The position numbers and the translations under genes were made by a program. The notes below the pieces were generated by a model. That model had not been told where the DNA came from, made no database searches, and was given only the letters and a program-made list of their open reading frames with translations. DNA of 64,000 bases from an uncultured Bacilli bacterium (GTDB taxonomy: Bacteria; Bacillota_I; Bacilli_A; RF39; UBA660): the NCBI GenBank assembly GCA_934130375.1, contig CAKOXW010000004.1, forward strand, positions 25,421 through 89,420, given 5' to 3'. This document shows, one piece after another, positions 1 to 64,000 of this stretch; position 1 is the first letter of the stretch; every line of letters starts with the position of its first letter.

Positions 1-1063
<1,063 letters not shown>

Positions 1064-1098
1064 TCAATATTGTGGGAGTATATAAACTCACCAATTCA

Positions 1099-1371
1099 TT
1101 AATGCCTTGCTATGTACTCTGATAATTCAGACAATGGGATTTTCTTCTTTAAATTCCCTATATAAAAATGTTTCTGCTCATTGAAGAATAGGTATAACTT
1201 ATCTTCAATAATTACTTTATGTGGTTCTACATACGCTAAATTGGTATGTTCCACAATCCTTAAGTATCCTTCAATTATTTGATAGGATTTCTTATTAAAT
1301 TTGCAAGACCAATTAATTTTGGCTTTGAGTTCATCACTCATATTGATTTTCTTTTTTACGATATTAATCAT
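1099..1371 (-). CDS. hypothetical small protein between the recombinase and tRNA-Gly
   Basis: 90-aa ORF in the track, same strand as its neighbours. No motif recognised. Confidence 0.4.
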   Translation of the reverse strand: MINIVKKKINMSDELKAKINWSCKFNKKSYQIIEGYLRIVEHTNLAYVEPHKVIIEDKLYLFFNEQKHFYIGNLKKKIPLSELSEYIARH

Positions 1372-1464
1372 ACCACATCACACCCTTTCTTTGCAATAGC
1401 AACAAAAAAATCAACTTGCGTTGATTTAATCATTAACATCGCTTGGTGCGACGATTTTATCTTT

Positions 1465-1539
1465 TGGAGCAAGTGATGGGAATCGAACCCACGTCTCAGC
1501 CTTGGCAAGGCCACGTACTAGCCGTTGTACTACACCTGC
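1465..1539 (-). tRNA. tRNA-Gly (anticodon GCC), CCA encoded
   Basis: Reverse complement reads GCAGGTGTAGTACAACGGCTAGTACGTGGCCTTGCCAAGGCTGAGACGTGGGTTCGATTCCCATCACTTGCTCCA. It has a 7-bp acceptor stem, a GTTCGATTC T-loop and an anticodon loop CTTGCCAA. A hairpin AATCAAC-n4-GTTGATT plus T-run follows at about 1405-1430. Confidence 0.9.
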
Positions 1540-1583
1540 ATAAATATGCCTTTTTCATTAAAAGCATATTTATAATAACACAT

Positions 1584-3257
1584 TTATTTAATATATTCAA
1601 GAATTTTTGAAACTTTTATTTCTAAATTTTCATCACTATCTCTTCTTTTTAACTCAATAATTCCTTCTGATGCCCTTTTCCCAACTACAATTCTATATGG
1701 AACACCAATTAAATCCATATCATTTAGTTTAACACCAAGTCTTTCATTTCTATCATCTAATATAGTATCTATATTATTTTTCATTAATTCATCATACAAA
1801 TCATTTGCAACTGTATTTTGAATTTCATCCTTAGTATTAACAATTACAATACTTGTTTTAAAAGGCGCAATCGCATCTGGCCATATTATGCCTTTATCAT
1901 CATTATGTTGTTCAACTACTGCTGCCATACATCTTCCAAGTCCGATACCATATGAACCCATTACAACTGGTTTTAGATTATTAAATTCATCACTATAATT
2001 TAATCCTAAAGCTTCTGAATATTTTGTACCAAGTTTAAATGTATTACCTATTTCTATACCTTTTTTAAAGTATAATCTTCCTCCACAATTTGGACAAATA
2101 TCTCCTTCTTTTACATTAACTATATCTGCTACTATATCATAATTAATATCTTTAACATTGGCATTTATATAATGATACCCTTCTTTATTTGCACCACAAC
2201 AGAAATTCTTCATTTTAAGTACTTCTTCATCAATTACAACCTTAGCATTTAAATTAATTGGCCCAGTATAACCAGGAACTGCATTTGAAGTAGCAATAAG
2301 TTCATCATTTGCAAAAGATATTTCCTTAGCATTTAATACTTTTAAAGCCTTAACCTCATTTAGTTCCCTATCTCCCCTTACAAAGAATATTACTAGAGAC
2401 CCATCAACATTCATAAGCAATGCTTTAACACTATCTTGAATATCTATATTTAAGAAATTGCATACATCTTCAATTGTTTCTTTATTTTTAGTTTCTATAA
2501 GTTCGATATTTTTCTCTTCTTTATTGTCATTCTCATTTACTATATGTTTTGTAACCTCAATATTTGATGCGAAATCGCATTTATCACATAATACTAAAGT
2601 ATCTTCTCCTATTTCAGTTAATGCTTGGAACTCCTCTGATAAAAGGCCACCCATTACACCAGTATCTGCTCTTACTATTTTGTAATTTATTCCAATTCTA
2701 TCAAATATTCTTTTATATGCATTAAATACTTTTTCATATGATTTGTCTAAGCCTTCTAAATCTTTATCAAATGAATATGCATCCTTCATAACAAATTCTC
2801 TTACTCTAATCAAACCATATCTTGGTCTTGGCTCATCTCTAAATTTAGTTTGAAATTGATATAGAGTATAAGGCATATCTTTATATGATTTAATACATGA
2901 TAAACTTGCAATAGTAAATAATTCCTCATGAGTTGGCCCAAGAATATAGTCTCTATTAAATCTATCTTTTAAAGAAAATACACTACTACCAAAACTATCA
3001 GTTCTACCAGTTTGAGCATATATTTCACGTGGAATTAACGTAGGCATAGATAATTCCAATAAGCCTTCTTTGTTTAATTCCTCTCTAATTATTGATTCAA
3101 TATTTTTTAATACTTTATAACCTATAGGCAAATACATATAAACACCAGCAGAACTTTTCTTAATCATTCCACTTCTCACAAGTAATTTACCACTAATGGC
3201 TTCTTCATCTTTAACATCTTCTCTAATTGTGTAAAAATAATTATTTTTTAATTTCAT
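1584..3257 (-). CDS. proS: prolyl-tRNA synthetase
   Basis: Track ORF 1584..3290. The protein shows class II aaRS/ProRS features (YQFQTKFRDEPRPRYGLIRVREFVMKDAYSF, an inserted editing-like domain, a C-terminal anticodon-binding region). Start moved to MKLKNNYFYT (M12). Confidence 0.9.
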   Translation of the reverse strand: MKLKNNYFYTIREDVKDEEAISGKLLVRSGMIKKSSAGVYMYLPIGYKVLKNIESIIREELNKEGLLELSMPTLIPREIYAQTGRTDSFGSSVFSLKDRFNRDYILGPTHEELFTIASLSCIKSYKDMPYTLYQFQTKFRDEPRPRYGLIRVREFVMKDAYSFDKDLEGLDKSYEKVFNAYKRIFDRIGINYKIVRADTGVMGGLLSEEFQALTEIGEDTLVLCDKCDFASNIEVTKHIVNENDNKEEKNIELIETKNKETIEDVCNFLNIDIQDSVKALLMNVDGSLVIFFVRGDRELNEVKALKVLNAKEISFANDELIATSNAVPGYTGPINLNAKVVIDEEVLKMKNFCCGANKEGYHYINANVKDINYDIVADIVNVKEGDICPNCGGRLYFKKGIEIGNTFKLGTKYSEALGLNYSDEFNNLKPVVMGSYGIGLGRCMAAVVEQHNDDKGIIWPDAIAPFKTSIVIVNTKDEIQNTVANDLYDELMKNNIDTILDDRNERLGVKLNDMDLIGVPYRIVVGKRASEGIIELKRRDSDENLEIKVSKILEYIK

Positions 3258-3305
3258 AAAAATCACGACCTTATTCGTATTATAACACAAAAAAACAGAC
3301 TACTA

Positions 3306-5291
3306 CTAGTCTATTTTTTCTTCTAAATCACTTTTTACATAGTTAGAGTCTTTGTCTTCTTCATTTGGTTTAAATAATTTCTTATAATAGTTATTTTGAA
3401 GTACCATGTTTGATATTTTAAATTGATTATCTACTAAATTATTTAATTTTGCAATATACTCTTCATCTACTTCTATACCCTCATACCTTGGTATTATTTC
3501 TGAAGTAACAGAATTATATTTAACTTTATCACTAATCCAGCTTCTATTAGCAAGGACAACTAAACCTTCTTTATCAGATAATAAGTCTTGTCCCATTATT
3601 AACCTTGAATCATATTCGATTCCAAATAGGTTAAGAATTGTTGGAAGAACATCAGGATTAGAGCCAACCTTATCAACTTCAATTGTTTCCATTCTGTTAT
3701 TCCATATAATTAAATCAGAGTGGTATAACTCAAATGCATCATCACGGTCTATTGTTGCAACTTCATTTATATTAGCATTACTTAATCCGTATGGGTAATG
3801 GTCAGGTGTTAAGACAATTACTGTATCATCTAATTTCCCTGCTTCTTCTAATCTTTTTATTAATAATTCTAAGGCTCTATCTACTTCTATATTTCCAGCA
3901 ATATAACCTTTTACTTTATCTGAATAAGGTAAATCTTCAACTAAATCCCAGTTCTTTTGAACTATCTTATTAGTTGCTTTAGCATAACTTAAATGTCCAC
4001 TTAAAGTAATATAATATGTGAAAAATGGTGTTTCGCTATCCATATATTCATCTGTTGTGATATCAACCATGTCTAAATCACTTTCATGAAATGTACCACA
4101 TGGTAAATTAAGTCCGTAATAGCATGCTTTAAAATTTGGATACCCAAGAGATTTAAAATATAATCTTCTATTGTAATAATCTCCATTATAATTATGATAA
4201 ACATTTATATTATAATCTTTAAATGAATTGATAAATAGATATGGACTATAAACGTCTTTAGCAGCATACAATGTCAAGGTATCTCCCCTACTTGATATTA
4301 ATGACCACTCTGTTCTAAACTCACCATCAGCAGTACTTGCAGGATATAATGGGGAATAATAATTTGTAAAATTAAAACCGCTATTTGCAAGTTTATACAA
4401 TGTTGGTGTTAAATCTTTATCAATCGCAATCGGATCAAAAGATTCTGCTAAGAAAAATACTACATTCTTGCCATTAAACATACCAGTATAATTATTCTTC
4501 TTTGTACCAATTACGTTAGAAAAATAATTATGTAATGTTTTGATCGTATCATTTTTCTCGTTATTTATTAATTCTTCGAAATTAATATCAATAGTATTGT
4601 AATCAGCTTCTTCTGGTACGTTATTATCTTTTCCAATATCTATTTCAATTTTCTTTTCTTTTAAACCAAATATACTTCTTTCCAAATCTAAATTCATTGT
4701 TGTTAGTAATCCAAATTTTTTAGCAGACAATATTGGAGCATGCGTGTTAAAAAATAGATTATAAGATGAATATATTGCTTTATTATCAAAGAATAAAAAC
4801 ATTGTTGAAAAGTTTATAAACATAAAGAATATTAAAATATACAAAGATATATTTCCTATGCTACTTCTCTTAAAATCAAAGAATTTTTTCTTAAACACAA
4901 AAAACAAGACAAATGGCACAGTTAAACATATATAATTATATAAACTACCAACTATAGTAGATAAAATTGTTCTCCAAAATTCAAACACTTGACCACCATT
5001 GGTCATTGAATATATAGAAAAAACACTATTATACACTTGAAAATATACCATTTGCGCAAAAAATATAAAATATAAAAACGAAAGCAATATTGTTGATAAT
5101 ATTTTATTAATTTTCTCGCTAAATGTAGTTGTTATCATATAAATAACAAGTGCTATTGGCAAACAAAACAGTAACATTTCGTTAAAATCCGAATCAATTA
5201 TATTTTTAAAAACTGTCATTTTATATATACATTCAAAAGAAATAATCGCAAAAACCCAATATATGAGTAAATTAATTTTTCTTTTTTTCAT
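3306..5291 (-). CDS. LTA synthase family protein (N-terminal multi-TM region + extracellular sulfatase-type domain)
   Basis: 661 aa. Five hydrophobic N-terminal segments are followed by a sulfatase-like domain (NVVFFLAESFD..., VIVLTPDHYPYG). Confidence 0.7.
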   Translation of the reverse strand: MKKRKINLLIYWVFAIISFECIYKMTVFKNIIDSDFNEMLLFCLPIALVIYMITTTFSEKINKILSTILLSFLYFIFFAQMVYFQVYNSVFSIYSMTNGGQVFEFWRTILSTIVGSLYNYICLTVPFVLFFVFKKKFFDFKRSSIGNISLYILIFFMFINFSTMFLFFDNKAIYSSYNLFFNTHAPILSAKKFGLLTTMNLDLERSIFGLKEKKIEIDIGKDNNVPEEADYNTIDINFEELINNEKNDTIKTLHNYFSNVIGTKKNNYTGMFNGKNVVFFLAESFDPIAIDKDLTPTLYKLANSGFNFTNYYSPLYPASTADGEFRTEWSLISSRGDTLTLYAAKDVYSPYLFINSFKDYNINVYHNYNGDYYNRRLYFKSLGYPNFKACYYGLNLPCGTFHESDLDMVDITTDEYMDSETPFFTYYITLSGHLSYAKATNKIVQKNWDLVEDLPYSDKVKGYIAGNIEVDRALELLIKRLEEAGKLDDTVIVLTPDHYPYGLSNANINEVATIDRDDAFELYHSDLIIWNNRMETIEVDKVGSNPDVLPTILNLFGIEYDSRLIMGQDLLSDKEGLVVLANRSWISDKVKYNSVTSEIIPRYEGIEVDEEYIAKLNNLVDNQFKISNMVLQNNYYKKLFKPNEEDKDSNYVKSDLEEKID

Positions 5292-5433
5292 TCTTAATCA
5301 CTTCCAATATACCTTATTATATTTTACACTAAAAACAAGTGCTTGTCTATACATTTAGAAATACTTAATTATTTAATAAATTTGACAAATTATTATTTTT
5401 ATGTATAATATTGCATGAAAAAGGGAGGTTTAT

Positions 5434-5772
5434 ATGTCAGAATTTTACGAATTAACAAATGATTATTATTTAAATTGCACTTCTAATTGTGCAGCAGAAT
5501 TAGCAGAAATTAGGGAAACTTTAATTAGTCTTGATAGTGAATATTCAAGTAAAGATGAAGAAATAGCAAAGTTAAAGGCTCAAATTAAAGAATTGAAGGC
5601 TCAAATCAAAAATGCTAAGAAAGAAAAAAGAGTTATTGCAAAAGAAATAACTAAAAATGAAAGATATCTAGAAGTAGATGTTAGATTTTTAGAGGATTTA
5701 AATAGAGGTATGGCAAATAGAGGTGGAAAACACCTTGTTGACTACCAAGGAAGACATGTAAAAACAAAATAG
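5434..5772 (+). CDS. hypothetical coiled-coil protein
   Basis: 112-aa ORF with RBS GGGAGG upstream of the ATG. Heptad-like KLKAQIKELKAQIKNAKKEK. An intrinsic terminator follows directly. Confidence 0.55.
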   Translation: MSEFYELTNDYYLNCTSNCAAELAEIRETLISLDSEYSSKDEEIAKLKAQIKELKAQIKNAKKEKRVIAKEITKNERYLEVDVRFLEDLNRGMANRGGKHLVDYQGRHVKTK

Positions 5773-5796
5773 AAATCAATTAGATTTCTATTTTTA
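5770..5796 (+). terminator. intrinsic terminator
   Basis: TAGAAATC-aatta-GATTTCTA perfect 8-bp stem followed by TTTTT. Confidence 0.7.
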
Positions 5797-5836
5797 TTTG
5801 AAAATAAAAACCCATTAAAGGGTTAATTTTAAAATT

Positions 5837-5910
5837 TGGAGGGCCTAGTCGGATTTGAACCAACGCTCGGGGAGTTGCAGTCCCATGCCTTACCACTTGG
5901 CTATAGGCCC
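5837..5910 (-). tRNA. tRNA-Cys (anticodon GCA), CCA encoded
   Basis: Reverse complement reads GGGCCTATAGCCAAGTGGTAAGGCATGGGACTGCAACTCCCCGAGCGTTGGTTCAAATCCGACTAGGCCCTCCA. Acceptor stem GGGCCTA/TAGGCCC, T-loop GGTTCAAATCC, anticodon loop CTGCAAC. Confidence 0.85.
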
Positions 5911-5967
5911 ATCACAGTGATAATTGTACCATACTACCACTGTATTATCAATATTTTTTTGATTTTT

Positions 5968-7524
5968 TTATTTTAAATTATACTTATAAGTAACATTTCT
6001 TACTTTGAAGATTAAGTATATACTGCTAGCATCCTTTGCTCTTTTATTAACAGCAAGGGAAATTTTATTACCAACATACCCAGTTGGTGTAATATTATTT
6101 ATCTTTTCACTATATTCTATACCATCAACAACGTAGTATAATGTTGCATATTTTTCTAATAAATCACTAAATATATTTATAAAATTAATATTTCCTAGAT
6201 TAAATTCATAAGATAATGTTAATACTAAATCACTACCATATGATACTTTTCTATTCATACCATTTATTTGATATGTTTCCTGTTCACTAATATTATATTC
6301 AAGTATTTTTAAATTTGTGTTCTTTAAATATAAGTCAGCAAATTCTAATAATTCTGGAATATTTTTAACGACTTTAATATTATTTTCATCAATACTAATA
6401 GGTTTTAAAGAAGTCCTTTTATATACTGCATTTACTTCTTTTTTATTATAATTTAACTTATCTGTATATCTAATTACTAAATCACCATTTATATCATTTT
6501 CATTAATTATGTACACTGCTATAAACTCTTTTGTGCCCTTTGATATTTTTTGATTACTATAACCTTTTCCAATATCTAGAAATGAATTATAATAAGTTAC
6601 TTTAGGCATATATACATCATTTTTAGTTTCTACTCTAAGGTTATCTAAATTAAATGTTATTTCATTATCAGTATTATTAATTATATTAAATTTAACTATT
6701 AAATAGTTATTTGTATCTTTAAATAAAGATAAACCTTTATAATCTAATTTAGTAATATAAGACTCAACAATTTGTAAATCATAATTCTTAAACTTAATAA
6801 CTTCCCCTTCTTTATATCTTTTATTTTCTATTGTATATTTTGCATATAAACTTCCTGGAAGTACAATAAACAAAAGAATAAGTATTATTATGATAATGCC
6901 TTTATATTCATAGAAAAATGATTTTAATTCTTCTTTTTGCATGGCCATTTTCATTTTATACTTTTCAGCATCAAATCCAGTAGTTATTTCTACTTCTTCA
7001 TTATCTATTTCATCTATTTTTAATTGTTGCAAATCTTCACCAAAATTAAATTTCTTAAAATCAAATCCAATTGTTCTAATCAAATTAACAACAACAAATG
7101 CTATTTGAAGCAAAAAGACTATTAACCATATATCTCTATATAATCTTGCCATTTTTGGTTCAATACCTTCAATATAAATTGTATTAATTATTTGCCTACT
7201 TACAATTGATATAACTATAAGTGCAACATAGAATACAACTGAGATAAAATAATAAAGTATTGGTTTATCTTTTTCTTTAAATAGTATTATTATTAATATT
7301 GATAAAGCAATTATGATTAGAGGCAATAAAATCATACTTGTTGGTATAGTATCTTTTGCTAAAGTGGCACTACTACTTAAAACCTGTCTTGTAGATGCAT
7401 ATTCCTTAAAAAACGAAGATGCAATATTTGTCCTTATTGCAAGATATGTTGATACTATTAACATTATAAAATGTATTAATTTAAAGTTCTTAATTAAAAA
7501 TGCATAAGGTTTTCTAATTATCAT
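5968..7524 (-). CDS. hypothetical polytopic membrane protein with a beta-rich extracytoplasmic C-terminal domain
   Basis: 518-aa ORF with several N-terminal TM segments, one more TM near residue 210, then a soluble domain. No family recognised. Confidence 0.6.
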   Translation of the reverse strand: MIIRKPYAFLIKNFKLIHFIMLIVSTYLAIRTNIASSFFKEYASTRQVLSSSATLAKDTIPTSMILLPLIIIALSILIIILFKEKDKPILYYFISVVFYVALIVISIVSRQIINTIYIEGIEPKMARLYRDIWLIVFLLQIAFVVVNLIRTIGFDFKKFNFGEDLQQLKIDEIDNEEVEITTGFDAEKYKMKMAMQKEELKSFFYEYKGIIIIILILLFIVLPGSLYAKYTIENKRYKEGEVIKFKNYDLQIVESYITKLDYKGLSLFKDTNNYLIVKFNIINNTDNEITFNLDNLRVETKNDVYMPKVTYYNSFLDIGKGYSNQKISKGTKEFIAVYIINENDINGDLVIRYTDKLNYNKKEVNAVYKRTSLKPISIDENNIKVVKNIPELLEFADLYLKNTNLKILEYNISEQETYQINGMNRKVSYGSDLVLTLSYEFNLGNINFINIFSDLLEKYATLYYVVDGIEYSEKINNITPTGYVGNKISLAVNKRAKDASSIYLIFKVRNVTYKYNLK

Positions 7525-7582
7525 AAAATGCCTCCTTAATATTCTTATTTAATTATACTATATAAGTAAGTAAAAAAAAAGA

Positions 7583-8038
7583 CTACTTTGCGTCTTTTCT
7601 TTGTGGATATTTCTTTTTTTCTTCCATCATATATTCAGTTATTGCAGTTTCTATCTCATCAAGAGCATCTTTTGATACATTTGAAATATATGCTAGTTCC
7701 TTAACAGTATCAATTACAATTTGTCCCCAAATAATACCTGAATTAACTTTTAAATCATTAAACATATCTGGAGTTACAGCATAGAAAAAGTATCCAAAAA
7801 ACAACCTTTTTCTAGCAAATAATAATCTTTTATTTGTTAAAGCAACTACAAATGTATTAGGCACCGCAATTGATGATGAATTTTTTTGACCTGCAAAAAT
7901 ATATACTATTTCCTCACCCGGATTTAAATGTTTATCTAATATTTTACAATGTGCTTTTAATCTAAACGCTATTGTTCCTTTATGCTTTTTCTTAAATTCT
8001 AGTACTTTTTTATAACTATCCATATTATCACATCCCAT
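7583..8038 (-). CDS. hypothetical protein, possibly a bacterial PH-like domain
   Basis: 151-aa ORF. The family assignment is only an impression from the sequence pattern. A hairpin AAAGAC-n8-GTCTTT plus T-run overlaps the stop codon. Confidence 0.45.
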   Translation of the reverse strand: MGCDNMDSYKKVLEFKKKHKGTIAFRLKAHCKILDKHLNPGEEIVYIFAGQKNSSSIAVPNTFVVALTNKRLLFARKRLFFGYFFYAVTPDMFNDLKVNSGIIWGQIVIDTVKELAYISNVSKDALDEIETAITEYMMEEKKKYPQRKDAK

Positions 8039-9026
8039 TATCTTCTAAAAATTCTTTTAAACTATCCTCATCTAAAACTTCCATTTTATATGATTTAATT
8101 TTACCATTTTTTACTATTATATTAACTGGTACAAACCATGTATCTTCAAATATCTTATTAGAATTATTTAATAATTCCCAATCACCAACAGTTGTAACTT
8201 CATCTAAATTCAAATAATTAACCTTAAACTTCTTAGTTTTAGAAACATCATCTAAAACTCTATTCTGCTCTTTACAACTAGTATCAGAACACATATAAAT
8301 ATAAGTTAATTCTTTAGAATTCAATAATTTAATATACTCAGAAACATTTATCTTATTAAATGAATAAGCATCAACTGGTTTTTGTGAATTTGTAACAAAA
8401 CTCTTAAGTACATTATAATCTCTAGTTGCAGATTCTTCTTTAATTATTTTACTATCCTTTACTGATATTAATACTGGAGCACTTATACCATTATATATAT
8501 TCTTAATCTCATCATCAGTTAAATTACTAATATTTAACTCATTAATCTTAATCTTCATTTCACTTTCTAACTTAGAAACATTACTCTTAGATATATTGCA
8601 CTCACTACAATCATCTTTAATTAAATATATATAACTAATATCTTCACCATTAAATAAATCTAAATATGTATTATAATTTATCTCATTAAATTTATAATCA
8701 ACACCTTGTTTTTTTGGTTTATTGAAAATAATACCACACACGAAAACTATACAAATAAGTACAATCAAAGTAACAATTTTCCTAATAGATATTTTCCTCT
8801 TAACATTTTTTTCTTTAGGAACCTCATTATCAACTATATTCTTACTATTATCTACCTTGTTATTCTTAAACCCATTCTCTATGTTACTAACTTTACTAAT
8901 TTTTTTAGGACTTTTCCCTGTAATACTCTTCTTAGGTGTAATATTTTTTGTTACTTTTTTAGATTTATTATTTTTTTTACTACTAGACTTACTTACAGAT
9001 TTCCTTTTTTTCTTCTTATTAGCCAT
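8028..9026 (-). CDS. membrane-anchored protein with Lys-rich N-terminus and two thioredoxin-fold-like modules
   Basis: Start moved to MANKKKKRK (RBS GGGGTGA). One TM segment (IVTLIVLICIVFVCGIIF), then two similar ~110-aa modules, each containing a Cys pair (DDCSECN; CSDTSC). Confidence 0.55.
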   Translation of the reverse strand: MANKKKKRKSVSKSSSKKNNKSKKVTKNITPKKSITGKSPKKISKVSNIENGFKNNKVDNSKNIVDNEVPKEKNVKRKISIRKIVTLIVLICIVFVCGIIFNKPKKQGVDYKFNEINYNTYLDLFNGEDISYIYLIKDDCSECNISKSNVSKLESEMKIKINELNISNLTDDEIKNIYNGISAPVLISVKDSKIIKEESATRDYNVLKSFVTNSQKPVDAYSFNKINVSEYIKLLNSKELTYIYMCSDTSCKEQNRVLDDVSKTKKFKVNYLNLDEVTTVGDWELLNNSNKIFEDTWFVPVNIIVKNGKIKSYKMEVLDEDSLKEFLEDNGM

Positions 9027-9131
9027 GTTTTCACCCCATAACAATCTAGTATTATTATAGATAATTTATGATAAATAGTCAATAAATTAACCACTTTTAT
9101 ATTTATACATATATTATGATAGGTGTTTAAT

Positions 9132-9359
9132 ATGAATGAATTAATATCATTAAATGATGTGGTTATAAGTGAAGAATATATTATTGATAAAGTACTAGTT
9201 GATGATAAAAGATTTTATAATCTAGGTATTATTGAGAATTCTAAAATAAAAGCATTATATAAAAGCCCTTTTGGAAATCCAACCGCATACTTTGTAAAGG
9301 GCTCAATTGTTGCGATTAGAAATGATGATGCGAAATTAATCATTGTAAGGAGGTTTTAA
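9132..9359 (+). CDS. feoA: ferrous iron transport protein A (FeoA domain)
   Basis: Small SH3-like protein immediately upstream of feoB with abutting coordinates. ATG at 9132 preferred over GTG at 9123. Confidence 0.75.
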   Translation: MNELISLNDVVISEEYIIDKVLVDDKRFYNLGIIENSKIKALYKSPFGNPTAYFVKGSIVAIRNDDAKLIIVRRF

Positions 9360-11441
9360 ATGGGACTTACAAGTAAAGCCATGGGCAAAAATGTTTTTAA
9401 AAATTTTTATAAAGATAACGATAGTGATATTGTAGTTGCCCTTTTAGGTAATCCAAATGTCGGCAAAAGCACAATATTTAATAATATGACTGGCATGAAT
9501 GAACACACTGGCAACTGGACTGGCAAGACTGTTGAGTATGCATCTTCAAAATACACGTACAATGAGGAAGATTTTATTCTAGTAGATTTGCCTGGTACTT
9601 ATTCTCTAATACCAACATCAAAAGAAGAAGAAGTAACAAGAGATTTTATCGCATTTAATAAACCTCTTGTAACTGTTGTTGTAGTCGATGCTTGCTCACT
9701 AGAAAGAAATTTATCACTACTTCTTCAAGCAAGAGAAATATCAAATAATGTAATACTTTGTATTAACCTTATGGATGAAGCTAAAAAGAAAAAAATTGAA
9801 ATTGATTTAGATATTTTAGAAAAAGAATTAAATGTACCAATTGTTACAACTTCAATTGATAATAAAAATGGAATTGAAAAATTAAAAAATAAAATTTATA
9901 AATGTGCATTTGAAAATAATGACATGGTGTCATTAAATATGCCTGATAATATAAGGAATTGTGTTATTAATATTGATGAATATTTAAAAACTATTATAAA
10001 TTACAAAAATACAAAATGGCTAAGTTTAATGTTGTTATGCGATGATAGTATTAAAAAATCTATATACACATACCTTGGCTACAATGTAGAATGTGATAAA
10101 TATTTAGTTGAATTAATTAAGAAGGCTAAGGATAATGTTATTGATATTAGCAAGACTATTGCAAAAAGATACTTTTTAGAAGCAACAAGAATATTTATAA
10201 AATCAGTTACATTTATTGAACTGGACTACACAAAAAAAGATGAAAAGATTGATAAATTTCTTACATCTAAAAAAACAGGTATGCTAGTTATGATTCTTTT
10301 ATTTAGTTTAATATTTTTTATAACAATAAAAGGTGCTAATATACCATCAGAATTACTATCTAATTTCTTATTTTGTATAGAAAAATACATAAAATCCATC
10401 CTTAGCCTTCTAAGTATTCCACCAATTATCATAAATGCACTAATAGATGGCGTATACAAGACTTTAGCATGGGTAATATCCGTAATGTTACCACCAATGG
10501 CAATCTTTTTTCCACTATTCGCACTGCTAGAAGACAGTGGATACTTACCTAGAATAGCATTTAACATGGATAGATTATTTCAAAAATGTGGAACAAGCGG
10601 AAAACAATCACTAACAATGTGTATGGGATGTGGATGCAATGCGTGCGGAGTAATGGGCGCTAGAATAATATCAAACAGAAAAGAAAGACTAATTGCAATA
10701 CTTACAAACGTATTCATGCCATGTAATGGTAGATTTCCAACACTTATTACATTAATTATTATTTTTATAACATCAAATTCTATTTTCTCATCCCTAACCT
10801 TAATGGTATTAATAATAATATCAGTATTTACAACACTACTAGTATCTAAAATATTATCTAAATTATTAAGCAATAAAGATAAACAAACATTTATACTAGA
10901 ACTACCACCATATAGAAAACCATCAATAATAAAAACTATTATAAGATCATTTCTTGACAAAACCTTAGCGGTTCTAAAAAGAGCAATAATTATTTCTATA
11001 CCAATGGGACTTTTAATATGGGTACTATCTAACACATATATAAATGATATAGCAATTATTAAGATACTATCTCAATTCTTAGACCCATTTGCTAAAATAT
11101 TTGGTCTAGATGGAGTAATATTACTTTCATTCATCCTTGGATTTCCTGCTAATGAAATAGTTATACCTATTGCAATAATGATATACCAAGGTAATTCATC
11201 ACTAACTTCTCTAGATATAAATTCCTTAAACTTCTTACTAACAGAAAATGGTTGGAACTATATAACTGCAATATGCACGATGGTATTTTGTTTGATGCAT
11301 TTTCCATGCGGTACGACTGTACTTACTATAAAAAAAGAAACCGGAAGCGTATGGTATACTCTATTATCTATTGTAATACCTACCCTTGTTGGTTTAATAT
11401 TATGTTTCTTAATAAAAACTATTTTATTATTAATAATTTAG
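9360..11441 (+). CDS. feoB: ferrous iron transporter FeoB
   Basis: N-terminal G domain (GNPNVGKSTIFN, DLPGTYSL) followed by a polytopic permease with Cys-rich gate motifs (CMGCGCNACGV). Confidence 0.9.
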   Translation: MGLTSKAMGKNVFKNFYKDNDSDIVVALLGNPNVGKSTIFNNMTGMNEHTGNWTGKTVEYASSKYTYNEEDFILVDLPGTYSLIPTSKEEEVTRDFIAFNKPLVTVVVVDACSLERNLSLLLQAREISNNVILCINLMDEAKKKKIEIDLDILEKELNVPIVTTSIDNKNGIEKLKNKIYKCAFENNDMVSLNMPDNIRNCVINIDEYLKTIINYKNTKWLSLMLLCDDSIKKSIYTYLGYNVECDKYLVELIKKAKDNVIDISKTIAKRYFLEATRIFIKSVTFIELDYTKKDEKIDKFLTSKKTGMLVMILLFSLIFFITIKGANIPSELLSNFLFCIEKYIKSILSLLSIPPIIINALIDGVYKTLAWVISVMLPPMAIFFPLFALLEDSGYLPRIAFNMDRLFQKCGTSGKQSLTMCMGCGCNACGVMGARIISNRKERLIAILTNVFMPCNGRFPTLITLIIIFITSNSIFSSLTLMVLIIISVFTTLLVSKILSKLLSNKDKQTFILELPPYRKPSIIKTIIRSFLDKTLAVLKRAIIISIPMGLLIWVLSNTYINDIAIIKILSQFLDPFAKIFGLDGVILLSFILGFPANEIVIPIAIMIYQGNSSLTSLDINSLNFLLTENGWNYITAICTMVFCLMHFPCGTTVLTIKKETGSVWYTLLSIVIPTLVGLILCFLIKTILLLII

Positions 11442-11794
11442 TTTTTTTTATTATTAAAAGTATCATTTCTCAAACTTATTATTTCCTTTTTAATATTTAT
11501 TATTTCATCTTCTATGTTACTAAATTCAATAATTGGCTTAACATTAGATTTTGCCGAATTTTTTTGATTAAGAGTTGTACCTTGTGCATTTATAGTAAGA
11601 ATTACTTGTCCAAGAAGTTCAAAAAAATTACCAAGTGAATTTTGTTCATTAATAGTTAATGTTGGCGAGATTAAAAAACCTGCAATAGTTGCAATTAGTG
11701 TGAATTCATAAGCATTTAGTGAAAATAACCATTTCGAAAATGATTTATAGTCTTGATTTACAAACTTATAAAATTCATCATCCACTAACCTCAC
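11438..11794 (-). CDS. hypothetical protein
   Basis: 118-aa ORF, one hydrophobic segment. Its 3' end overlaps the feoB stop by 4 nt in convergent orientation. Confidence 0.45.
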   Translation of the reverse strand: MRLVDDEFYKFVNQDYKSFSKWLFSLNAYEFTLIATIAGFLISPTLTINEQNSLGNFFELLGQVILTINAQGTTLNQKNSAKSNVKPIIEFSNIEDEIINIKKEIISLRNDTFNNKKN

Positions 11795-11810
11795 CTAATA
11801 AAATTTATGA

Positions 11811-12413
11811 TTATTTATCAGATTTTAAACCACTATAAACAATACCAGATTCCTTTAATATAGGTATTTCATTTATCAATTTCTTATAAGCCTTAGGAAA
11901 ATCATCAGTTGCTATTTTTATTTTATTAATACTTTTATATTTAATATTTTTTAAAAGTTCCAAATAAGCATTTTGTTGATTAACACTACTTTCTTTACTA
12001 AATGCTTGATACTGATGATGTTGTCTTCTTAACCTTGTTGTATAAATATCAGTATCTTTTAAATACAAAACAACAAAGTATATATTAAAATCTAATTCAG
12101 ATAATTTCTTTAATAATCTTTCATAAACCGCATCAAAGTTATAATTTTTGTAACCTAATTTTGCATATACCTCTTCAGTAAAAAACGTCCTGTCAAAAAT
12201 CAAATTTAACTCTGTATCTTCAAGTGCTTCCATATAATTAATTAATCCTAGATACATAGTTTTATTTTTCTCAAAACCAGTCTCACTTTTATCTTTAATA
12301 CCAGTTAATCTATAAAGATTAGAAGACGCTAAATTATCCCTTAAAAAATTAGCCATTGTACTTTTACCAGAACCTTGTGGTCCTTCAATTATAATAATAT
12401 TTCCTCTTGCCAT
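11811..12413 (-). CDS. P-loop NTPase, (d)NMP/nucleoside-kinase-like
   Basis: Start at MARGNIIIIEGPQGSGKST (Walker A) with RBS GAGGTG. Size and layout resemble small nucleotide kinases. Confidence 0.5.
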   Translation of the reverse strand: MARGNIIIIEGPQGSGKSTMANFLRDNLASSNLYRLTGIKDKSETGFEKNKTMYLGLINYMEALEDTELNLIFDRTFFTEEVYAKLGYKNYNFDAVYERLLKKLSELDFNIYFVVLYLKDTDIYTTRLRRQHHQYQAFSKESSVNQQNAYLELLKNIKYKSINKIKIATDDFPKAYKKLINEIPILKESGIVYSGLKSDK

Positions 12414-12469
12414 AACACACCTCAATTTTATATTAACACATTAATTTTTTTATTTAAATATTGTTTACA

Positions 12470-13117
12470 CTACTTTAACACTCTATCTACATTATCAAGT
12501 AATTCTTGAATTTTATTAAAGCAACAAGAAAGTGGATAACCATCAACAAAAATATGACTTACTGAAATATTTAAAGAAATCCAGTACTTATCATCTACCT
12601 TGTAGTATTTACCCCAAGCAACCCTTGGTACACACTGCGAATACTTATCATCAGGCATTGGATGAGTAGCACTTTCGAAATTAATCCAAGGTAAACAAGT
12701 AATATAATACTCATTATATGTATTTTCTGGATTATACTCACCCTTATATTCATTATTATATGCTATATCAACACACTCTCTACAACTTTTATAAAAACTC
12801 TTATAATCCTTGTTATTCTTAAACCTAGCATTAGTAAAAATAGAGTCCTTAGTCATTACGGTAATTGCTGGGTTAATATCATCAAAAATTACTGGTTTTC
12901 CATTATGCATACGCATACGCATCTCAGGAATACTATTTAATCCCAAAACAACTACATAAAGCATGTTTGCAAAAAAAGAACTTTTAGTTTCCTTTGTAAT
13001 TTTTACTAATTTTGTAATATCCATTTTAACAGTTACAGAATATGTACTATCAGTAAAAGAATTAAACCAATCATATGTGGTTTTTCTATTCCAAGTTTCA
13101 ATATCAATCTCTTTCAT
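12470..13117 (-). CDS. chloramphenicol acetyltransferase (CAT, type A) family protein
   Basis: N-terminus reads IDIETWNRKTTYDWF.... C-terminal SVSHIFVDGYPL aligns by eye with the CAT active-site block HHAVCDGFH (His, Asp and Gly retained). Confidence 0.65.
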   Translation of the reverse strand: MKEIDIETWNRKTTYDWFNSFTDSTYSVTVKMDITKLVKITKETKSSFFANMLYVVVLGLNSIPEMRMRMHNGKPVIFDDINPAITVMTKDSIFTNARFKNNKDYKSFYKSCRECVDIAYNNEYKGEYNPENTYNEYYITCLPWINFESATHPMPDDKYSQCVPRVAWGKYYKVDDKYWISLNISVSHIFVDGYPLSCCFNKIQELLDNVDRVLK

Positions 13118-13213
13118 ATACACCTCTTTATTAATTATAGCACTTTTATTGACACATTTTTTAAATAAGTATACAATATAATTGTATTGAGCATGTAATA
13201 CAATGGAGGCGCT

Positions 13214-13924
13214 ATGATAGAAATTAAAAACTTAACAAAAAGTTATGTAAAGGGTAAAAAGGCAGTAGATGATATTTCATTTGATGTTTTAGATGGTGAA
13301 ATATTCGCATTTATTGGACATAATGGTGCGGGTAAAACAACTACAATTAAATCAATAGTTGGAATACTAGATTTTGATTGTGGAAACATTTTAATAAATG
13401 GAAAATCAATAAAAGATGATGCGATAAACGCTAAAAAAGAAATCGCATATGTTCCTGATAACCCAGATTTATATGAAAATATGAAAGCAATCGAATATAT
13501 TAATTTTATTTGTGATATGTATGAAATTTCAAAAGAAGAAAGAAGTAAAAATATTCAAAAGTACTCAAAAATGTTTGAAATTGATGATAAGTTAGATGAC
13601 GAAATATCTTCATTTTCACATGGTATGAAGCAAAAAATTGCACTTATTGCAGCACTTTCTCATAATCCAAGTGTATTAATTATGGATGAACCTTTTGTTG
13701 GACTTGACCCAAAAGCAGTATTTGATATGAAAGAAATAATGAAAAAAATGTGTAAAGAAAAAAAGACAATATTCTTTTCAACACATATACTAGAAGTTGC
13801 TGAAAAACTATGCGATAGAGTTGCAATAATTAAAAATGGTAAAATTGTAAAAATTGGTAAAATGAAGGATATCATGGGAGATGAATCATTAGAGCAAGTC
13901 TTCTTAGAATTGGAAGGTAAATAA
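13214..13924 (+). CDS. ABC transporter ATP-binding protein
   Basis: Walker A GHNGAGKTT, signature FSHGMKQK, Walker B LIMDEP. Confidence 0.9.
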   Translation: MIEIKNLTKSYVKGKKAVDDISFDVLDGEIFAFIGHNGAGKTTTIKSIVGILDFDCGNILINGKSIKDDAINAKKEIAYVPDNPDLYENMKAIEYINFICDMYEISKEERSKNIQKYSKMFEIDDKLDDEISSFSHGMKQKIALIAALSHNPSVLIMDEPFVGLDPKAVFDMKEIMKKMCKEKKTIFFSTHILEVAEKLCDRVAIIKNGKIVKIGKMKDIMGDESLEQVFLELEGK

Positions 13925-15522
13925 TGAAAAAATATTTATCTTTACTAAAAGCAAGTATGTCATATGACATGAACATATTTAGATATACAAATAAAAATAT
14001 GAAAGGACATACTAAAAACTTATTTCCATTATTCCTTGCATTAATAGTTATGTTTTCTATTGGAACACTTACATATCCACTTGCAGAAACCTTATCAAAA
14101 GTAAATTTAACATATATTATGATTTCACTTGTCGCATCATCCCTAACATTACTTACAGTTATTGAAGCAATATATAAATCACAAAACATATTATTTGACG
14201 CTAAAGACAATGATTTGCTAATGTCCCTACCAATACCAAAATCATATATTATTTCATCAAGATTAATAAAACTATACACATTTCAATTTCTATTTAATTT
14301 GCTATTTATTATACCAACAAGTATTATTTATATATATTTTACAAAACCAAACATTTCATATTACATTTCAACCTTGTTATTTTCAATACTACTCCCTATA
14401 ATACCAACAATAATTGGTTCATTCATTGGACTTGGTATTAAAAAATTATCAAGTAGGTTTAAATCGCAGAAAATAATTCAAACTATATTCTCAATAATAA
14501 TGCTATTAATAATTATGGCTATGTCCTTTGGCCTTGAAAATATTACTAATTCAATTGTTACAAATGCAGATAAAGTTAATAATATAATAACAGGTATATT
14601 CTACCCAATTAAATTATACTTAAATCTAATTAACAAATTAAATGCAATAGATATTATTAAACTACTTATAATCAATATTGTACCTGCATACCTTTTTGTA
14701 TTACTAGCAAGCAAATTTAATTTAACAATTGCAAATAATAATTCTAACAAGATAAGCTCTAAGAAAAAAAACGGTTATAATTATGATAAAAGTTCTAAGT
14801 TAATCGCACTAACTAAAAAAGAATTTAAAAAATATATATCAACTCCAGCATATATGATAAATACATTCTTTTCAATAATTATGTTTATTGGTGTTGTGTT
14901 ACTCGCATCTTTTAAATTCGACCTAGTAATAAATTATCTAACTACTAATGGCGGTGAACAAATTAGTATTAGTGATATATATACAATGATACCAAAGTTC
15001 TTCATATCACTTATAATTTTCACTTCATGCCTAACTTCTATTACCTCATCAAGTATATCTTTAGAAGGTTCTAGAATTAGTATACTTAAATCATTACCAG
15101 TAAGCACTAAGACAATACTAAAATCTAAAATATTAAATAGCATTTTAATAACTATTCCTTTTCTAATAATTGGTAATGCAATTGCAATATACTCATTTAA
15201 ATTTTCATTTATTGATATGATAAGTTCATTGTTAATATCAATAATACTTCCAATATTTGTTGCTGTTTTTGGATTAATAGTAAACTTAAAATATCCAAAA
15301 ATGAATGCATCTAGTGATACTGAAGTAATAAAACAAAGTGCTAGTTCTATGATTTCAACCTTATCAGGAATGGTTTTCGCAACTATTATTATTGCTATAT
15401 TATTTACAATCGAAAGTAAATATATATCACTAATAATAACATTTATTATTGCAATACTTACTTTCATATCATACAAAATACTAATTGTGTATGGAGATAA
15501 TAGATTTAAAGAAATTAATTAA
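13924..15522 (+). CDS. polytopic membrane protein, putative permease partner of the ABC ATPase
   Basis: 532 aa with many TM segments. Its start overlaps the stop of the ATPase gene (ATGA). Confidence 0.65.
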   Translation: MKKYLSLLKASMSYDMNIFRYTNKNMKGHTKNLFPLFLALIVMFSIGTLTYPLAETLSKVNLTYIMISLVASSLTLLTVIEAIYKSQNILFDAKDNDLLMSLPIPKSYIISSRLIKLYTFQFLFNLLFIIPTSIIYIYFTKPNISYYISTLLFSILLPIIPTIIGSFIGLGIKKLSSRFKSQKIIQTIFSIIMLLIIMAMSFGLENITNSIVTNADKVNNIITGIFYPIKLYLNLINKLNAIDIIKLLIINIVPAYLFVLLASKFNLTIANNNSNKISSKKKNGYNYDKSSKLIALTKKEFKKYISTPAYMINTFFSIIMFIGVVLLASFKFDLVINYLTTNGGEQISISDIYTMIPKFFISLIIFTSCLTSITSSSISLEGSRISILKSLPVSTKTILKSKILNSILITIPFLIIGNAIAIYSFKFSFIDMISSLLISIILPIFVAVFGLIVNLKYPKMNASSDTEVIKQSASSMISTLSGMVFATIIIAILFTIESKYISLIITFIIAILTFISYKILIVYGDNRFKEIN

Positions 15523-15586
15523 CTACCAATTGGTAGTTTTTATTTACATATTATTAAGTCCGTGCTATTATTAAAATGGTGATAAT

Positions 15587-16093
15587 ATGGAAACTAGAAA
15601 GACAAAAAAAGAAATTGTGCAAATGCTTTTAAAGAAGCAATTTGAAGAAAATGATGAAGAAGAATTAATAAATATGCTTATTGATGAACCAATTGCGGTA
15701 GATGTTGATAAATTAAGTGATGCAAATAGAAGTTTTGGTGACAAAGTTGCTGATAAAATAACCGAAGTTGCAGGAAGTTGGTATTTTATAATAGGCATGA
15801 TATGTTTTCTACTTTTATGGATTTTATCAAACTTATTCATTTTAAAAGAAGCAGACCCTTATCCGTTTATTTTACTTAATCTAATTCTTTCATGCATAGC
15901 AGCATTGCAGGCACCAATAATAATGATGAGCCAAAATAGAGAAGCAAAAAAAGATAGACTAAGAAGTTCAAATGACTATAAGACTGACTTAAAAAGTGAA
16001 TTAATTCTTGAAGAACTTCATATAGAAATGAAAAAAATAATGTCTAATCAAGCAAAAATATTGAAATATATAAATGAAAACAAAGACAAGTAA
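15587..16093 (+). CDS. DUF1003-type membrane protein
   Basis: Motif block DPYPFILLNLILSCIAALQAPIIMMSQNR as recalled for DUF1003. Confidence 0.65.
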   Translation: METRKTKKEIVQMLLKKQFEENDEEELINMLIDEPIAVDVDKLSDANRSFGDKVADKITEVAGSWYFIIGMICFLLLWILSNLFILKEADPYPFILLNLILSCIAALQAPIIMMSQNREAKKDRLRSSNDYKTDLKSELILEELHIEMKKIMSNQAKILKYINENKDK

Positions 16094-16129
16094 TATTATA
16101 ATTTGCTATAATTAAAAAGGTGATTTTTT

Positions 16130-16600
16130 ATGTTGAAAAAATATTTAATAGTATTCTTTGTATCAATGGTTCCAATCATTGAATTAAGAGGTGCAATACC
16201 ATATGCAGTTGGATTTGGCTTACCACTTCTACCTTCATATATCATTGCAATAATTGGTAATATGATACCCGTACCATTTATATTCTTATTTGCAAGAAAA
16301 GTATTAGTATGGGGAAGTACAAAAAAATATATAGGCAAGTTCTTTTCTTGGTGCCTAAAAAAGGGCGAAAAAGGCGGAGAAAAATTAAAACAATCTGCAG
16401 GAAAAGGTTTATACATTGCATTACTTATATTTGTAGGTATTCCACTTCCTGGTACAGGAGCATGGACTGGTACCCTAGCCGCATCACTTCTAAATATGGA
16501 CTTTAAGAAAAGTACCTTAGCAGTAATGGGCGGTGTAATACTTGCAGGCATAATAATGGGTATATTATCATTAGGTGTATTTAAAGGATTACTAGGTTAA
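16130..16600 (+). CDS. small multidrug-export-like membrane protein (COG2426 type)
   Basis: N-terminal PIIELRGAIPYA motif and four TM segments. Preferred over the antisense ORF 16096..16551. Confidence 0.6.
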   Translation: MLKKYLIVFFVSMVPIIELRGAIPYAVGFGLPLLPSYIIAIIGNMIPVPFIFLFARKVLVWGSTKKYIGKFFSWCLKKGEKGGEKLKQSAGKGLYIALLIFVGIPLPGTGAWTGTLAASLLNMDFKKSTLAVMGGVILAGIIMGILSLGVFKGLLG

Positions 16601-16670
16601 AAAGTGTTAGATGTAAATCTAATGCTTTTTATTTTGTTTTATATGATACTAAATATAGACAAAGTATTAT

Positions 16671-16689
16671 TTAAGCCCACGACTACACA
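16671..16689 (-). repeat. terminator-adjacent conserved motif, copy 1 (plus strand TTAAGCCCACGACTACACA)
   Basis: On the minus strand it directly follows the tRNA-Trp terminator hairpin (16706-16724) and T-run. Confidence 0.8.
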
Positions 16690-16739
16690 TAAATAAAAGA
16701 AAAAAGAAACTAGCAATTAGTTCCTTTGTAATATCTTAA

Positions 16740-16813
16740 TGGCAGGGGTGGAGAGAATCGAACTCCCAACAGTGGTTTTGGAGACCATTATTATACCATT
16801 TAACTACACCCCT
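16740..16813 (-). tRNA. tRNA-Trp (anticodon CCA), CCA encoded
   Basis: Reverse complement reads AGGGGTGTAGTTAAATGGTATAATAATGGTCTCCAAAACCACTGTTGGGAGTTCGATTCTCTCCACCCCTGCCA. Acceptor AGGGGTG/CACCCCT, anticodon loop CTCCAAA. Confidence 0.9.
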
Positions 16814-16863
16814 GTAGTACTAAAATTATAACACATATTTTAAGTGCAAACAATAAAGTTATT

Positions 16864-17382
16864 CTAATTTCCTAAAATTTTTGTTATAATTTCTAAATTA
16901 TATAGTGTTTCATCATCATTATTTAAATCAACATCATCAGTTCTATCAGTTTGTAAACCCAAAAAATGACATATATTATGAACAACCCATTCATTTTTCA
17001 TTGCAGGAATAGTCCTATTCCACTTACTTGGATTTTCAAGTTCATATTTTTCTAATACGCTTAATATTTCTTCAATATCTTCCCTATTAGTTATTTTATA
17101 AGAAGACATAATTTTCATATTCGCATCACTTAATTCTCTTCCATCTACACAAACTATATCATTACTTAAAGAATTCTCTAAATAATACTCCTCTTCACCC
17201 AACTTACATATATAAATATTACCATTTCTATAAGTTCCATAAGGTAAAATACTTGTACTACAAATCTCAACAATACTTTTATCTTCTACCTCCAAGGTAT
17301 CTTGTTTAAATAACAATAATACAAGCATACAGTAAAATAACAAATCTTTCTTCTTTCTAATTTTATCATTTCCAAATTTCAT
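16864..17382 (-). CDS. hypothetical protein with N-terminal hydrophobic segment
   Basis: 172-aa ORF. No family recognised. Confidence 0.45.
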   Translation of the reverse strand: MKFGNDKIRKKKDLLFYCMLVLLLFKQDTLEVEDKSIVEICSTSILPYGTYRNGNIYICKLGEEEYYLENSLSNDIVCVDGRELSDANMKIMSSYKITNREDIEEILSVLEKYELENPSKWNRTIPAMKNEWVVHNICHFLGLQTDRTDDVDLNNDDETLYNLEIITKILGN

Positions 17383-17468
17383 TTTATCACTTCCAAAAAA
17401 ACAAGGTATTATTTTACTTTAATGTTAATATTTTGTCAACTTTGGAATAAAATATAAAGGTGATATAT

Positions 17469-17891
17469 ATGCTTATAAAATATACTTCTAAGGAATTAGA
17501 TTTACTTGCAAGATTAATGAGAGCAGAAGCTATAGGTGAAGGAAATCTAGGTATGCTTATGGTTGGAAATGTTGCTACTAATAGAGTTATTGCTGATTGT
17601 CTTGATTTTAAAAATATAAAAACTATATATCAAATGATATATCAAACACCTGGTGGTTTTTCAGGAAAAGATAGTAGTTTATTCTACAGCAATCCAACTA
17701 CAAAATTAAAACAACTTGCAGAAAGAATATTAAGAGGAGAAACATTTCATCCTGCAACTAATTCATTATGGTTTTATGCCCCAGGTAATAACACATGCAA
17801 AAACACATGGTACAATCAAAAATTATCAGGAAGATACAAAAGCCATTGTTTCTATGAACCAAATAGCGGGGTATGTAATGAATTACATTAA
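17469..17891 (+). CDS. cell-wall hydrolase of the SleB/CwlJ (Hydrolase_2) type
   Basis: LLARLMRAEAIGEGNLGMLMVGNVATNRV... matches the conserved N-terminal block of spore cortex-lytic SleB/CwlJ catalytic domains. ATG at 17469 with RBS AAAGGTGA. Confidence 0.7.
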   Translation: MLIKYTSKELDLLARLMRAEAIGEGNLGMLMVGNVATNRVIADCLDFKNIKTIYQMIYQTPGGFSGKDSSLFYSNPTTKLKQLAERILRGETFHPATNSLWFYAPGNNTCKNTWYNQKLSGRYKSHCFYEPNSGVCNELH

Positions 17892-17903
17892 AAAATATCG
17901 TTT

Positions 17904-19046
17904 TTAATTCGATATTTTTATTTTTTGACCAATACTTAATAAATTTGAACTTAAATTATTAATTTTCTTTAAATCAGCAACAGTAGTGTTGTACGTTCTA
18001 GCAATTGAATAAAGACTATCACCTTTTTTTACAGTATAAGTTTTAGTAACATCTGTTGAACTAGTCTTACCTGGAATTTTCAATACCATTCCAACATCTA
18101 AATTATTGCTAGTTAGATTATTAAGTCTTTTAATTGCATCTACAGTTGTATTATATGTTCTAGCAATCGCATAAAGATTGTCACCTTTTTTTACTACATA
18201 TTCATCCTCACCTATTTGTTCTTCACCAGCATAAGTTGGCAATTTCAATATTTGTCCAACATATAAAGTACCATCGGTAAGATTATTTAATCTAATTAAT
18301 TCATCCTTGTTAATATTGTTGTTTTTAGCAATACTATCAATTGTGTCACCATATTGCACTACATACGTGTTAGTAGGGCTTGGTTCCTGTTCTATTATTA
18401 TAGTATCTTTTGTTGGAATTTTTAATTCTTGGTTTATATTTAATATGTTACTAGATAAGTTATTAAGTCTTTTTATTTCAGATACAGTAGTGTTATATTT
18501 TGCTGCAATTGAATAAAGACTATCACCTTTTTTTACTACGTATGTTATGTTTGTGCCAACTGGTTCAACAAAACCAGGTATTATTAATTTCTGATTAACA
18601 CTAATTAGATTGTTCTTAAGGTTGTTTGCTGATTTTAATGCATCTACACTTACATCAAATTTTTTAGCAATTGAGTATAGACTATCTCCTCTTTTTACTA
18701 CATATATAGAACTATCTGACACCTTGTCGTATGGTACTCCTATGTAACTTGCAACAGCTCTAACCGTTGCTTCCGCTAAATTTTGCCAGTTATTTTTAAT
18801 GAAGTTAGCATCCTCCACATTATCAACAAATCCGTATTCTATAAGTACAGGTTCCGTTTTTCCGGTAAGTCTGTGGATAAAATAGTAGTCCTTGGATGGA
18901 TCAGATGGTAATCTTCTTTGATACCATTTTCTAATATTTTGCCCCTCTTTAGCAAGTTCCTCTAATATCATTTTAGCAAGAGTGTCATTATTTCTAAGTG
19001 CGTAGATTGCTTCAGCACCTTTCCCACCTGGTGACAGCTCTAGTGG
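17904..19046 (-). pseudogene. 3' fragment of an interrupted N-acetylmuramoyl-L-alanine amidase (Amidase_3) + 5x LysM gene
   Basis: The reading frame is open upstream of the track's Met up to 19046: PLELSPGGKGAEAIYALRNNDTLAKMILEELAKEG.... That is the distal half of an Amidase_3 domain. Five LysM repeats follow (Y.VKKGDSLYSIA....V..L...N.L). Confidence 0.85.
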
Positions 19047-19450
19047 TTATTAATACTTTGCTTTAAAGCTTGTAGAAATTCAATCTTTTTATCCTCTGGT
19101 ATTGATAAATTCATTTTTGAACCTACAGCCATTATACTTGGTTTTTTAAAATATTCTTTATCCATCAATTCACTTAATGCAATTTCTAAATTAATATCCT
19201 TTTTGGCATATTCCCTGATATCTTCTAAATAGTAATGATAATTATTATCTTTAAATACTTTAAATAATTCTAAATGATCAGAATTCAACGTAAATTTATT
19301 TTTTTCTAACATAGATATTTTAGTATTCATTCTTTCTATTTCTAATTGTAATTTTTCTATTTGTTCTTCTAGTACAGAAATATACTTTTCTTTATCATAC
19401 TTTTTCTTTGCATCAATAATTGTATCTTTTACTTCTGCAACAACTGACAT
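19040..19450 (-). CDS. hypothetical coiled-coil protein at the extreme end of the element
   Basis: Start MSVVAEVKD with RBS GGAGGTG. The stop codon lies about 12 nt from the att-like patch. Directly downstream of the recombinase gene. Confidence 0.55.
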   Translation of the reverse strand: MSVVAEVKDTIIDAKKKYDKEKYISVLEEQIEKLQLEIERMNTKISMLEKNKFTLNSDHLELFKVFKDNNYHYYLEDIREYAKKDINLEIALSELMDKEYFKKPSIMAVGSKMNLSIPEDKKIEFLQALKQSINNH

Positions 19451-19577
19451 ATTCTCACCTCCACTTCTAAAAAAAACGTCAGCACAAAACTCATAACAAG
19501 CCTGTACTAGCACTCTTATATAAGATATTATACTACAAATAATATTTTTTTGAAATAGATATTCTCATTTTTATCAA

Positions 19578-21239
19578 TTATGCGCTAGTCTTCCCACATC
19601 TTCCATAGGGATTTCTTATTGGATTCTTATCAATATATTTAAAAGTGTAATCATCAAGTATTTTATATTTAAATTTAATTGTTATGTTTCTGTCTTCATC
19701 TGCTTCTATTCTATCTATTAGGGTAAATAACAAGTCTCTATTTGGTTTTTCTATATTTAATAATTCTTTTATCTTTTTTGTATAATTTGGTATTTTATTA
19801 GCACTATTTTTTCTCTTTAAATTTTCAAGTTCTATTTCTTCTAATTTATCTTTTAAGTTTCTCATTTTTTGTTCATAAGGAGATACTATCATTTTGTATG
19901 ATTCTAAAGAAATATTACCATCAATTCTATCTTGATAAACTATTTGAATATTAGAAGATAATTTTAAAAAATCTTTTTCTATATCTTTCTTTATTTCATC
20001 AAGTGATTTAGTACCCGAATTAGTTCTATTAATTATTTCATCATTTAATTCTTTAATACTTAATCCTTTAAATAAATTAGATAATAATTTGTTTAATTCT
20101 TCTAATACTTCTTCTTCGAAATAATCATATGGAAAGAAATGAGCTTTACATCTTCCTCTAATTGGGTCTCTAGCATATCTATTACAATTAATAGTCCAAT
20201 AATCATGATTTTTTCTATAAGTTACTCCTAATCTATTTCCACATTCTTTGCAATAGATTAATCCTTCGAGTAATCTAATTGGTCTTTCTGTTTTTTTAGT
20301 AACAGTTCTATTATGATTATCCCTTTTTTTATTTATTATTCTAAATGTCTCTTTATCTACTAATGGTTCATGAGTACTTTCTACTATTACCCATAAGCTT
20401 TGATCTAGTGTTACTTTCTTTTTAGATTTATAACTAATATTAGTTTGAGTATGTTGTACCATATCACCAGTATACATTCTATTTTGTAATAGTTTTTTAA
20501 CTGAATGTATTGTCCATATATCTTTTTCTTTTACTCTTGAAGATATTGGTAAATTCTTATAAGCACTTGGTGTTGGTGCTCCTAATTTAGTAAGACGAGT
20601 TGCTATTTCAGATATTCCTATATCATTTGCTCTCCATTCAAACATTTGCTTAACATAAGGTGCCGTATTAGGGTCTACAATTAGATGTCCTTTATCTTCA
20701 GGGTCTCTCATATAACCATAACATGGTTTACTACCTATAAATTTACCATCTTTTCTTTTGGCATCCAATACATTTCTTATTTTTAATGAGTTTTGTTTAC
20801 TATAATAATCATTGCAAGCAATAATGAATGTTGATGAATCATTACTTGCTTGATTTTTCATACTATCATAGTTTTCAACAATTGATATAAATCTTACTTT
20901 ATTTTCAGGAAAATAAGTTTCAATATAATATCCAGTCATTACATGATCTCTACCTAGTCTTGATAAATCTTTTACTACTACAAGATTAATTTTTTTATTC
21001 TTTATATCTTCAATCATTCTAATAAATCCTGGTCTATCAAAATTTGTTCCCGAATAACCATCATCTACATACTCATCTATTAGATTAAATCCATTTTTTA
21101 AACAATAGTCTCTTAATATTTCTTTTTGATTAGTAACACTTTCACTATCTGACTCATATTTTTTATCTTTATCTTCTTGAGAAAGTCTAATATAAATACC
21201 TGCATTATAATTCATATTTGTTAAGTAACTATAATCCAT
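19578..21239 (-). CDS. large serine recombinase
   Basis: 553 aa. N-terminal resolvase domain (AGIYIRLSQEDKD, VVVKDLSRLGRD), a recombinase domain, a zinc-ribbon (CKECGNRL...C..YARDPIRGRC) and a coiled-coil C-terminus. Confidence 0.9.
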   Translation of the reverse strand: MDYSYLTNMNYNAGIYIRLSQEDKDKKYESDSESVTNQKEILRDYCLKNGFNLIDEYVDDGYSGTNFDRPGFIRMIEDIKNKKINLVVVKDLSRLGRDHVMTGYYIETYFPENKVRFISIVENYDSMKNQASNDSSTFIIACNDYYSKQNSLKIRNVLDAKRKDGKFIGSKPCYGYMRDPEDKGHLIVDPNTAPYVKQMFEWRANDIGISEIATRLTKLGAPTPSAYKNLPISSRVKEKDIWTIHSVKKLLQNRMYTGDMVQHTQTNISYKSKKKVTLDQSLWVIVESTHEPLVDKETFRIINKKRDNHNRTVTKKTERPIRLLEGLIYCKECGNRLGVTYRKNHDYWTINCNRYARDPIRGRCKAHFFPYDYFEEEVLEELNKLLSNLFKGLSIKELNDEIINRTNSGTKSLDEIKKDIEKDFLKLSSNIQIVYQDRIDGNISLESYKMIVSPYEQKMRNLKDKLEEIELENLKRKNSANKIPNYTKKIKELLNIEKPNRDLLFTLIDRIEADEDRNITIKFKYKILDDYTFKYIDKNPIRNPYGRCGKTSA

Positions 21240-21432
21240 CTTCTACCTCCTCATTTTATAGCACTTAACTTTCTTCGAGACAAGTGCATCTTACCATGAT
21301 AAATAAAAATAAGCAAATCATTAGAATTATTTTTCTTCCATAATTTGCTTTAATAAATAATTTAATATTAATTTTTTAAAAATTTCCTTTTTATCTTCTT
21401 TCATACTTAAATTTATGTCTACCATAAAAGGA

Positions 21433-21874
21433 TTATTCACTAGAATCACCATCCTTAAATGGTTTAAGTAATTTTTCTAGTTCAGCTAATTCTTCTTCTG
21501 TTAATGGAACTGATTCACATCTTTTACCATTCCAAGTTTCTACTCCATCATAATCAACACCAATAACTGGACCATCAGCACTAATAAAATCATAATTTTC
21601 TCTTTTGGTTACTGTTACATAAATTGTGTATTGTTTCATTCTTATCAGAATAAGAATTTAAATATCCTTTTAAATATACATTTTTACCCAATAAAAAAAG
21701 ATCTTTATTATTTTCATAAAGATCTTTATAAACTCTTAAACTAGCATAAACTATATTACCATTTTCATTAGTTGAATACTTCTTACAAGTTAGTCCTAAT
21801 GTAATATATCTATTATTAATTATAATATTATTTACCTCACCAGATAATAATATTTCGTTATAAATCATAAACAA
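21433..21874 (-). CDS. OB-fold / SSB-like protein encoded in two overlapping frames (possible frameshift or pseudogene)
   Basis: Track ORFs 21590..21874 and 21433..21639 overlap by 50 nt in frames offset by +1. Read through, ...VYLKGYLNSYSDKNE|KQYTIYVTVTKRENYDFI resembles the last strands of bacterial SSB OB-folds (VEGRLQTRSYE...KRYVTEVVA.N..F). Confidence 0.4.
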
Positions 21875-21980
21875 AACCTCCTGTTTAATTATATATATAA
21901 TTTTTTATATATTAATTATCTTTTAATTTATTTATTATACATGCATATCTATTCATATAATTAATGCACAATACTGCATA

Positions 21981-22379
21981 CTAACCTGAATCATCTTGCA
22001 TATCATTCACATATATTCTTCTTTGAATTAAGACATCATTTTTAATTCTTTCAACATTAATATATCCTTTTTCTTTTAATCTCTTTAAAGAATAATTAAT
22101 TGTTCTTATTTTAACAAAAGATAAATTAGATAATACTTTATTAGTAGCAAAACAATAACCATTTAATCTACTAAGATTATAAATATTACCAAATAAAAAA
22201 CAGTCTGATTTAGTCAAACTGTTATCTTCCATTAATTCTCTTGGAATAATAATAAAATCTTTTTTCAAATACTTTTTTCTCCTTTCTCTAAAATCCCAAA
22301 AACACCAATTTTTAATTGGTATTTTTCTATCAGGATAAGACGATGGTACCGTAACACTAATTTTACTAAGTAAAATCAA
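21981..22379 (-). CDS. winged-helix DNA-binding protein (replication-organizer / HTH_36-like)
   Basis: FIIIPRELMEDNSLTKSDCFLFGNIYNL...INYSLKRLKEKGYINV pattern. The true start is probably TTG at 22268, preceded by AAAGGAGA. Confidence 0.5.
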   Translation of the reverse strand: MILLSKISVTVPSSYPDRKIPIKNWCFWDFRERRKKYLKKDFIIIPRELMEDNSLTKSDCFLFGNIYNLSRLNGYCFATNKVLSNLSFVKIRTINYSLKRLKEKGYINVERIKNDVLIQRRIYVNDMQDDSG

Positions 22380-22546
22380 TGTTTCTTATGGTACCAAACT
22401 TATTTTGCACTTGCAAAATTTATCCCATATAGATAGATTATCTTTGATAAGACATTTAAATATAGGCAAATAAAAAATCCCAATGTAGAAAACATTGAGA
22501 TTTTAATGGGACATTAACAAAAAGTAATACCAACTTTTATTTAAAC

Positions 22547-22652
22547 TATTTACCTACTATAGCAAATATATCAGAAATATTTTTATTATGCAAGTTTCAT
22601 TTTCTTTCCGTTTTTTTCCTTTTTTTGTCATATTATTTACCTATTATAGCAA
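22547..22652. repeat. pair of 19-nt direct repeats in a ~450 bp non-coding stretch
   Basis: TATTTACCTACTATAGCAA (22547-22565) and TATTTACCTATTATAGCAA (22634-22652): one mismatch, 87-bp spacing. Confidence 0.7.
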
Positions 22653-22831
22653 CTTTAACACAGAATTTTTTATTTGTCCATTCGTTTTAAAAGCCATTTT
22701 AACCAATATTTATAACTACATCTATACTTCACTTATGACTTATTTTGCCCTTTAATACTAAGCAATTGTATTAATCAAAAAAATGCAAAAATTTGTACCC
22801 TTTTTGAAAAATCACTAAATTTTTTTAAAAT

Positions 22832-23212
22832 TTATTTAATATCAATATTCCATAATCCTAATTTACCATTAATTACTTTGTCAGATTCTATCTCCTTAAC
22901 ATTCTTCAATTTCCATGCATAACCGCTTCTAAATTTTGAACCATATGCAATATTTTTTTCGTTGATAATTTGTTTATTCAATTCATCATCCAATTCTAAA
23001 CAATCTTCTATTTCAACTTCTGCAACTATTCTTTTGGATGGATATTTTAAATTTAAGTCTTTAAATCTATTCATTTTCTTTTTATCTACACCAGCACCAG
23101 CATGTATTAATATTTTACCCCTATAATTAGTTTTCCATGATCTGAATTCGTATTTTTTTATTTCTTCAGCCACTAAAGTTGCCCATGGTTGTTTCAATGT
23201 TAATACCTTCAT
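22832..23212 (-). CDS. ASCH (PUA-like) domain protein
   Basis: MKVLTLKQPWATLVAEEIKKYEFRSW matches the typical ASCH N-terminal block. ~126 aa. Confidence 0.65.
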   Translation of the reverse strand: MKVLTLKQPWATLVAEEIKKYEFRSWKTNYRGKILIHAGAGVDKKKMNRFKDLNLKYPSKRIVAEVEIEDCLELDDELNKQIINEKNIAYGSKFRSGYAWKLKNVKEIESDKVINGKLGLWNIDIK

Positions 23213-23301
23213 ATTTATCACCAATACTATTTTATCACAATTATTAACCTAATTATTAAGAATTTTTGTTTAATATGTTATAATATATATGGAGGTATAG
23301 T

Positions 23302-24297
23302 ATGGTATTAGATAAAGTAATGTTTGATAAATTACATTCATTTTCAGAAAACATTTGTCAAAATTTTAATATAAAAGAACCAAAAGATAGAAAGTCTCTT
23401 ATTAAGTATCTTGATTCATTACAAAAAGGTATTGATATTGGAGAAATAAACTCTTCATTTATTGGATTAATATTATATGATTTTGTTTCATCAGAAGAAA
23501 CTCGTGATAGACATACAACTGCAAGAATATTTGAAGATATCTTTGGAGAATTAGTTGGTGAAAAAGCTACAGACACTTCATCAAGAGTTAATCCTCAAGT
23601 CCCGGATTATATTAAAGAATATGATAGTTTATGTAATAATGTAGATTGGACGATTAGTCATGATTTAGCAGGTAATAAAAGGGAAAAGGCTGATCACAAA
23701 ATTGATGAATATGAATTATCTATAAAAACATTAAAAGGTAAATTATATAATAAGGATGGCAAAATCATTAATAGTGACTTTAATGATGAAATCAATATAG
23801 GTTCATTATCACATAGAGCCTTATTTATAGGACTAACTGATAAAGCACTTAGTGATAGAAAAGGCGGTTTAGGTTCTCCAAGACAAACAATACCATTGCT
23901 TGAATCAATAAAAGAAAATGATAAATTTGATGAATTTAAAAGCAGAATAAACAATTATGTTAAATATGTATATAGTGATGACATTTTAATCGTTTATAAA
24001 TGTGGATATAAAATGAAAATAACTTTAATACCTGCAGAATCATTCGTTACCGCAATAACAAAAGCTCTTGATGACGAAAATGGTGGAATAAATTCATTTA
24101 CAAAAATTTGGTACAGATGGGAAAATAATAATTTAAGAATAAGATATACAGCATTAATGGACATGATAAGAAAGTTAAATTTAAATTATTATGACACTAT
24201 ATTAAATTTAGAAAATGTATTTGAAAACAAAGAATTTATAGATAATATGATTATCTTAGAAAAACTAATAGATCAAAAAATAGAAGATTTAATTTAA
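23302..24297 (+). CDS. putative type II restriction endonuclease (partner of the adjacent C5-MTase)
   Basis: 331-aa ORF convergent with the methyltransferase gene and overlapping it by 9 nt. No family recognised, so the assignment rests on context only. Confidence 0.5.
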   Translation: MVLDKVMFDKLHSFSENICQNFNIKEPKDRKSLIKYLDSLQKGIDIGEINSSFIGLILYDFVSSEETRDRHTTARIFEDIFGELVGEKATDTSSRVNPQVPDYIKEYDSLCNNVDWTISHDLAGNKREKADHKIDEYELSIKTLKGKLYNKDGKIINSDFNDEINIGSLSHRALFIGLTDKALSDRKGGLGSPRQTIPLLESIKENDKFDEFKSRINNYVKYVYSDDILIVYKCGYKMKITLIPAESFVTAITKALDDENGGINSFTKIWYRWENNNLRIRYTALMDMIRKLNLNYYDTILNLENVFENKEFIDNMIILEKLIDQKIEDLI

Positions 24298-25422
24298 AAA
24301 ATCTTCTATTTTTATTGGAAAAATTTTAGCTATATTATATGCCATTAATACTGGAACAGCATTTCCTATCTGTCTATAACATGCAGAGGTACTTCCTAAA
24401 AACAAAAATGTATCTGGAAAAGATTGGATTCTTGCAACTTCTCTAACACTCATTCTTCTGTTATATTCAGGATGTGGAATAATTAAAGGTCCTCCAGTTC
24501 CACTACCTCTTCCCATAATAGTTGGAGAATGTTTATCCCAATATGTCGGTCTATTTCCAACCATATGTGATTTTTTTTGATTTAATTTACATCTAGACGA
24601 AGTATGATTTAATATTTCACAACCATCAACATTGGTTTCTTCAGGTAATCCATAAATTGTATCTCTTAATGTTTGATATTGATATTTAATATTTGAATCA
24701 AAATAATCATTAATATTTATCTTTTTCTTATTACACAACTTATTAAACATATCTGTAACAACTAAGTATGTATTTTGAGGTTGTTTAATGTTACTATTCT
24801 TTGAATGAGTTTCTTTTACTAATAATCTCTTTTTAACTTTTTTTAAATCAACTGTTTTTTCCATGATAGGCATTTTAATTTTTTGAGCATAGTCATTTCT
24901 TACTCCAAAGATTATTACTCTTTCACGATTTTGTGGAACTCCATAATTCAATGCATTTAACACATTATAATAAACAGTATATCCTTCGCCAATAGATTCA
25001 ATATCTTTGATAATCATTTCTAAGATTTTTCCTTTTTCCATATTTTCTAATCCTTTAACATTTTCTAGTAATATAAATTTAGGATTTTTAATTTTAATCA
25101 TTTTTAAAACTTGCAAATACAAGAAATTTCTTTCATCTTCCATACTTCTATTTATATTAGCTATCGAAAAACCTTGACAAGGGAATCCACCTATAACTAT
25201 ATCAGCATCTGGTATTTCTTTTTTCAATTTTTCTTCATCTTGATTTAAATACTCTAATATATCTCCTCTAACAACCTTGTGTTTATTAAATCTATTAAAA
25301 TTTTCTTCATATGTATCAACTGCATAATCATCAAAATCATTTGCCCACACGATTTTGTGACCAGCTAAAGAAAATCCTAAGTCTAAACCACCAGCGCCAG
25401 AAAACATTGATATTACTTTCAT
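24289..25422 (-). CDS. DNA (cytosine-5)-methyltransferase
   Basis: Motif I FSGAGGLDLG, motif IV GGFPCQGFS, motif VI ENVKGL, motif VIII QNRERV, motif X GNAVP. Confidence 0.92.
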   Translation of the reverse strand: MKVISMFSGAGGLDLGFSLAGHKIVWANDFDDYAVDTYEENFNRFNKHKVVRGDILEYLNQDEEKLKKEIPDADIVIGGFPCQGFSIANINRSMEDERNFLYLQVLKMIKIKNPKFILLENVKGLENMEKGKILEMIIKDIESIGEGYTVYYNVLNALNYGVPQNRERVIIFGVRNDYAQKIKMPIMEKTVDLKKVKKRLLVKETHSKNSNIKQPQNTYLVVTDMFNKLCNKKKININDYFDSNIKYQYQTLRDTIYGLPEETNVDGCEILNHTSSRCKLNQKKSHMVGNRPTYWDKHSPTIMGRGSGTGGPLIIPHPEYNRRMSVREVARIQSFPDTFLFLGSTSACYRQIGNAVPVLMAYNIAKIFPIKIEDFLN

Positions 25423-25453
25423 TATTTATCACTCCTAACTGATTGTTGCCTAA

Positions 25454-27676
25454 TTATTTTAAATCTATTTCTTCTTCAGCTTTATTATATAACTCAATTT
25501 TATTATTAACATCAACTTTTGTAACAAGCCATTTTCTTAGAGAACACATTCTTACAAAATCATCAATTCTATTTATCCCATTGATTTCTTTTAATGTAAT
25601 TACAATTCCAAACTTTATTCCTTCACCATCTCTTTTTTCTAATCGCTCTTTAGTCTTAATGCTTATTCCCCATAATTCATTTGAATATTTCTTTTTAGGT
25701 CTGGAACCATCTTTTAATATTTCCATTATATGTTTTACATTATCCCATTTTCTATAATTTTTTCGTGCATTTCCTTCATACATATAGTGACCTTCTTCGG
25801 TTTGATAGTTATTGTTTATTGTTTTTATATGACCTTTATCATCAATTCTACCAAATGATAAATCCAGCTCAGTATTAGTATAATCTACACCTTGATTTCT
25901 TGAACAATTTGGAAAATAACATAATGTTGCTTTAGAGATAAATGGATATTTATCATTATGTAATGGAACAGGAATATCATATGTATATGTATCATATTTT
26001 TCAGAAATTCCTTCAATAACAAATTTAATTTCATCATCTTTTGAATTAATAATATCTTCTATTCTCTTTGGAACGACACCATACCCTAATAACGGTGCCT
26101 GTTTTTGATTAATAATTTCTTTCCAATTTGTGGCAGAATCAATTATTAATGCTTTGGCAACTTCTCTACTTAAGCCTAAAATATCAATCAAATATGACAT
26201 TTTTCTTGAAATCCATGGAGCAGCAAATGATGTTCCTGCTAATAGGCATTCTCCACAAGAGTTACAAGCCTTAATATAATCGTTTTTGTCTCCACCATAA
26301 TAGCAAATATCAGGTTTATTAAAAAAAGACAATACTAATCCTTTTCTAGAATATGAAGCTGATATTCCTTTTGAATCAACTGAATTAACAACCAATGCGT
26401 TTATCGAATCTGCAGGAGCGCCAATCATCTCAACACTTTCTTTTTGCTTATTAGTCCCTGCAATTACAAATATAACATTATTTTCATATTGAATTTTATC
26501 TAAAATTGCTGCTTCAGGTGATATAAAGTTTGGATTGATTTCTAGTGCCGAACCAAGTGATAAATTCCATACTCTAATATCCTTATTGGTTTTTACTATT
26601 TCTTTTATGTGTCTTAATATCGCAAACGAACTCATTTGCTTAGAAAGTGCAACACCAAAATGTCTAACTTTAAATCTACCGCATCCATCATCTAGTTCAG
26701 GATTAATATTTGGTCCATCTACTATAATTGATGATACTGCTGTACCATGATCCATATCCTCTGAGGATGTTTCTATATCATCTGAAATCATTTTATGATA
26801 CTTAACCCAATTAGAAAAATAGCATCTAGTATCAAATAATGTATCAATTACTCCAATTGTTGGTTCATTAGTTGGATTTGGTAATTTAGGTAATGTATCA
26901 TCATCTAATGTAATAAAATCATCTTTTGATAGTTCTGAGATATCGCTTAAAGTCATGGCAATTAGATATGGTGCCTTCATTTTTAATAATTCCAATTGGT
27001 CTGGTGTTAATAATACCGTAGAATCTTCCTCAATAATTCTTTGAGTCAAAATATCTATACCCAATTTATCCATAATTTCTTTTATATTATCATCAGTCTT
27101 ATATAAAGTAACTAATGCATTGTCACTAATAATATCACTATTATCTGGCAAGTCAAACTTTTCTACATAATATGCATCCACAATTATTTGATTGAAAGCT
27201 GATTTAGAAAGTCCAATGCTTGTCAAATATTTAGATAATGCATCTATATTATCTAATTTTTTTTGTGAAACTACACCAGACATTTTTTCATTTACACACC
27301 TAATAACTAAATCCAATTTACTAATAGATGTATTTAATGAATCCAAATGTATATAATGTGTAATAATATGTTTTGGAATTTTTTTATCAGTAAATTTTGC
27401 ACCTACTATTGTGTTATTTGTAACCTTACCAGATTCATGAAGAATTGCAGATATTCGATTACTCTTTGCAATTACATCGATATAATACACACTAATTAGT
27501 GCACCTTTAACAACATTTTGTGTACTCCAAAAACTATATAATTTTTTTAATTGAGATAATAAAGTTTCCAAATGCTCGACTATCACAATTGAACTACCTG
27601 GAAGTGTAGCAGGTCCCGGAGTTGAATTATTAGATCTTTGATGAAATTGTCCTTTTAATTGCAATAAATTATTCAT
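25454..27676 (-). CDS. S8 (subtilisin-like) serine peptidase with ~270-aa unknown N-terminal region; IetS-like
   Basis: Catalytic triad blocks IGVIDT (Asp), DHGTAVSS (His) and GTSFAAPWIS (Ser). The start lies 3 nt after the stop of the upstream AAA+ gene. Confidence 0.8.
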   Translation of the reverse strand: MNNLLQLKGQFHQRSNNSTPGPATLPGSSIVIVEHLETLLSQLKKLYSFWSTQNVVKGALISVYYIDVIAKSNRISAILHESGKVTNNTIVGAKFTDKKIPKHIITHYIHLDSLNTSISKLDLVIRCVNEKMSGVVSQKKLDNIDALSKYLTSIGLSKSAFNQIIVDAYYVEKFDLPDNSDIISDNALVTLYKTDDNIKEIMDKLGIDILTQRIIEEDSTVLLTPDQLELLKMKAPYLIAMTLSDISELSKDDFITLDDDTLPKLPNPTNEPTIGVIDTLFDTRCYFSNWVKYHKMISDDIETSSEDMDHGTAVSSIIVDGPNINPELDDGCGRFKVRHFGVALSKQMSSFAILRHIKEIVKTNKDIRVWNLSLGSALEINPNFISPEAAILDKIQYENNVIFVIAGTNKQKESVEMIGAPADSINALVVNSVDSKGISASYSRKGLVLSFFNKPDICYYGGDKNDYIKACNSCGECLLAGTSFAAPWISRKMSYLIDILGLSREVAKALIIDSATNWKEIINQKQAPLLGYGVVPKRIEDIINSKDDEIKFVIEGISEKYDTYTYDIPVPLHNDKYPFISKATLCYFPNCSRNQGVDYTNTELDLSFGRIDDKGHIKTINNNYQTEEGHYMYEGNARKNYRKWDNVKHIMEILKDGSRPKKKYSNELWGISIKTKERLEKRDGEGIKFGIVITLKEINGINRIDDFVRMCSLRKWLVTKVDVNNKIELYNKAEEEIDLK

Positions 27677-27679
27677 ATT

Positions 27680-28714
27680 CTAATCTCTCCATTCTCTAGA
27701 AACCTGACTTTTAGAAATCCCAGTAATTATTTCAATTTCTCTAACAGTGAATCCTAGTTTTTGTAAATCTTTTAATTGCATTTTTTTATCTTTATTTATT
27801 TTCTTATATAATGTTTTTAAATAATCTAATTCACAATCAGGATTACTAAAAGCAATAGATGTTTTAATTAAATTTCTCAAATCTCCAGGATATGGAATTG
27901 GTTCCATTAAATTAATTATCTTCTTAAATAGTTTTATATTTCTTCCAGCATTTTTAAATTTTAAAAGCATTTCATTTAAGATATATTCTGAAACTTCCAA
28001 TAAATCTTCCCTTGAATAATTGTTAAAATTAATTATAGAATCAAATCTTCTTATTAATGCCTTATCAAATGAAGAAAATAAATTAGTTGTAGCAATAAAT
28101 AGAATATTATCATTTAATTGATCTAATTCTTTTAAAATCGTTGAAGTTGCTCTTCCCATTTCTCTAATATCATTATCATTCATTCTGTCTAATGCTATAG
28201 CATCTATTTCATCAAAAAGTATTATCACCTTTTCAGGATGAGGCATCTTTTTTATTTCGTAGAATAACTCCGTAATATTCTTAGCAGTTTGTCCTAATTT
28301 GCTATCAACAACCATGCTAAAATCAACAGAAAAAATATCCCTTTCAAGTATCCTTGATAATTGCCTTACAGTCTCTGTCTTGCCAGTGCCTGGAGCACCT
28401 TCAAATAAAAATTTATTTACCCCTACATTGTGTTTAACAGCATGAATTAATCCGATAATATCATCTTTTATACTTTCAGGTAATGGAAATGGTTCTTTAC
28501 TTGGAGATAGTTTTTTAAAAAAAACCAAGTCAGATTTTTCAATTTGAGGTACAAATGTATTTACATCAGATAGAAGTGCAAGTATATATTCTGATAATTC
28601 AACATCACCAGTTTTATCAAAGTATTTTGCAATTTCATATGCTTCATTTCTAAAATATTCATCATTGTTTTCTGTATGATATTTAATTAAATTTAATATA
28701 TTCTTCTTCTTCAT
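27680..28714 (-). CDS. AAA+ ATPase with C-terminal HTH-like tail; IetA-like
   Basis: Walker A GAPGTGKT, Walker B VIILFDEIDA, sensor-like ATTN. The C-terminus GFTVREIEIITGISKSQVSREW looks like a helix-turn-helix. Start at M7 with RBS GGTGA. Confidence 0.8.
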   Translation of the reverse strand: MKKKNILNLIKYHTENNDEYFRNEAYEIAKYFDKTGDVELSEYILALLSDVNTFVPQIEKSDLVFFKKLSPSKEPFPLPESIKDDIIGLIHAVKHNVGVNKFLFEGAPGTGKTETVRQLSRILERDIFSVDFSMVVDSKLGQTAKNITELFYEIKKMPHPEKVIILFDEIDAIALDRMNDNDIREMGRATSTILKELDQLNDNILFIATTNLFSSFDKALIRRFDSIINFNNYSREDLLEVSEYILNEMLLKFKNAGRNIKLFKKIINLMEPIPYPGDLRNLIKTSIAFSNPDCELDYLKTLYKKINKDKKMQLKDLQKLGFTVREIEIITGISKSQVSREWRD

Positions 28715-28730
28715 ATTATCACCTATATTC

Positions 28731-28770
28731 ATTATATATCATTTGGGACACTTTTGCAATATTCGGGACA
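28731..28770 (-). promoter_or_regulatory. sigma-A-type promoter of the AAA+/S8 operon flanked by direct TGTCCC repeats
   Basis: Minus strand: TGTCCC gaata TTGCAA aag TGTCCC aaatgata TATAAT. -35 TTGCAA (28754-28759), 17-nt spacer, -10 TATAAT (28731-28736). GGGACA on the plus strand at 28745-28750 and 28765-28770. Confidence 0.5.
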
Positions 28771-28842
28771 TATTTTTTATTTTTAGTAAGATGTAAAGTA
28801 AATAAAAAGACAACTTATTTTTTATAAATTGTCTTTAAAATC

Positions 28843-29163
28843 TTAGTTTTTCTCGAAGAAAGTTAATTTACCACAAGAGCCTTCACCACCCCCTGCATTC
28901 AAGTGATTAGATAATACAATTACGTCACTATTATTGCCATATGCATTAAGAATACTTTTCACCCTATCATTAGGATTTATAGTAACATCACTTGTTCTTG
29001 TAATACTAACAGGCACACCTAATTCCTTTAATCTATCATAAATATAATTTGCTATTCTTAAATTATATTCCTTCTCAATAACACCATTGCCAGATGCACC
29101 GGGATCAACTCCTCCGTGCCCTGCATCTACAACCACTTTCTTCGTTGTTCTATCATCATTCAT
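28843..29163 (-). pseudogene. 5' fragment of the interrupted Amidase_3-LysM gene
   Basis: MNDDRTTKKVVVDAGHGGVDPGASGNG...VLSNHLNAGGGEG is the proximal half of an Amidase_3 domain. After GGGEG the frame continues into element DNA (SCGKLTFFEKN*) and stops. Confidence 0.85.
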
Positions 29164-29261
29164 ATTATCACCTATTTTATAATATGACTTTTACCCAAAA
29201 TGGTCACTATATAATGCGTCTAATACCAAAAATTGATAATTTTTTTTACCAATTATCAATT

Positions 29262-30428
29262 TTAATATTCAATAAATCGTTCCCATGTCTCTATCGTACT
29301 GCTTGATACACAGTCAAAATACTTTTCCAATTGATTGCTTATTACCTTGGCCTTTTCATTAATTGGATTTCCTTTAGTATAATAATCTTTTTTTAAGGTT
29401 CTAAATATCATATCAGAAAATAATACTGCTCTATCTTCTTTATAATCGCTTTTGCTATAAGCCGATAAGAAATACGCGGGATTTGAATAATAATATACAT
29501 ACTCGTTTGTTTGATTGCCATATGTAAATCCTTCGGGATTAAGCTCATTCATGCTTGCCTCAATCGCTTCTGCACCTATTTTATCTGCTAAATAGCAATC
29601 AATATAATGCATTATTTCATGATGAAGAGTGCTCTCAAACAAATATCCTTCAGTACTAATTAATATCACAACAGTATTAGAATCTTTATTATCAGTTAAA
29701 CCTGCTACCGAAGGGCCAACTTTTTCAACCAAATAAATAGTTAAATTTTTCCATTTGTTTTTTATTTCATTGAAAAAGGAACTTGGATACTTTTTTAATT
29801 CAGTATCAATAGAAATAAGAATTTTATTGATTTTTTCATCATTATATTGCCTTACTGGTTCAAAGTATGCATTTTTATAAATATTATCCATCTCATCCTT
29901 ATAACCAACTAAAACACCATACTTACTTTTTATCTCATTTCTATACTCATTATTTATCACATCAAGGGTTTTAACTCCACTTTCATTTTCTTCTTTAATT
30001 ACATCATCACTATCACCAGTTTCATTCTTTTTATCTTCTTGATTATTTTTATCATCACTACTACTTACATTATCTTTTTTAGGTTCCTCTGGTTTTACTT
30101 CTGAATTTTCTACCTTGTTTGTGTTTGACGGTTTATTATCTTTTTTTACATTTTCTTTCTTATCATCAGTTTTAATGTTTTCTTCTTTTTCTACAACTTT
30201 ATCATCAAGGGTTTTATCATCATCTTGTTTTTCTTCTTCATTCAAGGTTTTCTTTTCATCATTTTTACCATTATCATTTATCCCTTTTTCAACTGCGTCA
30301 ATCACATTATCTACTTTCCCAACGTTATTTTTCTTGGTATTTGCATACTTACTATCAAATAATACAATAAAAGAAATCATAACTATTACAATAAATAAAA
30401 TTAAATACTTTTTCAAATTCTTTTTCAT
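29262..30428 (-). CDS. membrane-anchored/secreted putative zinc metalloprotease (HExxH)
   Basis: Start MKKNLKKYLILFIV (RBS AAGAGGT), one TM segment, a K/D/E-rich linker, then a domain containing TLHHEIMHYID. Confidence 0.55.
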   Translation of the reverse strand: MKKNLKKYLILFIVIVMISFIVLFDSKYANTKKNNVGKVDNVIDAVEKGINDNGKNDEKKTLNEEEKQDDDKTLDDKVVEKEENIKTDDKKENVKKDNKPSNTNKVENSEVKPEEPKKDNVSSSDDKNNQEDKKNETGDSDDVIKEENESGVKTLDVINNEYRNEIKSKYGVLVGYKDEMDNIYKNAYFEPVRQYNDEKINKILISIDTELKKYPSSFFNEIKNKWKNLTIYLVEKVGPSVAGLTDNKDSNTVVILISTEGYLFESTLHHEIMHYIDCYLADKIGAEAIEASMNELNPEGFTYGNQTNEYVYYYSNPAYFLSAYSKSDYKEDRAVLFSDMIFRTLKKDYYTKGNPINEKAKVISNQLEKYFDCVSSSTIETWERFIEY

Positions 30429-30543
30429 GATAAACCTCTTACTTAAATAAATTATATCATCTAATTTATAAATTACATTATTTGGTTTACACATATTTTA
30501 TATTTTTTATTTTTATGATATTATTATTGTCGAGGTGTTTTTT

Positions 30544-31806
30544 ATGATAATTGCTTTATCGTTATTTATTTTAACTTATATACTTATGCTTACAATTACA
30601 AAGTATAAGCATTTCATCGCTTTTGGATCTGCTTGTATATTTGTAATACTTGGAATATTACCAGTTGGTAAAATACTCTCTGAGATTGATTTTAACGTAC
30701 TTTTAATGATACTTGGAACCATGGGCTTAGTATCTCTATTCATAGAGTCAAAAATGCCAGAATTGCTTGCAGAATTCATTATAGAGAGAACTCCAAATAT
30801 TAAATGGATGACAGTTGCCCTAGCAGTATTTGCAGGAATAGTATCTGCATTTATTGATAATGTTGCAACTGTACTTATAATTGCACCAATTGTACTTGTA
30901 GTTGCGAAAAAATTCAAAATTTCTCCTGTTATACCAATTATATGCATTTCAATATTTTCTAACCTAGAAGGTGCGGCAACACTAACAGGTGACACAACAT
31001 CACTTCTTCTTGCTAAAGAAGTAGGTATGAATTTTTTTGATTTCTTTTTCTTTAATGGAAAAATAGGATTATTCTTTATAGTTCAATTAAGTTTAATTGC
31101 AGCAGCGATTACTCTTTTAATACTTCAAAGAAAAAACACAAACAAAATAAAATGCGAACTTAATACAAAAGTTACTGATTATATTCCAACAATACTACTT
31201 TGTCTATCAATAGTAGCACTTATAATCGCATCATTTATTAACACAAACTTTGAACTTATAAATGGTGTAATATGTACAAGTTTCTTTATAATTGGGCTTG
31301 TTATAAAAATGATTAAAAATAGAAGTATTAAATGTGTTTTACCTAACATTAAAGACATAGATTATGAAACATTACTACTTCTTGCAAGTTTATTTGTAGT
31401 AATTGGTGGCATCAAAGAAGCAGGAATAATTAACTCTATTAGTGATATGTTTTTAAATGTTGGAAATAATCCACTAGTTATGTATACTCTAATAGTATTT
31501 GTATCAGTAGTTATTTCAGCATTTATTGATAATATTCCATACGTTGCAACAATGTTGCCTGTAATAACAACTATTTCTTTATCATCAACAATTAATCCAT
31601 GCTTATTATATTACGGATTAATTATAGGTGCGACACTTGGTGGTAATTTCACTCCAATTGGAGCATCTGCTAACATTACAGCAATTGGACTTCTTAAGAA
31701 AAATGGATATGAACTTGATAATAAAGACTATTTTAAATACAGTGTTCCAATATCACTTGCTGCAATATTAACAAGTTATATAATTGCATTACTATTATTT
31801 ATTTAA
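30544..31806 (+). CDS. ArsB/NhaD (CitMHS-like) anion permease family protein
   Basis: ~420 aa, polytopic, with duplicated FIDNVATVL / FIDNIPYVA motifs typical of this superfamily. Confidence 0.6.
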   Translation: MIIALSLFILTYILMLTITKYKHFIAFGSACIFVILGILPVGKILSEIDFNVLLMILGTMGLVSLFIESKMPELLAEFIIERTPNIKWMTVALAVFAGIVSAFIDNVATVLIIAPIVLVVAKKFKISPVIPIICISIFSNLEGAATLTGDTTSLLLAKEVGMNFFDFFFFNGKIGLFFIVQLSLIAAAITLLILQRKNTNKIKCELNTKVTDYIPTILLCLSIVALIIASFINTNFELINGVICTSFFIIGLVIKMIKNRSIKCVLPNIKDIDYETLLLLASLFVVIGGIKEAGIINSISDMFLNVGNNPLVMYTLIVFVSVVISAFIDNIPYVATMLPVITTISLSSTINPCLLYYGLIIGATLGGNFTPIGASANITAIGLLKKNGYELDNKDYFKYSVPISLAAILTSYIIALLLFI

Positions 31807-31867
31807 TAATATTAAAAAAGACTGGTATTTTAAACCTAATTAAATTTGGTTTAATTACCAATCTTTT

Positions 31868-32800
31868 TTATAAATCAACAATATTTTTCCAATTAGTTGG
31901 AAAACCTATCTTATCTAATACTTTATCAATTTCAATAGAATTCAATTTATTACCAAGTAAATCAACTTCATATCCAAGTTCATATACAAGTAACTTAAAA
32001 TCTTCTTTTGAAAGCATAAATTTAAACATTAATACTAAAGAAAATAAGTCATTTTTGCCATATACGTATTCTTCATCAATTTTAGGAATATTTAATTTGT
32101 GATGATAGATATTATTTGGAATACTTCTTTGTGTTCTATAAGTATAAAGCATATCTTCATGAGCACACAAATTTCTATAATTAGACATTATTGGCAAGAA
32201 TACAGTCATATCAAACGCATCCATCTTATAGTACTTAGCAATTTCTTTTTGGTCTTCTGGTTTTAATATCATAAATAATTCACTTATCAATCCAAAAGAC
32301 AATACTTTTACTAATATCCACATAGGAATATATCCATAATTAGTTAAATAGTGTAGCGTCGCAGTATGCTGTTTAGCATTTGTTTTAATTTGTCTTTTCA
32401 TCTTATTAATAACATCTGCAACTTGTCTTCTTTTACTTATATCAGTTACGAAATTAGACATTTTTAAATATTCTTTTTCTTTATAACCATATTTACCTGA
32501 TAAATGATAACTAAATATTGATTTTAAGTTATTTTCAACAATTAAAAGATATTTAAACATTACATTTCTAATATTTCTATCAAAACAAAATAATGCATAA
32601 AGTTCATCAAAAGAAGAACCATCTATAAATGTATTTTCCTTTGGCCCTTTAAAAAGTAAATGTCTATAACCATTTATAAAGAAATAATTTTCTCTTAACA
32701 AAATTTCTTTTGTTTTATCATCATTAGAAATAGTTAACCCTTTATCTCTTAATATATCAATTTGTTCATCTATAGTTTTAAAACTTTTCATTCTACCCAT
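31868..32800 (-). CDS. Abi_2 (AbiD/AbiF-like) abortive-infection family protein
   Basis: FKTIDEQIDILRDKGLTISNDDKTKEILLRENYFFINGYRH is the characteristic N-terminal block of the Abi-like PF07751 family. 310 aa. Confidence 0.75.
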   Translation of the reverse strand: MGRMKSFKTIDEQIDILRDKGLTISNDDKTKEILLRENYFFINGYRHLLFKGPKENTFIDGSSFDELYALFCFDRNIRNVMFKYLLIVENNLKSIFSYHLSGKYGYKEKEYLKMSNFVTDISKRRQVADVINKMKRQIKTNAKQHTATLHYLTNYGYIPMWILVKVLSFGLISELFMILKPEDQKEIAKYYKMDAFDMTVFLPIMSNYRNLCAHEDMLYTYRTQRSIPNNIYHHKLNIPKIDEEYVYGKNDLFSLVLMFKFMLSKEDFKLLVYELGYEVDLLGNKLNSIEIDKVLDKIGFPTNWKNIVDL

Positions 32801-32821
32801 TAAATCACCTACTATATAAAA

Positions 32822-33496
32822 CTAGTATAACATATTTTTATTAAAAATTTCTATTAAAGCATCTAATATGACACTTACTATACTATTTTGATGCTCATCT
32901 GTAAGTAATTTTTTCCTTTCATAAGGATTTGATAAAAAACCAACTTCTAACAAAACACCAGGTTTAGTAATATTTTTATACATATATAAATTATTAATTT
33001 CTTTTATTTCTTTAGTACTATTTAAGTACTTATTAAAGTATTTTTGAAATACTATAGCAACATCCTTGTTGTTCTTATTAATATCATCATAAAATACCTG
33101 CGCACCATTCCATGAAGAGTTCAAAGATGAATTCAAATGTATAGATAAATATAAATCAGCCTTAGAATTATTTATTAACTTAGCCCTATTACCAAGATCA
33201 CTTCTCTTTCTTAAAGATGCACTTTTGTCTGACAAATCATAATCACCATTCCTTGTTAGTAATACCTGTGCACCCATGCTTTCTAATTTATCCTTTAATT
33301 TTAAAGTGATAGCTAAGTTAATATCTTCCTCGTGTATATCTTTATAACACGCTCCAACATCAACACCTCCATGTCCTGCATCTAAATATATAACCTTGCC
33401 AAGCAAAGAATAACCAAGCGCTTTTGCATTTATAAAATTAAATAAACATATCGCACTTATAAACAATAAAAACATTTTAATCTTATACATATTCAT
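32822..33496 (-). CDS. cwlD: germination-specific N-acetylmuramoyl-L-alanine amidase CwlD-like
   Basis: Signal/TM segment, then GKVIYLDAGHGGVDVGA, LYLSIHLNS, W.GAQVFY and KPGVLLEVGFLSNP. These are colinear with B. subtilis CwlD as I recall it. It lies a few genes beyond rplM-rpsI, as in Bacillus. Confidence 0.75.
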   Translation of the reverse strand: MNMYKIKMFLLFISAICLFNFINAKALGYSLLGKVIYLDAGHGGVDVGACYKDIHEEDINLAITLKLKDKLESMGAQVLLTRNGDYDLSDKSASLRKRSDLGNRAKLINNSKADLYLSIHLNSSLNSSWNGAQVFYDDINKNNKDVAIVFQKYFNKYLNSTKEIKEINNLYMYKNITKPGVLLEVGFLSNPYERKKLLTDEHQNSIVSVILDALIEIFNKNMLY

Positions 33497-33533
33497 ATTA
33501 AATTATATTCTATATAAAAAGAAAAAAGACGTA

Positions 33534-36098
33534 TTAAAAACGTCCTCCTCCGGTTCCTCCACCGCCTCCTCCTGATGATGATGAGAAACCACCTCCACCA
33601 CCAGAGCCACTTGAAAAACTACCGCCACTGCTACTACCTCCTTCGTGAGAAGATTTAGATTGATATGCTTTAGTTTCTGTTGCTCTTATGCTGTTACTAA
33701 TAATATTATTCATTCTATAAAAATCAAGAATATCACTACCTATAATATCACTATCTATATCAGTATCTTTAATATTTAACTGCATTACTTTAGATACCTT
33801 TTTAGCATTACCAAATAATGTTGCGTACACCAAATATCTTTCCCATAACAAAATATCTGGTATTTCCTTATCATGAGTTGCAAAATCATCTAAAAAATGC
33901 TTTAATCCTAACCATTTTCTATACTCTAGTTCACCAGTTTCTGTCTTTCTAATTTTAACAAACGAGTAAACCAGACATACTATAGAAATAATTAATGCAA
34001 TACCAAATAAAATTTTAGATGTATGAACCAATTTAAATATTTCAATTAATTCAAATATTTCGCCAAAAGACAAAATTATCATAAATGAAAAACCAATTCT
34101 ATAATATATTAAACCATTTCCATCCTTAGACTTCTTAAATATATCTTTTACTAACTTAACAAGTCCATAGATAAGAAGCACAGGAATTACAACTACAGGA
34201 AAACATACTGCAAAAACTATTACAAAAAGTAAATTATTCTTTTTTATATCATCAGATTTCTTAAAGTTACATTCAAATAATTTTTCAGTATTAACTCTAT
34301 TAACGATTGCTTCTTTATAACTTTTCCACTTAGATATTACACTTCTATATGACTTATTTGCACGATTCTTTAAATCAGCAGTTGTGACCTCTTTACTATT
34401 TGCAAAAATAACATCCATTAATTTTCTTTCTTCGTATAATAAATCACCATTAGAAATATCTTTTATTTTATAATTCTTATTACTAATCTTTTCATAACTA
34501 ATCTTCTTTTTCCTAATTAAATCAAGCATTGCAGCACTTACTGCTTTATCTGTAAGTTTATTATACATTAAATATGAAACAACTTCACAAGGTAGTTCAC
34601 TAGGTATTTCTCTATAATACTTTTCATTAAATGATACATCATAAGGTTTAAATTTTTTCTTATACATCTCATAAAAAACAAATATTGTTACAATAATTGA
34701 TACTGCTGCTAGAAACCTATAACCAGTTTCTTCTTTATATTCAGCATTTTTTACAAGTGGTAATTTACTATTTAAAACACTATATAAAAATACTCTGTTC
34801 TCATAATTATCAATCATATATATTTTATCTTCAATATTTTTATAAGTATAATACCTTGGACTTCTTACTAAGTAATCTATATCACTAAGAATACTATTCT
34901 TTTCTAACTCATCAAGTGTTACTTTTATACTATTAATCTTATCATTGTATTCATCCTTTAAATCGCTTGGTAGATATTCAAAAGATGTCAAACAATTATT
35001 ATAATTTTCTCTAGTAATATCATTTTTAAATGTTTCAATATCCCTATCATTTCTAATTACTATATATTCATTTATCTTTTTATTAAGTATATCAAGTTTG
35101 TCTTTATATTTATTCTTTTTCTCAGTATCATATATTTCATTATATTTTGCCTTTATATTTACAAACTTATCTCTAATTGAAAATATAGTTTCATTAATAA
35201 CTTCTTCATTTGGATTATTAATTAATTCATCTTCAAGTTCACTAATGCCAGTATCAACATAAGAAACAACCGCATAATCCTTTTGTTGTCTTTCATAATT
35301 TGCTTGTTCTGCCTTATTTGTTTCATACAAAATAATTTTATTAAGAGCATCAACCTTAGTATTCTTAGATGAATTCTTTATAACACCAACATCAAATGTT
35401 GCCCTTATATCTATCTTAGTATAAGAAGGCACATTATCCACATTAAAAGTTAAGTACTCATTATTTTCATTTTTCACCTCACCATTAAGAGGCCCATGAG
35501 CCCATACTCTTAAATTCTTATTATCTTTAAAATAAAACTTACCCTTTAAATGATGAATAGATTCTCTAAAACTATCATTAAAAATAGTATAAAATAATTC
35601 ACCAACATCATTATGTTTAACTGCTATATTTCTTATTCTAAACTTAATATAAAAGGCCTTGTTATTCTTACTAGGATTATATATCATTAAAGTAGTCCCC
35701 TTGTTAGAATAAGAAGTTGTATAAACTCCATAATCCCCTTTATTAGCACTACTAACTCTTTTAAAAATATCGCCATCTATATTACTAAAATCAAAGTTAT
35801 CATCACTATCTACACCTTGTACTTCTAATATAGCAATAGAAGAACCATTATAAATCTTACTTGCTCCGTAAGAACTCGCATCAGCATTAAACTCATACAA
35901 ACTATCATTAATATAATTAATATCTAACTCAGTCCCATTATAAGACCCGTTCATATCAAAATAATATTCAACTGTTAAGTCGCCATTATCCTTCTGATAT
36001 CCATTTACATAAAAATTTTCAATCCCATATGATGATGCATTCACATAAAAAGGAATTGCAAACAACAACATAATAAATAATTTTAAAACCTTTTTCAT
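33534..36098 (-). CDS. DUF2207-type membrane protein with Gly/Ser-rich C-terminal tail
   Basis: Signal peptide, a large extracytoplasmic domain, TM segments, and the C-terminus GGSSSGGSFSSGSGGGGGFSSSSGGGGGGTGGGRF. Confidence 0.65.
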   Translation of the reverse strand: MKKVLKLFIMLLFAIPFYVNASSYGIENFYVNGYQKDNGDLTVEYYFDMNGSYNGTELDINYINDSLYEFNADASSYGASKIYNGSSIAILEVQGVDSDDNFDFSNIDGDIFKRVSSANKGDYGVYTTSYSNKGTTLMIYNPSKNNKAFYIKFRIRNIAVKHNDVGELFYTIFNDSFRESIHHLKGKFYFKDNKNLRVWAHGPLNGEVKNENNEYLTFNVDNVPSYTKIDIRATFDVGVIKNSSKNTKVDALNKIILYETNKAEQANYERQQKDYAVVSYVDTGISELEDELINNPNEEVINETIFSIRDKFVNIKAKYNEIYDTEKKNKYKDKLDILNKKINEYIVIRNDRDIETFKNDITRENYNNCLTSFEYLPSDLKDEYNDKINSIKVTLDELEKNSILSDIDYLVRSPRYYTYKNIEDKIYMIDNYENRVFLYSVLNSKLPLVKNAEYKEETGYRFLAAVSIIVTIFVFYEMYKKKFKPYDVSFNEKYYREIPSELPCEVVSYLMYNKLTDKAVSAAMLDLIRKKKISYEKISNKNYKIKDISNGDLLYEERKLMDVIFANSKEVTTADLKNRANKSYRSVISKWKSYKEAIVNRVNTEKLFECNFKKSDDIKKNNLLFVIVFAVCFPVVVIPVLLIYGLVKLVKDIFKKSKDGNGLIYYRIGFSFMIILSFGEIFELIEIFKLVHTSKILFGIALIISIVCLVYSFVKIRKTETGELEYRKWLGLKHFLDDFATHDKEIPDILLWERYLVYATLFGNAKKVSKVMQLNIKDTDIDSDIIGSDILDFYRMNNIISNSIRATETKAYQSKSSHEGGSSSGGSFSSGSGGGGGFSSSSGGGGGGTGGGRF

Positions 36099-36145
36099 AT
36101 CTTTACCTCTATAATAAGTATATCATATTTATAAAGAAAAAAAGA

Positions 36146-36655
36146 CTATTTTTTAGTCTTTACAAATACAAAGAATTTACTAAATACATAGTTAAGTATT
36201 AAGATTATTACTTGTAGTATTATCTTAGCAATCATGTCGTTAATTTTAAATAATGAAACGAATACATACATTAAAACTATTTCCATGCCAAGTGTTAATA
36301 ATCTACAACCAACAAATTTAGAAAATTCATCCAATATTTTATCTGATTTACTTCTAAATACATATTTTCTATTAGCAAAGTATGCAAATAAAACTGCACA
36401 TATCCATGAGATAATAGTATTAACCATATAATTACTAATTATAAGTCTTAATGCCCAGTAACTAGCAATACTTACAAATGTAGTTAATGCCCCTACTATA
36501 ACATAATCTATTATCTCTTTATATTTTTTATATAAATTATCAAGTTCATCTTTGTAAACACAACACACAATCATAAATAGTATTAATAAACTAATTGCAC
36601 TTATATTTATTATAAGTGAGTTATTTAAATATATTTCTACTAATTTTTCTTTCAT
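36146..36655 (-). CDS. GtrA family membrane protein
   Basis: ~170 aa, four TM segments, YVIVGALTTFVSIASYW... and NYVFSKFFVF. Start at M10 directly after the YfhO stop. Confidence 0.7.
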   Translation of the reverse strand: MKEKLVEIYLNNSLIINISAISLLILFMIVCCVYKDELDNLYKKYKEIIDYVIVGALTTFVSIASYWALRLIISNYMVNTIISWICAVLFAYFANRKYVFRSKSDKILDEFSKFVGCRLLTLGMEIVLMYVFVSLFKINDMIAKIILQVIILILNYVFSKFFVFVKTKK

Positions 36656-36656
36656 T

Positions 36657-39137
36657 TTACTTCTTCCTTTTCTTAATATCAAGTATCATAACTTGTAATA
36701 ACATTATACACCCAATACCACTAAAAATCATCCCTTCTTTTTGATAAGGTGCTTTATATACAATTTTAATATCGTGATAACCACTATCTATTTTAAATCC
36801 AATATAAGACAAAGACACTTTTTCATAATCAATTTTATTCCCATCTAAATAAATACTAAAACCTTTATCATAAGGTATTGTTAGTATAAAATATCCATCA
36901 TCCTTGACATTTATATTACCTGTAATTATATCACCAGAAGTACTTTCTTTATCAATATTAAATACTGATACACTTTTTACATAATTTACAATATCGTTAT
37001 AATCTATTGAATAAATCTTAACATTAGATATATCATATTTACCCTTTGCAAACTCTATATCAAGTTTATCTATCGTATTTCCTGATATTGCATATTTAAA
37101 ATTATAATTATTATTAGGATATGTCCATGTTTTGCATGATAATGTATTTTTAATATCATTAATTGTTATACTCGTATCACCAATCGTACATGCCTCAGTA
37201 TAATTCATATCAAATGAAATAAGTAGTATCTTATTTTCATAAGGTTTATCAAATTTAAGTACCATTTTACCATCTTTATTACTAGTTATCAAATATCTAT
37301 TATCATTATTAGTTAGTTCTAAATTGTCATAATCTAAAGTATAACCAAATTCTTCCTCATTAATTTTTGATACATAATTATTATCAATATTTTCTTTTAC
37401 AACCACATTTGTCATTAATGCATAAATTTTATCTATATTTGATAAACCATTGTATAAATCTTCACTAATAACACTGTTTGTAGCATACCCGATTGGAAGC
37501 ACATTATCATTTTTATAGACATTATCAGATATCATTTCATATCCAATCGGTGCAGTTTTATCAGTAATTAGGTATTTGTTTGCCATAAATGTATTAAATA
37601 AAATATTATGTGGATTAAGCGCAGTTGAAATCCTATTAGATTGCTCATTAAATAAATTTACAAAATTGTAATAATTTTTATTTTCTAAAGATGAATAAAT
37701 ACTTGGTAAATAATAATTCCTATCATATACATAATTTATATTATACATATCATTCATATTGTAATCTACTCTATATATATTATTATCTTCATTTAACAAT
37801 ACTGACACTTTGTCATAATATGTTTTATCATACTGCTTGCTATTTAAATCCTTACTAACATACCTTTCTGTATAGTTATTAAACAAACAAATTACAAGTG
37901 CGATAAAGCAAACTGGGTAAATTAATATTTTTCTATTCTCATACTTATTACTTAGTAAATATAGTATTACAGTTACTATGATATCAGCCATTAACAATGC
38001 CTCATTAGCAAGAATTAAATGAATAATGCATAGAATTGTTAATATTATTAAAAATATATAAAATTTATTATCTTTTTCTTTCTTGTAACTACTTAAAAAG
38101 TTAGTAATTAATAATATTGCAAGAGGCAACAAAGGTATTAAAACTTTACCCCTAATATACATAAAACCACTTAATATATATATAAATACTGGAAATACAA
38201 TTAATAATGAAAAAATAATTGATAAAAATCTATCCGATTTCTTCTTATTAAATAAACCATATAATACTGCAATTAACAATATAGAGGATGTTCCCATTGT
38301 ATAAGATGTATACATAATTTGATCCATATTAATAGTAGGCAAAAGCAACTTAAATATATTAACACTATTAGTTATATCCCCCCTACCATTTAATATTACA
38401 TACATTGTTGGTAATATTAATACACATGATAATAAAATACCAACTATTACTAAATATATATATTTTAATAAATCTCTAATAAATACCTTAGACTTCACTA
38501 TCTTATTATCTTCATAATACTTATAAATATAATATATGGATAAAGCAATAATTCCACAAACACTATAGTAATAACTTGTCATTATCATTAAAAATACTGA
38601 TAGTGCAATCATTGTTTTTTTATTTTTATCAATACCTACTAGTCCCATTAATAGAAATGGCATATAATTTATAAACATAATATGTCTATGTGTATGGTAG
38701 ATAAGTGGTGCGGATAAAAGAAATAATAATGTACCAAGAAATGTGTATTTATTATTAAACTTACTTCTTAAGAAATAATACATAAGCACAACCGATGTGA
38801 TAGTTATTATAAGCATTGCTATTTGGATATAATTTATCATACTTAATTTAGGAAATAAGTATGAAAACATTATTATTGGGCTAAAAAGTCCATAATATGA
38901 TAAATTATATATATTTTCTCCCGCACCGATATTAAATGCGAAACCAGGAAATATTTGTTTAGTTTCTAAAAATAGTTTTCTAAAGTAATCTGGTATTACC
39001 GCATGCTGCGAATTATAATCAACAATTGATGCATTTAAATTAGTAATTCCCAAGTAAGAAAACATTATTATTAATAAAATTGTTATTAATATTAAAATAT
39101 TAGTCCAATCTTTTTTATTTAGTTTCACTGCAATCAC
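36657..39137 (-). CDS. YfhO family polytopic membrane (glycosyltransferase-like) protein
   Basis: 826 aa with more than 10 TM segments, a C-terminal extracytoplasmic domain and a final TM. Adjacent to GtrA, as is typical for YfhO-type wall/LTA glycosylation loci. Confidence 0.65.
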   Translation of the reverse strand: MIAVKLNKKDWTNILILITILLIIMFSYLGITNLNASIVDYNSQHAVIPDYFRKLFLETKQIFPGFAFNIGAGENIYNLSYYGLFSPIIMFSYLFPKLSMINYIQIAMLIITITSVVLMYYFLRSKFNNKYTFLGTLLFLLSAPLIYHTHRHIMFINYMPFLLMGLVGIDKNKKTMIALSVFLMIMTSYYYSVCGIIALSIYYIYKYYEDNKIVKSKVFIRDLLKYIYLVIVGILLSCVLILPTMYVILNGRGDITNSVNIFKLLLPTINMDQIMYTSYTMGTSSILLIAVLYGLFNKKKSDRFLSIIFSLLIVFPVFIYILSGFMYIRGKVLIPLLPLAILLITNFLSSYKKEKDNKFYIFLIILTILCIIHLILANEALLMADIIVTVILYLLSNKYENRKILIYPVCFIALVICLFNNYTERYVSKDLNSKQYDKTYYDKVSVLLNEDNNIYRVDYNMNDMYNINYVYDRNYYLPSIYSSLENKNYYNFVNLFNEQSNRISTALNPHNILFNTFMANKYLITDKTAPIGYEMISDNVYKNDNVLPIGYATNSVISEDLYNGLSNIDKIYALMTNVVVKENIDNNYVSKINEEEFGYTLDYDNLELTNNDNRYLITSNKDGKMVLKFDKPYENKILLISFDMNYTEACTIGDTSITINDIKNTLSCKTWTYPNNNYNFKYAISGNTIDKLDIEFAKGKYDISNVKIYSIDYNDIVNYVKSVSVFNIDKESTSGDIITGNINVKDDGYFILTIPYDKGFSIYLDGNKIDYEKVSLSYIGFKIDSGYHDIKIVYKAPYQKEGMIFSGIGCIMLLQVMILDIKKRKK

Positions 39138-39160
39138 CTATGGTAATTATATCATAATTA

Positions 39161-39188
39161 AAAAAAAAAGACACCCTTCTTGTGTCTT
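39161..39188 (-). terminator. intrinsic terminator
   Basis: Minus strand AAGACAC-aagaagg-GTGTCTT followed by T9. Confidence 0.75.
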
Positions 39189-39460
39189 TACCACCTTCTT
39201 GGCATTACTGGTCCATAATATGGTGGATAATTATTGTAATATGGTCTATAAAAATATGGTGCGACTAATCCTCCAGTAAGTCCTCCTAATAAAAATGGTC
39301 CAATAAATCCAATTCTCTCATCATTTTGCTTTCCATTATTGTAGTTATATTGTGGATAATTACTTACAGGATATCCTGCTTGTGGATAAGCGTTTCTTTC
39401 ATCAATTGCTTGTGGATAAACATTGTTGCTTGTATTATATTGTGAATAAGTCTTGTACAT
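39188..39460 (-). CDS. small Tyr/Pro/Asn-rich protein with one Gly-rich hydrophobic segment
   Basis: Start MYKTYSQ (RBS GGGAGGA). Composition: YPQA...YPQAGYP..YPQYNYNN...YFYRPYYNNYPPYYGP. Confidence 0.5.
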   Translation of the reverse strand: MYKTYSQYNTSNNVYPQAIDERNAYPQAGYPVSNYPQYNYNNGKQNDERIGFIGPFLLGGLTGGLVAPYFYRPYYNNYPPYYGPVMPRRW

Positions 39461-39594
39461 AACATTCCTCCCACTAATATAATATGTGAACAAGTGAATT
39501 TGGCCATAAAAAAATGCCTAAGGTGCAACGTACTTACAAATACGCTTAGCTAGTAGCTACATTACCTAGGTCTTGTGTGTTAATCTTATCATAA

Positions 39595-40308
39595 CTAAGC
39601 ACTGGTTGTCAACATTTTTTCGCAAGATTTAAAATCGAATTTTTTTATTCTTCCAGAGGCCCTGTTATCTAAAAATACGCTTACTCTATACTTACTTGTT
39701 TTAAGAGATTTTAATACATCTTTAACAATATCTATATTTTTATATTTATTATAAAAAGTATTAACTGTTAAGTCAGCAAGTTGTATCCCAAAATTAGTTT
39801 TTGAATCATAATACGTCACTGAAAAATCAAAATTATATGTGCAGAATTCCGTTTTTAAATAGTTTTCTAAATTTTTTAAGTCTTTAACCCTTATATTTCT
39901 GTTATCTACACTTACAACAAAATTAATTAGTTTATTTGTATCAAGAACCGGAATTATACAATCAGAAAATATTAATTTAACTGCATAATTAAAGAATATA
40001 TTAGATTCAACTATTTCTTTTTTCATTATTTCTTTATTAAATACTTTTGCAATAAAACATACATTATCAATCTTTTGAATAGACTTAAAAATATTTACTT
40101 TTTCACAAGGTTTCATATGAAAAGATTTTATTTCACTATTTAAATCCATATTTCTAACTAATTTCATATCCTTATTGATTTTTTTATAAGTTGATATTAT
40201 CTTATTTTTTTCATTAGAAAAAACAAAATAACCACCAACTGCAAAGTATTTAGTATTACTATTTTTGTGAATCGAACCACTTTCATCTAAATAAACATAT
40301 ATAGTCAA
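39595..40308 (-). CDS. DUF3800-like protein
   Basis: N-terminus IYVYLDESGS matches the signature (Y/F)xDESG start of DUF3800 as I recall it. 237 aa. A long hairpin plus T-run follows at about 39505-39575. Confidence 0.5.
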   Translation of the reverse strand: MTIYVYLDESGSIHKNSNTKYFAVGGYFVFSNEKNKIISTYKKINKDMKLVRNMDLNSEIKSFHMKPCEKVNIFKSIQKIDNVCFIAKVFNKEIMKKEIVESNIFFNYAVKLIFSDCIIPVLDTNKLINFVVSVDNRNIRVKDLKNLENYLKTEFCTYNFDFSVTYYDSKTNFGIQLADLTVNTFYNKYKNIDIVKDVLKSLKTSKYRVSVFLDNRASGRIKKFDFKSCEKMLTTSA

Positions 40309-40465
40309 AGTATCACTTCCTTTTAAATAATAAAAGAAATAATATAAATTATTTCTGCACTTAAATCAAAGTAAATACTTAAATTAAATAAATTTTAACA
40401 AATAATTATTATTAAGTCAAGAAAAAAACTTATGAAAAATATCATAAGTTTTACAAGTACTTTTA

Positions 40466-40882
40466 CTATCTCTTTGAGAATTGTGGTGCTCTACGAGCTT
40501 TCTTAAGTCCAGGTTTCTTTCTTTCTTTAATTCTTGAATCTCTTGTGATAAATCCATTAGATTTTAAGATTTTTCTAAATGAAGTTTCACTTGTTGGATC
40601 AGTATTTCCATCATATTCAAGTAAAGCCTTTGTTATACCTAAACGAATTGCACCAGTTTGACCTGAGAATCCACCACCATTAACTTTACAATCAATATCA
40701 AATTTATCTCTTGTATTAGTTACATCAAGTGGTTGACATAAATCCATAACTAATGTTGGGAATGGTAAATATTCATTTACATCTTTTCCATTAACAGTTA
40801 TTTTACCAGTTCCTTCAGTCATTCTAACTCTAGCAATAGAGCTTTTTCTATGACCAGTTCCTGCATATATTTTCTTTGCCAT
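40466..40882 (-). CDS. rpsI: 30S ribosomal protein S9
   Basis: [12 protein letters not shown]...[18 protein letters not shown]...[18 protein letters not shown]. Confidence 0.95.
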
Positions 40883-40890
40883 ATATCCTC

Positions 40891-41322
40891 CTAGTTAAGT
40901 TTCATTTCTACTGGTTTTTGTGCTGCATGTTTGTGATCAGCTCCAGCATAAACGAATAATTTCTTATACATTTGTCTTCCTAGTCTTCCTTTAGGTAACA
41001 TTCCTTTAACTGCTCTTTCAAGCATTTCTTCTGGATAACTTTCTCTCATAGTTTTAGCGCTTCTAACTCTTAATCCACCAGTATAACCACTATGATTATA
41101 GTACATTTTATCATTTAGTTTATTACCAGTTAATTTAACATTTGAAGCATTGATTATGATTACATAATCTCCACAATCAACATGTGGTGTAAAAGTAACT
41201 TTGTGCTTTCCACGTAAAATGTGTGCAGCCTTGCTTGCAACACGGCCAAGAGGCATGTCATTAGCATCGATTACATACCATTTACGTGCAACTTCAGCTT
41301 TCTTTTGCATAAAAGTTGTCAT
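40891..41322 (-). CDS. rplM: 50S ribosomal protein L13
   Basis: Start [20 protein letters not shown] (RBS GGGAGA). Contains [17 protein letters not shown] and [10 protein letters not shown]. Confidence 0.95.
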
Positions 41323-41401
41323 AATTATTTCTCCCTTCATAAATAAAAGTCATAGTCCGGAACACTACACTTTTCGGGATGTGAAAAATGTACCAATGTA
41401 G

Positions 41402-41430
41402 ATTGTACTAGAAATAAGGCAATTTGTCAA
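41402..41430 (-). promoter_or_regulatory. sigma-A-type promoter of rplM-rpsI
   Basis: Minus strand TTGACA (41425-41430), 17 nt, TACAAT (41402-41407), about 75 nt upstream of the rplM start. Confidence 0.6.
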
Positions 41431-41484
41431 CAAATACAAACAAAATTAACGTATTTTTACTCCAAATACATGAATAAATAGTAA

Positions 41485-41503
41485 TTAAGCCCACGAATAC
41501 ACA
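41485..41503 (-). repeat. terminator-adjacent conserved motif, copy 2 (TTAAGCCCACGAATACACA)
   Basis: On the minus strand it follows the cdaR terminator hairpin AAGGAGA/TCTCCTT (41511-41529) and T-run. Confidence 0.8.
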
Positions 41504-41519
41504 AAAGAAAAAGGAGAAA

Positions 41520-42866
41520 TTATCTCCTTTGACTTATTATAAGTGTTACTTTCTTAACCTTAGTTTCGTAACTAACTCTTACATCACTACCCTCAACCAA
41601 AACATCAACATCATGAGTACCAGGTCCATAACCACTTAAATCTACATAAACCTTAACACTATTCTCATCAATCTCTTTTAATACAGATTCAACACCTTTT
41701 ACTATTACAGTAGCATACTTATCCGCATCAGATGCTGCATTAATAGAATAAGCATCAGATAAATTTTCATATACTAATTGAACATTTTCAAGTTCCTTAG
41801 TAATCTCAGTTTCAACAGATACAGAAACAGAAGTAACAGTTTCACTCATAGACCTAACACCAGCAGGCTTCTTAATAGTTTCAGTAAACTTCTTAGTATC
41901 AGATAAACCTTCTACATTAACAGGAACCTCAATATTCTTAATATTAGCAAGGGCCTCCTCATCACCATATATAGTTACAGTATCAATAGAAGTTGTAATC
42001 TTACTAATTGCTTTACCAAATGCAACTTTACCTTCAGGAATTACCTTAATTGGTACTACCTTAGAAGGAGATGCAATAGTGATTGTAGCATTTACCTTAT
42101 TAGGAACTATTTCAACATCAATAATATTTCCCTTCTTATCATACGCAATTAACTGAACATCCTTTAAAGTCATATCACCAACTTTAGGATTAGCAATATT
42201 ATTAATATCAACTAAAGCCTTAACAGTTGCTACCTCATCTAACTTATATTGAGCACCTTTAATAATTACTTCTTGTCTATCAAGCTCAACCTTAGATATA
42301 GACAATTTATTATTAAGTCTATCCTGATTAATTATATCAGCAGTTAAAGTCCTACTCTCAGACATCTTAGGATATATTACAACTGTCGCAACAGAAGGGT
42401 CTATTTTATAACTAATCGTATCAATTGAACCCTTATACTTTAAACTTACCTTATGAGTACCTTGTTTTAAATCTTTTAAATCAATATCAACCGCATCAAC
42501 AGGCAATTGCTTAGCCAAATACAAATCTGACTTTCTACCTATCATAGTAACATCTACAGTTTCAGGAATACCCTCAATAACATATGCCTCAGCATTATAT
42601 ATTGCATTAACCTTTTGATTATAAAGCACTTCAGCAGAAGTCTCACTAATAGTAGTAGACTTATCATCTACATACAAAAATATACCAACAGCCATTAACA
42701 AAGAAATAATTACTAAACTACTCTTCTTTGAATATAAAGCCTCAAACTTCTTATTATTACTTTTTAATAAATCATTAATTTTAACAAACAATTTAGATAA
42801 TGGTGTAATTAACTTCTTATCAAAAAATCTACCAATTCTTTTTAAAAACAACTTAATCTTACTCAT
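41520..42866 (-). CDS. cdaR: YbbR-domain protein CdaR (regulator of diadenylate cyclase)
   Basis: N-terminal TM segment followed by repeated YbbR-like beta modules. Overlaps the 3' end of cdaA by 8 nt, the conserved cdaA-cdaR arrangement. Confidence 0.8.
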   Translation of the reverse strand: MSKIKLFLKRIGRFFDKKLITPLSKLFVKINDLLKSNNKKFEALYSKKSSLVIISLLMAVGIFLYVDDKSTTISETSAEVLYNQKVNAIYNAEAYVIEGIPETVDVTMIGRKSDLYLAKQLPVDAVDIDLKDLKQGTHKVSLKYKGSIDTISYKIDPSVATVVIYPKMSESRTLTADIINQDRLNNKLSISKVELDRQEVIIKGAQYKLDEVATVKALVDINNIANPKVGDMTLKDVQLIAYDKKGNIIDVEIVPNKVNATITIASPSKVVPIKVIPEGKVAFGKAISKITTSIDTVTIYGDEEALANIKNIEVPVNVEGLSDTKKFTETIKKPAGVRSMSETVTSVSVSVETEITKELENVQLVYENLSDAYSINAASDADKYATVIVKGVESVLKEIDENSVKVYVDLSGYGPGTHDVDVLVEGSDVRVSYETKVKKVTLIISQRR

Positions 42867-43677
42867 CTTCTGGCTCCTTTTCTGTTTCTAATTCATCATC
42901 ACTAAAATCAGTCTTTGGTTGCAATTCCTCAAGTAAGATAATTCTTAAATCATCTAATGATAAGTTATAACTTAAATCTCCACCCATCGCAACAGATATT
43001 CTACCAGTTTCCTCAGATACAATTACAGAAATACAATCAGATTCCTCACTAATACCAATTGCTGCTCTATGTCTTGTACCTAATCTCTTACCAATTCTTG
43101 CATCAACACTAGTTGGGAATACCGCACCTGCACAAGTAATCTTATCACCTTGAATTATCACACCACCATCATGAAGTGGATTATTTGGAAAAAATATAGA
43201 TATTAACAAATCACTAGTAATTTCCGCATAAACTTTCTTTGCTCTATCAATATATTGTCTTAAACTATAATCTCTTTCAAGTACAATTAATGCTCCAATC
43301 CTATTTTTCTTAAGATATTCACAAGCATTTACTATCTCAGAAACCATCTTTTCTCTTTCAGATAGGGTAAGTGTCTTATGTCTTCCTAATAACTGAGTTC
43401 TACCAAGTTGCTCCAAAGCATTTCTAATTTCAGGTTGAAATATTATTATAAGCGCTAAAGGCCCCCACATTATTATATATTCAAGTAATAAACCAACTGT
43501 AAATAAATCTAACCAATCAGCAATTACCTTTACAATTACTAAAATTACAACACCCTTAAATAATAAAGTCATCTTAACATTATTTCTAATATTCTTAAGA
43601 ACATAATAAAGTAAAAACCATACCAAACATATATCAATTATATTTTTTATTATTGTAACTATTACATCTGTAGTCAT
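42859..43677 (-). CDS. cdaA: diadenylate cyclase CdaA
   Basis: Three N-terminal TM segments plus a DAC domain with GALIVLERD, DGGVIIQGDKI and GTRHRAAIGISE. Confidence 0.9.
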   Translation of the reverse strand: MTTDVIVTIIKNIIDICLVWFLLYYVLKNIRNNVKMTLLFKGVVILVIVKVIADWLDLFTVGLLLEYIIMWGPLALIIIFQPEIRNALEQLGRTQLLGRHKTLTLSEREKMVSEIVNACEYLKKNRIGALIVLERDYSLRQYIDRAKKVYAEITSDLLISIFFPNNPLHDGGVIIQGDKITCAGAVFPTSVDARIGKRLGTRHRAAIGISEESDCISVIVSEETGRISVAMGGDLSYNLSLDDLRIILLEELQPKTDFSDDELETEKEPEDE

Positions 43678-43685
43678 AAATCCTC

Positions 43686-44351
43686 CTATTTTCTATTAAC
43701 TATTTTATGCCTTAAATATATAAACAATATTGACAATATAACAATACTAAACATAGATAACACTATATAAACAGATTTAGATAACTTATTATCTTTCTCA
43801 TATTTAATATATAACTCATTCATACTAGAATTCTTATCTATATTAAATATACACACCTTAGACTTAACATCTATGCAATTACTATCAATAATTTTATAAG
43901 GCAACTTAATCTCGAACTTAATATTATCTAACAATGAATTTGTAGTAATAGTCTCATTAAAATACTTAATATTCTCATTAACAGTAAATTTTAATTCATA
44001 AACTTTATTATTCCTACTCAAACTAACACTATTAAATATATCATTTACTATTATACTATTTTTTTTAAAATAATCAAAGTTATAATATTCTTTTTTTCCA
44101 TAACCAACTCCATAATTACCATCAATATATGCACTTGGTTTATACTTTGAATATAGTCCCTCATTATTAACTAACTTTAATTCCGTATCAAGATAAAGGG
44201 ATACTGAAGCATTAGATATTAAAATATCATCTATACTTTCACTCAAATATACTTCTTCCTTTATACCATCCGTATCAGTCATAGTTAAACGATACGTTCC
44301 AGTACATCCAGTTAGTAGTAATAAAATAGACAAAAAGACAATTTTTTTCAT
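43686..44351 (-). CDS. lipoprotein with C-terminal TM segment, function unknown
   Basis: Lipobox LLLTGC at the N-terminus. 221 aa. Confidence 0.6.
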   Translation of the reverse strand: MKKIVFLSILLLLTGCTGTYRLTMTDTDGIKEEVYLSESIDDILISNASVSLYLDTELKLVNNEGLYSKYKPSAYIDGNYGVGYGKKEYYNFDYFKKNSIIVNDIFNSVSLSRNNKVYELKFTVNENIKYFNETITTNSLLDNIKFEIKLPYKIIDSNCIDVKSKVCIFNIDKNSSMNELYIKYEKDNKLSKSVYIVLSMFSIVILSILFIYLRHKIVNRK

Positions 44352-44417
44352 CTTATCAACCCCTACACAATTAAGTATACCACATTATTATAAAGAAAAA
44401 AAGTTCTCAAATGAGAA

Positions 44418-45320
44418 CTATTCAATATTAAATACTTCTAAATCAGATGTATCTTTTTTAGCTTCATCAGTTGCATTAACACTAGCCATATCAAATTGCT
44501 CAGTTGGTTCACTTGTAAGCGGTGCTACTGGAGTTTCTACTGCAGGCATCTCTGGAACTGGTGCTTCTACAACAGGTTCAGATACTGGTGCATTTACTGG
44601 TGAGAATACTTCTTGAACAGGTGCACTTGCAACTGGTTCTACTGAAGCTACCGGCGTTTCAATTGGAGTTTCAACAGGCATTTTTGCTACAGGCTCTATT
44701 GGTGCTACTGGAGTTTCTACTGCAGTCATCTCTGGAACTGGTGCTTCCACAACAGGCTCAGATACTGGTGCATTTACTGGTGAGAATACTTCTTGAACAG
44801 GTGCACTTGCAACTGGCTCTACTGGAGCATCAACTATTGGTGCAACAGGTTCTACCATAGGTTGTACAGCTGGTTCAACACTAGGAGCACTTTCACCTAC
44901 TGAAGGTACTATAAATGGTGCTTCAGCTACTGGTTCAGTTGATGGTGCGTTTACTGATGAGAATACCTCTTGAACAGGTGCACTTGCAACTGGTTCTACT
45001 GGTGTTTCAACTACAGGAGTAGGTTCAACTGCCATACTTGGTTGAGAAAATACGTTTTCAGCAACATTTGTAACAGGTTCAACTGGAGTAGCTGAAACTG
45101 GTGGAACTGCTTCTAAAGAAGGTTCTTGTACTGGTTCAACTCCTGTTATTGGTTGTGGCGCTATAGCAGCCATGTCATTAGCACTCACATTCTCACTTGC
45201 TTTATTCTTATTCTTTTTATTTCCTATTGCGATAATAATAATTAAGATAATAATTATTCCTAAAGATCCTCCCGCAACATAAATATAATTTTCCGCTAAA
45301 AATTCTAATACTTGATTCAT
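44418..45320 (-). CDS. N-terminally anchored Pro/Val/Ala/Glu-rich repeat protein
   Basis: TM segment (GSLGIIIILIIIIAIG), then repeats of VEPVASAPVQEVFSPVNAPVSEPVVEAPVPEM.AVETPVAP. Codon-level periodicity supports the minus strand. Confidence 0.7.
   Translation of the reverse strand: MNQVLEFLAENYIYVAGGSLGIIIILIIIIAIGNKKNKNKASENVSANDMAAIAPQPITGVEPVQEPSLEAVPPVSATPVEPVTNVAENVFSQPSMAVEPTPVVETPVEPVASAPVQEVFSSVNAPSTEPVAEAPFIVPSVGESAPSVEPAVQPMVEPVAPIVDAPVEPVASAPVQEVFSPVNAPVSEPVVEAPVPEMTAVETPVAPIEPVAKMPVETPIETPVASVEPVASAPVQEVFSPVNAPVSEPVVEAPVPEMPAVETPVAPLTSEPTEQFDMASVNATDEAKKDTSDLEVFNIE
44521..44823. repeat. 180-bp-period tandem repeat inside the P/V/A/E-rich gene
   Basis: The 123-nt blocks 44521-44643 and 44701-44823 are nearly identical (a handful of mismatches by eye). 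A third, degenerate partial copy lies at about 44940-45000. Confidence 0.85.
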
Positions 45321-45402
45321 ATCACACGCCTCCTATTATTAAGAATAGCACATAATTATTTATTTTTCAACAATTTACACAATAAAAAAATGAAAAAGAA
45401 AA

Positions 45403-45990
45403 TTAATTCTTCTTCATTCCAGCATCTTCTATAAATTTAGCATAAGTTTCAACTTGTTGATATCCAACTGTACCAGAAACATATTTACCATCTTTATATA
45501 CAACTACCATTGGTGTTGATAATAAGTTTTCTTTATAGAAATCATTTTCTTTTATTAATTCATTATATGCATTTTCATCAGTTACTTTATTTTTAGCAAA
45601 ATCAAATAATTGAGTTATATCAAAATATAAATGAGTAAATCCATAATCACTTTGTACTTGGTTCATAATAGGTATGAATTTAGCACAATAACCACAACTA
45701 GATCTACCAATATAAATTACTTGATAACCCTTAGCCTTCTTAGCCTTACTAAACTCACTATAATTGATTGCCTTATATTTACTAACATCATATTCTGGAA
45801 TAGTATCACTATCTTTATTATTATCCTTATTCTTATCAGTAGTACTATTTTTATCAATAAAATCATTTGTTCTAGTAACATTTGATATACCAATTGCTAA
45901 ATTTACAACTAATAAAATAATTACTATATAAAGCATATTAACTAATTTACTTGCAATTTCATTACTGATTTCTTCTTTCTTATTTGCCAT
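45403..45990 (-). CDS. membrane-anchored thioredoxin-fold protein (CxxC = CGYC)
   Basis: Start MANKKEE (RBS GGGAGGA), one TM segment, then YIGRSSCGYCAKFIP. Confidence 0.7.
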   Translation of the reverse strand: MANKKEEISNEIASKLVNMLYIVIILLVVNLAIGISNVTRTNDFIDKNSTTDKNKDNNKDSDTIPEYDVSKYKAINYSEFSKAKKAKGYQVIYIGRSSCGYCAKFIPIMNQVQSDYGFTHLYFDITQLFDFAKNKVTDENAYNELIKENDFYKENLLSTPMVVVYKDGKYVSGTVGYQQVETYAKFIEDAGMKKN

Positions 45991-46228
45991 ATCATTTCCT
46001 CCCAAATAAATTATAACATATTTTTTATTAATTCATAGTATTTTTATTAATTAAATGCTATTTCAGTATCAATATTATCATCACTTATTGCAAGATATAA
46101 AAATATCGCACCATAAGATTTTGATACTCTTTTAATTCTCTATCTTATTATCTCTTAATCTCTCATCCTTGTTATTCATACTAAATAATATTTATAACAT
46201 TTATAAAGATGCATAAATACGTATATGA

Positions 46229-47977
46229 CTACATCTCATCAATCATATAAAGCATCCTGTAAGTATCAGAAGAATTCATTAGTTCCTTGTGAGTACCACT
46301 TGCTTCTAAAACACCATCATTTATAACGTGAATTATATCAGAATCCACTATAGTAGATAATCTATGCGCAACTACTATAACTGTATGGTCAAGTATCAAA
46401 TTATCAATAGTTTGCTTAATATATTCTTGAGACTCATTATCAAGTGCACTTGTTGCCTCATCAAAAAGTATTATCTTTGTATTTATAAGTAGAGTTCTTG
46501 CAATCGCAATTCTTTGCTTTTGTCCACCAGATAAGTTGACACCACCTTCACCAATTATTGTTTCATAATTATTTGGTAAACTCATAATATAGTCATCAAT
46601 ATATGCTTTCTTGCAAACCTCACGCACCTCTTCTAAAGTAACATTTTTCTTTACTAATCTAAAATTATCCATAATGCTCAAATTGAATAAAAATGGAGTT
46701 TGTCTAATTATTGAAATATTACTTCTTAAAGACTCTTCAGTTAAATCTTTTATATTAACACCATCTATAGTAATAGTCCCTTTAGAAGCATCAAAATATC
46801 TAAGCAATAAATTAAATATTGTACTTTTACCATTACCACTTCTACCTATTATTGCAATTTTTTTATGAGGCTCAATAGTCATATTAAGTCCTTTTAAAGT
46901 ATAATCTTCATTATCACTATATTTAAAATATACATTATTAAACTTAACAACTCCCTTAGAATTAACTAATTTCTTATTACCAAATGCCTCATCATTATAC
47001 AATCTATTATTAACTATTTCATCAATTCTATTCAAAGATACACTAACCTTGTTGTAGTAAATACCAAAATCACTTAAAGACTCAACAAGCTCATCTATTC
47101 TCCAAATATAAGATTCAATGACTATAAATAATGCATAAGTTAGTTTATTAGTTACAACTAAATAACCAGATGTCGCTAAAATCATTGCTTGCAATACAAA
47201 ATATATAAAATTATTTGAGTAATAGTAACCAATTTCATATTTTTTCATCTTTCTTTGATTAGTAAATAATCTATCAATATTTAAAAATAATCTATCCTCA
47301 ATATTTTTCTTAATACCAAGTGCTTTTATTTCCCTAATACCAGTTAAATTTTCTGTTGCAGTCTTAACTTGTAAATCAGATTCCTTTTTAATTTCCTCCT
47401 GTGTCTTTTTAATTTTAGGAAAATATTTGTAAGATACAAAGCCCATGATAATACTAAAAACTATAATTTCAATACCAAGAATTACTGATGACTTAAACGC
47501 TATTACTAAAACAACAATTATAACTATCGCTCTACAAGCCATTTTCATTAATCTACTTAATAAATCCATTACTCTATCTGGGTCAGTAGTCATTCTGTTA
47601 ATAAATTCACCAACACCCATTTGTTCAAACGCAACAGCAGGCATATCACTTATCTTTCTATATAAGTCCTTTAAAACATTTTTAGAAAACTTAATCTCTA
47701 AATAATTATAAATTAAGTCCCTTGGAATTGCTAAAAGGCAATAAAATAATATGTGCATACTTTCCCTTAAAATTAGAAATATTAAAAACTTCTCAAATAT
47801 TCCCTCAATTAGTGCATCAATCGCATATCCCCAGAAAAATGTGGATAACAATACTGGTAAGTAAGTTATACACACTAAAAAGATATACAAAAATATTCTT
47901 AACTTCTCATCTTTTAAATAACTAAATATCAACTTAAAATTACCCTTTTTCTTGTTTTTAATATTTTTCTTTTTCAT
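46229..47977 (-). CDS. ABC exporter, fused permease/ATPase (MsbA/LmrA-like half transporter)
   Basis: Six-TM N-terminal domain. Walker A GRSGNGKST, signature LSGGQKQR, Walker B ILFDEATSALD. Confidence 0.9.
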   Translation of the reverse strand: MKKKNIKNKKKGNFKLIFSYLKDEKLRIFLYIFLVCITYLPVLLSTFFWGYAIDALIEGIFEKFLIFLILRESMHILFYCLLAIPRDLIYNYLEIKFSKNVLKDLYRKISDMPAVAFEQMGVGEFINRMTTDPDRVMDLLSRLMKMACRAIVIIVVLVIAFKSSVILGIEIIVFSIIMGFVSYKYFPKIKKTQEEIKKESDLQVKTATENLTGIREIKALGIKKNIEDRLFLNIDRLFTNQRKMKKYEIGYYYSNNFIYFVLQAMILATSGYLVVTNKLTYALFIVIESYIWRIDELVESLSDFGIYYNKVSVSLNRIDEIVNNRLYNDEAFGNKKLVNSKGVVKFNNVYFKYSDNEDYTLKGLNMTIEPHKKIAIIGRSGNGKSTIFNLLLRYFDASKGTITIDGVNIKDLTEESLRSNISIIRQTPFLFNLSIMDNFRLVKKNVTLEEVREVCKKAYIDDYIMSLPNNYETIIGEGGVNLSGGQKQRIAIARTLLINTKIILFDEATSALDNESQEYIKQTIDNLILDHTVIVVAHRLSTIVDSDIIHVINDGVLEASGTHKELMNSSDTYRMLYMIDEM

Positions 47978-48002
47978 AAATTCACCTCCACAGAAAAAGA
48001 GA

Positions 48003-48386
48003 TTATTTTTTCTTTTTCAAAGAATCTCTAATCTCTCTTAGTAATATTATTTCTTCACTTGTTTTGACTGGTTCTTCTTTCTTAACTTCTTTTTTCTTAA
48101 ACTTTTCAAAGAACTTAATCATTGCAAATATACATACTGCAACAATAAGGAAATCGATAACAGATTGAATAAACGAACCATATTTTATAGAAGCATTCCC
48201 AACTTTAATTGCTAATCCACTAAAATCAAGTCCACCAAGTATTACCCCAATTAATGGCATTAAAATATCATTAACTAAACTAGTAACAATTTTACCAAAA
48301 GCAGCACCAATTATAACACCTACTGCCATGTCCATTACGTTACCACGAGATATAAAAGTTTTAAAATCACCAATAAATTTCTTCAT
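48003..48386 (-). CDS. mscL: large-conductance mechanosensitive channel
   Basis: FISRGNVMDMAVGVIIGAAFGKIVTSLVNDILMPLIG. Start at M15 of the track ORF. Confidence 0.9.
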   Translation of the reverse strand: MKKFIGDFKTFISRGNVMDMAVGVIIGAAFGKIVTSLVNDILMPLIGVILGGLDFSGLAIKVGNASIKYGSFIQSVIDFLIVAVCIFAMIKFFEKFKKKEVKKEEPVKTSEEIILLREIRDSLKKKK

Positions 48387-48518
48387 TTTATCACTTCCTT
48401 GCTTTAGATTATAACAAATAATAACCACTTTAACAATAGAAAATCATTTTTTATTCAATTACTTTACCTGCAAAATAGTTTACATGGTAAACTATTTCAC
48501 TACACAAATACATATTAC

Positions 48519-48537
48519 TTAAGCCCACGAACACATA
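48519..48537 (-). repeat. terminator-adjacent conserved motif, copy 3 (TTAAGCCCACGAACACATA)
   Basis: On the minus strand it follows the short ftsX hairpin AAGAAG/CTTCTT (48544-48561) and T-run. Confidence 0.8.
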
Positions 48538-48560
48538 AAGAAAAAGAAGACTTTGCTTCT

Positions 48561-49460
48561 TTATATTTTTAAATACTTTCTTACTGAGTTAGCACTACCA
48601 AACATACCCACTATTGTTCCTATTCCTAATAATCCTAATGCTACAAAGTACACAAAAGGCATTGGTTCAACTAACTTTAAGAAAGGAGAAATAGTTTCTA
48701 AAGTTTTAACATGATATAAAGCATTATAACCATATATTGTTACTAATATTGGTATTATTGAACCTAAGAAACCTAAGAATAATCCTTCTATTACAAAAGG
48801 CATTTTAATATTAGCATTAGATGCTCCTACTAATCTCATAATCTCTATCTCTTTTCTTCTTGAGAAAATAGTAATTTTTATTGTATTACTAACTAAGAAT
48901 ATAGTTACTAACACTAAAGCACCAACTATACCAATTAATACTTTTTCAACTACTTGTAATACAGATAATAATTGTTCTACAATTCCTTCTCCATAACGAA
49001 CAAGTCCAACTTTTTCAATATTTTTTATTTGATTAGCAGTATCACCAATCTTATCTACATCCTTAACTTTTATAGAAAATGTATCTGCTAAAGGATTTTC
49101 ATCTTTATCCCAACTCTTTATAATAGTTTCAAACACTTGAGAACTATTCTTCCAAGATTCAGCAACTTGTTCCTTAGTTTCATATACAACTGTATCTATA
49201 TTATCAAGACTATCTATTTTATTTTTAATATTCTCTATCTGCTCACTAGTAGCATCATTATCTACAAATACTACTATAGAAAAATCTTTTTTAATTAATA
49301 CTGCAATATTTTCTATATTATAAGATAATACTATAGAAATTGATACGATAAGTAATGTAATAGTTATACAAGAAATTGATGCGATTGACAAAGAAAAATT
49401 CCTAAATACACTTTTAAAAGCATCTCTTATTGCTCTTCCTAATAATCTAATCTGCTTCAT
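48561..49460 (-). CDS. ftsX: cell-division ABC transporter permease FtsX
   Basis: Start MKQIRLLGRAIRDAFKS. TM1, a large extracytoplasmic loop, then three C-terminal TM segments. Overlaps the ftsE stop. Confidence 0.85.
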   Translation of the reverse strand: MKQIRLLGRAIRDAFKSVFRNFSLSIASISCITITLLIVSISIVLSYNIENIAVLIKKDFSIVVFVDNDATSEQIENIKNKIDSLDNIDTVVYETKEQVAESWKNSSQVFETIIKSWDKDENPLADTFSIKVKDVDKIGDTANQIKNIEKVGLVRYGEGIVEQLLSVLQVVEKVLIGIVGALVLVTIFLVSNTIKITIFSRRKEIEIMRLVGASNANIKMPFVIEGLFLGFLGSIIPILVTIYGYNALYHVKTLETISPFLKLVEPMPFVYFVALGLLGIGTIVGMFGSANSVRKYLKI

Positions 49461-50142
49461 GATTGTATGTTCCTTTCTCATAATCTTCTTTTAATCTTCC
49501 TGCTTCAATTACTATTACTCTTTTCTTCATCCTATTGACCATTTCCTTATCATGCGTTGCCATTATTATTGTTGTACCAAGCTTATTAATTTCATCTAAT
49601 ACTTGCATTATTTCCCAGCTTGTTTCAGGATCTAGATTACCAGTTGGTTCATCACAAAGTAACAATTTAGGTTCATTTACTATTGCTCTTGCAATCGCAA
49701 CTCTTTGCTGTTCACCACCAGATAATTCATTTGGATAATTTTTAGACTTATTTTTAAGACCTACTTGCTCTAAGGCTTTTAGAGTTTTATTTCTTATTTC
49801 CTCATTAGGAAGTCCAAGGATTTCAAGTGCAAAAGCAACATTTTCATAAACTGTTAATCTAGGTAATAACTTATAATCCTGAAACACAATACCTAATTTT
49901 CTTCTTAATTTATATACTTTTCTATTTCTTAACTTAGCAACTTCTATACCACCTATATTAATACTTCCATTAGTAGGTTTTTCTTCTCTATATAATAATT
50001 TAATTAATGTAGATTTACCACTACCAGATTGACCAATTACAAATACAAAATCACCTTTTTTTACTTTTAAATCAAAATCATATATAGCAGTAACACCCGT
50101 CTTATACTTTTTCTCTAAATCTTTAATTCTAATTAGTTCCAC
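49447..50142 (-). CDS. ftsE: cell-division ABC transporter ATPase FtsE
   Basis: GQSGSGKST, LSGGEQQR, LLCDEPTGNLD. GTG start at 50142 preferred (GGAGGTG 8 nt upstream). Confidence 0.85.
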   Translation of the reverse strand: MELIRIKDLEKKYKTGVTAIYDFDLKVKKGDFVFVIGQSGSGKSTLIKLLYREEKPTNGSINIGGIEVAKLRNRKVYKLRRKLGIVFQDYKLLPRLTVYENVAFALEILGLPNEEIRNKTLKALEQVGLKNKSKNYPNELSGGEQQRVAIARAIVNEPKLLLCDEPTGNLDPETSWEIMQVLDEINKLGTTIIMATHDKEMVNRMKKRVIVIEAGRLKEDYEKGTYNHEAD

Positions 50143-50980
50143 TAATTTCACCTCCATGATATGTATAATAAGCATCCATTATTATAAAGAACGATTTATC
50201 ATCTATCTCAGTAATCCTTTTCTTTAACTTCAAATAATCCTTAGTGTATATAGCACACATAAGCATATGATGCTTTTTCTCATCATAACCACCAATAACA
50301 TCTATTTCAGTAATACCTCTTTTAAATTCTTTTTTAATGCATTCTCTTACTTCTTCAGGTTTACTAGTCATTATATAAAACATTTTCCTATTTGATATAC
50401 CAAGCATTATTTTATCTGATATAGTACTTGCTATATATATTATTATTATTGCATATAAAGCACTTCTTATTCCAAATACAAATGCTCCAAAAGCAATTAT
50501 AATACCATCAAATATTAATATACACTTACCCATCTGAATTTTTAATTTAGTAGACATTATCTTCTTAGGAATATCTGTCCCTCCACATAAAAATCCATTC
50601 TTAAATATTAACCCATTACCAATTCCATATATTATACCTGCAAAAATAAGAAGTATAAACTTATCATTGTAATTCAAATGAATGTAATAAGGAATATTTT
50701 CAAACACCTTTATTAATATTGGATACATTACTGAACAATATAACAACTTAACCGTATCATTCTTACCAAACACAAAGTAATTGACAATTATCATTGCAAT
50801 GAAGAATACCGCAATAAATAGTGATTGATCAATTCCAAATACCTCTTTTAATAATACTGCAATACCACTAGTTCCTCCAACTGCGATTTTAAGCGGAGAA
50901 ATAAATAAATCAAACGCAATAACCTGGCAAAATATACCAAGTGTTGCCTCTAAATACTTACGCACCACCTTTAACCTCAT
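50129..50980 (-). CDS. YitT family membrane protein (DUF2179 C-terminal domain), paralog 2
   Basis: Polytopic N-terminus and a C-terminal block (ITEIDVIGGY...MLMCAIYTKDYLKLKKRITEIDDKSFFII). The start is uncertain (ATG 50980 or GTG just downstream). Confidence 0.7.
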   Translation of the reverse strand: MRLKVVRKYLEATLGIFCQVIAFDLFISPLKIAVGGTSGIAVLLKEVFGIDQSLFIAVFFIAMIIVNYFVFGKNDTVKLLYCSVMYPILIKVFENIPYYIHLNYNDKFILLIFAGIIYGIGNGLIFKNGFLCGGTDIPKKIMSTKLKIQMGKCILIFDGIIIAFGAFVFGIRSALYAIIIIYIASTISDKIMLGISNRKMFYIMTSKPEEVRECIKKEFKRGITEIDVIGGYDEKKHHMLMCAIYTKDYLKLKKRITEIDDKSFFIIMDAYYTYHGGEISGTN

Positions 50981-51794
50981 AGGCATCTGTAATAACAAAG
51001 AACGCATCCTCATCAATCTTACTTATACCTTCTTTTAATCTATAGTACTCTCTTGTAGGTATTACACACATTAACATTTTTTGTCTTTCTTTTGTATATC
51101 CACCCTTAACTGGTATTATTGTTACACCATGAGATAGATTAGACATAATATATTCTTTTACTTTTTCTTCTTCATCAGTAATTATATAAAATGCCTTACT
51201 CTTTGATATACCAAGCATTATTCTATCAGTCATTTGACTTAATAAATATAATACAACTAATGCATAAAGCATATTATTCCAACCATAAGTAAATCCACCT
51301 GCAACAACTATTGAACCATCTACTATAAGCATTGCTGTTCCAATAGATGTATTAAAATATTTAGCAACAATCTGATTTAATATATCAGTACCACCTGTTG
51401 TAAATCCCATCTTAAATGTAAGACCATAACCAATTCCTCTTATAACACCCGCAACAACAGCAATCAAAAACATATCACTATTATCTATATGTATTACATT
51501 AGCAATATCACTAGTAAGAGTTACAAAAAATGGAAATAATATCGTACCCACAACAGACCCCATTGTCGTTTTAACACCAAGTAATGGAAAACTAATAATC
51601 AATACTGCAACACATAATATTGTAATTAATAAATTTGGATCAATTATACTTTTAAAAATATTTGCAATACCGTCAACATCACCTGCAACTATATTATTAG
51701 GTTTTAAAAATAAATTGTACGCAAAAGCATAAAGAAACAAACCTACTATCAAAGTTCCATATCTTTTAACATAACTTAATACTTTTTTCTTCAT
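50958..51794 (-). CDS. YitT family membrane protein (DUF2179), paralog 1
   Basis: Same architecture as paralog 2 (VTIIPVKGGYTKERQKMLMCVIPTREYYRLKEGISKIDEDAFFVI). Confidence 0.75.
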   Translation of the reverse strand: MKKKVLSYVKRYGTLIVGLFLYAFAYNLFLKPNNIVAGDVDGIANIFKSIIDPNLLITILCVAVLIISFPLLGVKTTMGSVVGTILFPFFVTLTSDIANVIHIDNSDMFLIAVVAGVIRGIGYGLTFKMGFTTGGTDILNQIVAKYFNTSIGTAMLIVDGSIVVAGGFTYGWNNMLYALVVLYLLSQMTDRIMLGISKSKAFYIITDEEEKVKEYIMSNLSHGVTIIPVKGGYTKERQKMLMCVIPTREYYRLKEGISKIDEDAFFVITDAYEVKGGA

Positions 51795-52871
51795 TATCGC
51801 ACTTCCCTTAAATAAGATTCAATAAACAAATCTATATCACCATCCAACACAGAATTAACATTACTAGTCTCACAATTAGTTCTATGGTCTTTAACTAAAG
51901 AATAAGGACACATCACATAACTTCTTATTTGAGAACCAAAATTAATCTGCATTTGTTCACCTTTTAATTTTCTCTTCTCTTCTTCTTTCTTATCCAATTC
52001 TAATAAATATAACTTACTCCTTAGTATTTCTAAAGCAAGTTCCTTATTCTTAATTTGACTACGCTCATTCTGACAAGTAACAACTATTCTAGTAGGTATA
52101 TGAGTAACCCTAACCGCAGAGTCAGTAGTATTAACACCTTGTCCTCCCGCACCACTACTTCTATACACATCAATTTTTAAGTCCTCATCCTTAATTACAA
52201 TATCAATTTTATTATCAATTTCCGGAGTAACTTCTACAGATGCGAAAGTTGTATGTCTTCTTTTATTAGAATCAAAAGGAGATATTCTAACTAATCTATG
52301 TACACCTCTTTCACACTTCAAATACCCATAAGCATACATTCCCTCAATTTGAATAGAAATACTTTTATAACCAACCTCTTCACCCGGTTCCTTATCAATA
52401 AGAGTTACTTTATAACCCTTCTTAGAAGCATACCTTGTATACATCCTATAAAGCATTGAAACCCAATCACAACTCTCAGTACCACCCGCACCACTATGAA
52501 TTTCAAGAATACAATTATTACTATCCGCTTCCTTATTAAGAAGAGTTAATATTTCAAAATCATTTACCTCCTTAGACAAATTCTCTATTTCCTCAGATAC
52601 AATAGATAATAACTCACTATCACCAAGACTTTCTCTTAAACTATGCTCTAAATCACTAAAACCATCAACCTTAGAAACAATCTTCTTAAGTTCATTTAAT
52701 TTAAGAACAACCTTTTTACTATCATCACTATTCCAAAAATCAGGTTCCATAGTTACTTTTTCTAATTCAGCAATTTCCTTTTTCTTACCTTCTAAGTCAA
52801 AGTAACCTCCTAAAATCCTCTATTTTATTCTTAATTTCATTTAACAAATTCTCTAAATCTTTATTCTCCAT
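51794..52871 (-). CDS. prfB: peptide chain release factor 2, requires a programmed +1 frameshift
   Basis: Frame 0: ATG at 52871, MENKDLENLLNEIKNKIEDFRRLL, then TGA. The +1 frame continues DLEGKKKEIAELEKVTMEPDFWN... and contains SPF and GGQ (SSGAGGQGVNTTDSAVR). Confidence 0.92.
52796..52811 (-). promoter_or_regulatory. RF2 autoregulatory +1 frameshift site
   Basis: Minus strand AGGAGG TTA CTT TGA C: an SD-like AGGAGG three nt upstream of the slippery CUU UGA C. Confidence 0.9.
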
Positions 52872-52932
52872 ATAGTACCTCATTATGATTATAACACAAA
52901 AAGAGACATTTAGTCTCTTTTATATTTATTAA

Positions 52933-53805
52933 TTAACTCTTTTTATACAAATTTATTTTACCCTCTTTATATTTCTTTAATATTTTATTCCAAATATCAT
53001 CCTCAACAATTCTCTCTTTCTTAGGATGCACTAAAAACCTAACATCTAATTCAACATAATCATCCACAACCTTAGTGTATATAATTGGCTCTAAGTGATT
53101 ATAATAAATTCTATAATCCAAAGAAGCATCCTCTATCGCCTTATTCATTTTCTTAGGAATTCTAGATACAATACCATTTTCATTTACTATCTTTAATATT
53201 TCTTTTTTATTTTTATCAATATCACAATCAATAGGCACTTTAACTACTATTTCATCCCATATATACTTAAATGCTGTATTATAATTCTTTAAAGCCTTAG
53301 TAAATATATAAGAATTAGGTATATTTATAATAAGACCACTACTTTGTTCACCATTAATCCTATCACCAACCTCAAGTATCTTAAAAGAAAGCGCATTAAT
53401 AACAACTACATCCCCTTTAATACCATCTACTTCAATCCTATCTTCAAGTTTAAAAGGTTTTTTAGCATTTATAAAGAAACCTGCAAAAAGATTGAAAATA
53501 ACATCCCTCATCGCAATTGTAATACCAGCAGACACAAAAGAGATAATAGTAATTAAATCTTTTAAATACTTAGACCAAATAAGAAAAATACCAATATAAA
53601 TAGCAATATCTAATAAAATAGTAACCCTATGATTAAACAAAAAAACTTTCCTAGAAGTCTTAATATTCTTAGCACATATCATAACTATTAACTTACTAAT
53701 TAACTTTAAAACAACAATCAACAATATTGTTCTTAATACCAAAACAAAATACTCATTATCCATAGAAAATATAGTTTCTATAGTACTTAATATATCCTTA
53801 AACAT
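52933..53805 (-). CDS. MscS-family mechanosensitive channel
   Basis: Three TM segments followed by a beta-domain block FKLEDRIEVDGIKGDVVVINALSFKILEV. Start MFKDIL with RBS AAGGAGGG. Confidence 0.65.
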   Translation of the reverse strand: MFKDILSTIETIFSMDNEYFVLVLRTILLIVVLKLISKLIVMICAKNIKTSRKVFLFNHRVTILLDIAIYIGIFLIWSKYLKDLITIISFVSAGITIAMRDVIFNLFAGFFINAKKPFKLEDRIEVDGIKGDVVVINALSFKILEVGDRINGEQSSGLIINIPNSYIFTKALKNYNTAFKYIWDEIVVKVPIDCDIDKNKKEILKIVNENGIVSRIPKKMNKAIEDASLDYRIYYNHLEPIIYTKVVDDYVELDVRFLVHPKKERIVEDDIWNKILKKYKEGKINLYKKS

Positions 53806-53854
53806 AATCCCTCCTTGAACTTCACATTGTAGCACAAAAAAATTGCCAAAGCAA

Positions 53855-54514
53855 TTATTTTATTTTTATTTTATCCATTGTAACATCAGTATAATCAAGT
53901 ATTGTAAACCTATTTGGTTTAAAATAAGGATATTCTTCCATAGTATCAAGCGGATTATCAACTATATTCTGAATTAAATAGAAATTACCAAAATTATCAA
54001 CACCTATTTTGTACACCTTATACTTAGTCTTAACTAACCTTTGATTACCAGTATAAGTAACCATATTCTCATCCTTAGTGTAACCAACTACCCTCTTAAA
54101 ACCATCAACAGGAACACTTTCAAGATTATCAATCTTATTTATATAAATATTTTTATCATCAAAATAATGTTTTACATCCTCTTCATAATAAACATACTCA
54201 TATTCAATATATGGTTTATTCTCTAATATGCTATTCTCAATATATGACACATTGTCACTCACTCTAACTAACCCATAATAATCAAGCACTTGTAATTCAT
54301 AATCAAGACCCTTATCATAAGGAATAGTATCTTCAGTCTTAATATAACCATCAACTACTCTATTCTCACTCTCTATTAACTTAACTACACCTTGTTTTTC
54401 ATAAACATGCAAATGCCTATCATCATTGCAACCAGATAATAAAGAGGTACTAACTAACAAAGACAATCCTAATGCAACAGACCTTGTATACTTATTACTT
54501 TTACTAATTTTCAT
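53855..54514 (-). CDS. lipoprotein, function unknown
   Basis: Lipobox SLLSGC. 219 aa. Confidence 0.6.
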   Translation of the reverse strand: MKISKSNKYTRSVALGLSLLVSTSLLSGCNDDRHLHVYEKQGVVKLIESENRVVDGYIKTEDTIPYDKGLDYELQVLDYYGLVRVSDNVSYIENSILENKPYIEYEYVYYEEDVKHYFDDKNIYINKIDNLESVPVDGFKRVVGYTKDENMVTYTGNQRLVKTKYKVYKIGVDNFGNFYLIQNIVDNPLDTMEEYPYFKPNRFTILDYTDVTMDKIKIK

Positions 54515-54540
54515 ATAACCACCCCACTTAATTGATGCTT

Positions 54541-54569
54541 ATTATATTCTTATTTATAAGAAATGTCAA
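54541..54569 (-). promoter_or_regulatory. sigma-A-type promoter of the lipoprotein gene
   Basis: Minus strand TTGACA (54564-54569), 17 nt, TATAAT (54541-54546). Confidence 0.6.
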
Positions 54570-54812
54570 ATTAAATTGAAGTTGATATATATTCCCGTAT
54601 AATTCAGGTCATTTAGAAACTTCAAAGATAGAATCACGATATGCAAAAAATTATTACATGTGAAAAAGCCAGTGCATTTTAAGCACCAGCTTTATCAAAT
54701 TATTTTATCAAAAGTTTTGGACAAACAAATATCTACTCATAATCAAACAACGTGGTGTTCCACTGGCGTTGAGCCAGTTTGGAACACATAAAAATTATTA
54801 TTATTTGCAACA

Positions 54813-56042
54813 TTAACCAAGTTTAAACATATCATCTTTGGTACCACTACCATCTATTATCTCTACATTTGAGTTTAGATATACGGAAGGGCGAACACCA
54901 TCGCGATACCACGCACTATAGTAGTCCAAGCGACCGCCACCGCTCACATGGAACACGCCGTCAGCATTAGACGAATGCGGCGATATTGTCCAGTACCAAA
55001 CACCTTTAAATAGCCAGTTATTGTTCTCACACATACTATCACTATCAAATGGATCTTGACTGCAACTTTCATCAGTACTTGCAAATACATAATCGCTTGG
55101 GTACATTAGTCCAATATAATCGCTTGATGTTGGTGCATGATCACTATAAACTTCTGCACCTCTTTCCTTTGTATATAGTTGATTTACTGGCTTTGTTCCA
55201 TAATCAATGCCTCCTAAATTCCACATTGTTTTTTGTATCATACTCTTTGCTGTTGCATTAATTTTATTTATATTTGGACATATTATTGTTGCATTTGTTG
55301 CTCTCGATGCACCACTTGTTTCTGAATGACAAGTTATTGTTTTTCCTTCATAATAGTAATCATTTAAGAATTCTCTTAAATATGAATTCGTCCAGTCGTT
55401 TGTTCCATAATTACTATCAATTCCTTGTGCAGTTGTTTTATTATCAAATGAATATGTAGTTAATATATCATCTCTTACTAATTTTAGATTACTTCCAAAT
55501 ACACCTATTATTCTCCATGCTTCACCATTGAATTCTACATAGTTGTTTGGATTTGCTCCTACATATCTAATATTATTATCACTTGTTGTATCTTTCTCTA
55601 ACCCATTTGCTGTTCTTTTTTCTTCATCATTATATAACTCTTTAATAAAATCAACAGCTGTTTTTGTACTGCCAGTTGAAGCAACTGCTGTTGCATTGTC
55701 TTTCGTACCATTTATTACTGAAAGTCCTTCAAACTTACCCTTTCCTACTAAAGTAACCTTAGCAGTATTACCTTCAAAAGTTATACTACAATTACCATAA
55801 TCAGTATCATTTAATTTTACTACATCACTACAATTGATACTGCCACTATCTTCTAGTATTTCCTTCTCCATCTTCTTTTTTTCTGCCTGACTTGCTATAG
55901 TCTTCGCACTGCTCTCAAATGACGCTATCTTACTATTTTTTATTGTGTCAGTAATTTTAGGTACCGCAATAACAAGTATTACTGCTAGTATTACTATTAC
56001 TGCAAGTAATTCAACCAAAGTAAACCCATTTTTCTTCTTCAT
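54813..56042 (-). CDS. modular type IV pilin-like protein A (prepilin N-terminus + ~120-aa pilin module + ~280-aa C-terminal module)
   Basis: MKKKNG|FTLVELLAVIVILAVILVIAVP is a class III signal peptide with an N-methylation motif. The C-terminal module ends WYWTISP...GVRPSVYL. Start at M9 (RBS AGAGGGTGA). Confidence 0.75.
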   Translation of the reverse strand: MKKKNGFTLVELLAVIVILAVILVIAVPKITDTIKNSKIASFESSAKTIASQAEKKKMEKEILEDSGSINCSDVVKLNDTDYGNCSITFEGNTAKVTLVGKGKFEGLSVINGTKDNATAVASTGSTKTAVDFIKELYNDEEKRTANGLEKDTTSDNNIRYVGANPNNYVEFNGEAWRIIGVFGSNLKLVRDDILTTYSFDNKTTAQGIDSNYGTNDWTNSYLREFLNDYYYEGKTITCHSETSGASRATNATIICPNINKINATAKSMIQKTMWNLGGIDYGTKPVNQLYTKERGAEVYSDHAPTSSDYIGLMYPSDYVFASTDESCSQDPFDSDSMCENNNWLFKGVWYWTISPHSSNADGVFHVSGGGRLDYYSAWYRDGVRPSVYLNSNVEIIDGSGTKDDMFKLG

Positions 56043-56308
56043 TATTTCACCCTCTCTACTATACATAAAGTATACACTGAAATAATATTTTAATCAATTG
56101 ATTTATATTAAAAATATGCTATCATGAATATGTGAAGAAATTCTTCATAAAATATAAAAGGAACACTTAATCAGTAATTAGGTGCTGCCTTACAAATTAG
56201 GTAATTTTTTATTTTCTATTAAAGATAGCGAACCACAAATAGAAGAAGGATAATTACAAGTATTTATTAAAAAAGTACAAGTTTAGTAAATTTGTATTTT
56301 TTTTATTA

Positions 56309-56327
56309 CTTAAGCCCACGAATACAA
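56309..56327 (-). repeat. terminator-adjacent conserved motif, copy 4 (TTAAGCCCACGAATACAAA)
   Basis: On the minus strand it follows the dinB hairpin AATAAGA/TCTTATT (56330-56354) and T-run. Confidence 0.8.
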
Positions 56328-56337
56328 AAAAATAAGA

Positions 56338-57501
56338 CTACTTTATAATCTTATTTCCAAATTTATTTCTTAATTCCTCAATTGTTTTATTAATTTTCTC
56401 ATCGTTAATTTTGGCATCAATATCTTCAAATAAAGATATTTGATAATCATTAGTATCACTAAGAGCATCAAGCCTAATACCAATTAATCTAACAGGAGTT
56501 AAGTCCCAGTGCTCTTTAAATAATTTTTTAGAAACCTCATATATAGTATCACTAGAATTAGTAGCATTATCTAACTTCTTTTGCTTAGATGTAGTTTTAA
56601 AATACTTATCTTTTACTATTATAGCAATTGTATTAGCATATTTATTTTTCTTTTTTAACTCACTTCCAAGTTTAATAGAAATTAACTTTAACTCCTTATT
56701 TATCTCAGTTATATCATCATAATCATAAAGTAAAGTATTAGTTGTACTTATACACTTAGGATCACTTATATCACTTATTACCTCACTATTATCAATTCCA
56801 TTTGCTATATCAATAAGGTACTTTGATTGATTTTTAAAATATGGATATAGTACTTCCTTAGAAGAATGTGCAAGGTCATATATAGTATTTATACCAAGTT
56901 TAATCATTTTCTCTTGACTACTTTTTCCAACACCATATAAATCTCCAATAGGAAGAGGCCACATTTTCTTACTAATTTCATTATTATATAAAGTATGTAC
57001 TTTATTTGGTTTTTCAAAATCAGATGCCATCTTCGCACATAATTTGTTATTAGCAATACCAATATTTACAGTAAATCCAAATTTCTTATAAATTGTATTC
57101 TTTAATTTATGCGCAAAAACAAGTTCATCACCATACAAATTCTTAACCTTACCATAATCAAGAAAGCACTCATCCACAGATACTTGTTCAATATCACTTG
57201 TAATTCTTTTTATATACGAAAAAAGAGCATTAGACATCTTCTTATAAAGTTCATGGTTAGGAGGATATACTTTTAAATCTCTATACTTTTTCCTTGCAGA
57301 ATACAAAGTTTCACCAGTTACAATTCCTAGTTTCTTAGCATATATAGATTTAGCAAGTACAATACCTCTTCTCTTGGTTTCATCTCCACCAATAACTGAT
57401 ACTTCTTTTCTTATGTCATAATGCCCATTTTTAAGCATTTCAACTGCAGTAAAGGACAAAAAAGCATTATTAACATCTATATGCATTATTATCCTTTCCA
57501 C
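56338..57501 (-). CDS. dinB: DNA polymerase IV (Y-family)
   Basis: IMHIDVNNAFLS (catalytic Asp block), VSVDECFLD, ANNKLCAKMASD, GVGKSS. Confidence 0.85.
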   Translation of the reverse strand: MERIIMHIDVNNAFLSFTAVEMLKNGHYDIRKEVSVIGGDETKRRGIVLAKSIYAKKLGIVTGETLYSARKKYRDLKVYPPNHELYKKMSNALFSYIKRITSDIEQVSVDECFLDYGKVKNLYGDELVFAHKLKNTIYKKFGFTVNIGIANNKLCAKMASDFEKPNKVHTLYNNEISKKMWPLPIGDLYGVGKSSQEKMIKLGINTIYDLAHSSKEVLYPYFKNQSKYLIDIANGIDNSEVISDISDPKCISTTNTLLYDYDDITEINKELKLISIKLGSELKKKNKYANTIAIIVKDKYFKTTSKQKKLDNATNSSDTIYEVSKKLFKEHWDLTPVRLIGIRLDALSDTNDYQISLFEDIDAKINDEKINKTIEELRNKFGNKIIK

Positions 57502-57505
57502 ATTA

Positions 57506-58696
57506 TCACTCCTCTGAATAGTTAGTAAAGTAATTTTGTACTAAAACAACAGGTGTACCCTTATCTCCACTACCACTTGTTAAGTCGCATAAAGACCCAA
57601 GTAAATCAACATACCTTCTTGGTGTTGTACCTTGTGTAGCCATAGTACCTTTTAAATTACTAGCCTTATTTTTTATTTCCTCTTTTATCGCATTATTCAA
57701 TGCTTCCCCACTTAAATCTTTAAATTTATTTTCAGACAAATATTTTAGTTTTAATTCATTTGGACTACCATTTAATCCTTCAGTATATGCAGGAGAAACA
57801 ACTGGGTCAGCAAGCTCCCAAATTTTACCAACAGGATCTTTAAATGCTCCATCACCATATACCATTACTTCAATATTCTTACCAGTTACTTCTTTTAATT
57901 TATTTTGAATTTTCTTAACTAATACATCACCAGTTCTTGGGAATAACTTAACTCTTTCATCAGTTGCCCTATTACTACCTAATAAACCATATAAAGGATT
58001 ATATCCAGAACCATTTACTGGCTCATTTAATATTTCAGTTAAACTAATAACATTTGCATTTGCTTCTAATAATTTCTTTTTAGTAATTTCTCTAGTATGA
58101 ATATCAGATACTATAACGTCATTAGTATACTTTAATATATCAAGTACATTATTACTTAAAATTATATTAGCGCTACAATTTTCTTTCTCAATTATATCTT
58201 TATAAATATCAACATAATTAACACCAGTAAACTCATGCTTAAAGTGATGAAACTTCTCCATATACTCATCTTCAGTAATTAAATGAGAATAAGGGTTAAT
58301 ATTATATTTTTCCATATCACTTTCATAAAGAATACTATTACCAACTTCATCCTTAGGATAACTCAACATTACAGTTACCTTATCAGTACTTCTTGCAATC
58401 GCACTTAATAATACTGCAAATCTATTTCTACTAATAATTGGAAATACAACTCCAATATGTTTACTATTATTTAACTTTCTTTTAATATCAAAAACAATAT
58501 CATCAAGAGTTGCAAAATTACCTTCACTAATTCCAACAACTGCTTCAGTTACTGCAACAACATCCCTATCATTAAACTCAAAATTACCCTCTTTACTAGC
58601 ATTTAATAAAGAATTAACAACTATTTCACTTAAATCACAATTCTCTTTTATAACAGGTGTCTTAATACCCCTTACTACTGTACCAATATTTTTCAT
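57506..58696 (-). CDS. CofE-like (F420-0:gamma-glutamyl ligase fold) protein
   Basis: The N-terminal block IKTPVIKENCDLSEIVV...DRDVVAVTEAVVGISEGN resembles the F420_ligase family. The function in a non-F420 organism is unknown. Confidence 0.45.
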   Translation of the reverse strand: MKNIGTVVRGIKTPVIKENCDLSEIVVNSLLNASKEGNFEFNDRDVVAVTEAVVGISEGNFATLDDIVFDIKRKLNNSKHIGVVFPIISRNRFAVLLSAIARSTDKVTVMLSYPKDEVGNSILYESDMEKYNINPYSHLITEDEYMEKFHHFKHEFTGVNYVDIYKDIIEKENCSANIILSNNVLDILKYTNDVIVSDIHTREITKKKLLEANANVISLTEILNEPVNGSGYNPLYGLLGSNRATDERVKLFPRTGDVLVKKIQNKLKEVTGKNIEVMVYGDGAFKDPVGKIWELADPVVSPAYTEGLNGSPNELKLKYLSENKFKDLSGEALNNAIKEEIKNKASNLKGTMATQGTTPRRYVDLLGSLCDLTSGSGDKGTPVVLVQNYFTNYSEE

Positions 58697-59340
58697 TATT
58701 TACTCTTTCCTTTCTTAACCTTGTTCTTCTTACTTAATTCCTTAATATCATTAGATAACTTATTTATTCTAATAGTACTATATACAAAACTAGATATAGT
58801 CACTAAAGAAATTATTCCACAAGTTACATAAACTGGTGTAAAGTCTACTTTATTTTCCTCTTCCTTAGCTTCTTTCATTTCAAATAGGACATCATATCTT
58901 TTTTTCTTATTATATTCTTTTTTTATTGCTTCTTTTATTGCTTCATCGTAATCAGTTGAATAGCCATTAAATACAGTATCTCCAATTATTGCATATGGAA
59001 TACCTTCACTTGGTTGATTTAAAAATTCACTTACCTCATCTAATAACTTATCACTATTTCTATCATTCCAAACATCATATGCGATTACATTAAAATATTT
59101 TCCATATTCAGGCACAATATCATTAAGATAAGATAAAAATGCTCTACAAAACTTACAACCCTTACCTCTAAAGAAATAAATTGTAATCTTATCATCACTT
59201 TCAGTATAATTAGAAAAGTCATGTTCTATTCCTTCCTCAGTTAATACCTCATCAAAATTCATAACTTTATACTCTGTTTCCGCATAAATAGATGGTATAA
59301 ACATAAATACCATCAAAAGTACTACTAATAATTTCTTCAT
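58696..59340 (-). CDS. secreted thioredoxin-fold protein (CxxC = CKFC) with C-terminal TM anchor
   Basis: Signal peptide MKKLLVVLLMVFMFIPSIYA, YFFRGKGCKFCRAF, and a C-terminal hydrophobic segment plus basic tail. Confidence 0.65.
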   Translation of the reverse strand: MKKLLVVLLMVFMFIPSIYAETEYKVMNFDEVLTEEGIEHDFSNYTESDDKITIYFFRGKGCKFCRAFLSYLNDIVPEYGKYFNVIAYDVWNDRNSDKLLDEVSEFLNQPSEGIPYAIIGDTVFNGYSTDYDEAIKEAIKKEYNKKKRYDVLFEMKEAKEEENKVDFTPVYVTCGIISLVTISSFVYSTIRINKLSNDIKELSKKNKVKKGKSK

Positions 59341-59341
59341 C

Positions 59342-59866
59342 TTAACCTCCAAAATACATATTATTATCTTTTTCAAATTGCAATGTTGTCTTCTCTCCAT
59401 GACCTGGATAAATAACTATATTCCCATCATATTTTTTAATCTTCTCAATACTCTTTTTCATATCACTATAGTTACCACCTTCTAAATCAGTTCTTCCAAT
59501 ACTATTTCTAAATATAAAATCACCAACAAACATACAATTATCATCCTTAAAGTAATAACTTACCGCATCCTCTTTGTGCCTAGGTGTCTTTATCATTTCA
59601 AATTCAAAATTTGAAATAGAGTTAAAACCCTCTTTTAAATTACTATAATCATACACACCTATGTGGTAGTCATTAACCAAACTAGATAGTGCTCCCACAT
59701 GGTCGAAATGATGATGAGTAATTAGTACACCTACAACATTACCATCAAGGCATTTCTTAATTTTATGATATTCATCTCCTGGATCAATAACTAGAATATT
59801 ATTATCTTTCTTTAAAATATAACAATTTTCTTCTAAATAACCAACTATTACTATTTTAATCTCCAT
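59342..59866 (-). CDS. MBL-fold metallo-hydrolase
   Basis: ITHHHFDHVGA motif (HxHxDH). ~175 aa. Confidence 0.8.
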   Translation of the reverse strand: MEIKIVIVGYLEENCYILKKDNNILVIDPGDEYHKIKKCLDGNVVGVLITHHHFDHVGALSSLVNDYHIGVYDYSNLKEGFNSISNFEFEMIKTPRHKEDAVSYYFKDDNCMFVGDFIFRNSIGRTDLEGGNYSDMKKSIEKIKKYDGNIVIYPGHGEKTTLQFEKDNNMYFGG

Positions 59867-59968
59867 AATATTCACCATTTGAAGTGTAACACAAAATAAA
59901 AGAAAACTCTATTATATTTAATAAAGTTTACATTTTTTTTATTGCATATCAAATAATAAATAAGAATA

Positions 59969-61084
59969 TTATTCACATACTTCAGTCACATTACTTGGAT
60001 AACTATAATTACTATCTTCCATAATTGGATTACCATCAAACACATAACATCCAAGAGTTATCGGTGTATCAGGAAATGCAATTGAAGATATTTGATTTTC
60101 TGCAAATGCTACATCTCCTATTGAAGTAACATTTGATGGTATTGTAATATTTGCTAATTTGTTACTTCTAAATGCATCTCTACCTATGCTTGTCACTGAA
60201 TTTGGTATTACCACTGAAGTTAATCCTAAACCTTCAAGAGCTGCTCCAAGTGGTTTTACCACATAACTATTATTAGAATTATAACTTAATAAACTCACTT
60301 TATAATCATTATTATATGCAGTACCTGTTGGTATAACACCATTTTTTGTAAATGCATAATCTCCAATAGCAACAACTGCCTTACCATCTATTTGTGTTGG
60401 TATTACTACATCAGTTCCTCCACCATTTTCATATGTTACCTTTAATCCGGCATTCTCATAATCTTTTGGTGGTATATCTTCAGCCAACACTAGACTTTTT
60501 AATGAAAAAACATCTTCATCATTTGTTATTGAACCTCCAGTACACAACGTTGTTGCTTGTTCTTCAGTTAAACCCATTGTTTGAAAGTAACTTGTGCACT
60601 TATTCATATCCTTTACTTCAACATTTGCAGCCCCGACTTGATAACCAGTTATTGATATACCGCCTTCTACTTCTTCATAACTAAAATACTTAGCAGCAGT
60701 TTCAACAATTTCTTTCTTAACACTTGATTTTGCACTATCTTTAGTTCCATCTACAACTTCTAAGCCTTCAAACTTCCCCTTACCTACTATTGTTACTTTC
60801 GCATTTCCCTTACTATCAAAAGTAATATTACAACTTTCATAATCATTTGAACTTATCTTAGCAACATCACTACATTTTATTGTACTTGAACCATCTAATA
60901 CTTGATTTTCAGTATATTTCTTTTCTGCTTGACTTGCTATTAACTTTGCAGTTGTTTCTAATGATGCTTCCTTAGAATTCTTAATTACATCACTTATTTT
61001 TGGCATTGCAATAATTAGTATAACTGCTAATATTACTATTACTGCTAATAATTCCACTAAAGTAAAACCTCTCTTTTTCTTCAT
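59969..61084 (-). CDS. modular type IV pilin-like protein B (pilin module + BspA-type leucine-rich-repeat C-terminal module)
   Basis: MKKKRG|FTLVELLAVIVILAVILIIAMP. Residues 1-~120 are ~70% identical by eye to pilin A, including both Cys. The C-terminus has LRR_5-like repeats (VVIPNSVTSIGRDAFRSNKLANITIPSNVTSIGDVAFAEN). Confidence 0.75.
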   Translation of the reverse strand: MKKKRGFTLVELLAVIVILAVILIIAMPKISDVIKNSKEASLETTAKLIASQAEKKYTENQVLDGSSTIKCSDVAKISSNDYESCNITFDSKGNAKVTIVGKGKFEGLEVVDGTKDSAKSSVKKEIVETAAKYFSYEEVEGGISITGYQVGAANVEVKDMNKCTSYFQTMGLTEEQATTLCTGGSITNDEDVFSLKSLVLAEDIPPKDYENAGLKVTYENGGGTDVVIPTQIDGKAVVAIGDYAFTKNGVIPTGTAYNNDYKVSLLSYNSNNSYVVKPLGAALEGLGLTSVVIPNSVTSIGRDAFRSNKLANITIPSNVTSIGDVAFAENQISSIAFPDTPITLGCYVFDGNPIMEDSNYSYPSNVTEVCE

Positions 61085-61110
61085 AATTTCCTCCTCTATT
61101 ATACAAGGTT

Positions 61111-61141
61111 ATTATAGCATAACACCCCCCCCATTTGGCAA
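61111..61141 (-). promoter_or_regulatory. candidate promoter of pilin B with a G8 homopolymer in the spacer
   Basis: Minus strand TTGCCA aat GGGGGGGG tgtta TGcTATAAT. -35-like 61136-61141, extended -10 61111-61119, C8 run on the plus strand 61125-61132. The spacer is 19 nt as sequenced. Confidence 0.45.
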
Positions 61142-61310
61142 TGGACGGAGGCGTTTTTTAGGCCTATTTTTGACGAAAATTTACAAAATTTTTAACATTT
61201 TGTATCAAATATACTACTTTTTTGCTAATTATAACGGGATGTTACATCTATTTAAAATAAAACCTATAATCTTTAAATTATACATTTATAAAAATTAATT
61301 ATAAACTTTC

Positions 61311-61329
61311 TTAAGCCCACGAATACATA
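61311..61329 (-). repeat. terminator-adjacent conserved motif, copy 5 (TTAAGCCCACGAATACATA)
   Basis: On the minus strand it follows the P-type ATPase terminator hairpin AATACTCTTAG/CTAAGAGTATT (61334-61370) and T-run. Confidence 0.8.
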
Positions 61330-61340
61330 AAAAAATACTC

Positions 61341-63365
61341 TTAGTTATTTTTCAATATTCTAAGAGTATTTAAAATACATAATATTGTTACACCAACATC
61401 CGCAAAAACAGCAACAAACATAGAAGTTAAACCAAGAATTGCAAGAATTAATACACTTATCTTTATACCAAGCGCAAAAATCAAATTCTCCTTTATAATT
61501 CTACTAGTTTTTTTAGATATTTTTATAGCATTTAATATCTTACTAATATCATCATTCATAATAACAATATCAGATGCTTCTATAGCAGAATCAGATCCAT
61601 TTAATCCCATTGAAATTCCTAAATCAGCAAGTTTTACAACAGGAGCATCATTTATACCATCACCAACAAAAGCTACTACTCCTGTTTTATTCTTAATAAT
61701 ACGTTCTAAAGAATTATATTTATCTTCAGGTAACATTTCATAATTAACATTATCAATACCAACTTTAGACGCTATAGAAATTGCTTTATCTTTACTATCA
61801 CCAGTAAACATATAAACATTTATACCTAATTCTTTTAATTTACTAATAGTTTCTATAGTACTATTCTTAATCTCATCTTCTATTAATAAAGACGCTACTA
61901 CACTATCATTTATAGATAAATATATATTATTATTTACATCCTTAGACTTACAAAACTTAGCACTACCTATCTTTACACTATCTTTTCTATAAGTAAAACT
62001 TATACCACTTCCAGATACTTCCTTAAAGTTCTTAACACAAGAAAAATCTACTTCACCTTTATATTTCTTTAAGATGGATTTTGCAATTGGATGATTAGAT
62101 AATGCTTCACCACTAGCAAATATTTCCATAATTTTATCTTCATTATATTCTTTATCATAAATATTAATTTTAGATATACAAAACTCACCTGTTGTAATAG
62201 TTCCTGTTTTATCAAATGCTATATCAGAAATATCTTTAATACTATCTAAATAATTACTACCCTTTACTAAGATACCCTCTTTAGATGCTCTACCAATACC
62301 TGAAAAATAAGATAAAGGAACTGATATTGCTATCGCACAAGGACATGATATAACTAATATTGTAAGACCTTTATAAATACATTCTGATAATGATAAACTA
62401 CTAACAAGAGGTAATACAAAAGACACTAAAAGAGCAATTATTATTACAGCAAGAGTATACTTAGAAGAATATTTAGAAACTATAGTCTCAGTTTTAGTCT
62501 TTCTCTCAGTAGCATTTTCTACTAACTCAAGTATCTTACTAACAGTAGAATCCTTATATAAAGAAGTAACTTTAATTTCAAGAATATCCCCTTTATTAAT
62601 ACTACCAGATAAAACATCACTACCTTGTTTTACAGACACAGGAATAGACTCGCCAGTTAAAAAACTAGTATCCACTAAAGAATTACCCTTAATAACTATG
62701 CCATCTAAAGGTACCCTTTCACCTTCTTTTACTACTATAATATCACCAATAGATACTTCGGTAGTGGGTACTTTTTTAATCTTATTATTTACTTTTAAAT
62801 TAGATAATTCCTCCTTGATATTCATAAGTTTAGAAACAGAATTACGACTTCTAGCAACCGCTTTTGCCTCAAGCATTTTTCCTAATTCATATAGAAAAAT
62901 TACCATTAACCCTTCATGATGCTTACCAAGCAAAAACGCTCCAATTGCAGAAATGCTTACTAATAAGTTCTCATTTATTTTTCTATTTTTTAATTGTTTT
63001 AATGCTGTTAACAAAGTTTTATATATTAGTATGATGTACGCTATAACTATAAGTATCATATTAACTGGACTTATCTTTATTACAATTCCTAAAATGCCAA
63101 TAACCGCACCAATTAATAATCTATAAACATCCTTGTTATTATCACTTTCAATTCTCTCTTCACTTAAAATTGCATTAGGTTCAATCATTGCAACTATTTC
63201 TTTAACATAAGAAAAAGCATCATCCATATCTGTTTCTATAGTTATTGTTGAAGTATTAAAATTAACTACTGCTTTATTAATTTTTTTATCTTCATTTAAA
63301 CTTTTCTCTACTTCACGTGCACAATTCGCACAATCTAAGTTTTTAATGTTAAATTTATATTTCAT
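61341..63365 (-). CDS. heavy-metal translocating P1B-type ATPase (Cd/Zn/Co-type, CadA-like)
   Basis: N-terminal HMA domain with DCANCA, the CPC motif (ISCPCAIAISVP), the phosphorylation site AFDKTGTIT, and the hinge VGDGINDAP. Confidence 0.9.
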   Translation of the reverse strand: MKYKFNIKNLDCANCAREVEKSLNEDKKINKAVVNFNTSTITIETDMDDAFSYVKEIVAMIEPNAILSEERIESDNNKDVYRLLIGAVIGILGIVIKISPVNMILIVIAYIILIYKTLLTALKQLKNRKINENLLVSISAIGAFLLGKHHEGLMVIFLYELGKMLEAKAVARSRNSVSKLMNIKEELSNLKVNNKIKKVPTTEVSIGDIIVVKEGERVPLDGIVIKGNSLVDTSFLTGESIPVSVKQGSDVLSGSINKGDILEIKVTSLYKDSTVSKILELVENATERKTKTETIVSKYSSKYTLAVIIIALLVSFVLPLVSSLSLSECIYKGLTILVISCPCAIAISVPLSYFSGIGRASKEGILVKGSNYLDSIKDISDIAFDKTGTITTGEFCISKINIYDKEYNEDKIMEIFASGEALSNHPIAKSILKKYKGEVDFSCVKNFKEVSGSGISFTYRKDSVKIGSAKFCKSKDVNNNIYLSINDSVVASLLIEDEIKNSTIETISKLKELGINVYMFTGDSKDKAISIASKVGIDNVNYEMLPEDKYNSLERIIKNKTGVVAFVGDGINDAPVVKLADLGISMGLNGSDSAIEASDIVIMNDDISKILNAIKISKKTSRIIKENLIFALGIKISVLILAILGLTSMFVAVFADVGVTILCILNTLRILKNN

Positions 63366-63373
63366 TTTATAAC

Positions 63374-63736
63374 CTACTTTCTATGATTAATATGCTCTAA
63401 ACCAATTTCAAATAATTTTACTATATGCTCATCATCCAAAGTATAGTAAACTTCTTTACCACTCTTTCTACACTTAACTACTCCACTTCTTCTTAAAGTA
63501 GCAAGTTGATGAGATACTGCAGACTTAGTCATATGAAGAACATTAGCAATATCACACACACACATTTCTTTTTTATCAAGCGCAAACAATATATGACACC
63601 TTGTCGTATCCCCTATTAACTTAAATAAATCAGCAAGATTATTAAATGTGTACTCATCAGGCATACTATTTTTTACTTCATTAACCAAATTATCATGAAT
63701 TACATTACAATCACACACAAATTCGTTCTTAGACAT
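63374..63736 (-). CDS. ArsR/SmtB family metal-sensing repressor (CadC-like)
   Basis: Winged HTH with the metal-site motif MCVCDIANVL plus N-terminal Cys residues (FVCDCN). Directly upstream of the ATPase gene. Confidence 0.85.
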   Translation of the reverse strand: MSKNEFVCDCNVIHDNLVNEVKNSMPDEYTFNNLADLFKLIGDTTRCHILFALDKKEMCVCDIANVLHMTKSAVSHQLATLRRSGVVKCRKSGKEVYYTLDDEHIVKLFEIGLEHINHRK

Positions 63737-63760
63737 ATTTCCTCCATAATTGAATATTCG

Positions 63761-63802
63761 TTCAACTATTATATTATAGTTGAATACTCACTCACATGTC
63801 AA
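63761..63802 (-). promoter_or_regulatory. promoter of the ArsR-ATPase operon with an overlapping inverted-repeat operator
   Basis: Minus strand TTGACA (63797-63802), 18 nt, TATAAT (63773-63778). A 9-bp inverted repeat TTCAACTAT-n6-ATAGTTGAA (63761-63784) spans the -10. A second palindrome TTGAA-n6-TTCAA lies at 63750-63765. Confidence 0.6.
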
Positions 63803-64000
63803 TAAGTATTATGAAATATATTAAAAAGCTAAATATATATTTGTGTAATTTTATAATAAGTTTGCACTATAAAAATGATATCAACATAAAAAAGTTGCAC
63901 AAATGTACAACTAATTTTTTTTATGTTCAATTTTATCCCAACCTAAGTTTCTATCAAAAAGAAGCACTAAAACGCATATTAAATAACTTGCTAAGAAAAT

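Follow-up and report, generated by a model that had tools for sequence, protein, structure and literature searches.

What is the short sequence that stands, time after time, directly behind the terminators of unrelated genes in an uncultured human-gut Bacillota species of approximately 27% GC? The window analysed here, a 64-kb stretch of its DNA, contains five exact copies of TTAAGCCCACGA(A/C)(C/T)ACA, all on the plus strand (starts in Table 1) and intergenic in every case, at a density of approximately 1 per 12 kb. An earlier note on this DNA had described five co-oriented copies with a shared 12-base core. The core was found again as exactly TTAAGCCCACGA on the same strand, and four of the five starts agree; the fourth copy begins at 56310 and not at 56309. 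Base composition predicts 0.0016 exact cores on both strands of the window, and finding five (P(≥5) of approximately 1e-16) places the core as far above chance as had been claimed. Allowing up to three mismatches, the 17-mer TTAAGCCCACGAMYACA matched the same five sites in the window and no more, while 100 shuffles gave a mean of 0.27 matches, with none reaching 5. Within the window there are no copies of TTAAGCCCACGA with one or two mismatches, and 7- to 8-mers of the core do not occur outside full copies; a shorter, Chi- or KOPS-like core was rejected, and no shorter core is enriched.

Read on the minus strand, all five window sites have the order hairpin, T-run, motif, and they follow the genes that had been named before: tRNA-Trp, YbbR/CdaR, FtsX, a DinB-type polymerase and an HMA P-type ATPase (Table 1). 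The terminator link and the orientation hold beyond the window. Related assemblies bring the number of distinct motif loci to at least 16, with the same per-locus order and polarity throughout, in a species sample of only approximately 300 kb that was partly retrieved via the motif or via pilin genes. Neighbouring copies, in the window and elsewhere, are at least approximately 4.8 kb apart. The strand polarity noted earlier is seen at every distinct locus tabulated, the motif lying on the G-rich strand each time. The genes 5' of these loci are unrelated and include two tRNAs, cdaR, ftsX, dinB, two P-type ATPases, rplT, nusB, rhomboid, uvrA and tyrS, among others. The adjoining hairpins differ in sequence at every locus, and their distance to the motif ranges from 0 to 20 nt; the ftsX hairpin, though weak, has a canonical 7-bp stem and a U-run. 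A terminator scan of the window gave approximately 20 to 25 intergenic minus-strand terminators, five of which, a fifth to a quarter, carry the motif. The earlier view that the motif is not a promoter element and lies at variable distances from the next gene also stands: no σ70-like site overlaps it, two neighbours (at site 1 and at locus L154) are convergent, and the next start codon lies approximately 130 to 245 nt away with no fixed spacing.

The full repeat unit is approximately 27 bp long and reads TTWTR-TGT[AG][TG]-TC[GT]TGGGCTTAA-RTART, a dispersed repeat of which the 17-mer forms the invariant core. As read from its sequence, it has no self-complementarity. Position weight matrix scores are bimodal, with true sites at 31 bits or more and nothing from 12 to 31 bits, and no degenerate, intragenic or reverse copies were seen; copies are all-or-none. 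Together with the restriction of sub-k-mers to full copies and the lack of copies with one or two mismatches in the window, the bimodal scores make the copies look copied rather than convergent.

Table 1. Motif copies and adjoining features in the 64-kb window.
Feature	Position	Strand	Remarks
Motif copy 1, solo, convergent neighbour	16671..16687	-	3' of tRNA-Trp (16740-16813)
Terminator hairpin 3' of tRNA-Trp	16703..16727	-	-8.1 kcal/mol
Sm_multidrug_ex ORF, convergent neighbour of site 1	16130..16600	+	
Motif copy 2, solo	41485..41501	-	3' of cdaR (41520-42866)
cdaR terminator hairpin	41510..41530	-	-11.5 kcal/mol
Motif copy 3	48519..48535	-	3' of ftsX (48561-49481)
ftsX terminator hairpin, weak, then U-run	48543..48562	-	-4.4 kcal/mol, no better than shuffles
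Hairpin module (GTGAAATAGTTTAC-loop-GTAAACTATTTT and flanks)	48431..48518	-	Also behind the motif at L145 and L161
Motif copy 4	56310..56326	-	3' of dinB (56338-57501)
dinB terminator hairpin	56328..56358	-	-10.2 kcal/mol
Islet DNA: small toxin-like module remnant, then leader of second pilin-like gene	56067..56309	-	
Pilin-like gene (N_methyl + DUF6273)	54813..56066	-	Strain-dependent presence/absence
Motif copy 5, minus-strand TGTATTCGTGGGCTTAA	61311..61327	-	3' of HMA P-type ATPase gene (61341-63365)
Intrinsic terminator hairpin of ATPase gene, then U-run	61333..61371	-	-13.5 kcal/mol, z -5.3
Leader of pilin-like cassette	61085..61310	-	Homologous to leaders at L135, L136, L146 and L163
Poly-G tract between TTGCCA -35-like hexamer and TATAAT	61125..61132	-	G8 here, G9 in other strains
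Pilin-like gene (N_methyl + BspA-type LRR)	59969..61084	-	

The motif forms a fixed border on the upstream side of intergenic islets that are mosaic, vary between strains and include pilin-like genes. The DNA behind it differs in its make-up from strain to strain and includes pilin-like gene leaders, the majority with a poly-G tract, as well as the small toxin-like module and the hairpin module of Table 1. For these three unrelated module families the similarity between loci starts at the motif. At least five loci share pilin leaders, at least five the toxin-like module and three the hairpin module. The homology of the leader behind copy 5 with its four counterparts begins directly after TTAA, and the poly-G tract in that leader is a putative, and likely, phase-variation switch. 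The toxin-like module, a remnant behind dinB in the window, is intact at L117 and L120 as MCMVKDVTVLLLVIILLLFVVRYL; no Pfam assignment was found for the small toxin-like ORFs. The hairpin module was never seen apart from the motif. Toxin remnant and pilin leader form a composite block that is found again after the motif at one further locus, L148. The earlier note had allowed that the motif could prove to be the tip of a longer known repeat: it does form the conserved tip of longer modules that are repeated, but the part about a known family did not hold. Its role as the border of strain-variable islets holding pilin-like genes had not been seen at that stage.

Strain comparisons show where the islets part. 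At the ftsX site, alleles diverge exactly after TTAA, leading into the mscL leader in some strains and into a pilin-like gene in others, and among near-identical strains each pre-core variant is found with each downstream module, all four pairings being present, which fits exchange within the core. Alleles at the rhomboid site diverge approximately 13 nt past the motif. In the dinB islet the toxin module and the pilin gene are both strain-variable, and the junction of the pilin-gene indel lies approximately 215 nt downstream of the motif rather than at it. For the exchange that links the nusB and ATPase loci, the breakpoint falls within the leader; some of the shuffling is thus accounted for by ordinary homologous recombination among paralogues. 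Contigs with the ftsX-site pilin cassette stop in the conserved pilin N-terminus, and its right junction had no match among the retrieved homologues. Public short-read assemblies of this organism break at these repeats and at the conserved pilin N-termini. SNP density in ftsX climbs towards the 3' end of the gene; hypermutation at this site was considered and set aside, the rise fitting a noncoding region or a recombination border.

Among the genomes compared, the motif occurs in one lineage of uncultured human-gut bacteria only. It is absent in relatives with marker identities of 80%, 74% and 67%, where no analogous species-specific tag was found among the repeated 12-mers. The solo copy behind cdaR is conserved in lineages with CdaR identities of 94% and 89%, and solo copies stay intact across lineages while their flanks diverge by approximately 24%. 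Between diverged haplotypes, differences fall at 1 of 60 positions in the core and at 60 of 251 in the DNA after it (p=1.6e-5). In the sister lineage the motif is present after cdaR and missing after ftsX, where the gap is an approximately 19-nt indel ending at a shared TTAA. The lineage absence and this indel point to gain or loss of the whole motif at once; no flanking duplication was found at the indel.

We tentatively favor a reading of the motif as a putative cis-acting site at which a terminator-targeting process of insertion or recombination docks or crosses over, or as the end of an element moved by such a process, a reading to which we give somewhat less than an even chance. The motif would then be the candidate recognition or crossover sequence of a site-specific process that places and exchanges modules just downstream of terminators, oriented like the upstream gene. 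Its modules would be the pilin-like adhesin cassettes, most with poly-G in the promoter spacer, the small toxin-like modules and the hairpin module, and cargo-free copies would be empty or emptied docking sites. The make-up of the repeat, its all-or-none copies, its restriction to one lineage, the indel polymorphism, its place at islet borders and its conserved core are observed; we infer both the recognition of the motif by a dedicated enzyme and the place of strand exchange. The gene tables and ORFs of the loci examined show no recombinase, transposase, HUH enzyme or reverse transcriptase adjoining the motif, and the sole recombinase in the window, a large serine recombinase (19578-21239), is part of an unrelated island. 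Attachment sites that would place a copy of the motif at either end of a cassette were rejected because no second or inverted copy bounds any islet, nor are there arrays. A target-site duplication (GTAGT...GTAGT or TTTRTGTAKT) is likewise not general, with a second TGTRKT downstream at a few loci only. In a bolder variant, which we regard as highly improbable, an undescribed copy-and-paste system would write the approximately 27-bp tag after terminators, and the tags would then serve as dispersed docking sites for fitting in and swapping adhesin and toxin cassettes. Such a system might recognize its exact sequence via a nucleic-acid guide, like the bridge RNAs of IS110, or might prime on the T/A-run of the terminator in a SINE-like retro-insertion of unrelated RNAs with one terminal tag; it would be a scattered, terminator-anchored counterpart of the integron.

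If the docking or crossover site is real, accessory DNA in a small-genome gut bacterium would be organized in a novel manner: each cassette, equipped with a promoter and a terminator of its own, would occupy a tagged site in the one neutral slot that a compact genome offers, after the terminator of one operon and before the promoter that follows. The site would also explain why surface adhesins vary between strains of this uncultured human-microbiome bacterium, and it may point to an enzyme with terminator-adjacent, exact-sequence specificity, of interest to genome engineers. Were the motif a binding site instead, it would provide an example, rare in bacteria, of a sequence-specific element that is coupled to intrinsic terminators.

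That last possibility, a lineage-specific DNA-binding protein that sits on the motif past the terminator as an insulator or roadblock, halting read-through into toxin modules, phase-variable or convergent genes or marking a chromatin boundary, is in our judgment unlikely, yet several observations speak for it. The motif lies directly after terminators and shares the polarity of transcription, it is found at convergent junctions, which leave no room for a promoter role, and it often stands 5' of toxin-like and phase-variable units. Its core is constrained even in solo copies, and the copy behind cdaR is intact at the lower of the two CdaR identities; intact solo copies across lineages are more directly predicted by a host-beneficial binding site than by a docking site. 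What an insulator leaves unexplained is that similarity between loci starts at the motif for three module families and that copies are all-or-none. Only the fifth to quarter of terminators noted above carry the motif, its spacing from the hairpin is variable, close relatives do without it, and no candidate binding protein is known. It is quite unlikely, we think, that the motif is a functionless leftover, the 5' end of an ancestral islet leader spread by ectopic recombination and homogenized by gene conversion. Paralogous cassettes clearly recombine and the same positions vary at many loci, as this explanation expects, but solo copies with no paralogous flank for conversion have stayed intact beside their diverging flanks, and colonization of a new terminator needs a non-homologous, position-specific step.

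The suggestion of an uptake-like sequence, made in the earlier note, fared worse. A motif and T-run recognized by the DNA receptor of a competence or pilus system and maintained through uptake-driven molecular drive would be species- or clade-specific, intergenic and terminator-adjoining, with a 12-base core and weaker flanks; the motif has these properties, is conserved wherever present and belongs to an organism that encodes many pilin-like proteins. The DUS of Neisseria and the USS of Pasteurellaceae similarly have a lineage-specific, relatively GC-rich core of 10 to 12 bases and often lie at terminators. Known DUS and USS occur at approximately 1 per kb. The motif, by contrast, is about ten times rarer, has one orientation and one position for all copies, lacks the halo of one-mismatch copies and copies in coding DNA, and in one case arose or vanished as a block indel rather than by point mutation, all of which makes an uptake sequence very unlikely. 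We consider it highly doubtful, finally, that the motif acts at the RNA level, as part of a small or antisense RNA ending at a bidirectional terminator or as a 3'-end or processing signal in read-through transcripts. It would be single-stranded beside the terminator hairpin, and by eye the cassette leaders have a conserved opposite-strand TATAAT approximately 40 nt from the motif and pointing at it. However, termination is expected to occur before the motif is reached, the hairpins next to it show no sequence relationship, several sites have poor U-runs in the reverse direction, and no promoter-like site of 9/12 or better was found near copies 2 to 4 on either strand. The earlier note had recognized no known riboswitch, and covariance models of Rfam gave no match even at E<5.

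Several known sites were also considered and dismissed. A mini-ORF, ATG-TAT-TCG-TGG-GCT-TAA, has on inspection no ribosome-binding site, and its frame and start differ among copies. Compared with their consensus sequences, alternative sigma-factor promoters, the cre/CcpA box, DnaA box, Ter, dif and parS fail in spacing or key bases, and the cin-box (ACGAATA on the other strand) is broken by the variable position K in 7 of 16 loci. A tRNA T-arm mimic lacks the complementary 3' strand. The viral contigs scanned held just two chance matches, in DNA of 41 to 42% GC, and thus offer no phage link. When a genome collection was scanned with TTAAGCCCACGANNACA, the matches listed were single chance matches in unrelated taxa, and neither full-text sequence search nor keyword search of the literature turned up a precedent for the motif.

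Among mobile and repeated elements, the closest analogue for how the motif may work is, by analogy, the dRS3/NIME system of Neisseria, in which a short conserved repeat likewise borders mosaic intergenic modules near variable surface-protein genes. dRS3 is an integration target for elements with an IS110/Piv-type recombinase. It has an internal inverted repeat (ATTCCC-N8-GGGAAT) and stands on either side of its modules, whereas the motif is asymmetric, terminator-locked and found on the upstream side only. The RAYT-associated REP/BIME of enterobacteria and pseudomonads are, like the motif, species-specific, dispersed and extragenic at operon 3' ends, combine with other motifs into mosaic elements and are maintained rather than decaying. 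A REP, however, is a conserved imperfect palindrome, while the motif is single, non-palindromic and of one polarity; its extragenic position at operon 3' ends matches, a self-palindromic hairpin does not, the hairpins being each gene's own terminator. No RAYT (TnpA-REP) gene was seen in the approximately 300 kb sampled. For a MITE or IS end, no reverse-strand copy was present at any locus examined (up to 1 to 3 mismatches), and no target-site duplication was found.

Integron attC/attI sites are also the only sequence common to unrelated cassettes and stand at cassette borders by a hairpin of variable sequence. The paired R''/R' core sites, arrays and nearby integrase of the integron are absent here, where housekeeping genes form the upstream units; upstream of the hairpins no complement of the motif was found, and the gene tables show no integrase. 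Group IIC intron homing, to our knowledge the only well-known terminator-targeting mobility, inserts directly after intrinsic terminators in the sense of the upstream gene, a likeness of targeting only. The motif does not start with the GUGYG 5' consensus of these introns, its cargo consists of ordinary genes and modules, and Rfam scans at gathering and E-value thresholds gave no ribozyme or reverse-transcriptase signal at or near it. The STAR elements of Staphylococcus aureus are, like the motif, short GC-rich intergenic repeats of an AT-rich Bacillota genome, and TNTGTTGNGGCCC may loosely resemble TGTGTTCGTGGGC. Their units are tandem with approximately 40-nt spacers, whereas the motif is solitary and terminator-tied.

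An exact-match search for TTAAGCCCACGA in the window, which has approximately 27% GC and carries most of its genes on the minus, G-rich strand, returned five sites, all on the plus strand, at 16671, 41485, 48519, 56310 and 61311. These are the five same-orientation copies of the earlier note, four of them at the coordinates it gave; the fourth had been placed one base off its true start at 56310. No copy with one or two mismatches was found in the window, and a search with the full 17-base repeat allowing up to three mismatches returned the same five sites, which shuffled sequences came nowhere close to matching. Given the base composition, an exact match to the 12-base core is expected 0.0016 times. 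Read on the minus strand, all five sites present a hairpin, a T-run and then the motif, in the order that the note had described, and the upstream genes it had named (tRNA-Trp, cdaR, ftsX, dinB and a P-type ATPase) agree with the gene annotation. Four of the hairpins are solid (-8 to -13.5 kcal/mol); that of ftsX is weak (-4.4 kcal/mol), yet canonical in shape. A terminator scan tuned to AT-rich stems found approximately 20 to 25 intergenic minus-strand terminators in the window, five of which are followed by the motif.

Additional copies came from orthologous contigs of other strains, from loci reached via a pilin-like homologue and from one pattern scan of metagenomes. The metagenome scan gave 14 true matches, on contigs with 24 to 30% GC, and five chance matches, on contigs with 33 to 50% GC and without the terminator context; a scan of a species-representative genome collection yielded chance matches among the matches listed. 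Pooled over all sources, at least 16 distinct motif loci were obtained. Their upstream genes include two tRNAs, cdaR, ftsX, dinB, two P-type ATPases, rplT, nusB, uvrA, tyrS and genes for a rhomboid protease, an ABC transporter and a sigma factor, among others, and at two loci the downstream gene is convergent. At all of these loci a hairpin and T-run precede the motif, which is always on the G-rich strand, where gene and replication orientation are inseparable; no reverse-strand copy was found in any examined locus. Approximately 300 kb of the species was sampled, partly retrieved via the motif or the pilin-like genes, so association frequencies are biased, and the window, with five copies in 64 kb, is the sole unbiased sample. 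Exact matches to window proteins in Hadza, ENA and Logan assemblies assign the window to an uncultured human-gut organism, and one related contig carries a class B RNase P RNA, in keeping with Bacillota.

The logo from sixteen loci reads TTWTR-TGT[AG][TG]-TC[GT]TGGGCTTAA-RTART, with three variable positions that differ both between loci and among strains at a single locus. Between stem and motif lie 0 to 20 nt. In approximately ten loci the T-run is broken and then resumes as TTTT(A), and therefore the repeat unit probably starts 5 to 6 nt before TGT. Membership of the family is all-or-none: true sites score 31 to 47 bits against the position weight matrix, no site in any locus scores between 12 and 31 bits, and 7- to 8-mers of the core are confined to full copies.

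Among the relatives compared, the motif was found in the closest ones. In the sister lineage (CdaR 94% identical) it is present after cdaR and missing after ftsX, where optimal alignments under three scoring schemes place the difference in an indel of approximately 19 nt (TCTTTATGTGTTCGTGGGC), the end of which coincides with a TTAA common to both. The cdaR copy is also intact in a lineage with 89% CdaR identity. For three relatives, with marker-protein identities of 80%, 74% and 67%, approximately 21 kb each contained no copy; the motif was also missing from their counterparts of the cdaR-rplM and dinB sites, where the spacers are compact, and no analogous repeat of their own was found in them. 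Between diverged haplotypes, 1 of 60 core positions differs, compared with 60 of 251 in the 48 nt downstream of the core (Fisher p = 1.6e-5) and 12 of 177 in the upstream terminators. The core has thus been kept uniform, by constraint or by homogenisation, and this extends to solo copies that lack recognisable cargo.

The DNA 3' of the TTAA is a mosaic. At five or more loci the leader of a pilin-like gene (N_methyl plus LRR or DUF6273) begins directly after the motif, and the loci are homologous from there on. In most of these leaders a G8-G9 tract separates a TTGCCA-like -35 hexamer from TATAAT, within a spacer of 19 to 20 nt. Gain or loss of G residues in the tract would thus be expected to turn the promoter on or off; the tract looks like a slipped-strand phase-variation switch. 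Such leaders precede N_methyl plus LRR genes and a partial pilin-like gene in contig L161. The pilin-like family, whose members join an N-terminal methylation motif of type IV pilin-like character to BspA-type LRR or DUF6273 domains, is large and diverse, with more than 4,500 database relatives in gut assemblies, and its near-identical N-terminal 30 or so codons are the break point of many public contigs.

A second module consists of a small hydrophobic ORF (MCMVKDVTVLLLVIILLLFVVRYL or MFMVKDLTILLLVFTLLLFFAIYNSVKKSPN) under a TTGACA/TATAAT promoter of its own, together with repeated AAATTTGTTAAATTTG boxes and structured flanks. It occurs at five loci or more and is deleted, leaving a remnant, in the window strain. 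A Pfam search with the small ORFs gave no match, and by inference only the module may be type I toxin-antitoxin-like. A hairpin module of approximately 90 nt was found at three loci, every time behind the motif, and at some loci the motif is followed by unique sequence.

These islets vary between strains. At the ftsX site, where some strains have the mscL leader, a pilin-like gene is present in others, with divergence exactly after TTAA. One allele of the rhomboid site holds the hairpin module plus a pilin gene, the other a leader remnant and terminator only. In the dinB islet the toxin-like module and the pilin gene are both variable, and its composite of toxin remnant and pilin leader is repeated behind the motif in contig L148. 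One pilin-LRR gene, with a protein product 100% identical between strains, follows nusB in some of them and the gene of an 882-aa P-type ATPase in others, with downstream neighbours ppa and dut alike in both settings (contigs L135 vs L136/L138 vs L163/L164); in yet other strains a different pilin gene and cdsA come after that ATPase. The exchange breakpoint lies inside the leader, and the two placements imply a chromosomal rearrangement via paralogous leaders.

Coordinates of annotated features in the window and, where stated, in retrieved contigs (L-numbers) of other strains or relatives
Feature	Position	Strand	Remarks
Chloramphenicol acetyltransferase family gene	12470-13123		PF00302, E 1e-30; on a commensal's chromosome
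Large serine recombinase	19578-21239		In putative island
C5 cytosine methyltransferase	24289-25422		Adjoins an unannotated 331-aa ORF on the opposite strand
Truncated Amidase_3 fragment	28843-29163		At island end
Full amidase gene	32822-33496
ATTGGTACATTTTTCACATCCCGAAAAGTGTAGTGTTCCGGACTATGAC	~41345-41400	minus	Upstream of rplM; kept in L123, L126, L132 and L169
Release factor 2 gene	51794-52750		Orthologues in L117/L119; called 318 aa or 348 aa by assembly
Pilin-like genes	54813-56066 and 59969-61084		Protein homologues P0121-P0240
Small-hydrophobic-ORF module	~56201-56261 (window); ~3581-3655 (L117/L120); ~11270-11365 (L163)		Remnant in window; intact in L117, L120 and L163
Poly-G tract	61125-61132	minus	G8 in window, G9 in other strains; also in L135, L136, L161 and L163 leaders

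We tentatively interpret the motif as a cis-acting DNA site of a site-specific insertion or recombination process, a function that we infer from its copy-like, all-or-none pattern, its strict position and polarity at unrelated terminators, its gain or loss as a discrete block, and the observation that similarity between loci of three unrelated module families starts at the motif. The motif would then mark the end of an element or serve for docking. This reading is weakened by the gene tables of the examined loci, which list no recombinase, transposase, HUH enzyme or reverse transcriptase near the copies; neither a second site bounding the islets nor a target duplication at the motif was found. 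Some of the rearrangements are plainly ordinary homologous recombination between paralogous cassettes, and a host-beneficial binding site would explain the conservation of solo copies just as well. A terminator-coupled roadblock or insulator is, in our estimate, rather unlikely. That the repeat is a functionless leftover homogenised by gene conversion is improbable, as solo copies are intact. Its density, its single orientation, the missing halo of near matches and the lack of copies in genes make a DNA uptake sequence quite improbable. Least credible is a role at the RNA level, since the motif lies past the termination point, no promoter is found near copies 2 to 4, and the motif matches no Rfam family, three tRNAs being all that Rfam identifies in the window.

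With regard to its likely mode of action, the motif comes closest to the mosaic borders formed by Neisseria dRS3/NIME, to REP/BIME elements, to the recombination sites of integrons and to group IIC introns in their targeting of terminators. Unlike these, respectively, the motif is without dyad symmetry, is not a palindrome, has neither paired core sites nor arrays, and has no ribozyme; it also behaves as neither a MITE nor an uptake sequence in tests for each. As it lacks tested defining features of each analogue, it is placed among the dispersed extragenic repeats as a new variant, which belongs to an uncultured gut Bacillota lineage and is tied unusually strictly to intrinsic terminators.

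Several other features of these contigs were recorded. A 138-nt indel lies in the motif-less spacer between the ABC-transporter and PedC-like genes (L118/L119/L121 ~12160-12535 vs window 46006-46228), so structural variation is not limited to motif sites. In one sister-lineage strain (L129, 11380-13150) an insertion sequence sits approximately 85 nt downstream of the cdaR motif; it encodes a 453-aa HTH_29 protein, has three AATAATTAGGGAAAATGTCTCTA repeats at its end, and is surrounded by rearranged gene order. The segment at 19578-29200 looks like an integrated island and also holds an HTH protein, an ASCH-domain protein, a subtilase and an AAA ATPase. The ATTGGTACATTTTTCACATCCCGAAAAGTGTAGTGTTCCGGACTATGAC element scores below the Rfam gathering score in the window scan; its conservation reaches relatives with 67% CdaR identity, and it is probably an L13-type ribosomal-protein leader. 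The two lengths called for release factor 2 agree with the programmed +1 frameshift that is usual in prfB, and they indicate that the host reads TGA as a stop codon.

Follow-up and report, generated by a model that had tools for sequence, protein, structure and literature searches.

The skin element in sigK of C. difficile has been shown experimentally to use a large serine recombinase (LSR) under sigma-A, CD1231, together with a small, sigma-E-dependent recombination directionality factor (RDF), CD1234 (PMC5025042). SPbeta, a 134-kb active phage in spsM of Bacillus subtilis, encodes an LSR that is constitutive and an RDF that mother-cell sigma factors induce (SprA/SprB), and its presence varies among strains (PMC4191935, PMC5499854). 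The gin element in gerE of Bacillus cereus ATCC 10987 (GirC/GirX) is a non-phage element of 28.6 kb with three recombinases that is found in few strains of the B. cereus group; it has an LSR, a small accessory factor and restriction-modification cargo and is inserted in a mother-cell gene of the sigma-K period (PMC5595907). We analyzed a 64,000-nucleotide stretch of DNA (the window) from an uncultured Bacilli bacterium, in which a 9,862-bp element interrupts a single Amidase_3-LysM gene at codon 92, with GGTGG cores at the element ends. Judged by its sequence and by analogy with these systems, the island appears to be a further member of the sporulation gene-intervening elements (skin, SPbeta, vfbin, gin, and yin), and we infer the timing of its excision on the same grounds.

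As in the C. difficile skin, an LSR element splits a gene (here presumed to be a mother-cell gene), and its excision restores the ORF (here in silico). Both elements have a sigma-A-type promoter and inverted repeats in the leader of the LSR gene, as well as a small protein with a mother-cell sigma-type promoter, which is a candidate RDF in the present case. Unlike skin, the element interrupts an amidase instead of a sigma factor, has the form of a non-phage-like island with defense genes, and is polymorphic and mobile between species, whereas skin is nearly fixed. The candidate RDF is also shorter (25–37 aa versus 72 aa). The locus shares with gin the non-phage character, the LSR, a small accessory factor (a candidate here), restriction-modification cargo (a methylase here), and the insertion in a mother-cell gene of the sigma-K period (a putative one here, on account of its promoter motif). 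The earlier note had called a purely anti-phage cargo noteworthy; gin is a precedent for a non-phage intervening element that carries restriction-modification genes. In contrast to gin, the islands of the present family are 3–15 kb in size, have one LSR each, and occur in approximately 70 species. With SPbeta, the locus shares a presumably constitutive LSR, a putatively mother-cell-sigma-induced RDF and strain-variable presence, whereas phage genes are absent here.

Both parts of the amidase gene are read from the minus strand. The 5′ half (ORF 28843–29163) matches positions 1–91 of the 174-position Pfam Amidase_3 profile, and the 3′ half (open frame 17904–19046) matches positions 85–173 and continues into five LysM repeats. 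The earlier claim that an LSR element splits one amidase gene in frame is thus borne out, and the split can be placed at one codon. The junctions also read as described there, with ...NAGGGEG followed by 11 foreign codons and a stop on the 5′ side and ...PGGKGAEAIY on the 3′ side. The 5′ amidase part proper (codons 1 to about 93; 28886–29163) contains the Zn-ligand motifs DAGHGG, EKE, and SNHLNA, as assigned from the Pfam match and an alignment to Cwp6 (PDB 5J72); the called ORF continues past this part into the 11 element-encoded codons. The 3′ part (17904–19028) contains the catalytic Glu motif LIEYGF and the LysM repeats (Pfam). Because the Zn ligands and the catalytic Glu are on different halves, neither half alone can be active.

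The sequence GGTGG is common to both junctions (28886–28890 and 19024–19028), with a spacing of exactly 9,862 bp. On the minus strand, attL (28860–28915) consists of the host arm CACTTGAATGCAGGG, the core at 28886–28890, and the element arm TGAAGGCTCTTGTGGTAAATTAAC, which is kept in L002, L006, and L010. Correspondingly, attR (19000–19055, minus strand) consists of the element arm AACCACTAGAGCTGTCACCA, the core at 19024–19028, and the host arm GAAAGGTGCTGAAGC. The reconstructed attP, AGAGCTGTCACCA-GG-TGGTGAAGGCTCT, is an imperfect palindrome with GG at its center. The crossover therefore most likely takes place at the GG at 28889–28890 / 19027–19028, and sites of the L031 type confine it to this dinucleotide. 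The sites have the features of LSR att sites, being short, with a central dinucleotide, imperfect inverted-repeat attP arms, and an attB unlike attP. With one core copy counted, the island occupies 19029–28890 (9,862 bp, minus strand), as delimited by the core spacing and by alignment to an empty site.

The empty site comes from contig L001, which is syntenic with the window and approximately 96% identical to it at the DNA level and thus represents a strain of the same species. An uninterrupted ortholog, which the earlier note had suggested looking for in relatives, is present on this contig as an intact 469-aa allele (P0001; 97% amino acid identity; NAGGGKGAEAIY) with the expected junction, GGG(K)GAE, in the sequence NAGGGKGAE. 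The alignment of L001 with the window breaks exactly at 19028 and 28882. Deletion of exactly 9,862 bp from the window rebuilds a 465-aa ORF with a layout identical to that of the empty-site allele. The length of the deletion had therefore been predicted correctly, whereas the junction coordinates given with it, 19016|28891, remove four codons too many. Of the two residues (E or K) that had been considered for the restored codon, K is the right one because its codon derives from the 3′ (attR) side. Precise in silico deletion likewise restores an ORF of 340–572 aa in all 20 of the 20 species for which both halves are present in the data, and none of approximately 65 C-terminal halves is decayed. 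The L002 species is rich in intact, element-free alleles (336 aa; 97–99% identity).

The LSR gene (19578–21239, minus strand) encodes a 553-aa protein with the Pfam domains Resolvase, Recombinase, and Zn_ribbon_recom (PF00239, PF07508, and PF13408) and a match to a PHROG integrase; its domains and its length (>400 aa) place it in the LSR class. It is the sole gene found in all 21 of the 21 complete islands. Judging from the complete LSR and the attP arms, which are palindromic around GG, the element is predicted to encode the recombinase for its own ends. A sigma-A-type extended −10 element, TGgTAAGAT (21288–21296, minus strand), was recognized upstream of the gene as a motif and by comparison across loci, as 64 of 79 loci have TGnTAnnnT at a distance of 46–61 nt ahead of the LSR start.

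A conserved micro-ORF of 25–37 aa precedes the LSR gene, and a homolog was recognized at 64 of the 75 loci. Most of the remaining loci, in which the LSR identity is 52–56%, have similar micro-ORFs of 30–39 aa, and in two loci of this identity group the first ATG gives just a short peptide. The window version (21327–21404, minus strand) encodes 25 aa, MKEDKKEIFKKLILNYLLKQIMEEK, and is a candidate RDF on account of its conservation. The entropies at the three codon positions (0.83, 0.26, and 1.11) are those of a coding sequence under purifying selection. The candidate is smaller than the small RDFs documented here (53–72 aa), namely a 53-aa protein predicted in yin (PMC10747680) and the 72-aa CD1234 (PMC5025042). 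The structures of RDFs vary widely, and helices alone suffice in some of them (PMC12286644). Upstream of the micro-ORF lies the CATAAATTTAA box (21407–21417, minus strand), a putative −10 element of the mother-cell sigma type (sigma-E/K). Among 62 distinct sequences from LSR subfamilies of 52–100% identity, CATA and the TT at positions 8–9 of this box are invariant, and the remaining positions are kept in 42–54 sequences. The constraint acts on the DNA because the C of CATA is the third codon position of differing amino acids in overlapping frames. The −35-like ATA of this candidate promoter is shifted by two bases between subgroups. A ribosome-binding site is present before the micro-ORF in most subfamilies; none follows the CATA box in the subgroup of the window, and the micro-ORF there would therefore need leaderless translation. 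A terminator-like hairpin with a U-run (21298–21350, minus strand; −12.4 kcal/mol, z = −3.8) is located between the micro-ORF and the LSR gene and overlaps the micro-ORF end.

The earlier note had proposed another ORF as the accessory factor, a 157-aa frame at 19040–19513 (minus strand) without a family match in Pfam or PADLOC. Our data do not support this role. The ORF is not conserved and occupies a variable slot between the LSR gene and attR that contains unrelated ORFs or nothing in relatives, and the LSR stop codon is less than 100 bp from attR in many of them. We regard this ORF as cargo.

A sigma-K-type promoter motif, AC-N16-CATATTATA (29178–29204, minus strand), is located 23 nt before the ATG of the amidase gene. 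We used the published sigma-K consensus, in which AC is the −35 and CATA the −10 element, the sigma-E −35 element being ATA (PMC3789822). Of 22 loci, 18 have the −10 box CATAnnnTA in this position and 14 the full motif AC-N16/17-CATAnnnTA, compared with 2.7% and 1.3%, respectively, of the control ORFs of the same loci (n = 557), corresponding to an approximately 30- to 50-fold enrichment. In the window itself the pattern occurs at chance level (6 found, 4.75 expected), and its weight comes from the cross-species comparison only. In B. subtilis, the mother cell is lysed by the sigma-K amidases CwlC and CwlH (PMC3789822). The interrupted amidase resembles CwlC in having an Amidase_3 domain, C-terminal wall-binding repeats, a sigma-K-type promoter (here as a motif), and no signal peptide, its N-terminus (MNDDRTTKKVVVDAGHGG) being without a hydrophobic leader. 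The wall-binding module is LysM and not the CwlC repeat domain, and the likeness described here is one of features.

The cargo next to attL is an IetAS defense system, with IetA (27680–28732; AAA ATPase; PADLOC 1e-35, Pfam AAA) and IetS (25454–27676; S8 subtilase; PADLOC 2e-63, Pfam Peptidase_S8) adjacent on the minus strand. It is followed by a clear C-5 cytosine DNA methyltransferase (24289–25422, minus strand; Pfam DNA_methylase 4e-83, PADLOC MTase_II). The convergent neighboring ORF (23302–24297, plus strand; 331 aa) has no match in Pfam, PADLOC, or PHROG and is a candidate restriction endonuclease by position alone. An ASCH-domain protein (22832–23224, minus strand; Pfam) and two backbone genes are also present. 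One of the latter encodes a small HTH_36 protein (21981–22379, minus strand) that is matched best by replication-initiator families among the PHROGs and has relatives upstream of the LSR gene in 42 loci. The other (21433–21874, minus strand), for a protein of approximately 145 aa, is frameshifted into two overlapping ORFs with the break near 21621–21623; L008 and L011 have an intact copy of this gene, L007 and L010 a truncated one. The PHROG search detected no phage structural, packaging, or lysis genes in the island, only integrase, replication-initiator-like, and unknown-function families, and the island does not qualify as a prophage. The cargo is thus non-phage and anti-phage, as the earlier note had stated.

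The frameshift indicates some decay of the island, and no transfer genes were found in it by the Pfam and PHROG searches. Both observations would suit a remnant that is no longer mobile and has put the amidase gene of this strain permanently out of function. We consider such a dead insertion highly improbable. The LSR is of full length with all domains, both att sites are intact with palindromic attP arms, and the micro-ORF is intact; moreover, LSRs 94–98% identical to that of the window are found in other species, indicating that the lineage was active recently.

Among 80 species-representative genomes with this LSR family, 67–70 have the LSR at the identical amidase codon, and this recurrence of the same split far exceeds chance. 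All informative members, from at least 67 species of uncultured gut Bacilli, are inserted at the same GG dinucleotide, and at least five LSR subfamilies or attP arm types share this GG and one attB. The cargo across the family consists mostly of defense genes. LSR and amidase identities are uncorrelated (Spearman rho −0.04), which indicates that the islands move between species. Because they are also polymorphic within species, they are active mobile elements and not a fixed domesticated remnant. Viral contig collections contain almost no relatives above 37% identity, and close relatives of the LSR are likewise almost missing from the viral and phage collections. At the main site, islands are also found in tandem, and a second family of LSRs ends approximately 35 bp before amidase sequence starting at the GHGG codons; together, these observations mark the amidase gene as a preferred target. 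SCC-type islands, which use ccr serine recombinases and reside at the end of rlmH/orfX in staphylococci, are comparable: they too are small and LSR-mobilized, lack their own transfer genes, carry varying cargo at one conserved chromosomal site, accumulate in tandem, and pass from species to species. SCC, however, integrates into the 3′ end of the target gene, which stays functional, whereas the present islands lie mid-gene and disrupt the catalytic domain.

The polymorphism within species, the rampant horizontal exchange, and the typical defense cargo would also be expected of an ordinary integrative defense island whose attB is a conserved stretch of a dispensable amidase and whose rare excision serves transfer, unrelated to sporulation. 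Serine integrases often target conserved coding sequence, and the knock-out could be tolerated because second amidase-LysM paralogs exist in some genomes (L006, L027, L057, and L060). A search of the viral and metagenome collections for the attP joint pattern gave no hit, and hence no attP circle was found there, which also agrees with rare excision. We nevertheless regard this explanation as unlikely, though not negligible, since it does not account for the sigma-K-type promoter of the target in most species, for the CATA-type box of the micro-ORF apart from the sigma-A promoter of the LSR gene, for the absence of decayed halves across approximately 65 species, or for the apparent use of the same gene by the second LSR family. 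Given the polymorphism and the movement between species, the intact halves could reflect recent insertion and not selection for reconstitution.

We favor, at a probability of roughly 0.55, a model in which LSR defense islands are mobilized into the amidase gene and excised in the mother cell, rebuilding the gene. The LSR would be made constitutively from its extended −10 sigma-A promoter and would only integrate when alone. The microprotein (25–37 aa), read from its CATA-type, sigma-E-like mother-cell promoter, would serve as the directionality factor, so that attL × attR recombination would be confined to the mother cell and the island released as a circle. The rebuilt gene would then be read from its sigma-K-type promoter, and the amidase, without a signal peptide, may act late on mother-cell or spore peptidoglycan, like CwlC. 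The forespore chromosome would retain the island, and the insertion would therefore be of low cost to the host and a safe parking site for the island. Islands probably lie at the same codon in approximately 70 species because only the dying mother cell requires the gene, and excision can rebuild it there. More tentatively, the family may represent an extensive radiation of miniature defense islands that are exchanged horizontally and specialized on one dinucleotide of a mother-cell-only gene; this site would offer them cost-free parking, and a microprotein of 25–37 aa under a mother-cell sigma factor would control their excision.

The vegetative-type LSR promoter and the anti-phage cargo would also fit a switch that operates reversibly in vegetative cells, similar to active lysogeny, in which excision triggered by stress or phage would activate an autolysin in part of the population. 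In C. botulinum, for instance, the yin element is excised at all growth phases (PMC10747680). Such a switch appears improbable here because the amidase gene has a promoter of the mother-cell and not the sigma-A type. In addition, excision in dividing cells would lose the island, in which no complete replication module was found (the HTH_36 protein and the frameshifted backbone gene only), and the gene content of the 21 complete islands includes no conserved SOS-type or repressor module.

The host lineage is uncultured, and sporulation of related orders is predicted only (PMC10868615). Excision in the mother cell, if true, would give a first indication at the level of function that sporulation really takes place in these uncultured gut Bacilli with reduced genomes. 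The spore-related genes that the earlier note had pointed out are indeed near the locus, namely cwlD, in rplM–rpsI synteny, and a gene for a 143-aa CwlJ/SleB-type hydrolase, and CotZ is present in L006.

The amidase gene of the window, which has a G+C content of ~26%, lies in two pieces on the minus strand, one on each side of the island at 19029-28890. The 5′ piece (28843-29163) matches positions 1-91 of the 174-position Pfam Amidase_3 profile and ends with ...SNHLNAGGGEG, after which 11 foreign codons lead to a stop. The 3′ piece (open frame 17904-19046), which reads ...PGGKGAEAIYALRN..., matches positions 85-173 and continues into five LysM repeats. The sequence GGTGG is common to both junctions (28886-28890 and 19024-19028) with a spacing of 9,862 bp. 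The earlier note took the two pieces for one split gene, and the two Amidase_3 parts and the shared GGTGG confirm this. When the inner arms of the island are joined, they form an attP, AGAGCTGTCACCA-GG-TGGTGAAGGCTCT, an imperfect palindrome with GG at its center, and the circular joint predicted for the excised island is AGAGCTGTCACCAGGTGGTGAAGGCTCT. A palindromic attP around a central dinucleotide is what serine integrase sites look like. In an alignment to the solved Amidase_3 domain of Cwp6, the 5′ half contains the motifs DAGHGG, EKE, and SNHLNA, and the 3′ half contains LIEYGF. From this alignment and the general features of the fold, we take the first three motifs to hold the Zn ligands and the last one the catalytic Glu. 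Because these elements fall in different halves, neither half should work alone. An origin of the amidase as a prophage endolysin was ruled out because the gene keeps a conserved chromosomal setting (rplM-rpsI...cwlD...amidase-cwlJ-like) and no phage genes are present.

When the gene rejoined in silico served as the query, a protein search retrieved an intact amidase of 469 aa (P0001), which is 97% identical and reads NAGGGKGAEAIY across the junction. Its contig, L001, has the gene order of the window (cwlD-like, Abi_2, CitMHS transporter, small ORF, amidase, and CwlJ/SleB-type hydrolase). The DNA identity between the two is ~96%, and the alignment breaks precisely at 19028 and 28882; therefore, the predicted attB, CACTTGAATGCAGGG-GG-TGGGAAAGGTGCTG, exists in a conspecific strain. 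The uninterrupted orthologue for which the earlier note proposed a search in related genomes is thus present on syntenic DNA. The island of the large serine recombinase (LSR) sits at a defined dinucleotide of the amidase gene, and this is established; its insertion is reversible in principle. The 410-aa ORF upstream of the amidase (29262-30494) contains a long K/E/D/N-rich low-complexity region, which is absent in L001 (indel 29848-30464), where the called gene encodes 153 aa. An AbiD/Abi_2 abortive-infection gene (31868-32800) is located between the cwlD-like gene and the transporter. Because it occupies the same place in L001 and in the relatives L002-L005, it represents chromosomal defence outside the island.

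Relatives of the LSR number in the thousands. A scan with one genome per species gave 80 loci with LSRs 52-98% identical. Nearly all are gut MAGs from humans, rabbits, goats, mice, and chickens, with names such as 'uncultured Bacilli/Tenericutes bacterium', 'Mycoplasma sp. CAG:877', 'Firmicutes bacterium CAG:884', and 'Candidatus Faecimonas'. Samples rich in carriers include ERZ15610045 and ERZ4561767 (the second from the Hadza), and OZ006970.1 (1.52 Mb) is an example of a complete carrier genome. An amidase half adjoins the island at the same residue in 67 of the 80 loci (split at query residues 87-95), and the same junction is present at a contig end in L082. Apart from these and two tandem arrays (L011 and L083), the loci are too short to judge; no family member was found at any other site. 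The junctions display at least five types of element arms (e.g., CCACTAGAGCnGTCAnnA-, ACTAATGGTAAATGAACnCAnnA-, CAGTAATCnnTGGGAGnGCTAAnnTTGT-, ACACAATGACTATCnCCA-, and TACATAAGGGCACTCAGGA-), each of which meets the host at the same GG. In L015-L020, whose LSRs are ~72% identical to that of the window, the LSR gene is inverted and lies at the attL end, and the arm sequences differ, with the same GG crossover. Precise in-silico deletion of the islands (3.2-14.7 kb) produced an uninterrupted ORF of 340-572 aa in all 20 species with both halves, with SNH(I/L)N(A/S)GG(G/A)xGAE at the restored junction. The membership of the window island in a very large site-specific family is established. In the tandem arrays of L011 and L083, arms from islands of different subfamilies are joined. 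Their hybrid junctions (L011 ~11880 and L083 ~12919) consist of a right arm, the core, and the left arm of the other LSR subfamily, and indicate that two islands have accreted in tandem at this single site.

A second LSR family (weak match to Pfam DUF4368 for the L006 copy; C-terminus ...EIEWNFEF, then stop) ends ~35 bp before amidase sequence that starts at the (D/P)xxHGG codons. It was observed at L006 1-150, L015 12917-14562, L018 13279-13509, and in L016. This arrangement suggests a possible second insertion site near codon 15 of the amidase, and the amidases of L015, L016, and L018 would therefore be in three pieces. Within the locus DNA examined, neither the far junction of this site nor exon 1 of the doubly split L015 amidase, which would define the site, was found.

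Counted from attL, the window island begins with the defence pair IetA and IetS (PADLOC, 1e-35 and 2e-63), an m5C methylase and, convergent with it, a 331-aa ORF of no family match, and an ASCH protein. These are followed by a small HTH_36 protein (21981-22379), whose best PHROG matches are replication-initiator families, and a ~145-aa backbone protein gene with no assigned function (21433-21874), which is frameshifted near 21621-21623 into two overlapping ORFs. Next are a micro-ORF of 25 aa (21327-21404, minus strand) and the 553-aa LSR (19578-21239, minus strand; Resolvase, Recombinase, and Zn_ribbon_recom domains), and the last gene is a 157-aa ORF (19040-19513) with no family match. Family annotation found no phage structural or conjugation genes among the island genes. 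The ~145-aa gene is truncated in L007 and L010 and intact in L008 and L011; it is decaying, with the LSR and micro-ORF staying intact. The C-terminal motif DGxxxWxGKxxxxxxxTxEExxExxxLL is common to the HTH_36 and ~145-aa proteins of different islands (21981-22379 and 21433-21639 in the window; also L080, L015, and others), and may be a common interaction tail. The island at L010 2349-12815 has the same gene order (IetA, IetS, methylase, 331-aa ORF, ASCH, and HTH_36), and a different ORF of 255 aa fills the slot after its LSR. Across the complete islands, the LSR is the sole gene found in all 21, and the cargo of 20 consists mostly of defence functions. The enzymes include m5C and N6 methylases, ResIII and SWI2/SNF2 helicases, and MutH-like, Mrr, HNH, and PLD nucleases; Fic, NUDIX, nSTAND3 NTPases, AbiEii, SocA/Panacea, and a Cap4-type nuclease are also present.

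The identities of the LSR and the amidase C-half are uncorrelated (Spearman rho = -0.04; 65 loci, 2,080 pairs). The hosts of LSRs at least 93% identical mostly have amidases of 50-75% identity, and amidases at least 88% identical often accompany LSRs of only 54-72% identity. The cargo order of the window recurs in L010, with a host amidase of ~62% identity, and intact 336-aa alleles (97-99% identity) are very common in the abundant species of L002. The islands thus behave as accessory elements that are polymorphic and pass from species to species. A skin-like vertical history, in which island and host co-diverge, is ruled out by the rho value, and fixation within species by the intact alleles of the L002 species; skin is a fixed remnant, in contrast to these polymorphic and exchanged islands. 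Phage-borne relatives were also discounted: only two IMG/VR matches exceeded 37% identity, and the one checked (L088) is chromosomal, with the amidase C-half after the LSR. The closest LSR relatives in phage and plasmid collections are at most 35% identical (TndX, 32%). A degenerate 41-nt pattern of the attP joint was absent from viral and metagenome contigs, but this search is uninformative rather than negative because circles would be rare and the pattern covers one LSR subfamily.

Polymorphism and horizontal exchange would also fit the main rival, in which an ordinary integrative defence island disrupts a gene that the host can do without. We consider this explanation rather unlikely; it leaves unexplained both the universal integrity of the gene halves and two conserved mother-cell-type promoter signatures. 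We favor, with a probability of roughly 55%, an excision in the mother cell that would be driven by the microprotein, after which the rebuilt amidase gene would be transcribed by sigma-K. This functional reading is drawn from conserved promoter motifs and precedent.

The micro-ORF, a candidate recombination directionality factor (RDF), is found upstream of the LSR with 25-37 aa across subfamilies 52-100% identical. The window copy reads MKEDKKEIFKKLILNYLLKQIMEEK, and its core has the consensus F-(K/E)-(D/E)-L-(I/V)-(L/I)-x-(Y/F)-(L/I)-x-x-x-(I/L). In this 13-codon core, the entropies at codon positions 1, 2, and 3 are 0.83, 0.26, and 1.11, and many synonymous variants encode one peptide, which indicates that the micro-ORF is translated and under purifying selection. 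RDFs are structurally diverse, and some bind the integrase with helices alone (PMC12286644). The micro-ORF is preceded by a box, CATAAATTTAA, in which neither CATA nor the TT of positions 8-9 varies among 62 distinct sequences; in most subfamilies, the box is succeeded by a ribosome-binding site. In the overlapping upstream frames, CATA has its C in the third position of D, N, V, L, or S codons; because these codons differ, the constraint appears to act on the DNA, as a CATA-type -10 would impose. The -35 region in the window, GAATAAT-N14-CATAAATT, resembles the sigma-E consensus of B. subtilis. In another subgroup, the ATA is two bases closer, and owing to this variable spacing sigma-E and sigma-K are not confidently told apart for the micro-ORF. 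A hairpin at its 3′ end (-12.4 kcal/mol, z = -3.8) is followed by a U-run. In 64 of 79 loci, an extended -10, TGnTAnnnT, precedes the LSR start by 46-61 nt. The predicted layout thus pairs an LSR under a vegetative-type promoter with a small adjacent gene under one of mother-cell type. The same layout was experimentally shown for CD1231/CD1234 of the C. difficile skin element (PMC5025042); SprA/SprB of SPbeta are reportedly regulated likewise (PMC5595907).

The LSR -10 is followed in nearly all subfamilies by a GTCT-containing box, TTGTCTTAAT...ATTAAGTAAG or CACTTGTCTCG...AAGTG (window 21240-21287 and the matching leaders of all loci). Hairpins in the LSR leader were not significant by shuffling, and the box may therefore be an operator or leader element. 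A generic sigma-70 and terminator scan of the region gave sites no more numerous than chance. The earlier note had proposed the ORF from 19040 as an accessory factor, but it is not conserved. As a conserved RDF, the 157-aa ORF was ruled out by the lack of a family match and its absence in relatives. The interval between the LSR and attR is a variable cargo slot, which measures only 27-100 bp in some relatives.

Sigma-E and sigma-K promoters have a CATA-type -10 in common and differ in the -35 (ATA with sigma-E, AC with sigma-K), and the sigma-K-controlled amidases CwlC and CwlH lyse the B. subtilis mother cell (PMC3789822). We anchored 22 amidase upstream regions on the last CATA ahead of the ribosome-binding site. 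CATAnnnTA is positioned 23-34 nt before the ATG in 18 of these loci, and AC is exactly 16-17 nt further upstream in 14, with no conservation of the surrounding sequence. The corresponding rates for 557 other RBS-bearing ORFs in the same loci are 2.7% and 1.3% (with AC). The promoter argument is comparative because the pattern is not rarer than chance in the window alone (6 found versus 4.75 expected). The amidase is without a signal peptide, and its neighborhood includes a 143-aa CwlJ/SleB-type hydrolase and a cwlD-like gene downstream of rplM-rpsI, which is the gene order in Bacillus. CotZ is encoded by a relative. Spore formation is predicted for some members of RF39, RFN20, and ML615J-28, which are orders of uncultured Bacilli (PMC10868615).

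Text searches of the literature gave no report of an amidase-LysM or cwlC-type target, in line with the earlier note, which had placed this gene outside the described targets. The vrin element presumably lies in spoVR. Interruptions are documented for sigK, spsM, spoVFB, gerE, and yabG (PMC10747680, PMC5595907, PMC4191935), vrin is named in PMC4191935, and a preprint reports spoVK as the integration locus of an SPbeta-like phage. The non-phage defence cargo highlighted in the earlier note is present; however, the design is not new, because gin, a non-phage intervening element with restriction-modification cargo, already exists; gin has been moved to amyE of B. subtilis for study (PMC5595907). 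The novel aspects are the target gene, the host lineage, the candidate micro-RDF, and the scale, which takes in ~70 species, several LSR subfamilies, and tandem arrays, and perhaps another site in the same gene.

If the developmental reading is correct, a late amidase would be a new target of sporulation-linked gene rearrangement, and an uncultured, clinically ubiquitous gut lineage a new host, and the restored junction would provide a DNA-level sporulation marker scorable in metagenomes. Defence islands, besides prophage remnants, would then exploit mother-cell-only genes. The stretch from attL to the backbone would be a defined hotspot, with the 331-aa and 157-aa ORFs as candidate new defence genes. 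For genome engineering, diverged LSR/attP pairs that share one attB core would be available as a natural panel, possibly together with a minimal RDF that is very small and testable. If excision is not developmental, the site would still be a well-defined and very widespread integration hotspot.

An unrelated LSR gene (24% identical) is located at 125-958 on the minus strand, near tRNA-Gly (1465-1539) and proS, and runs towards the window start. It probably lies at one end of a further integrated element, which continues past the window.
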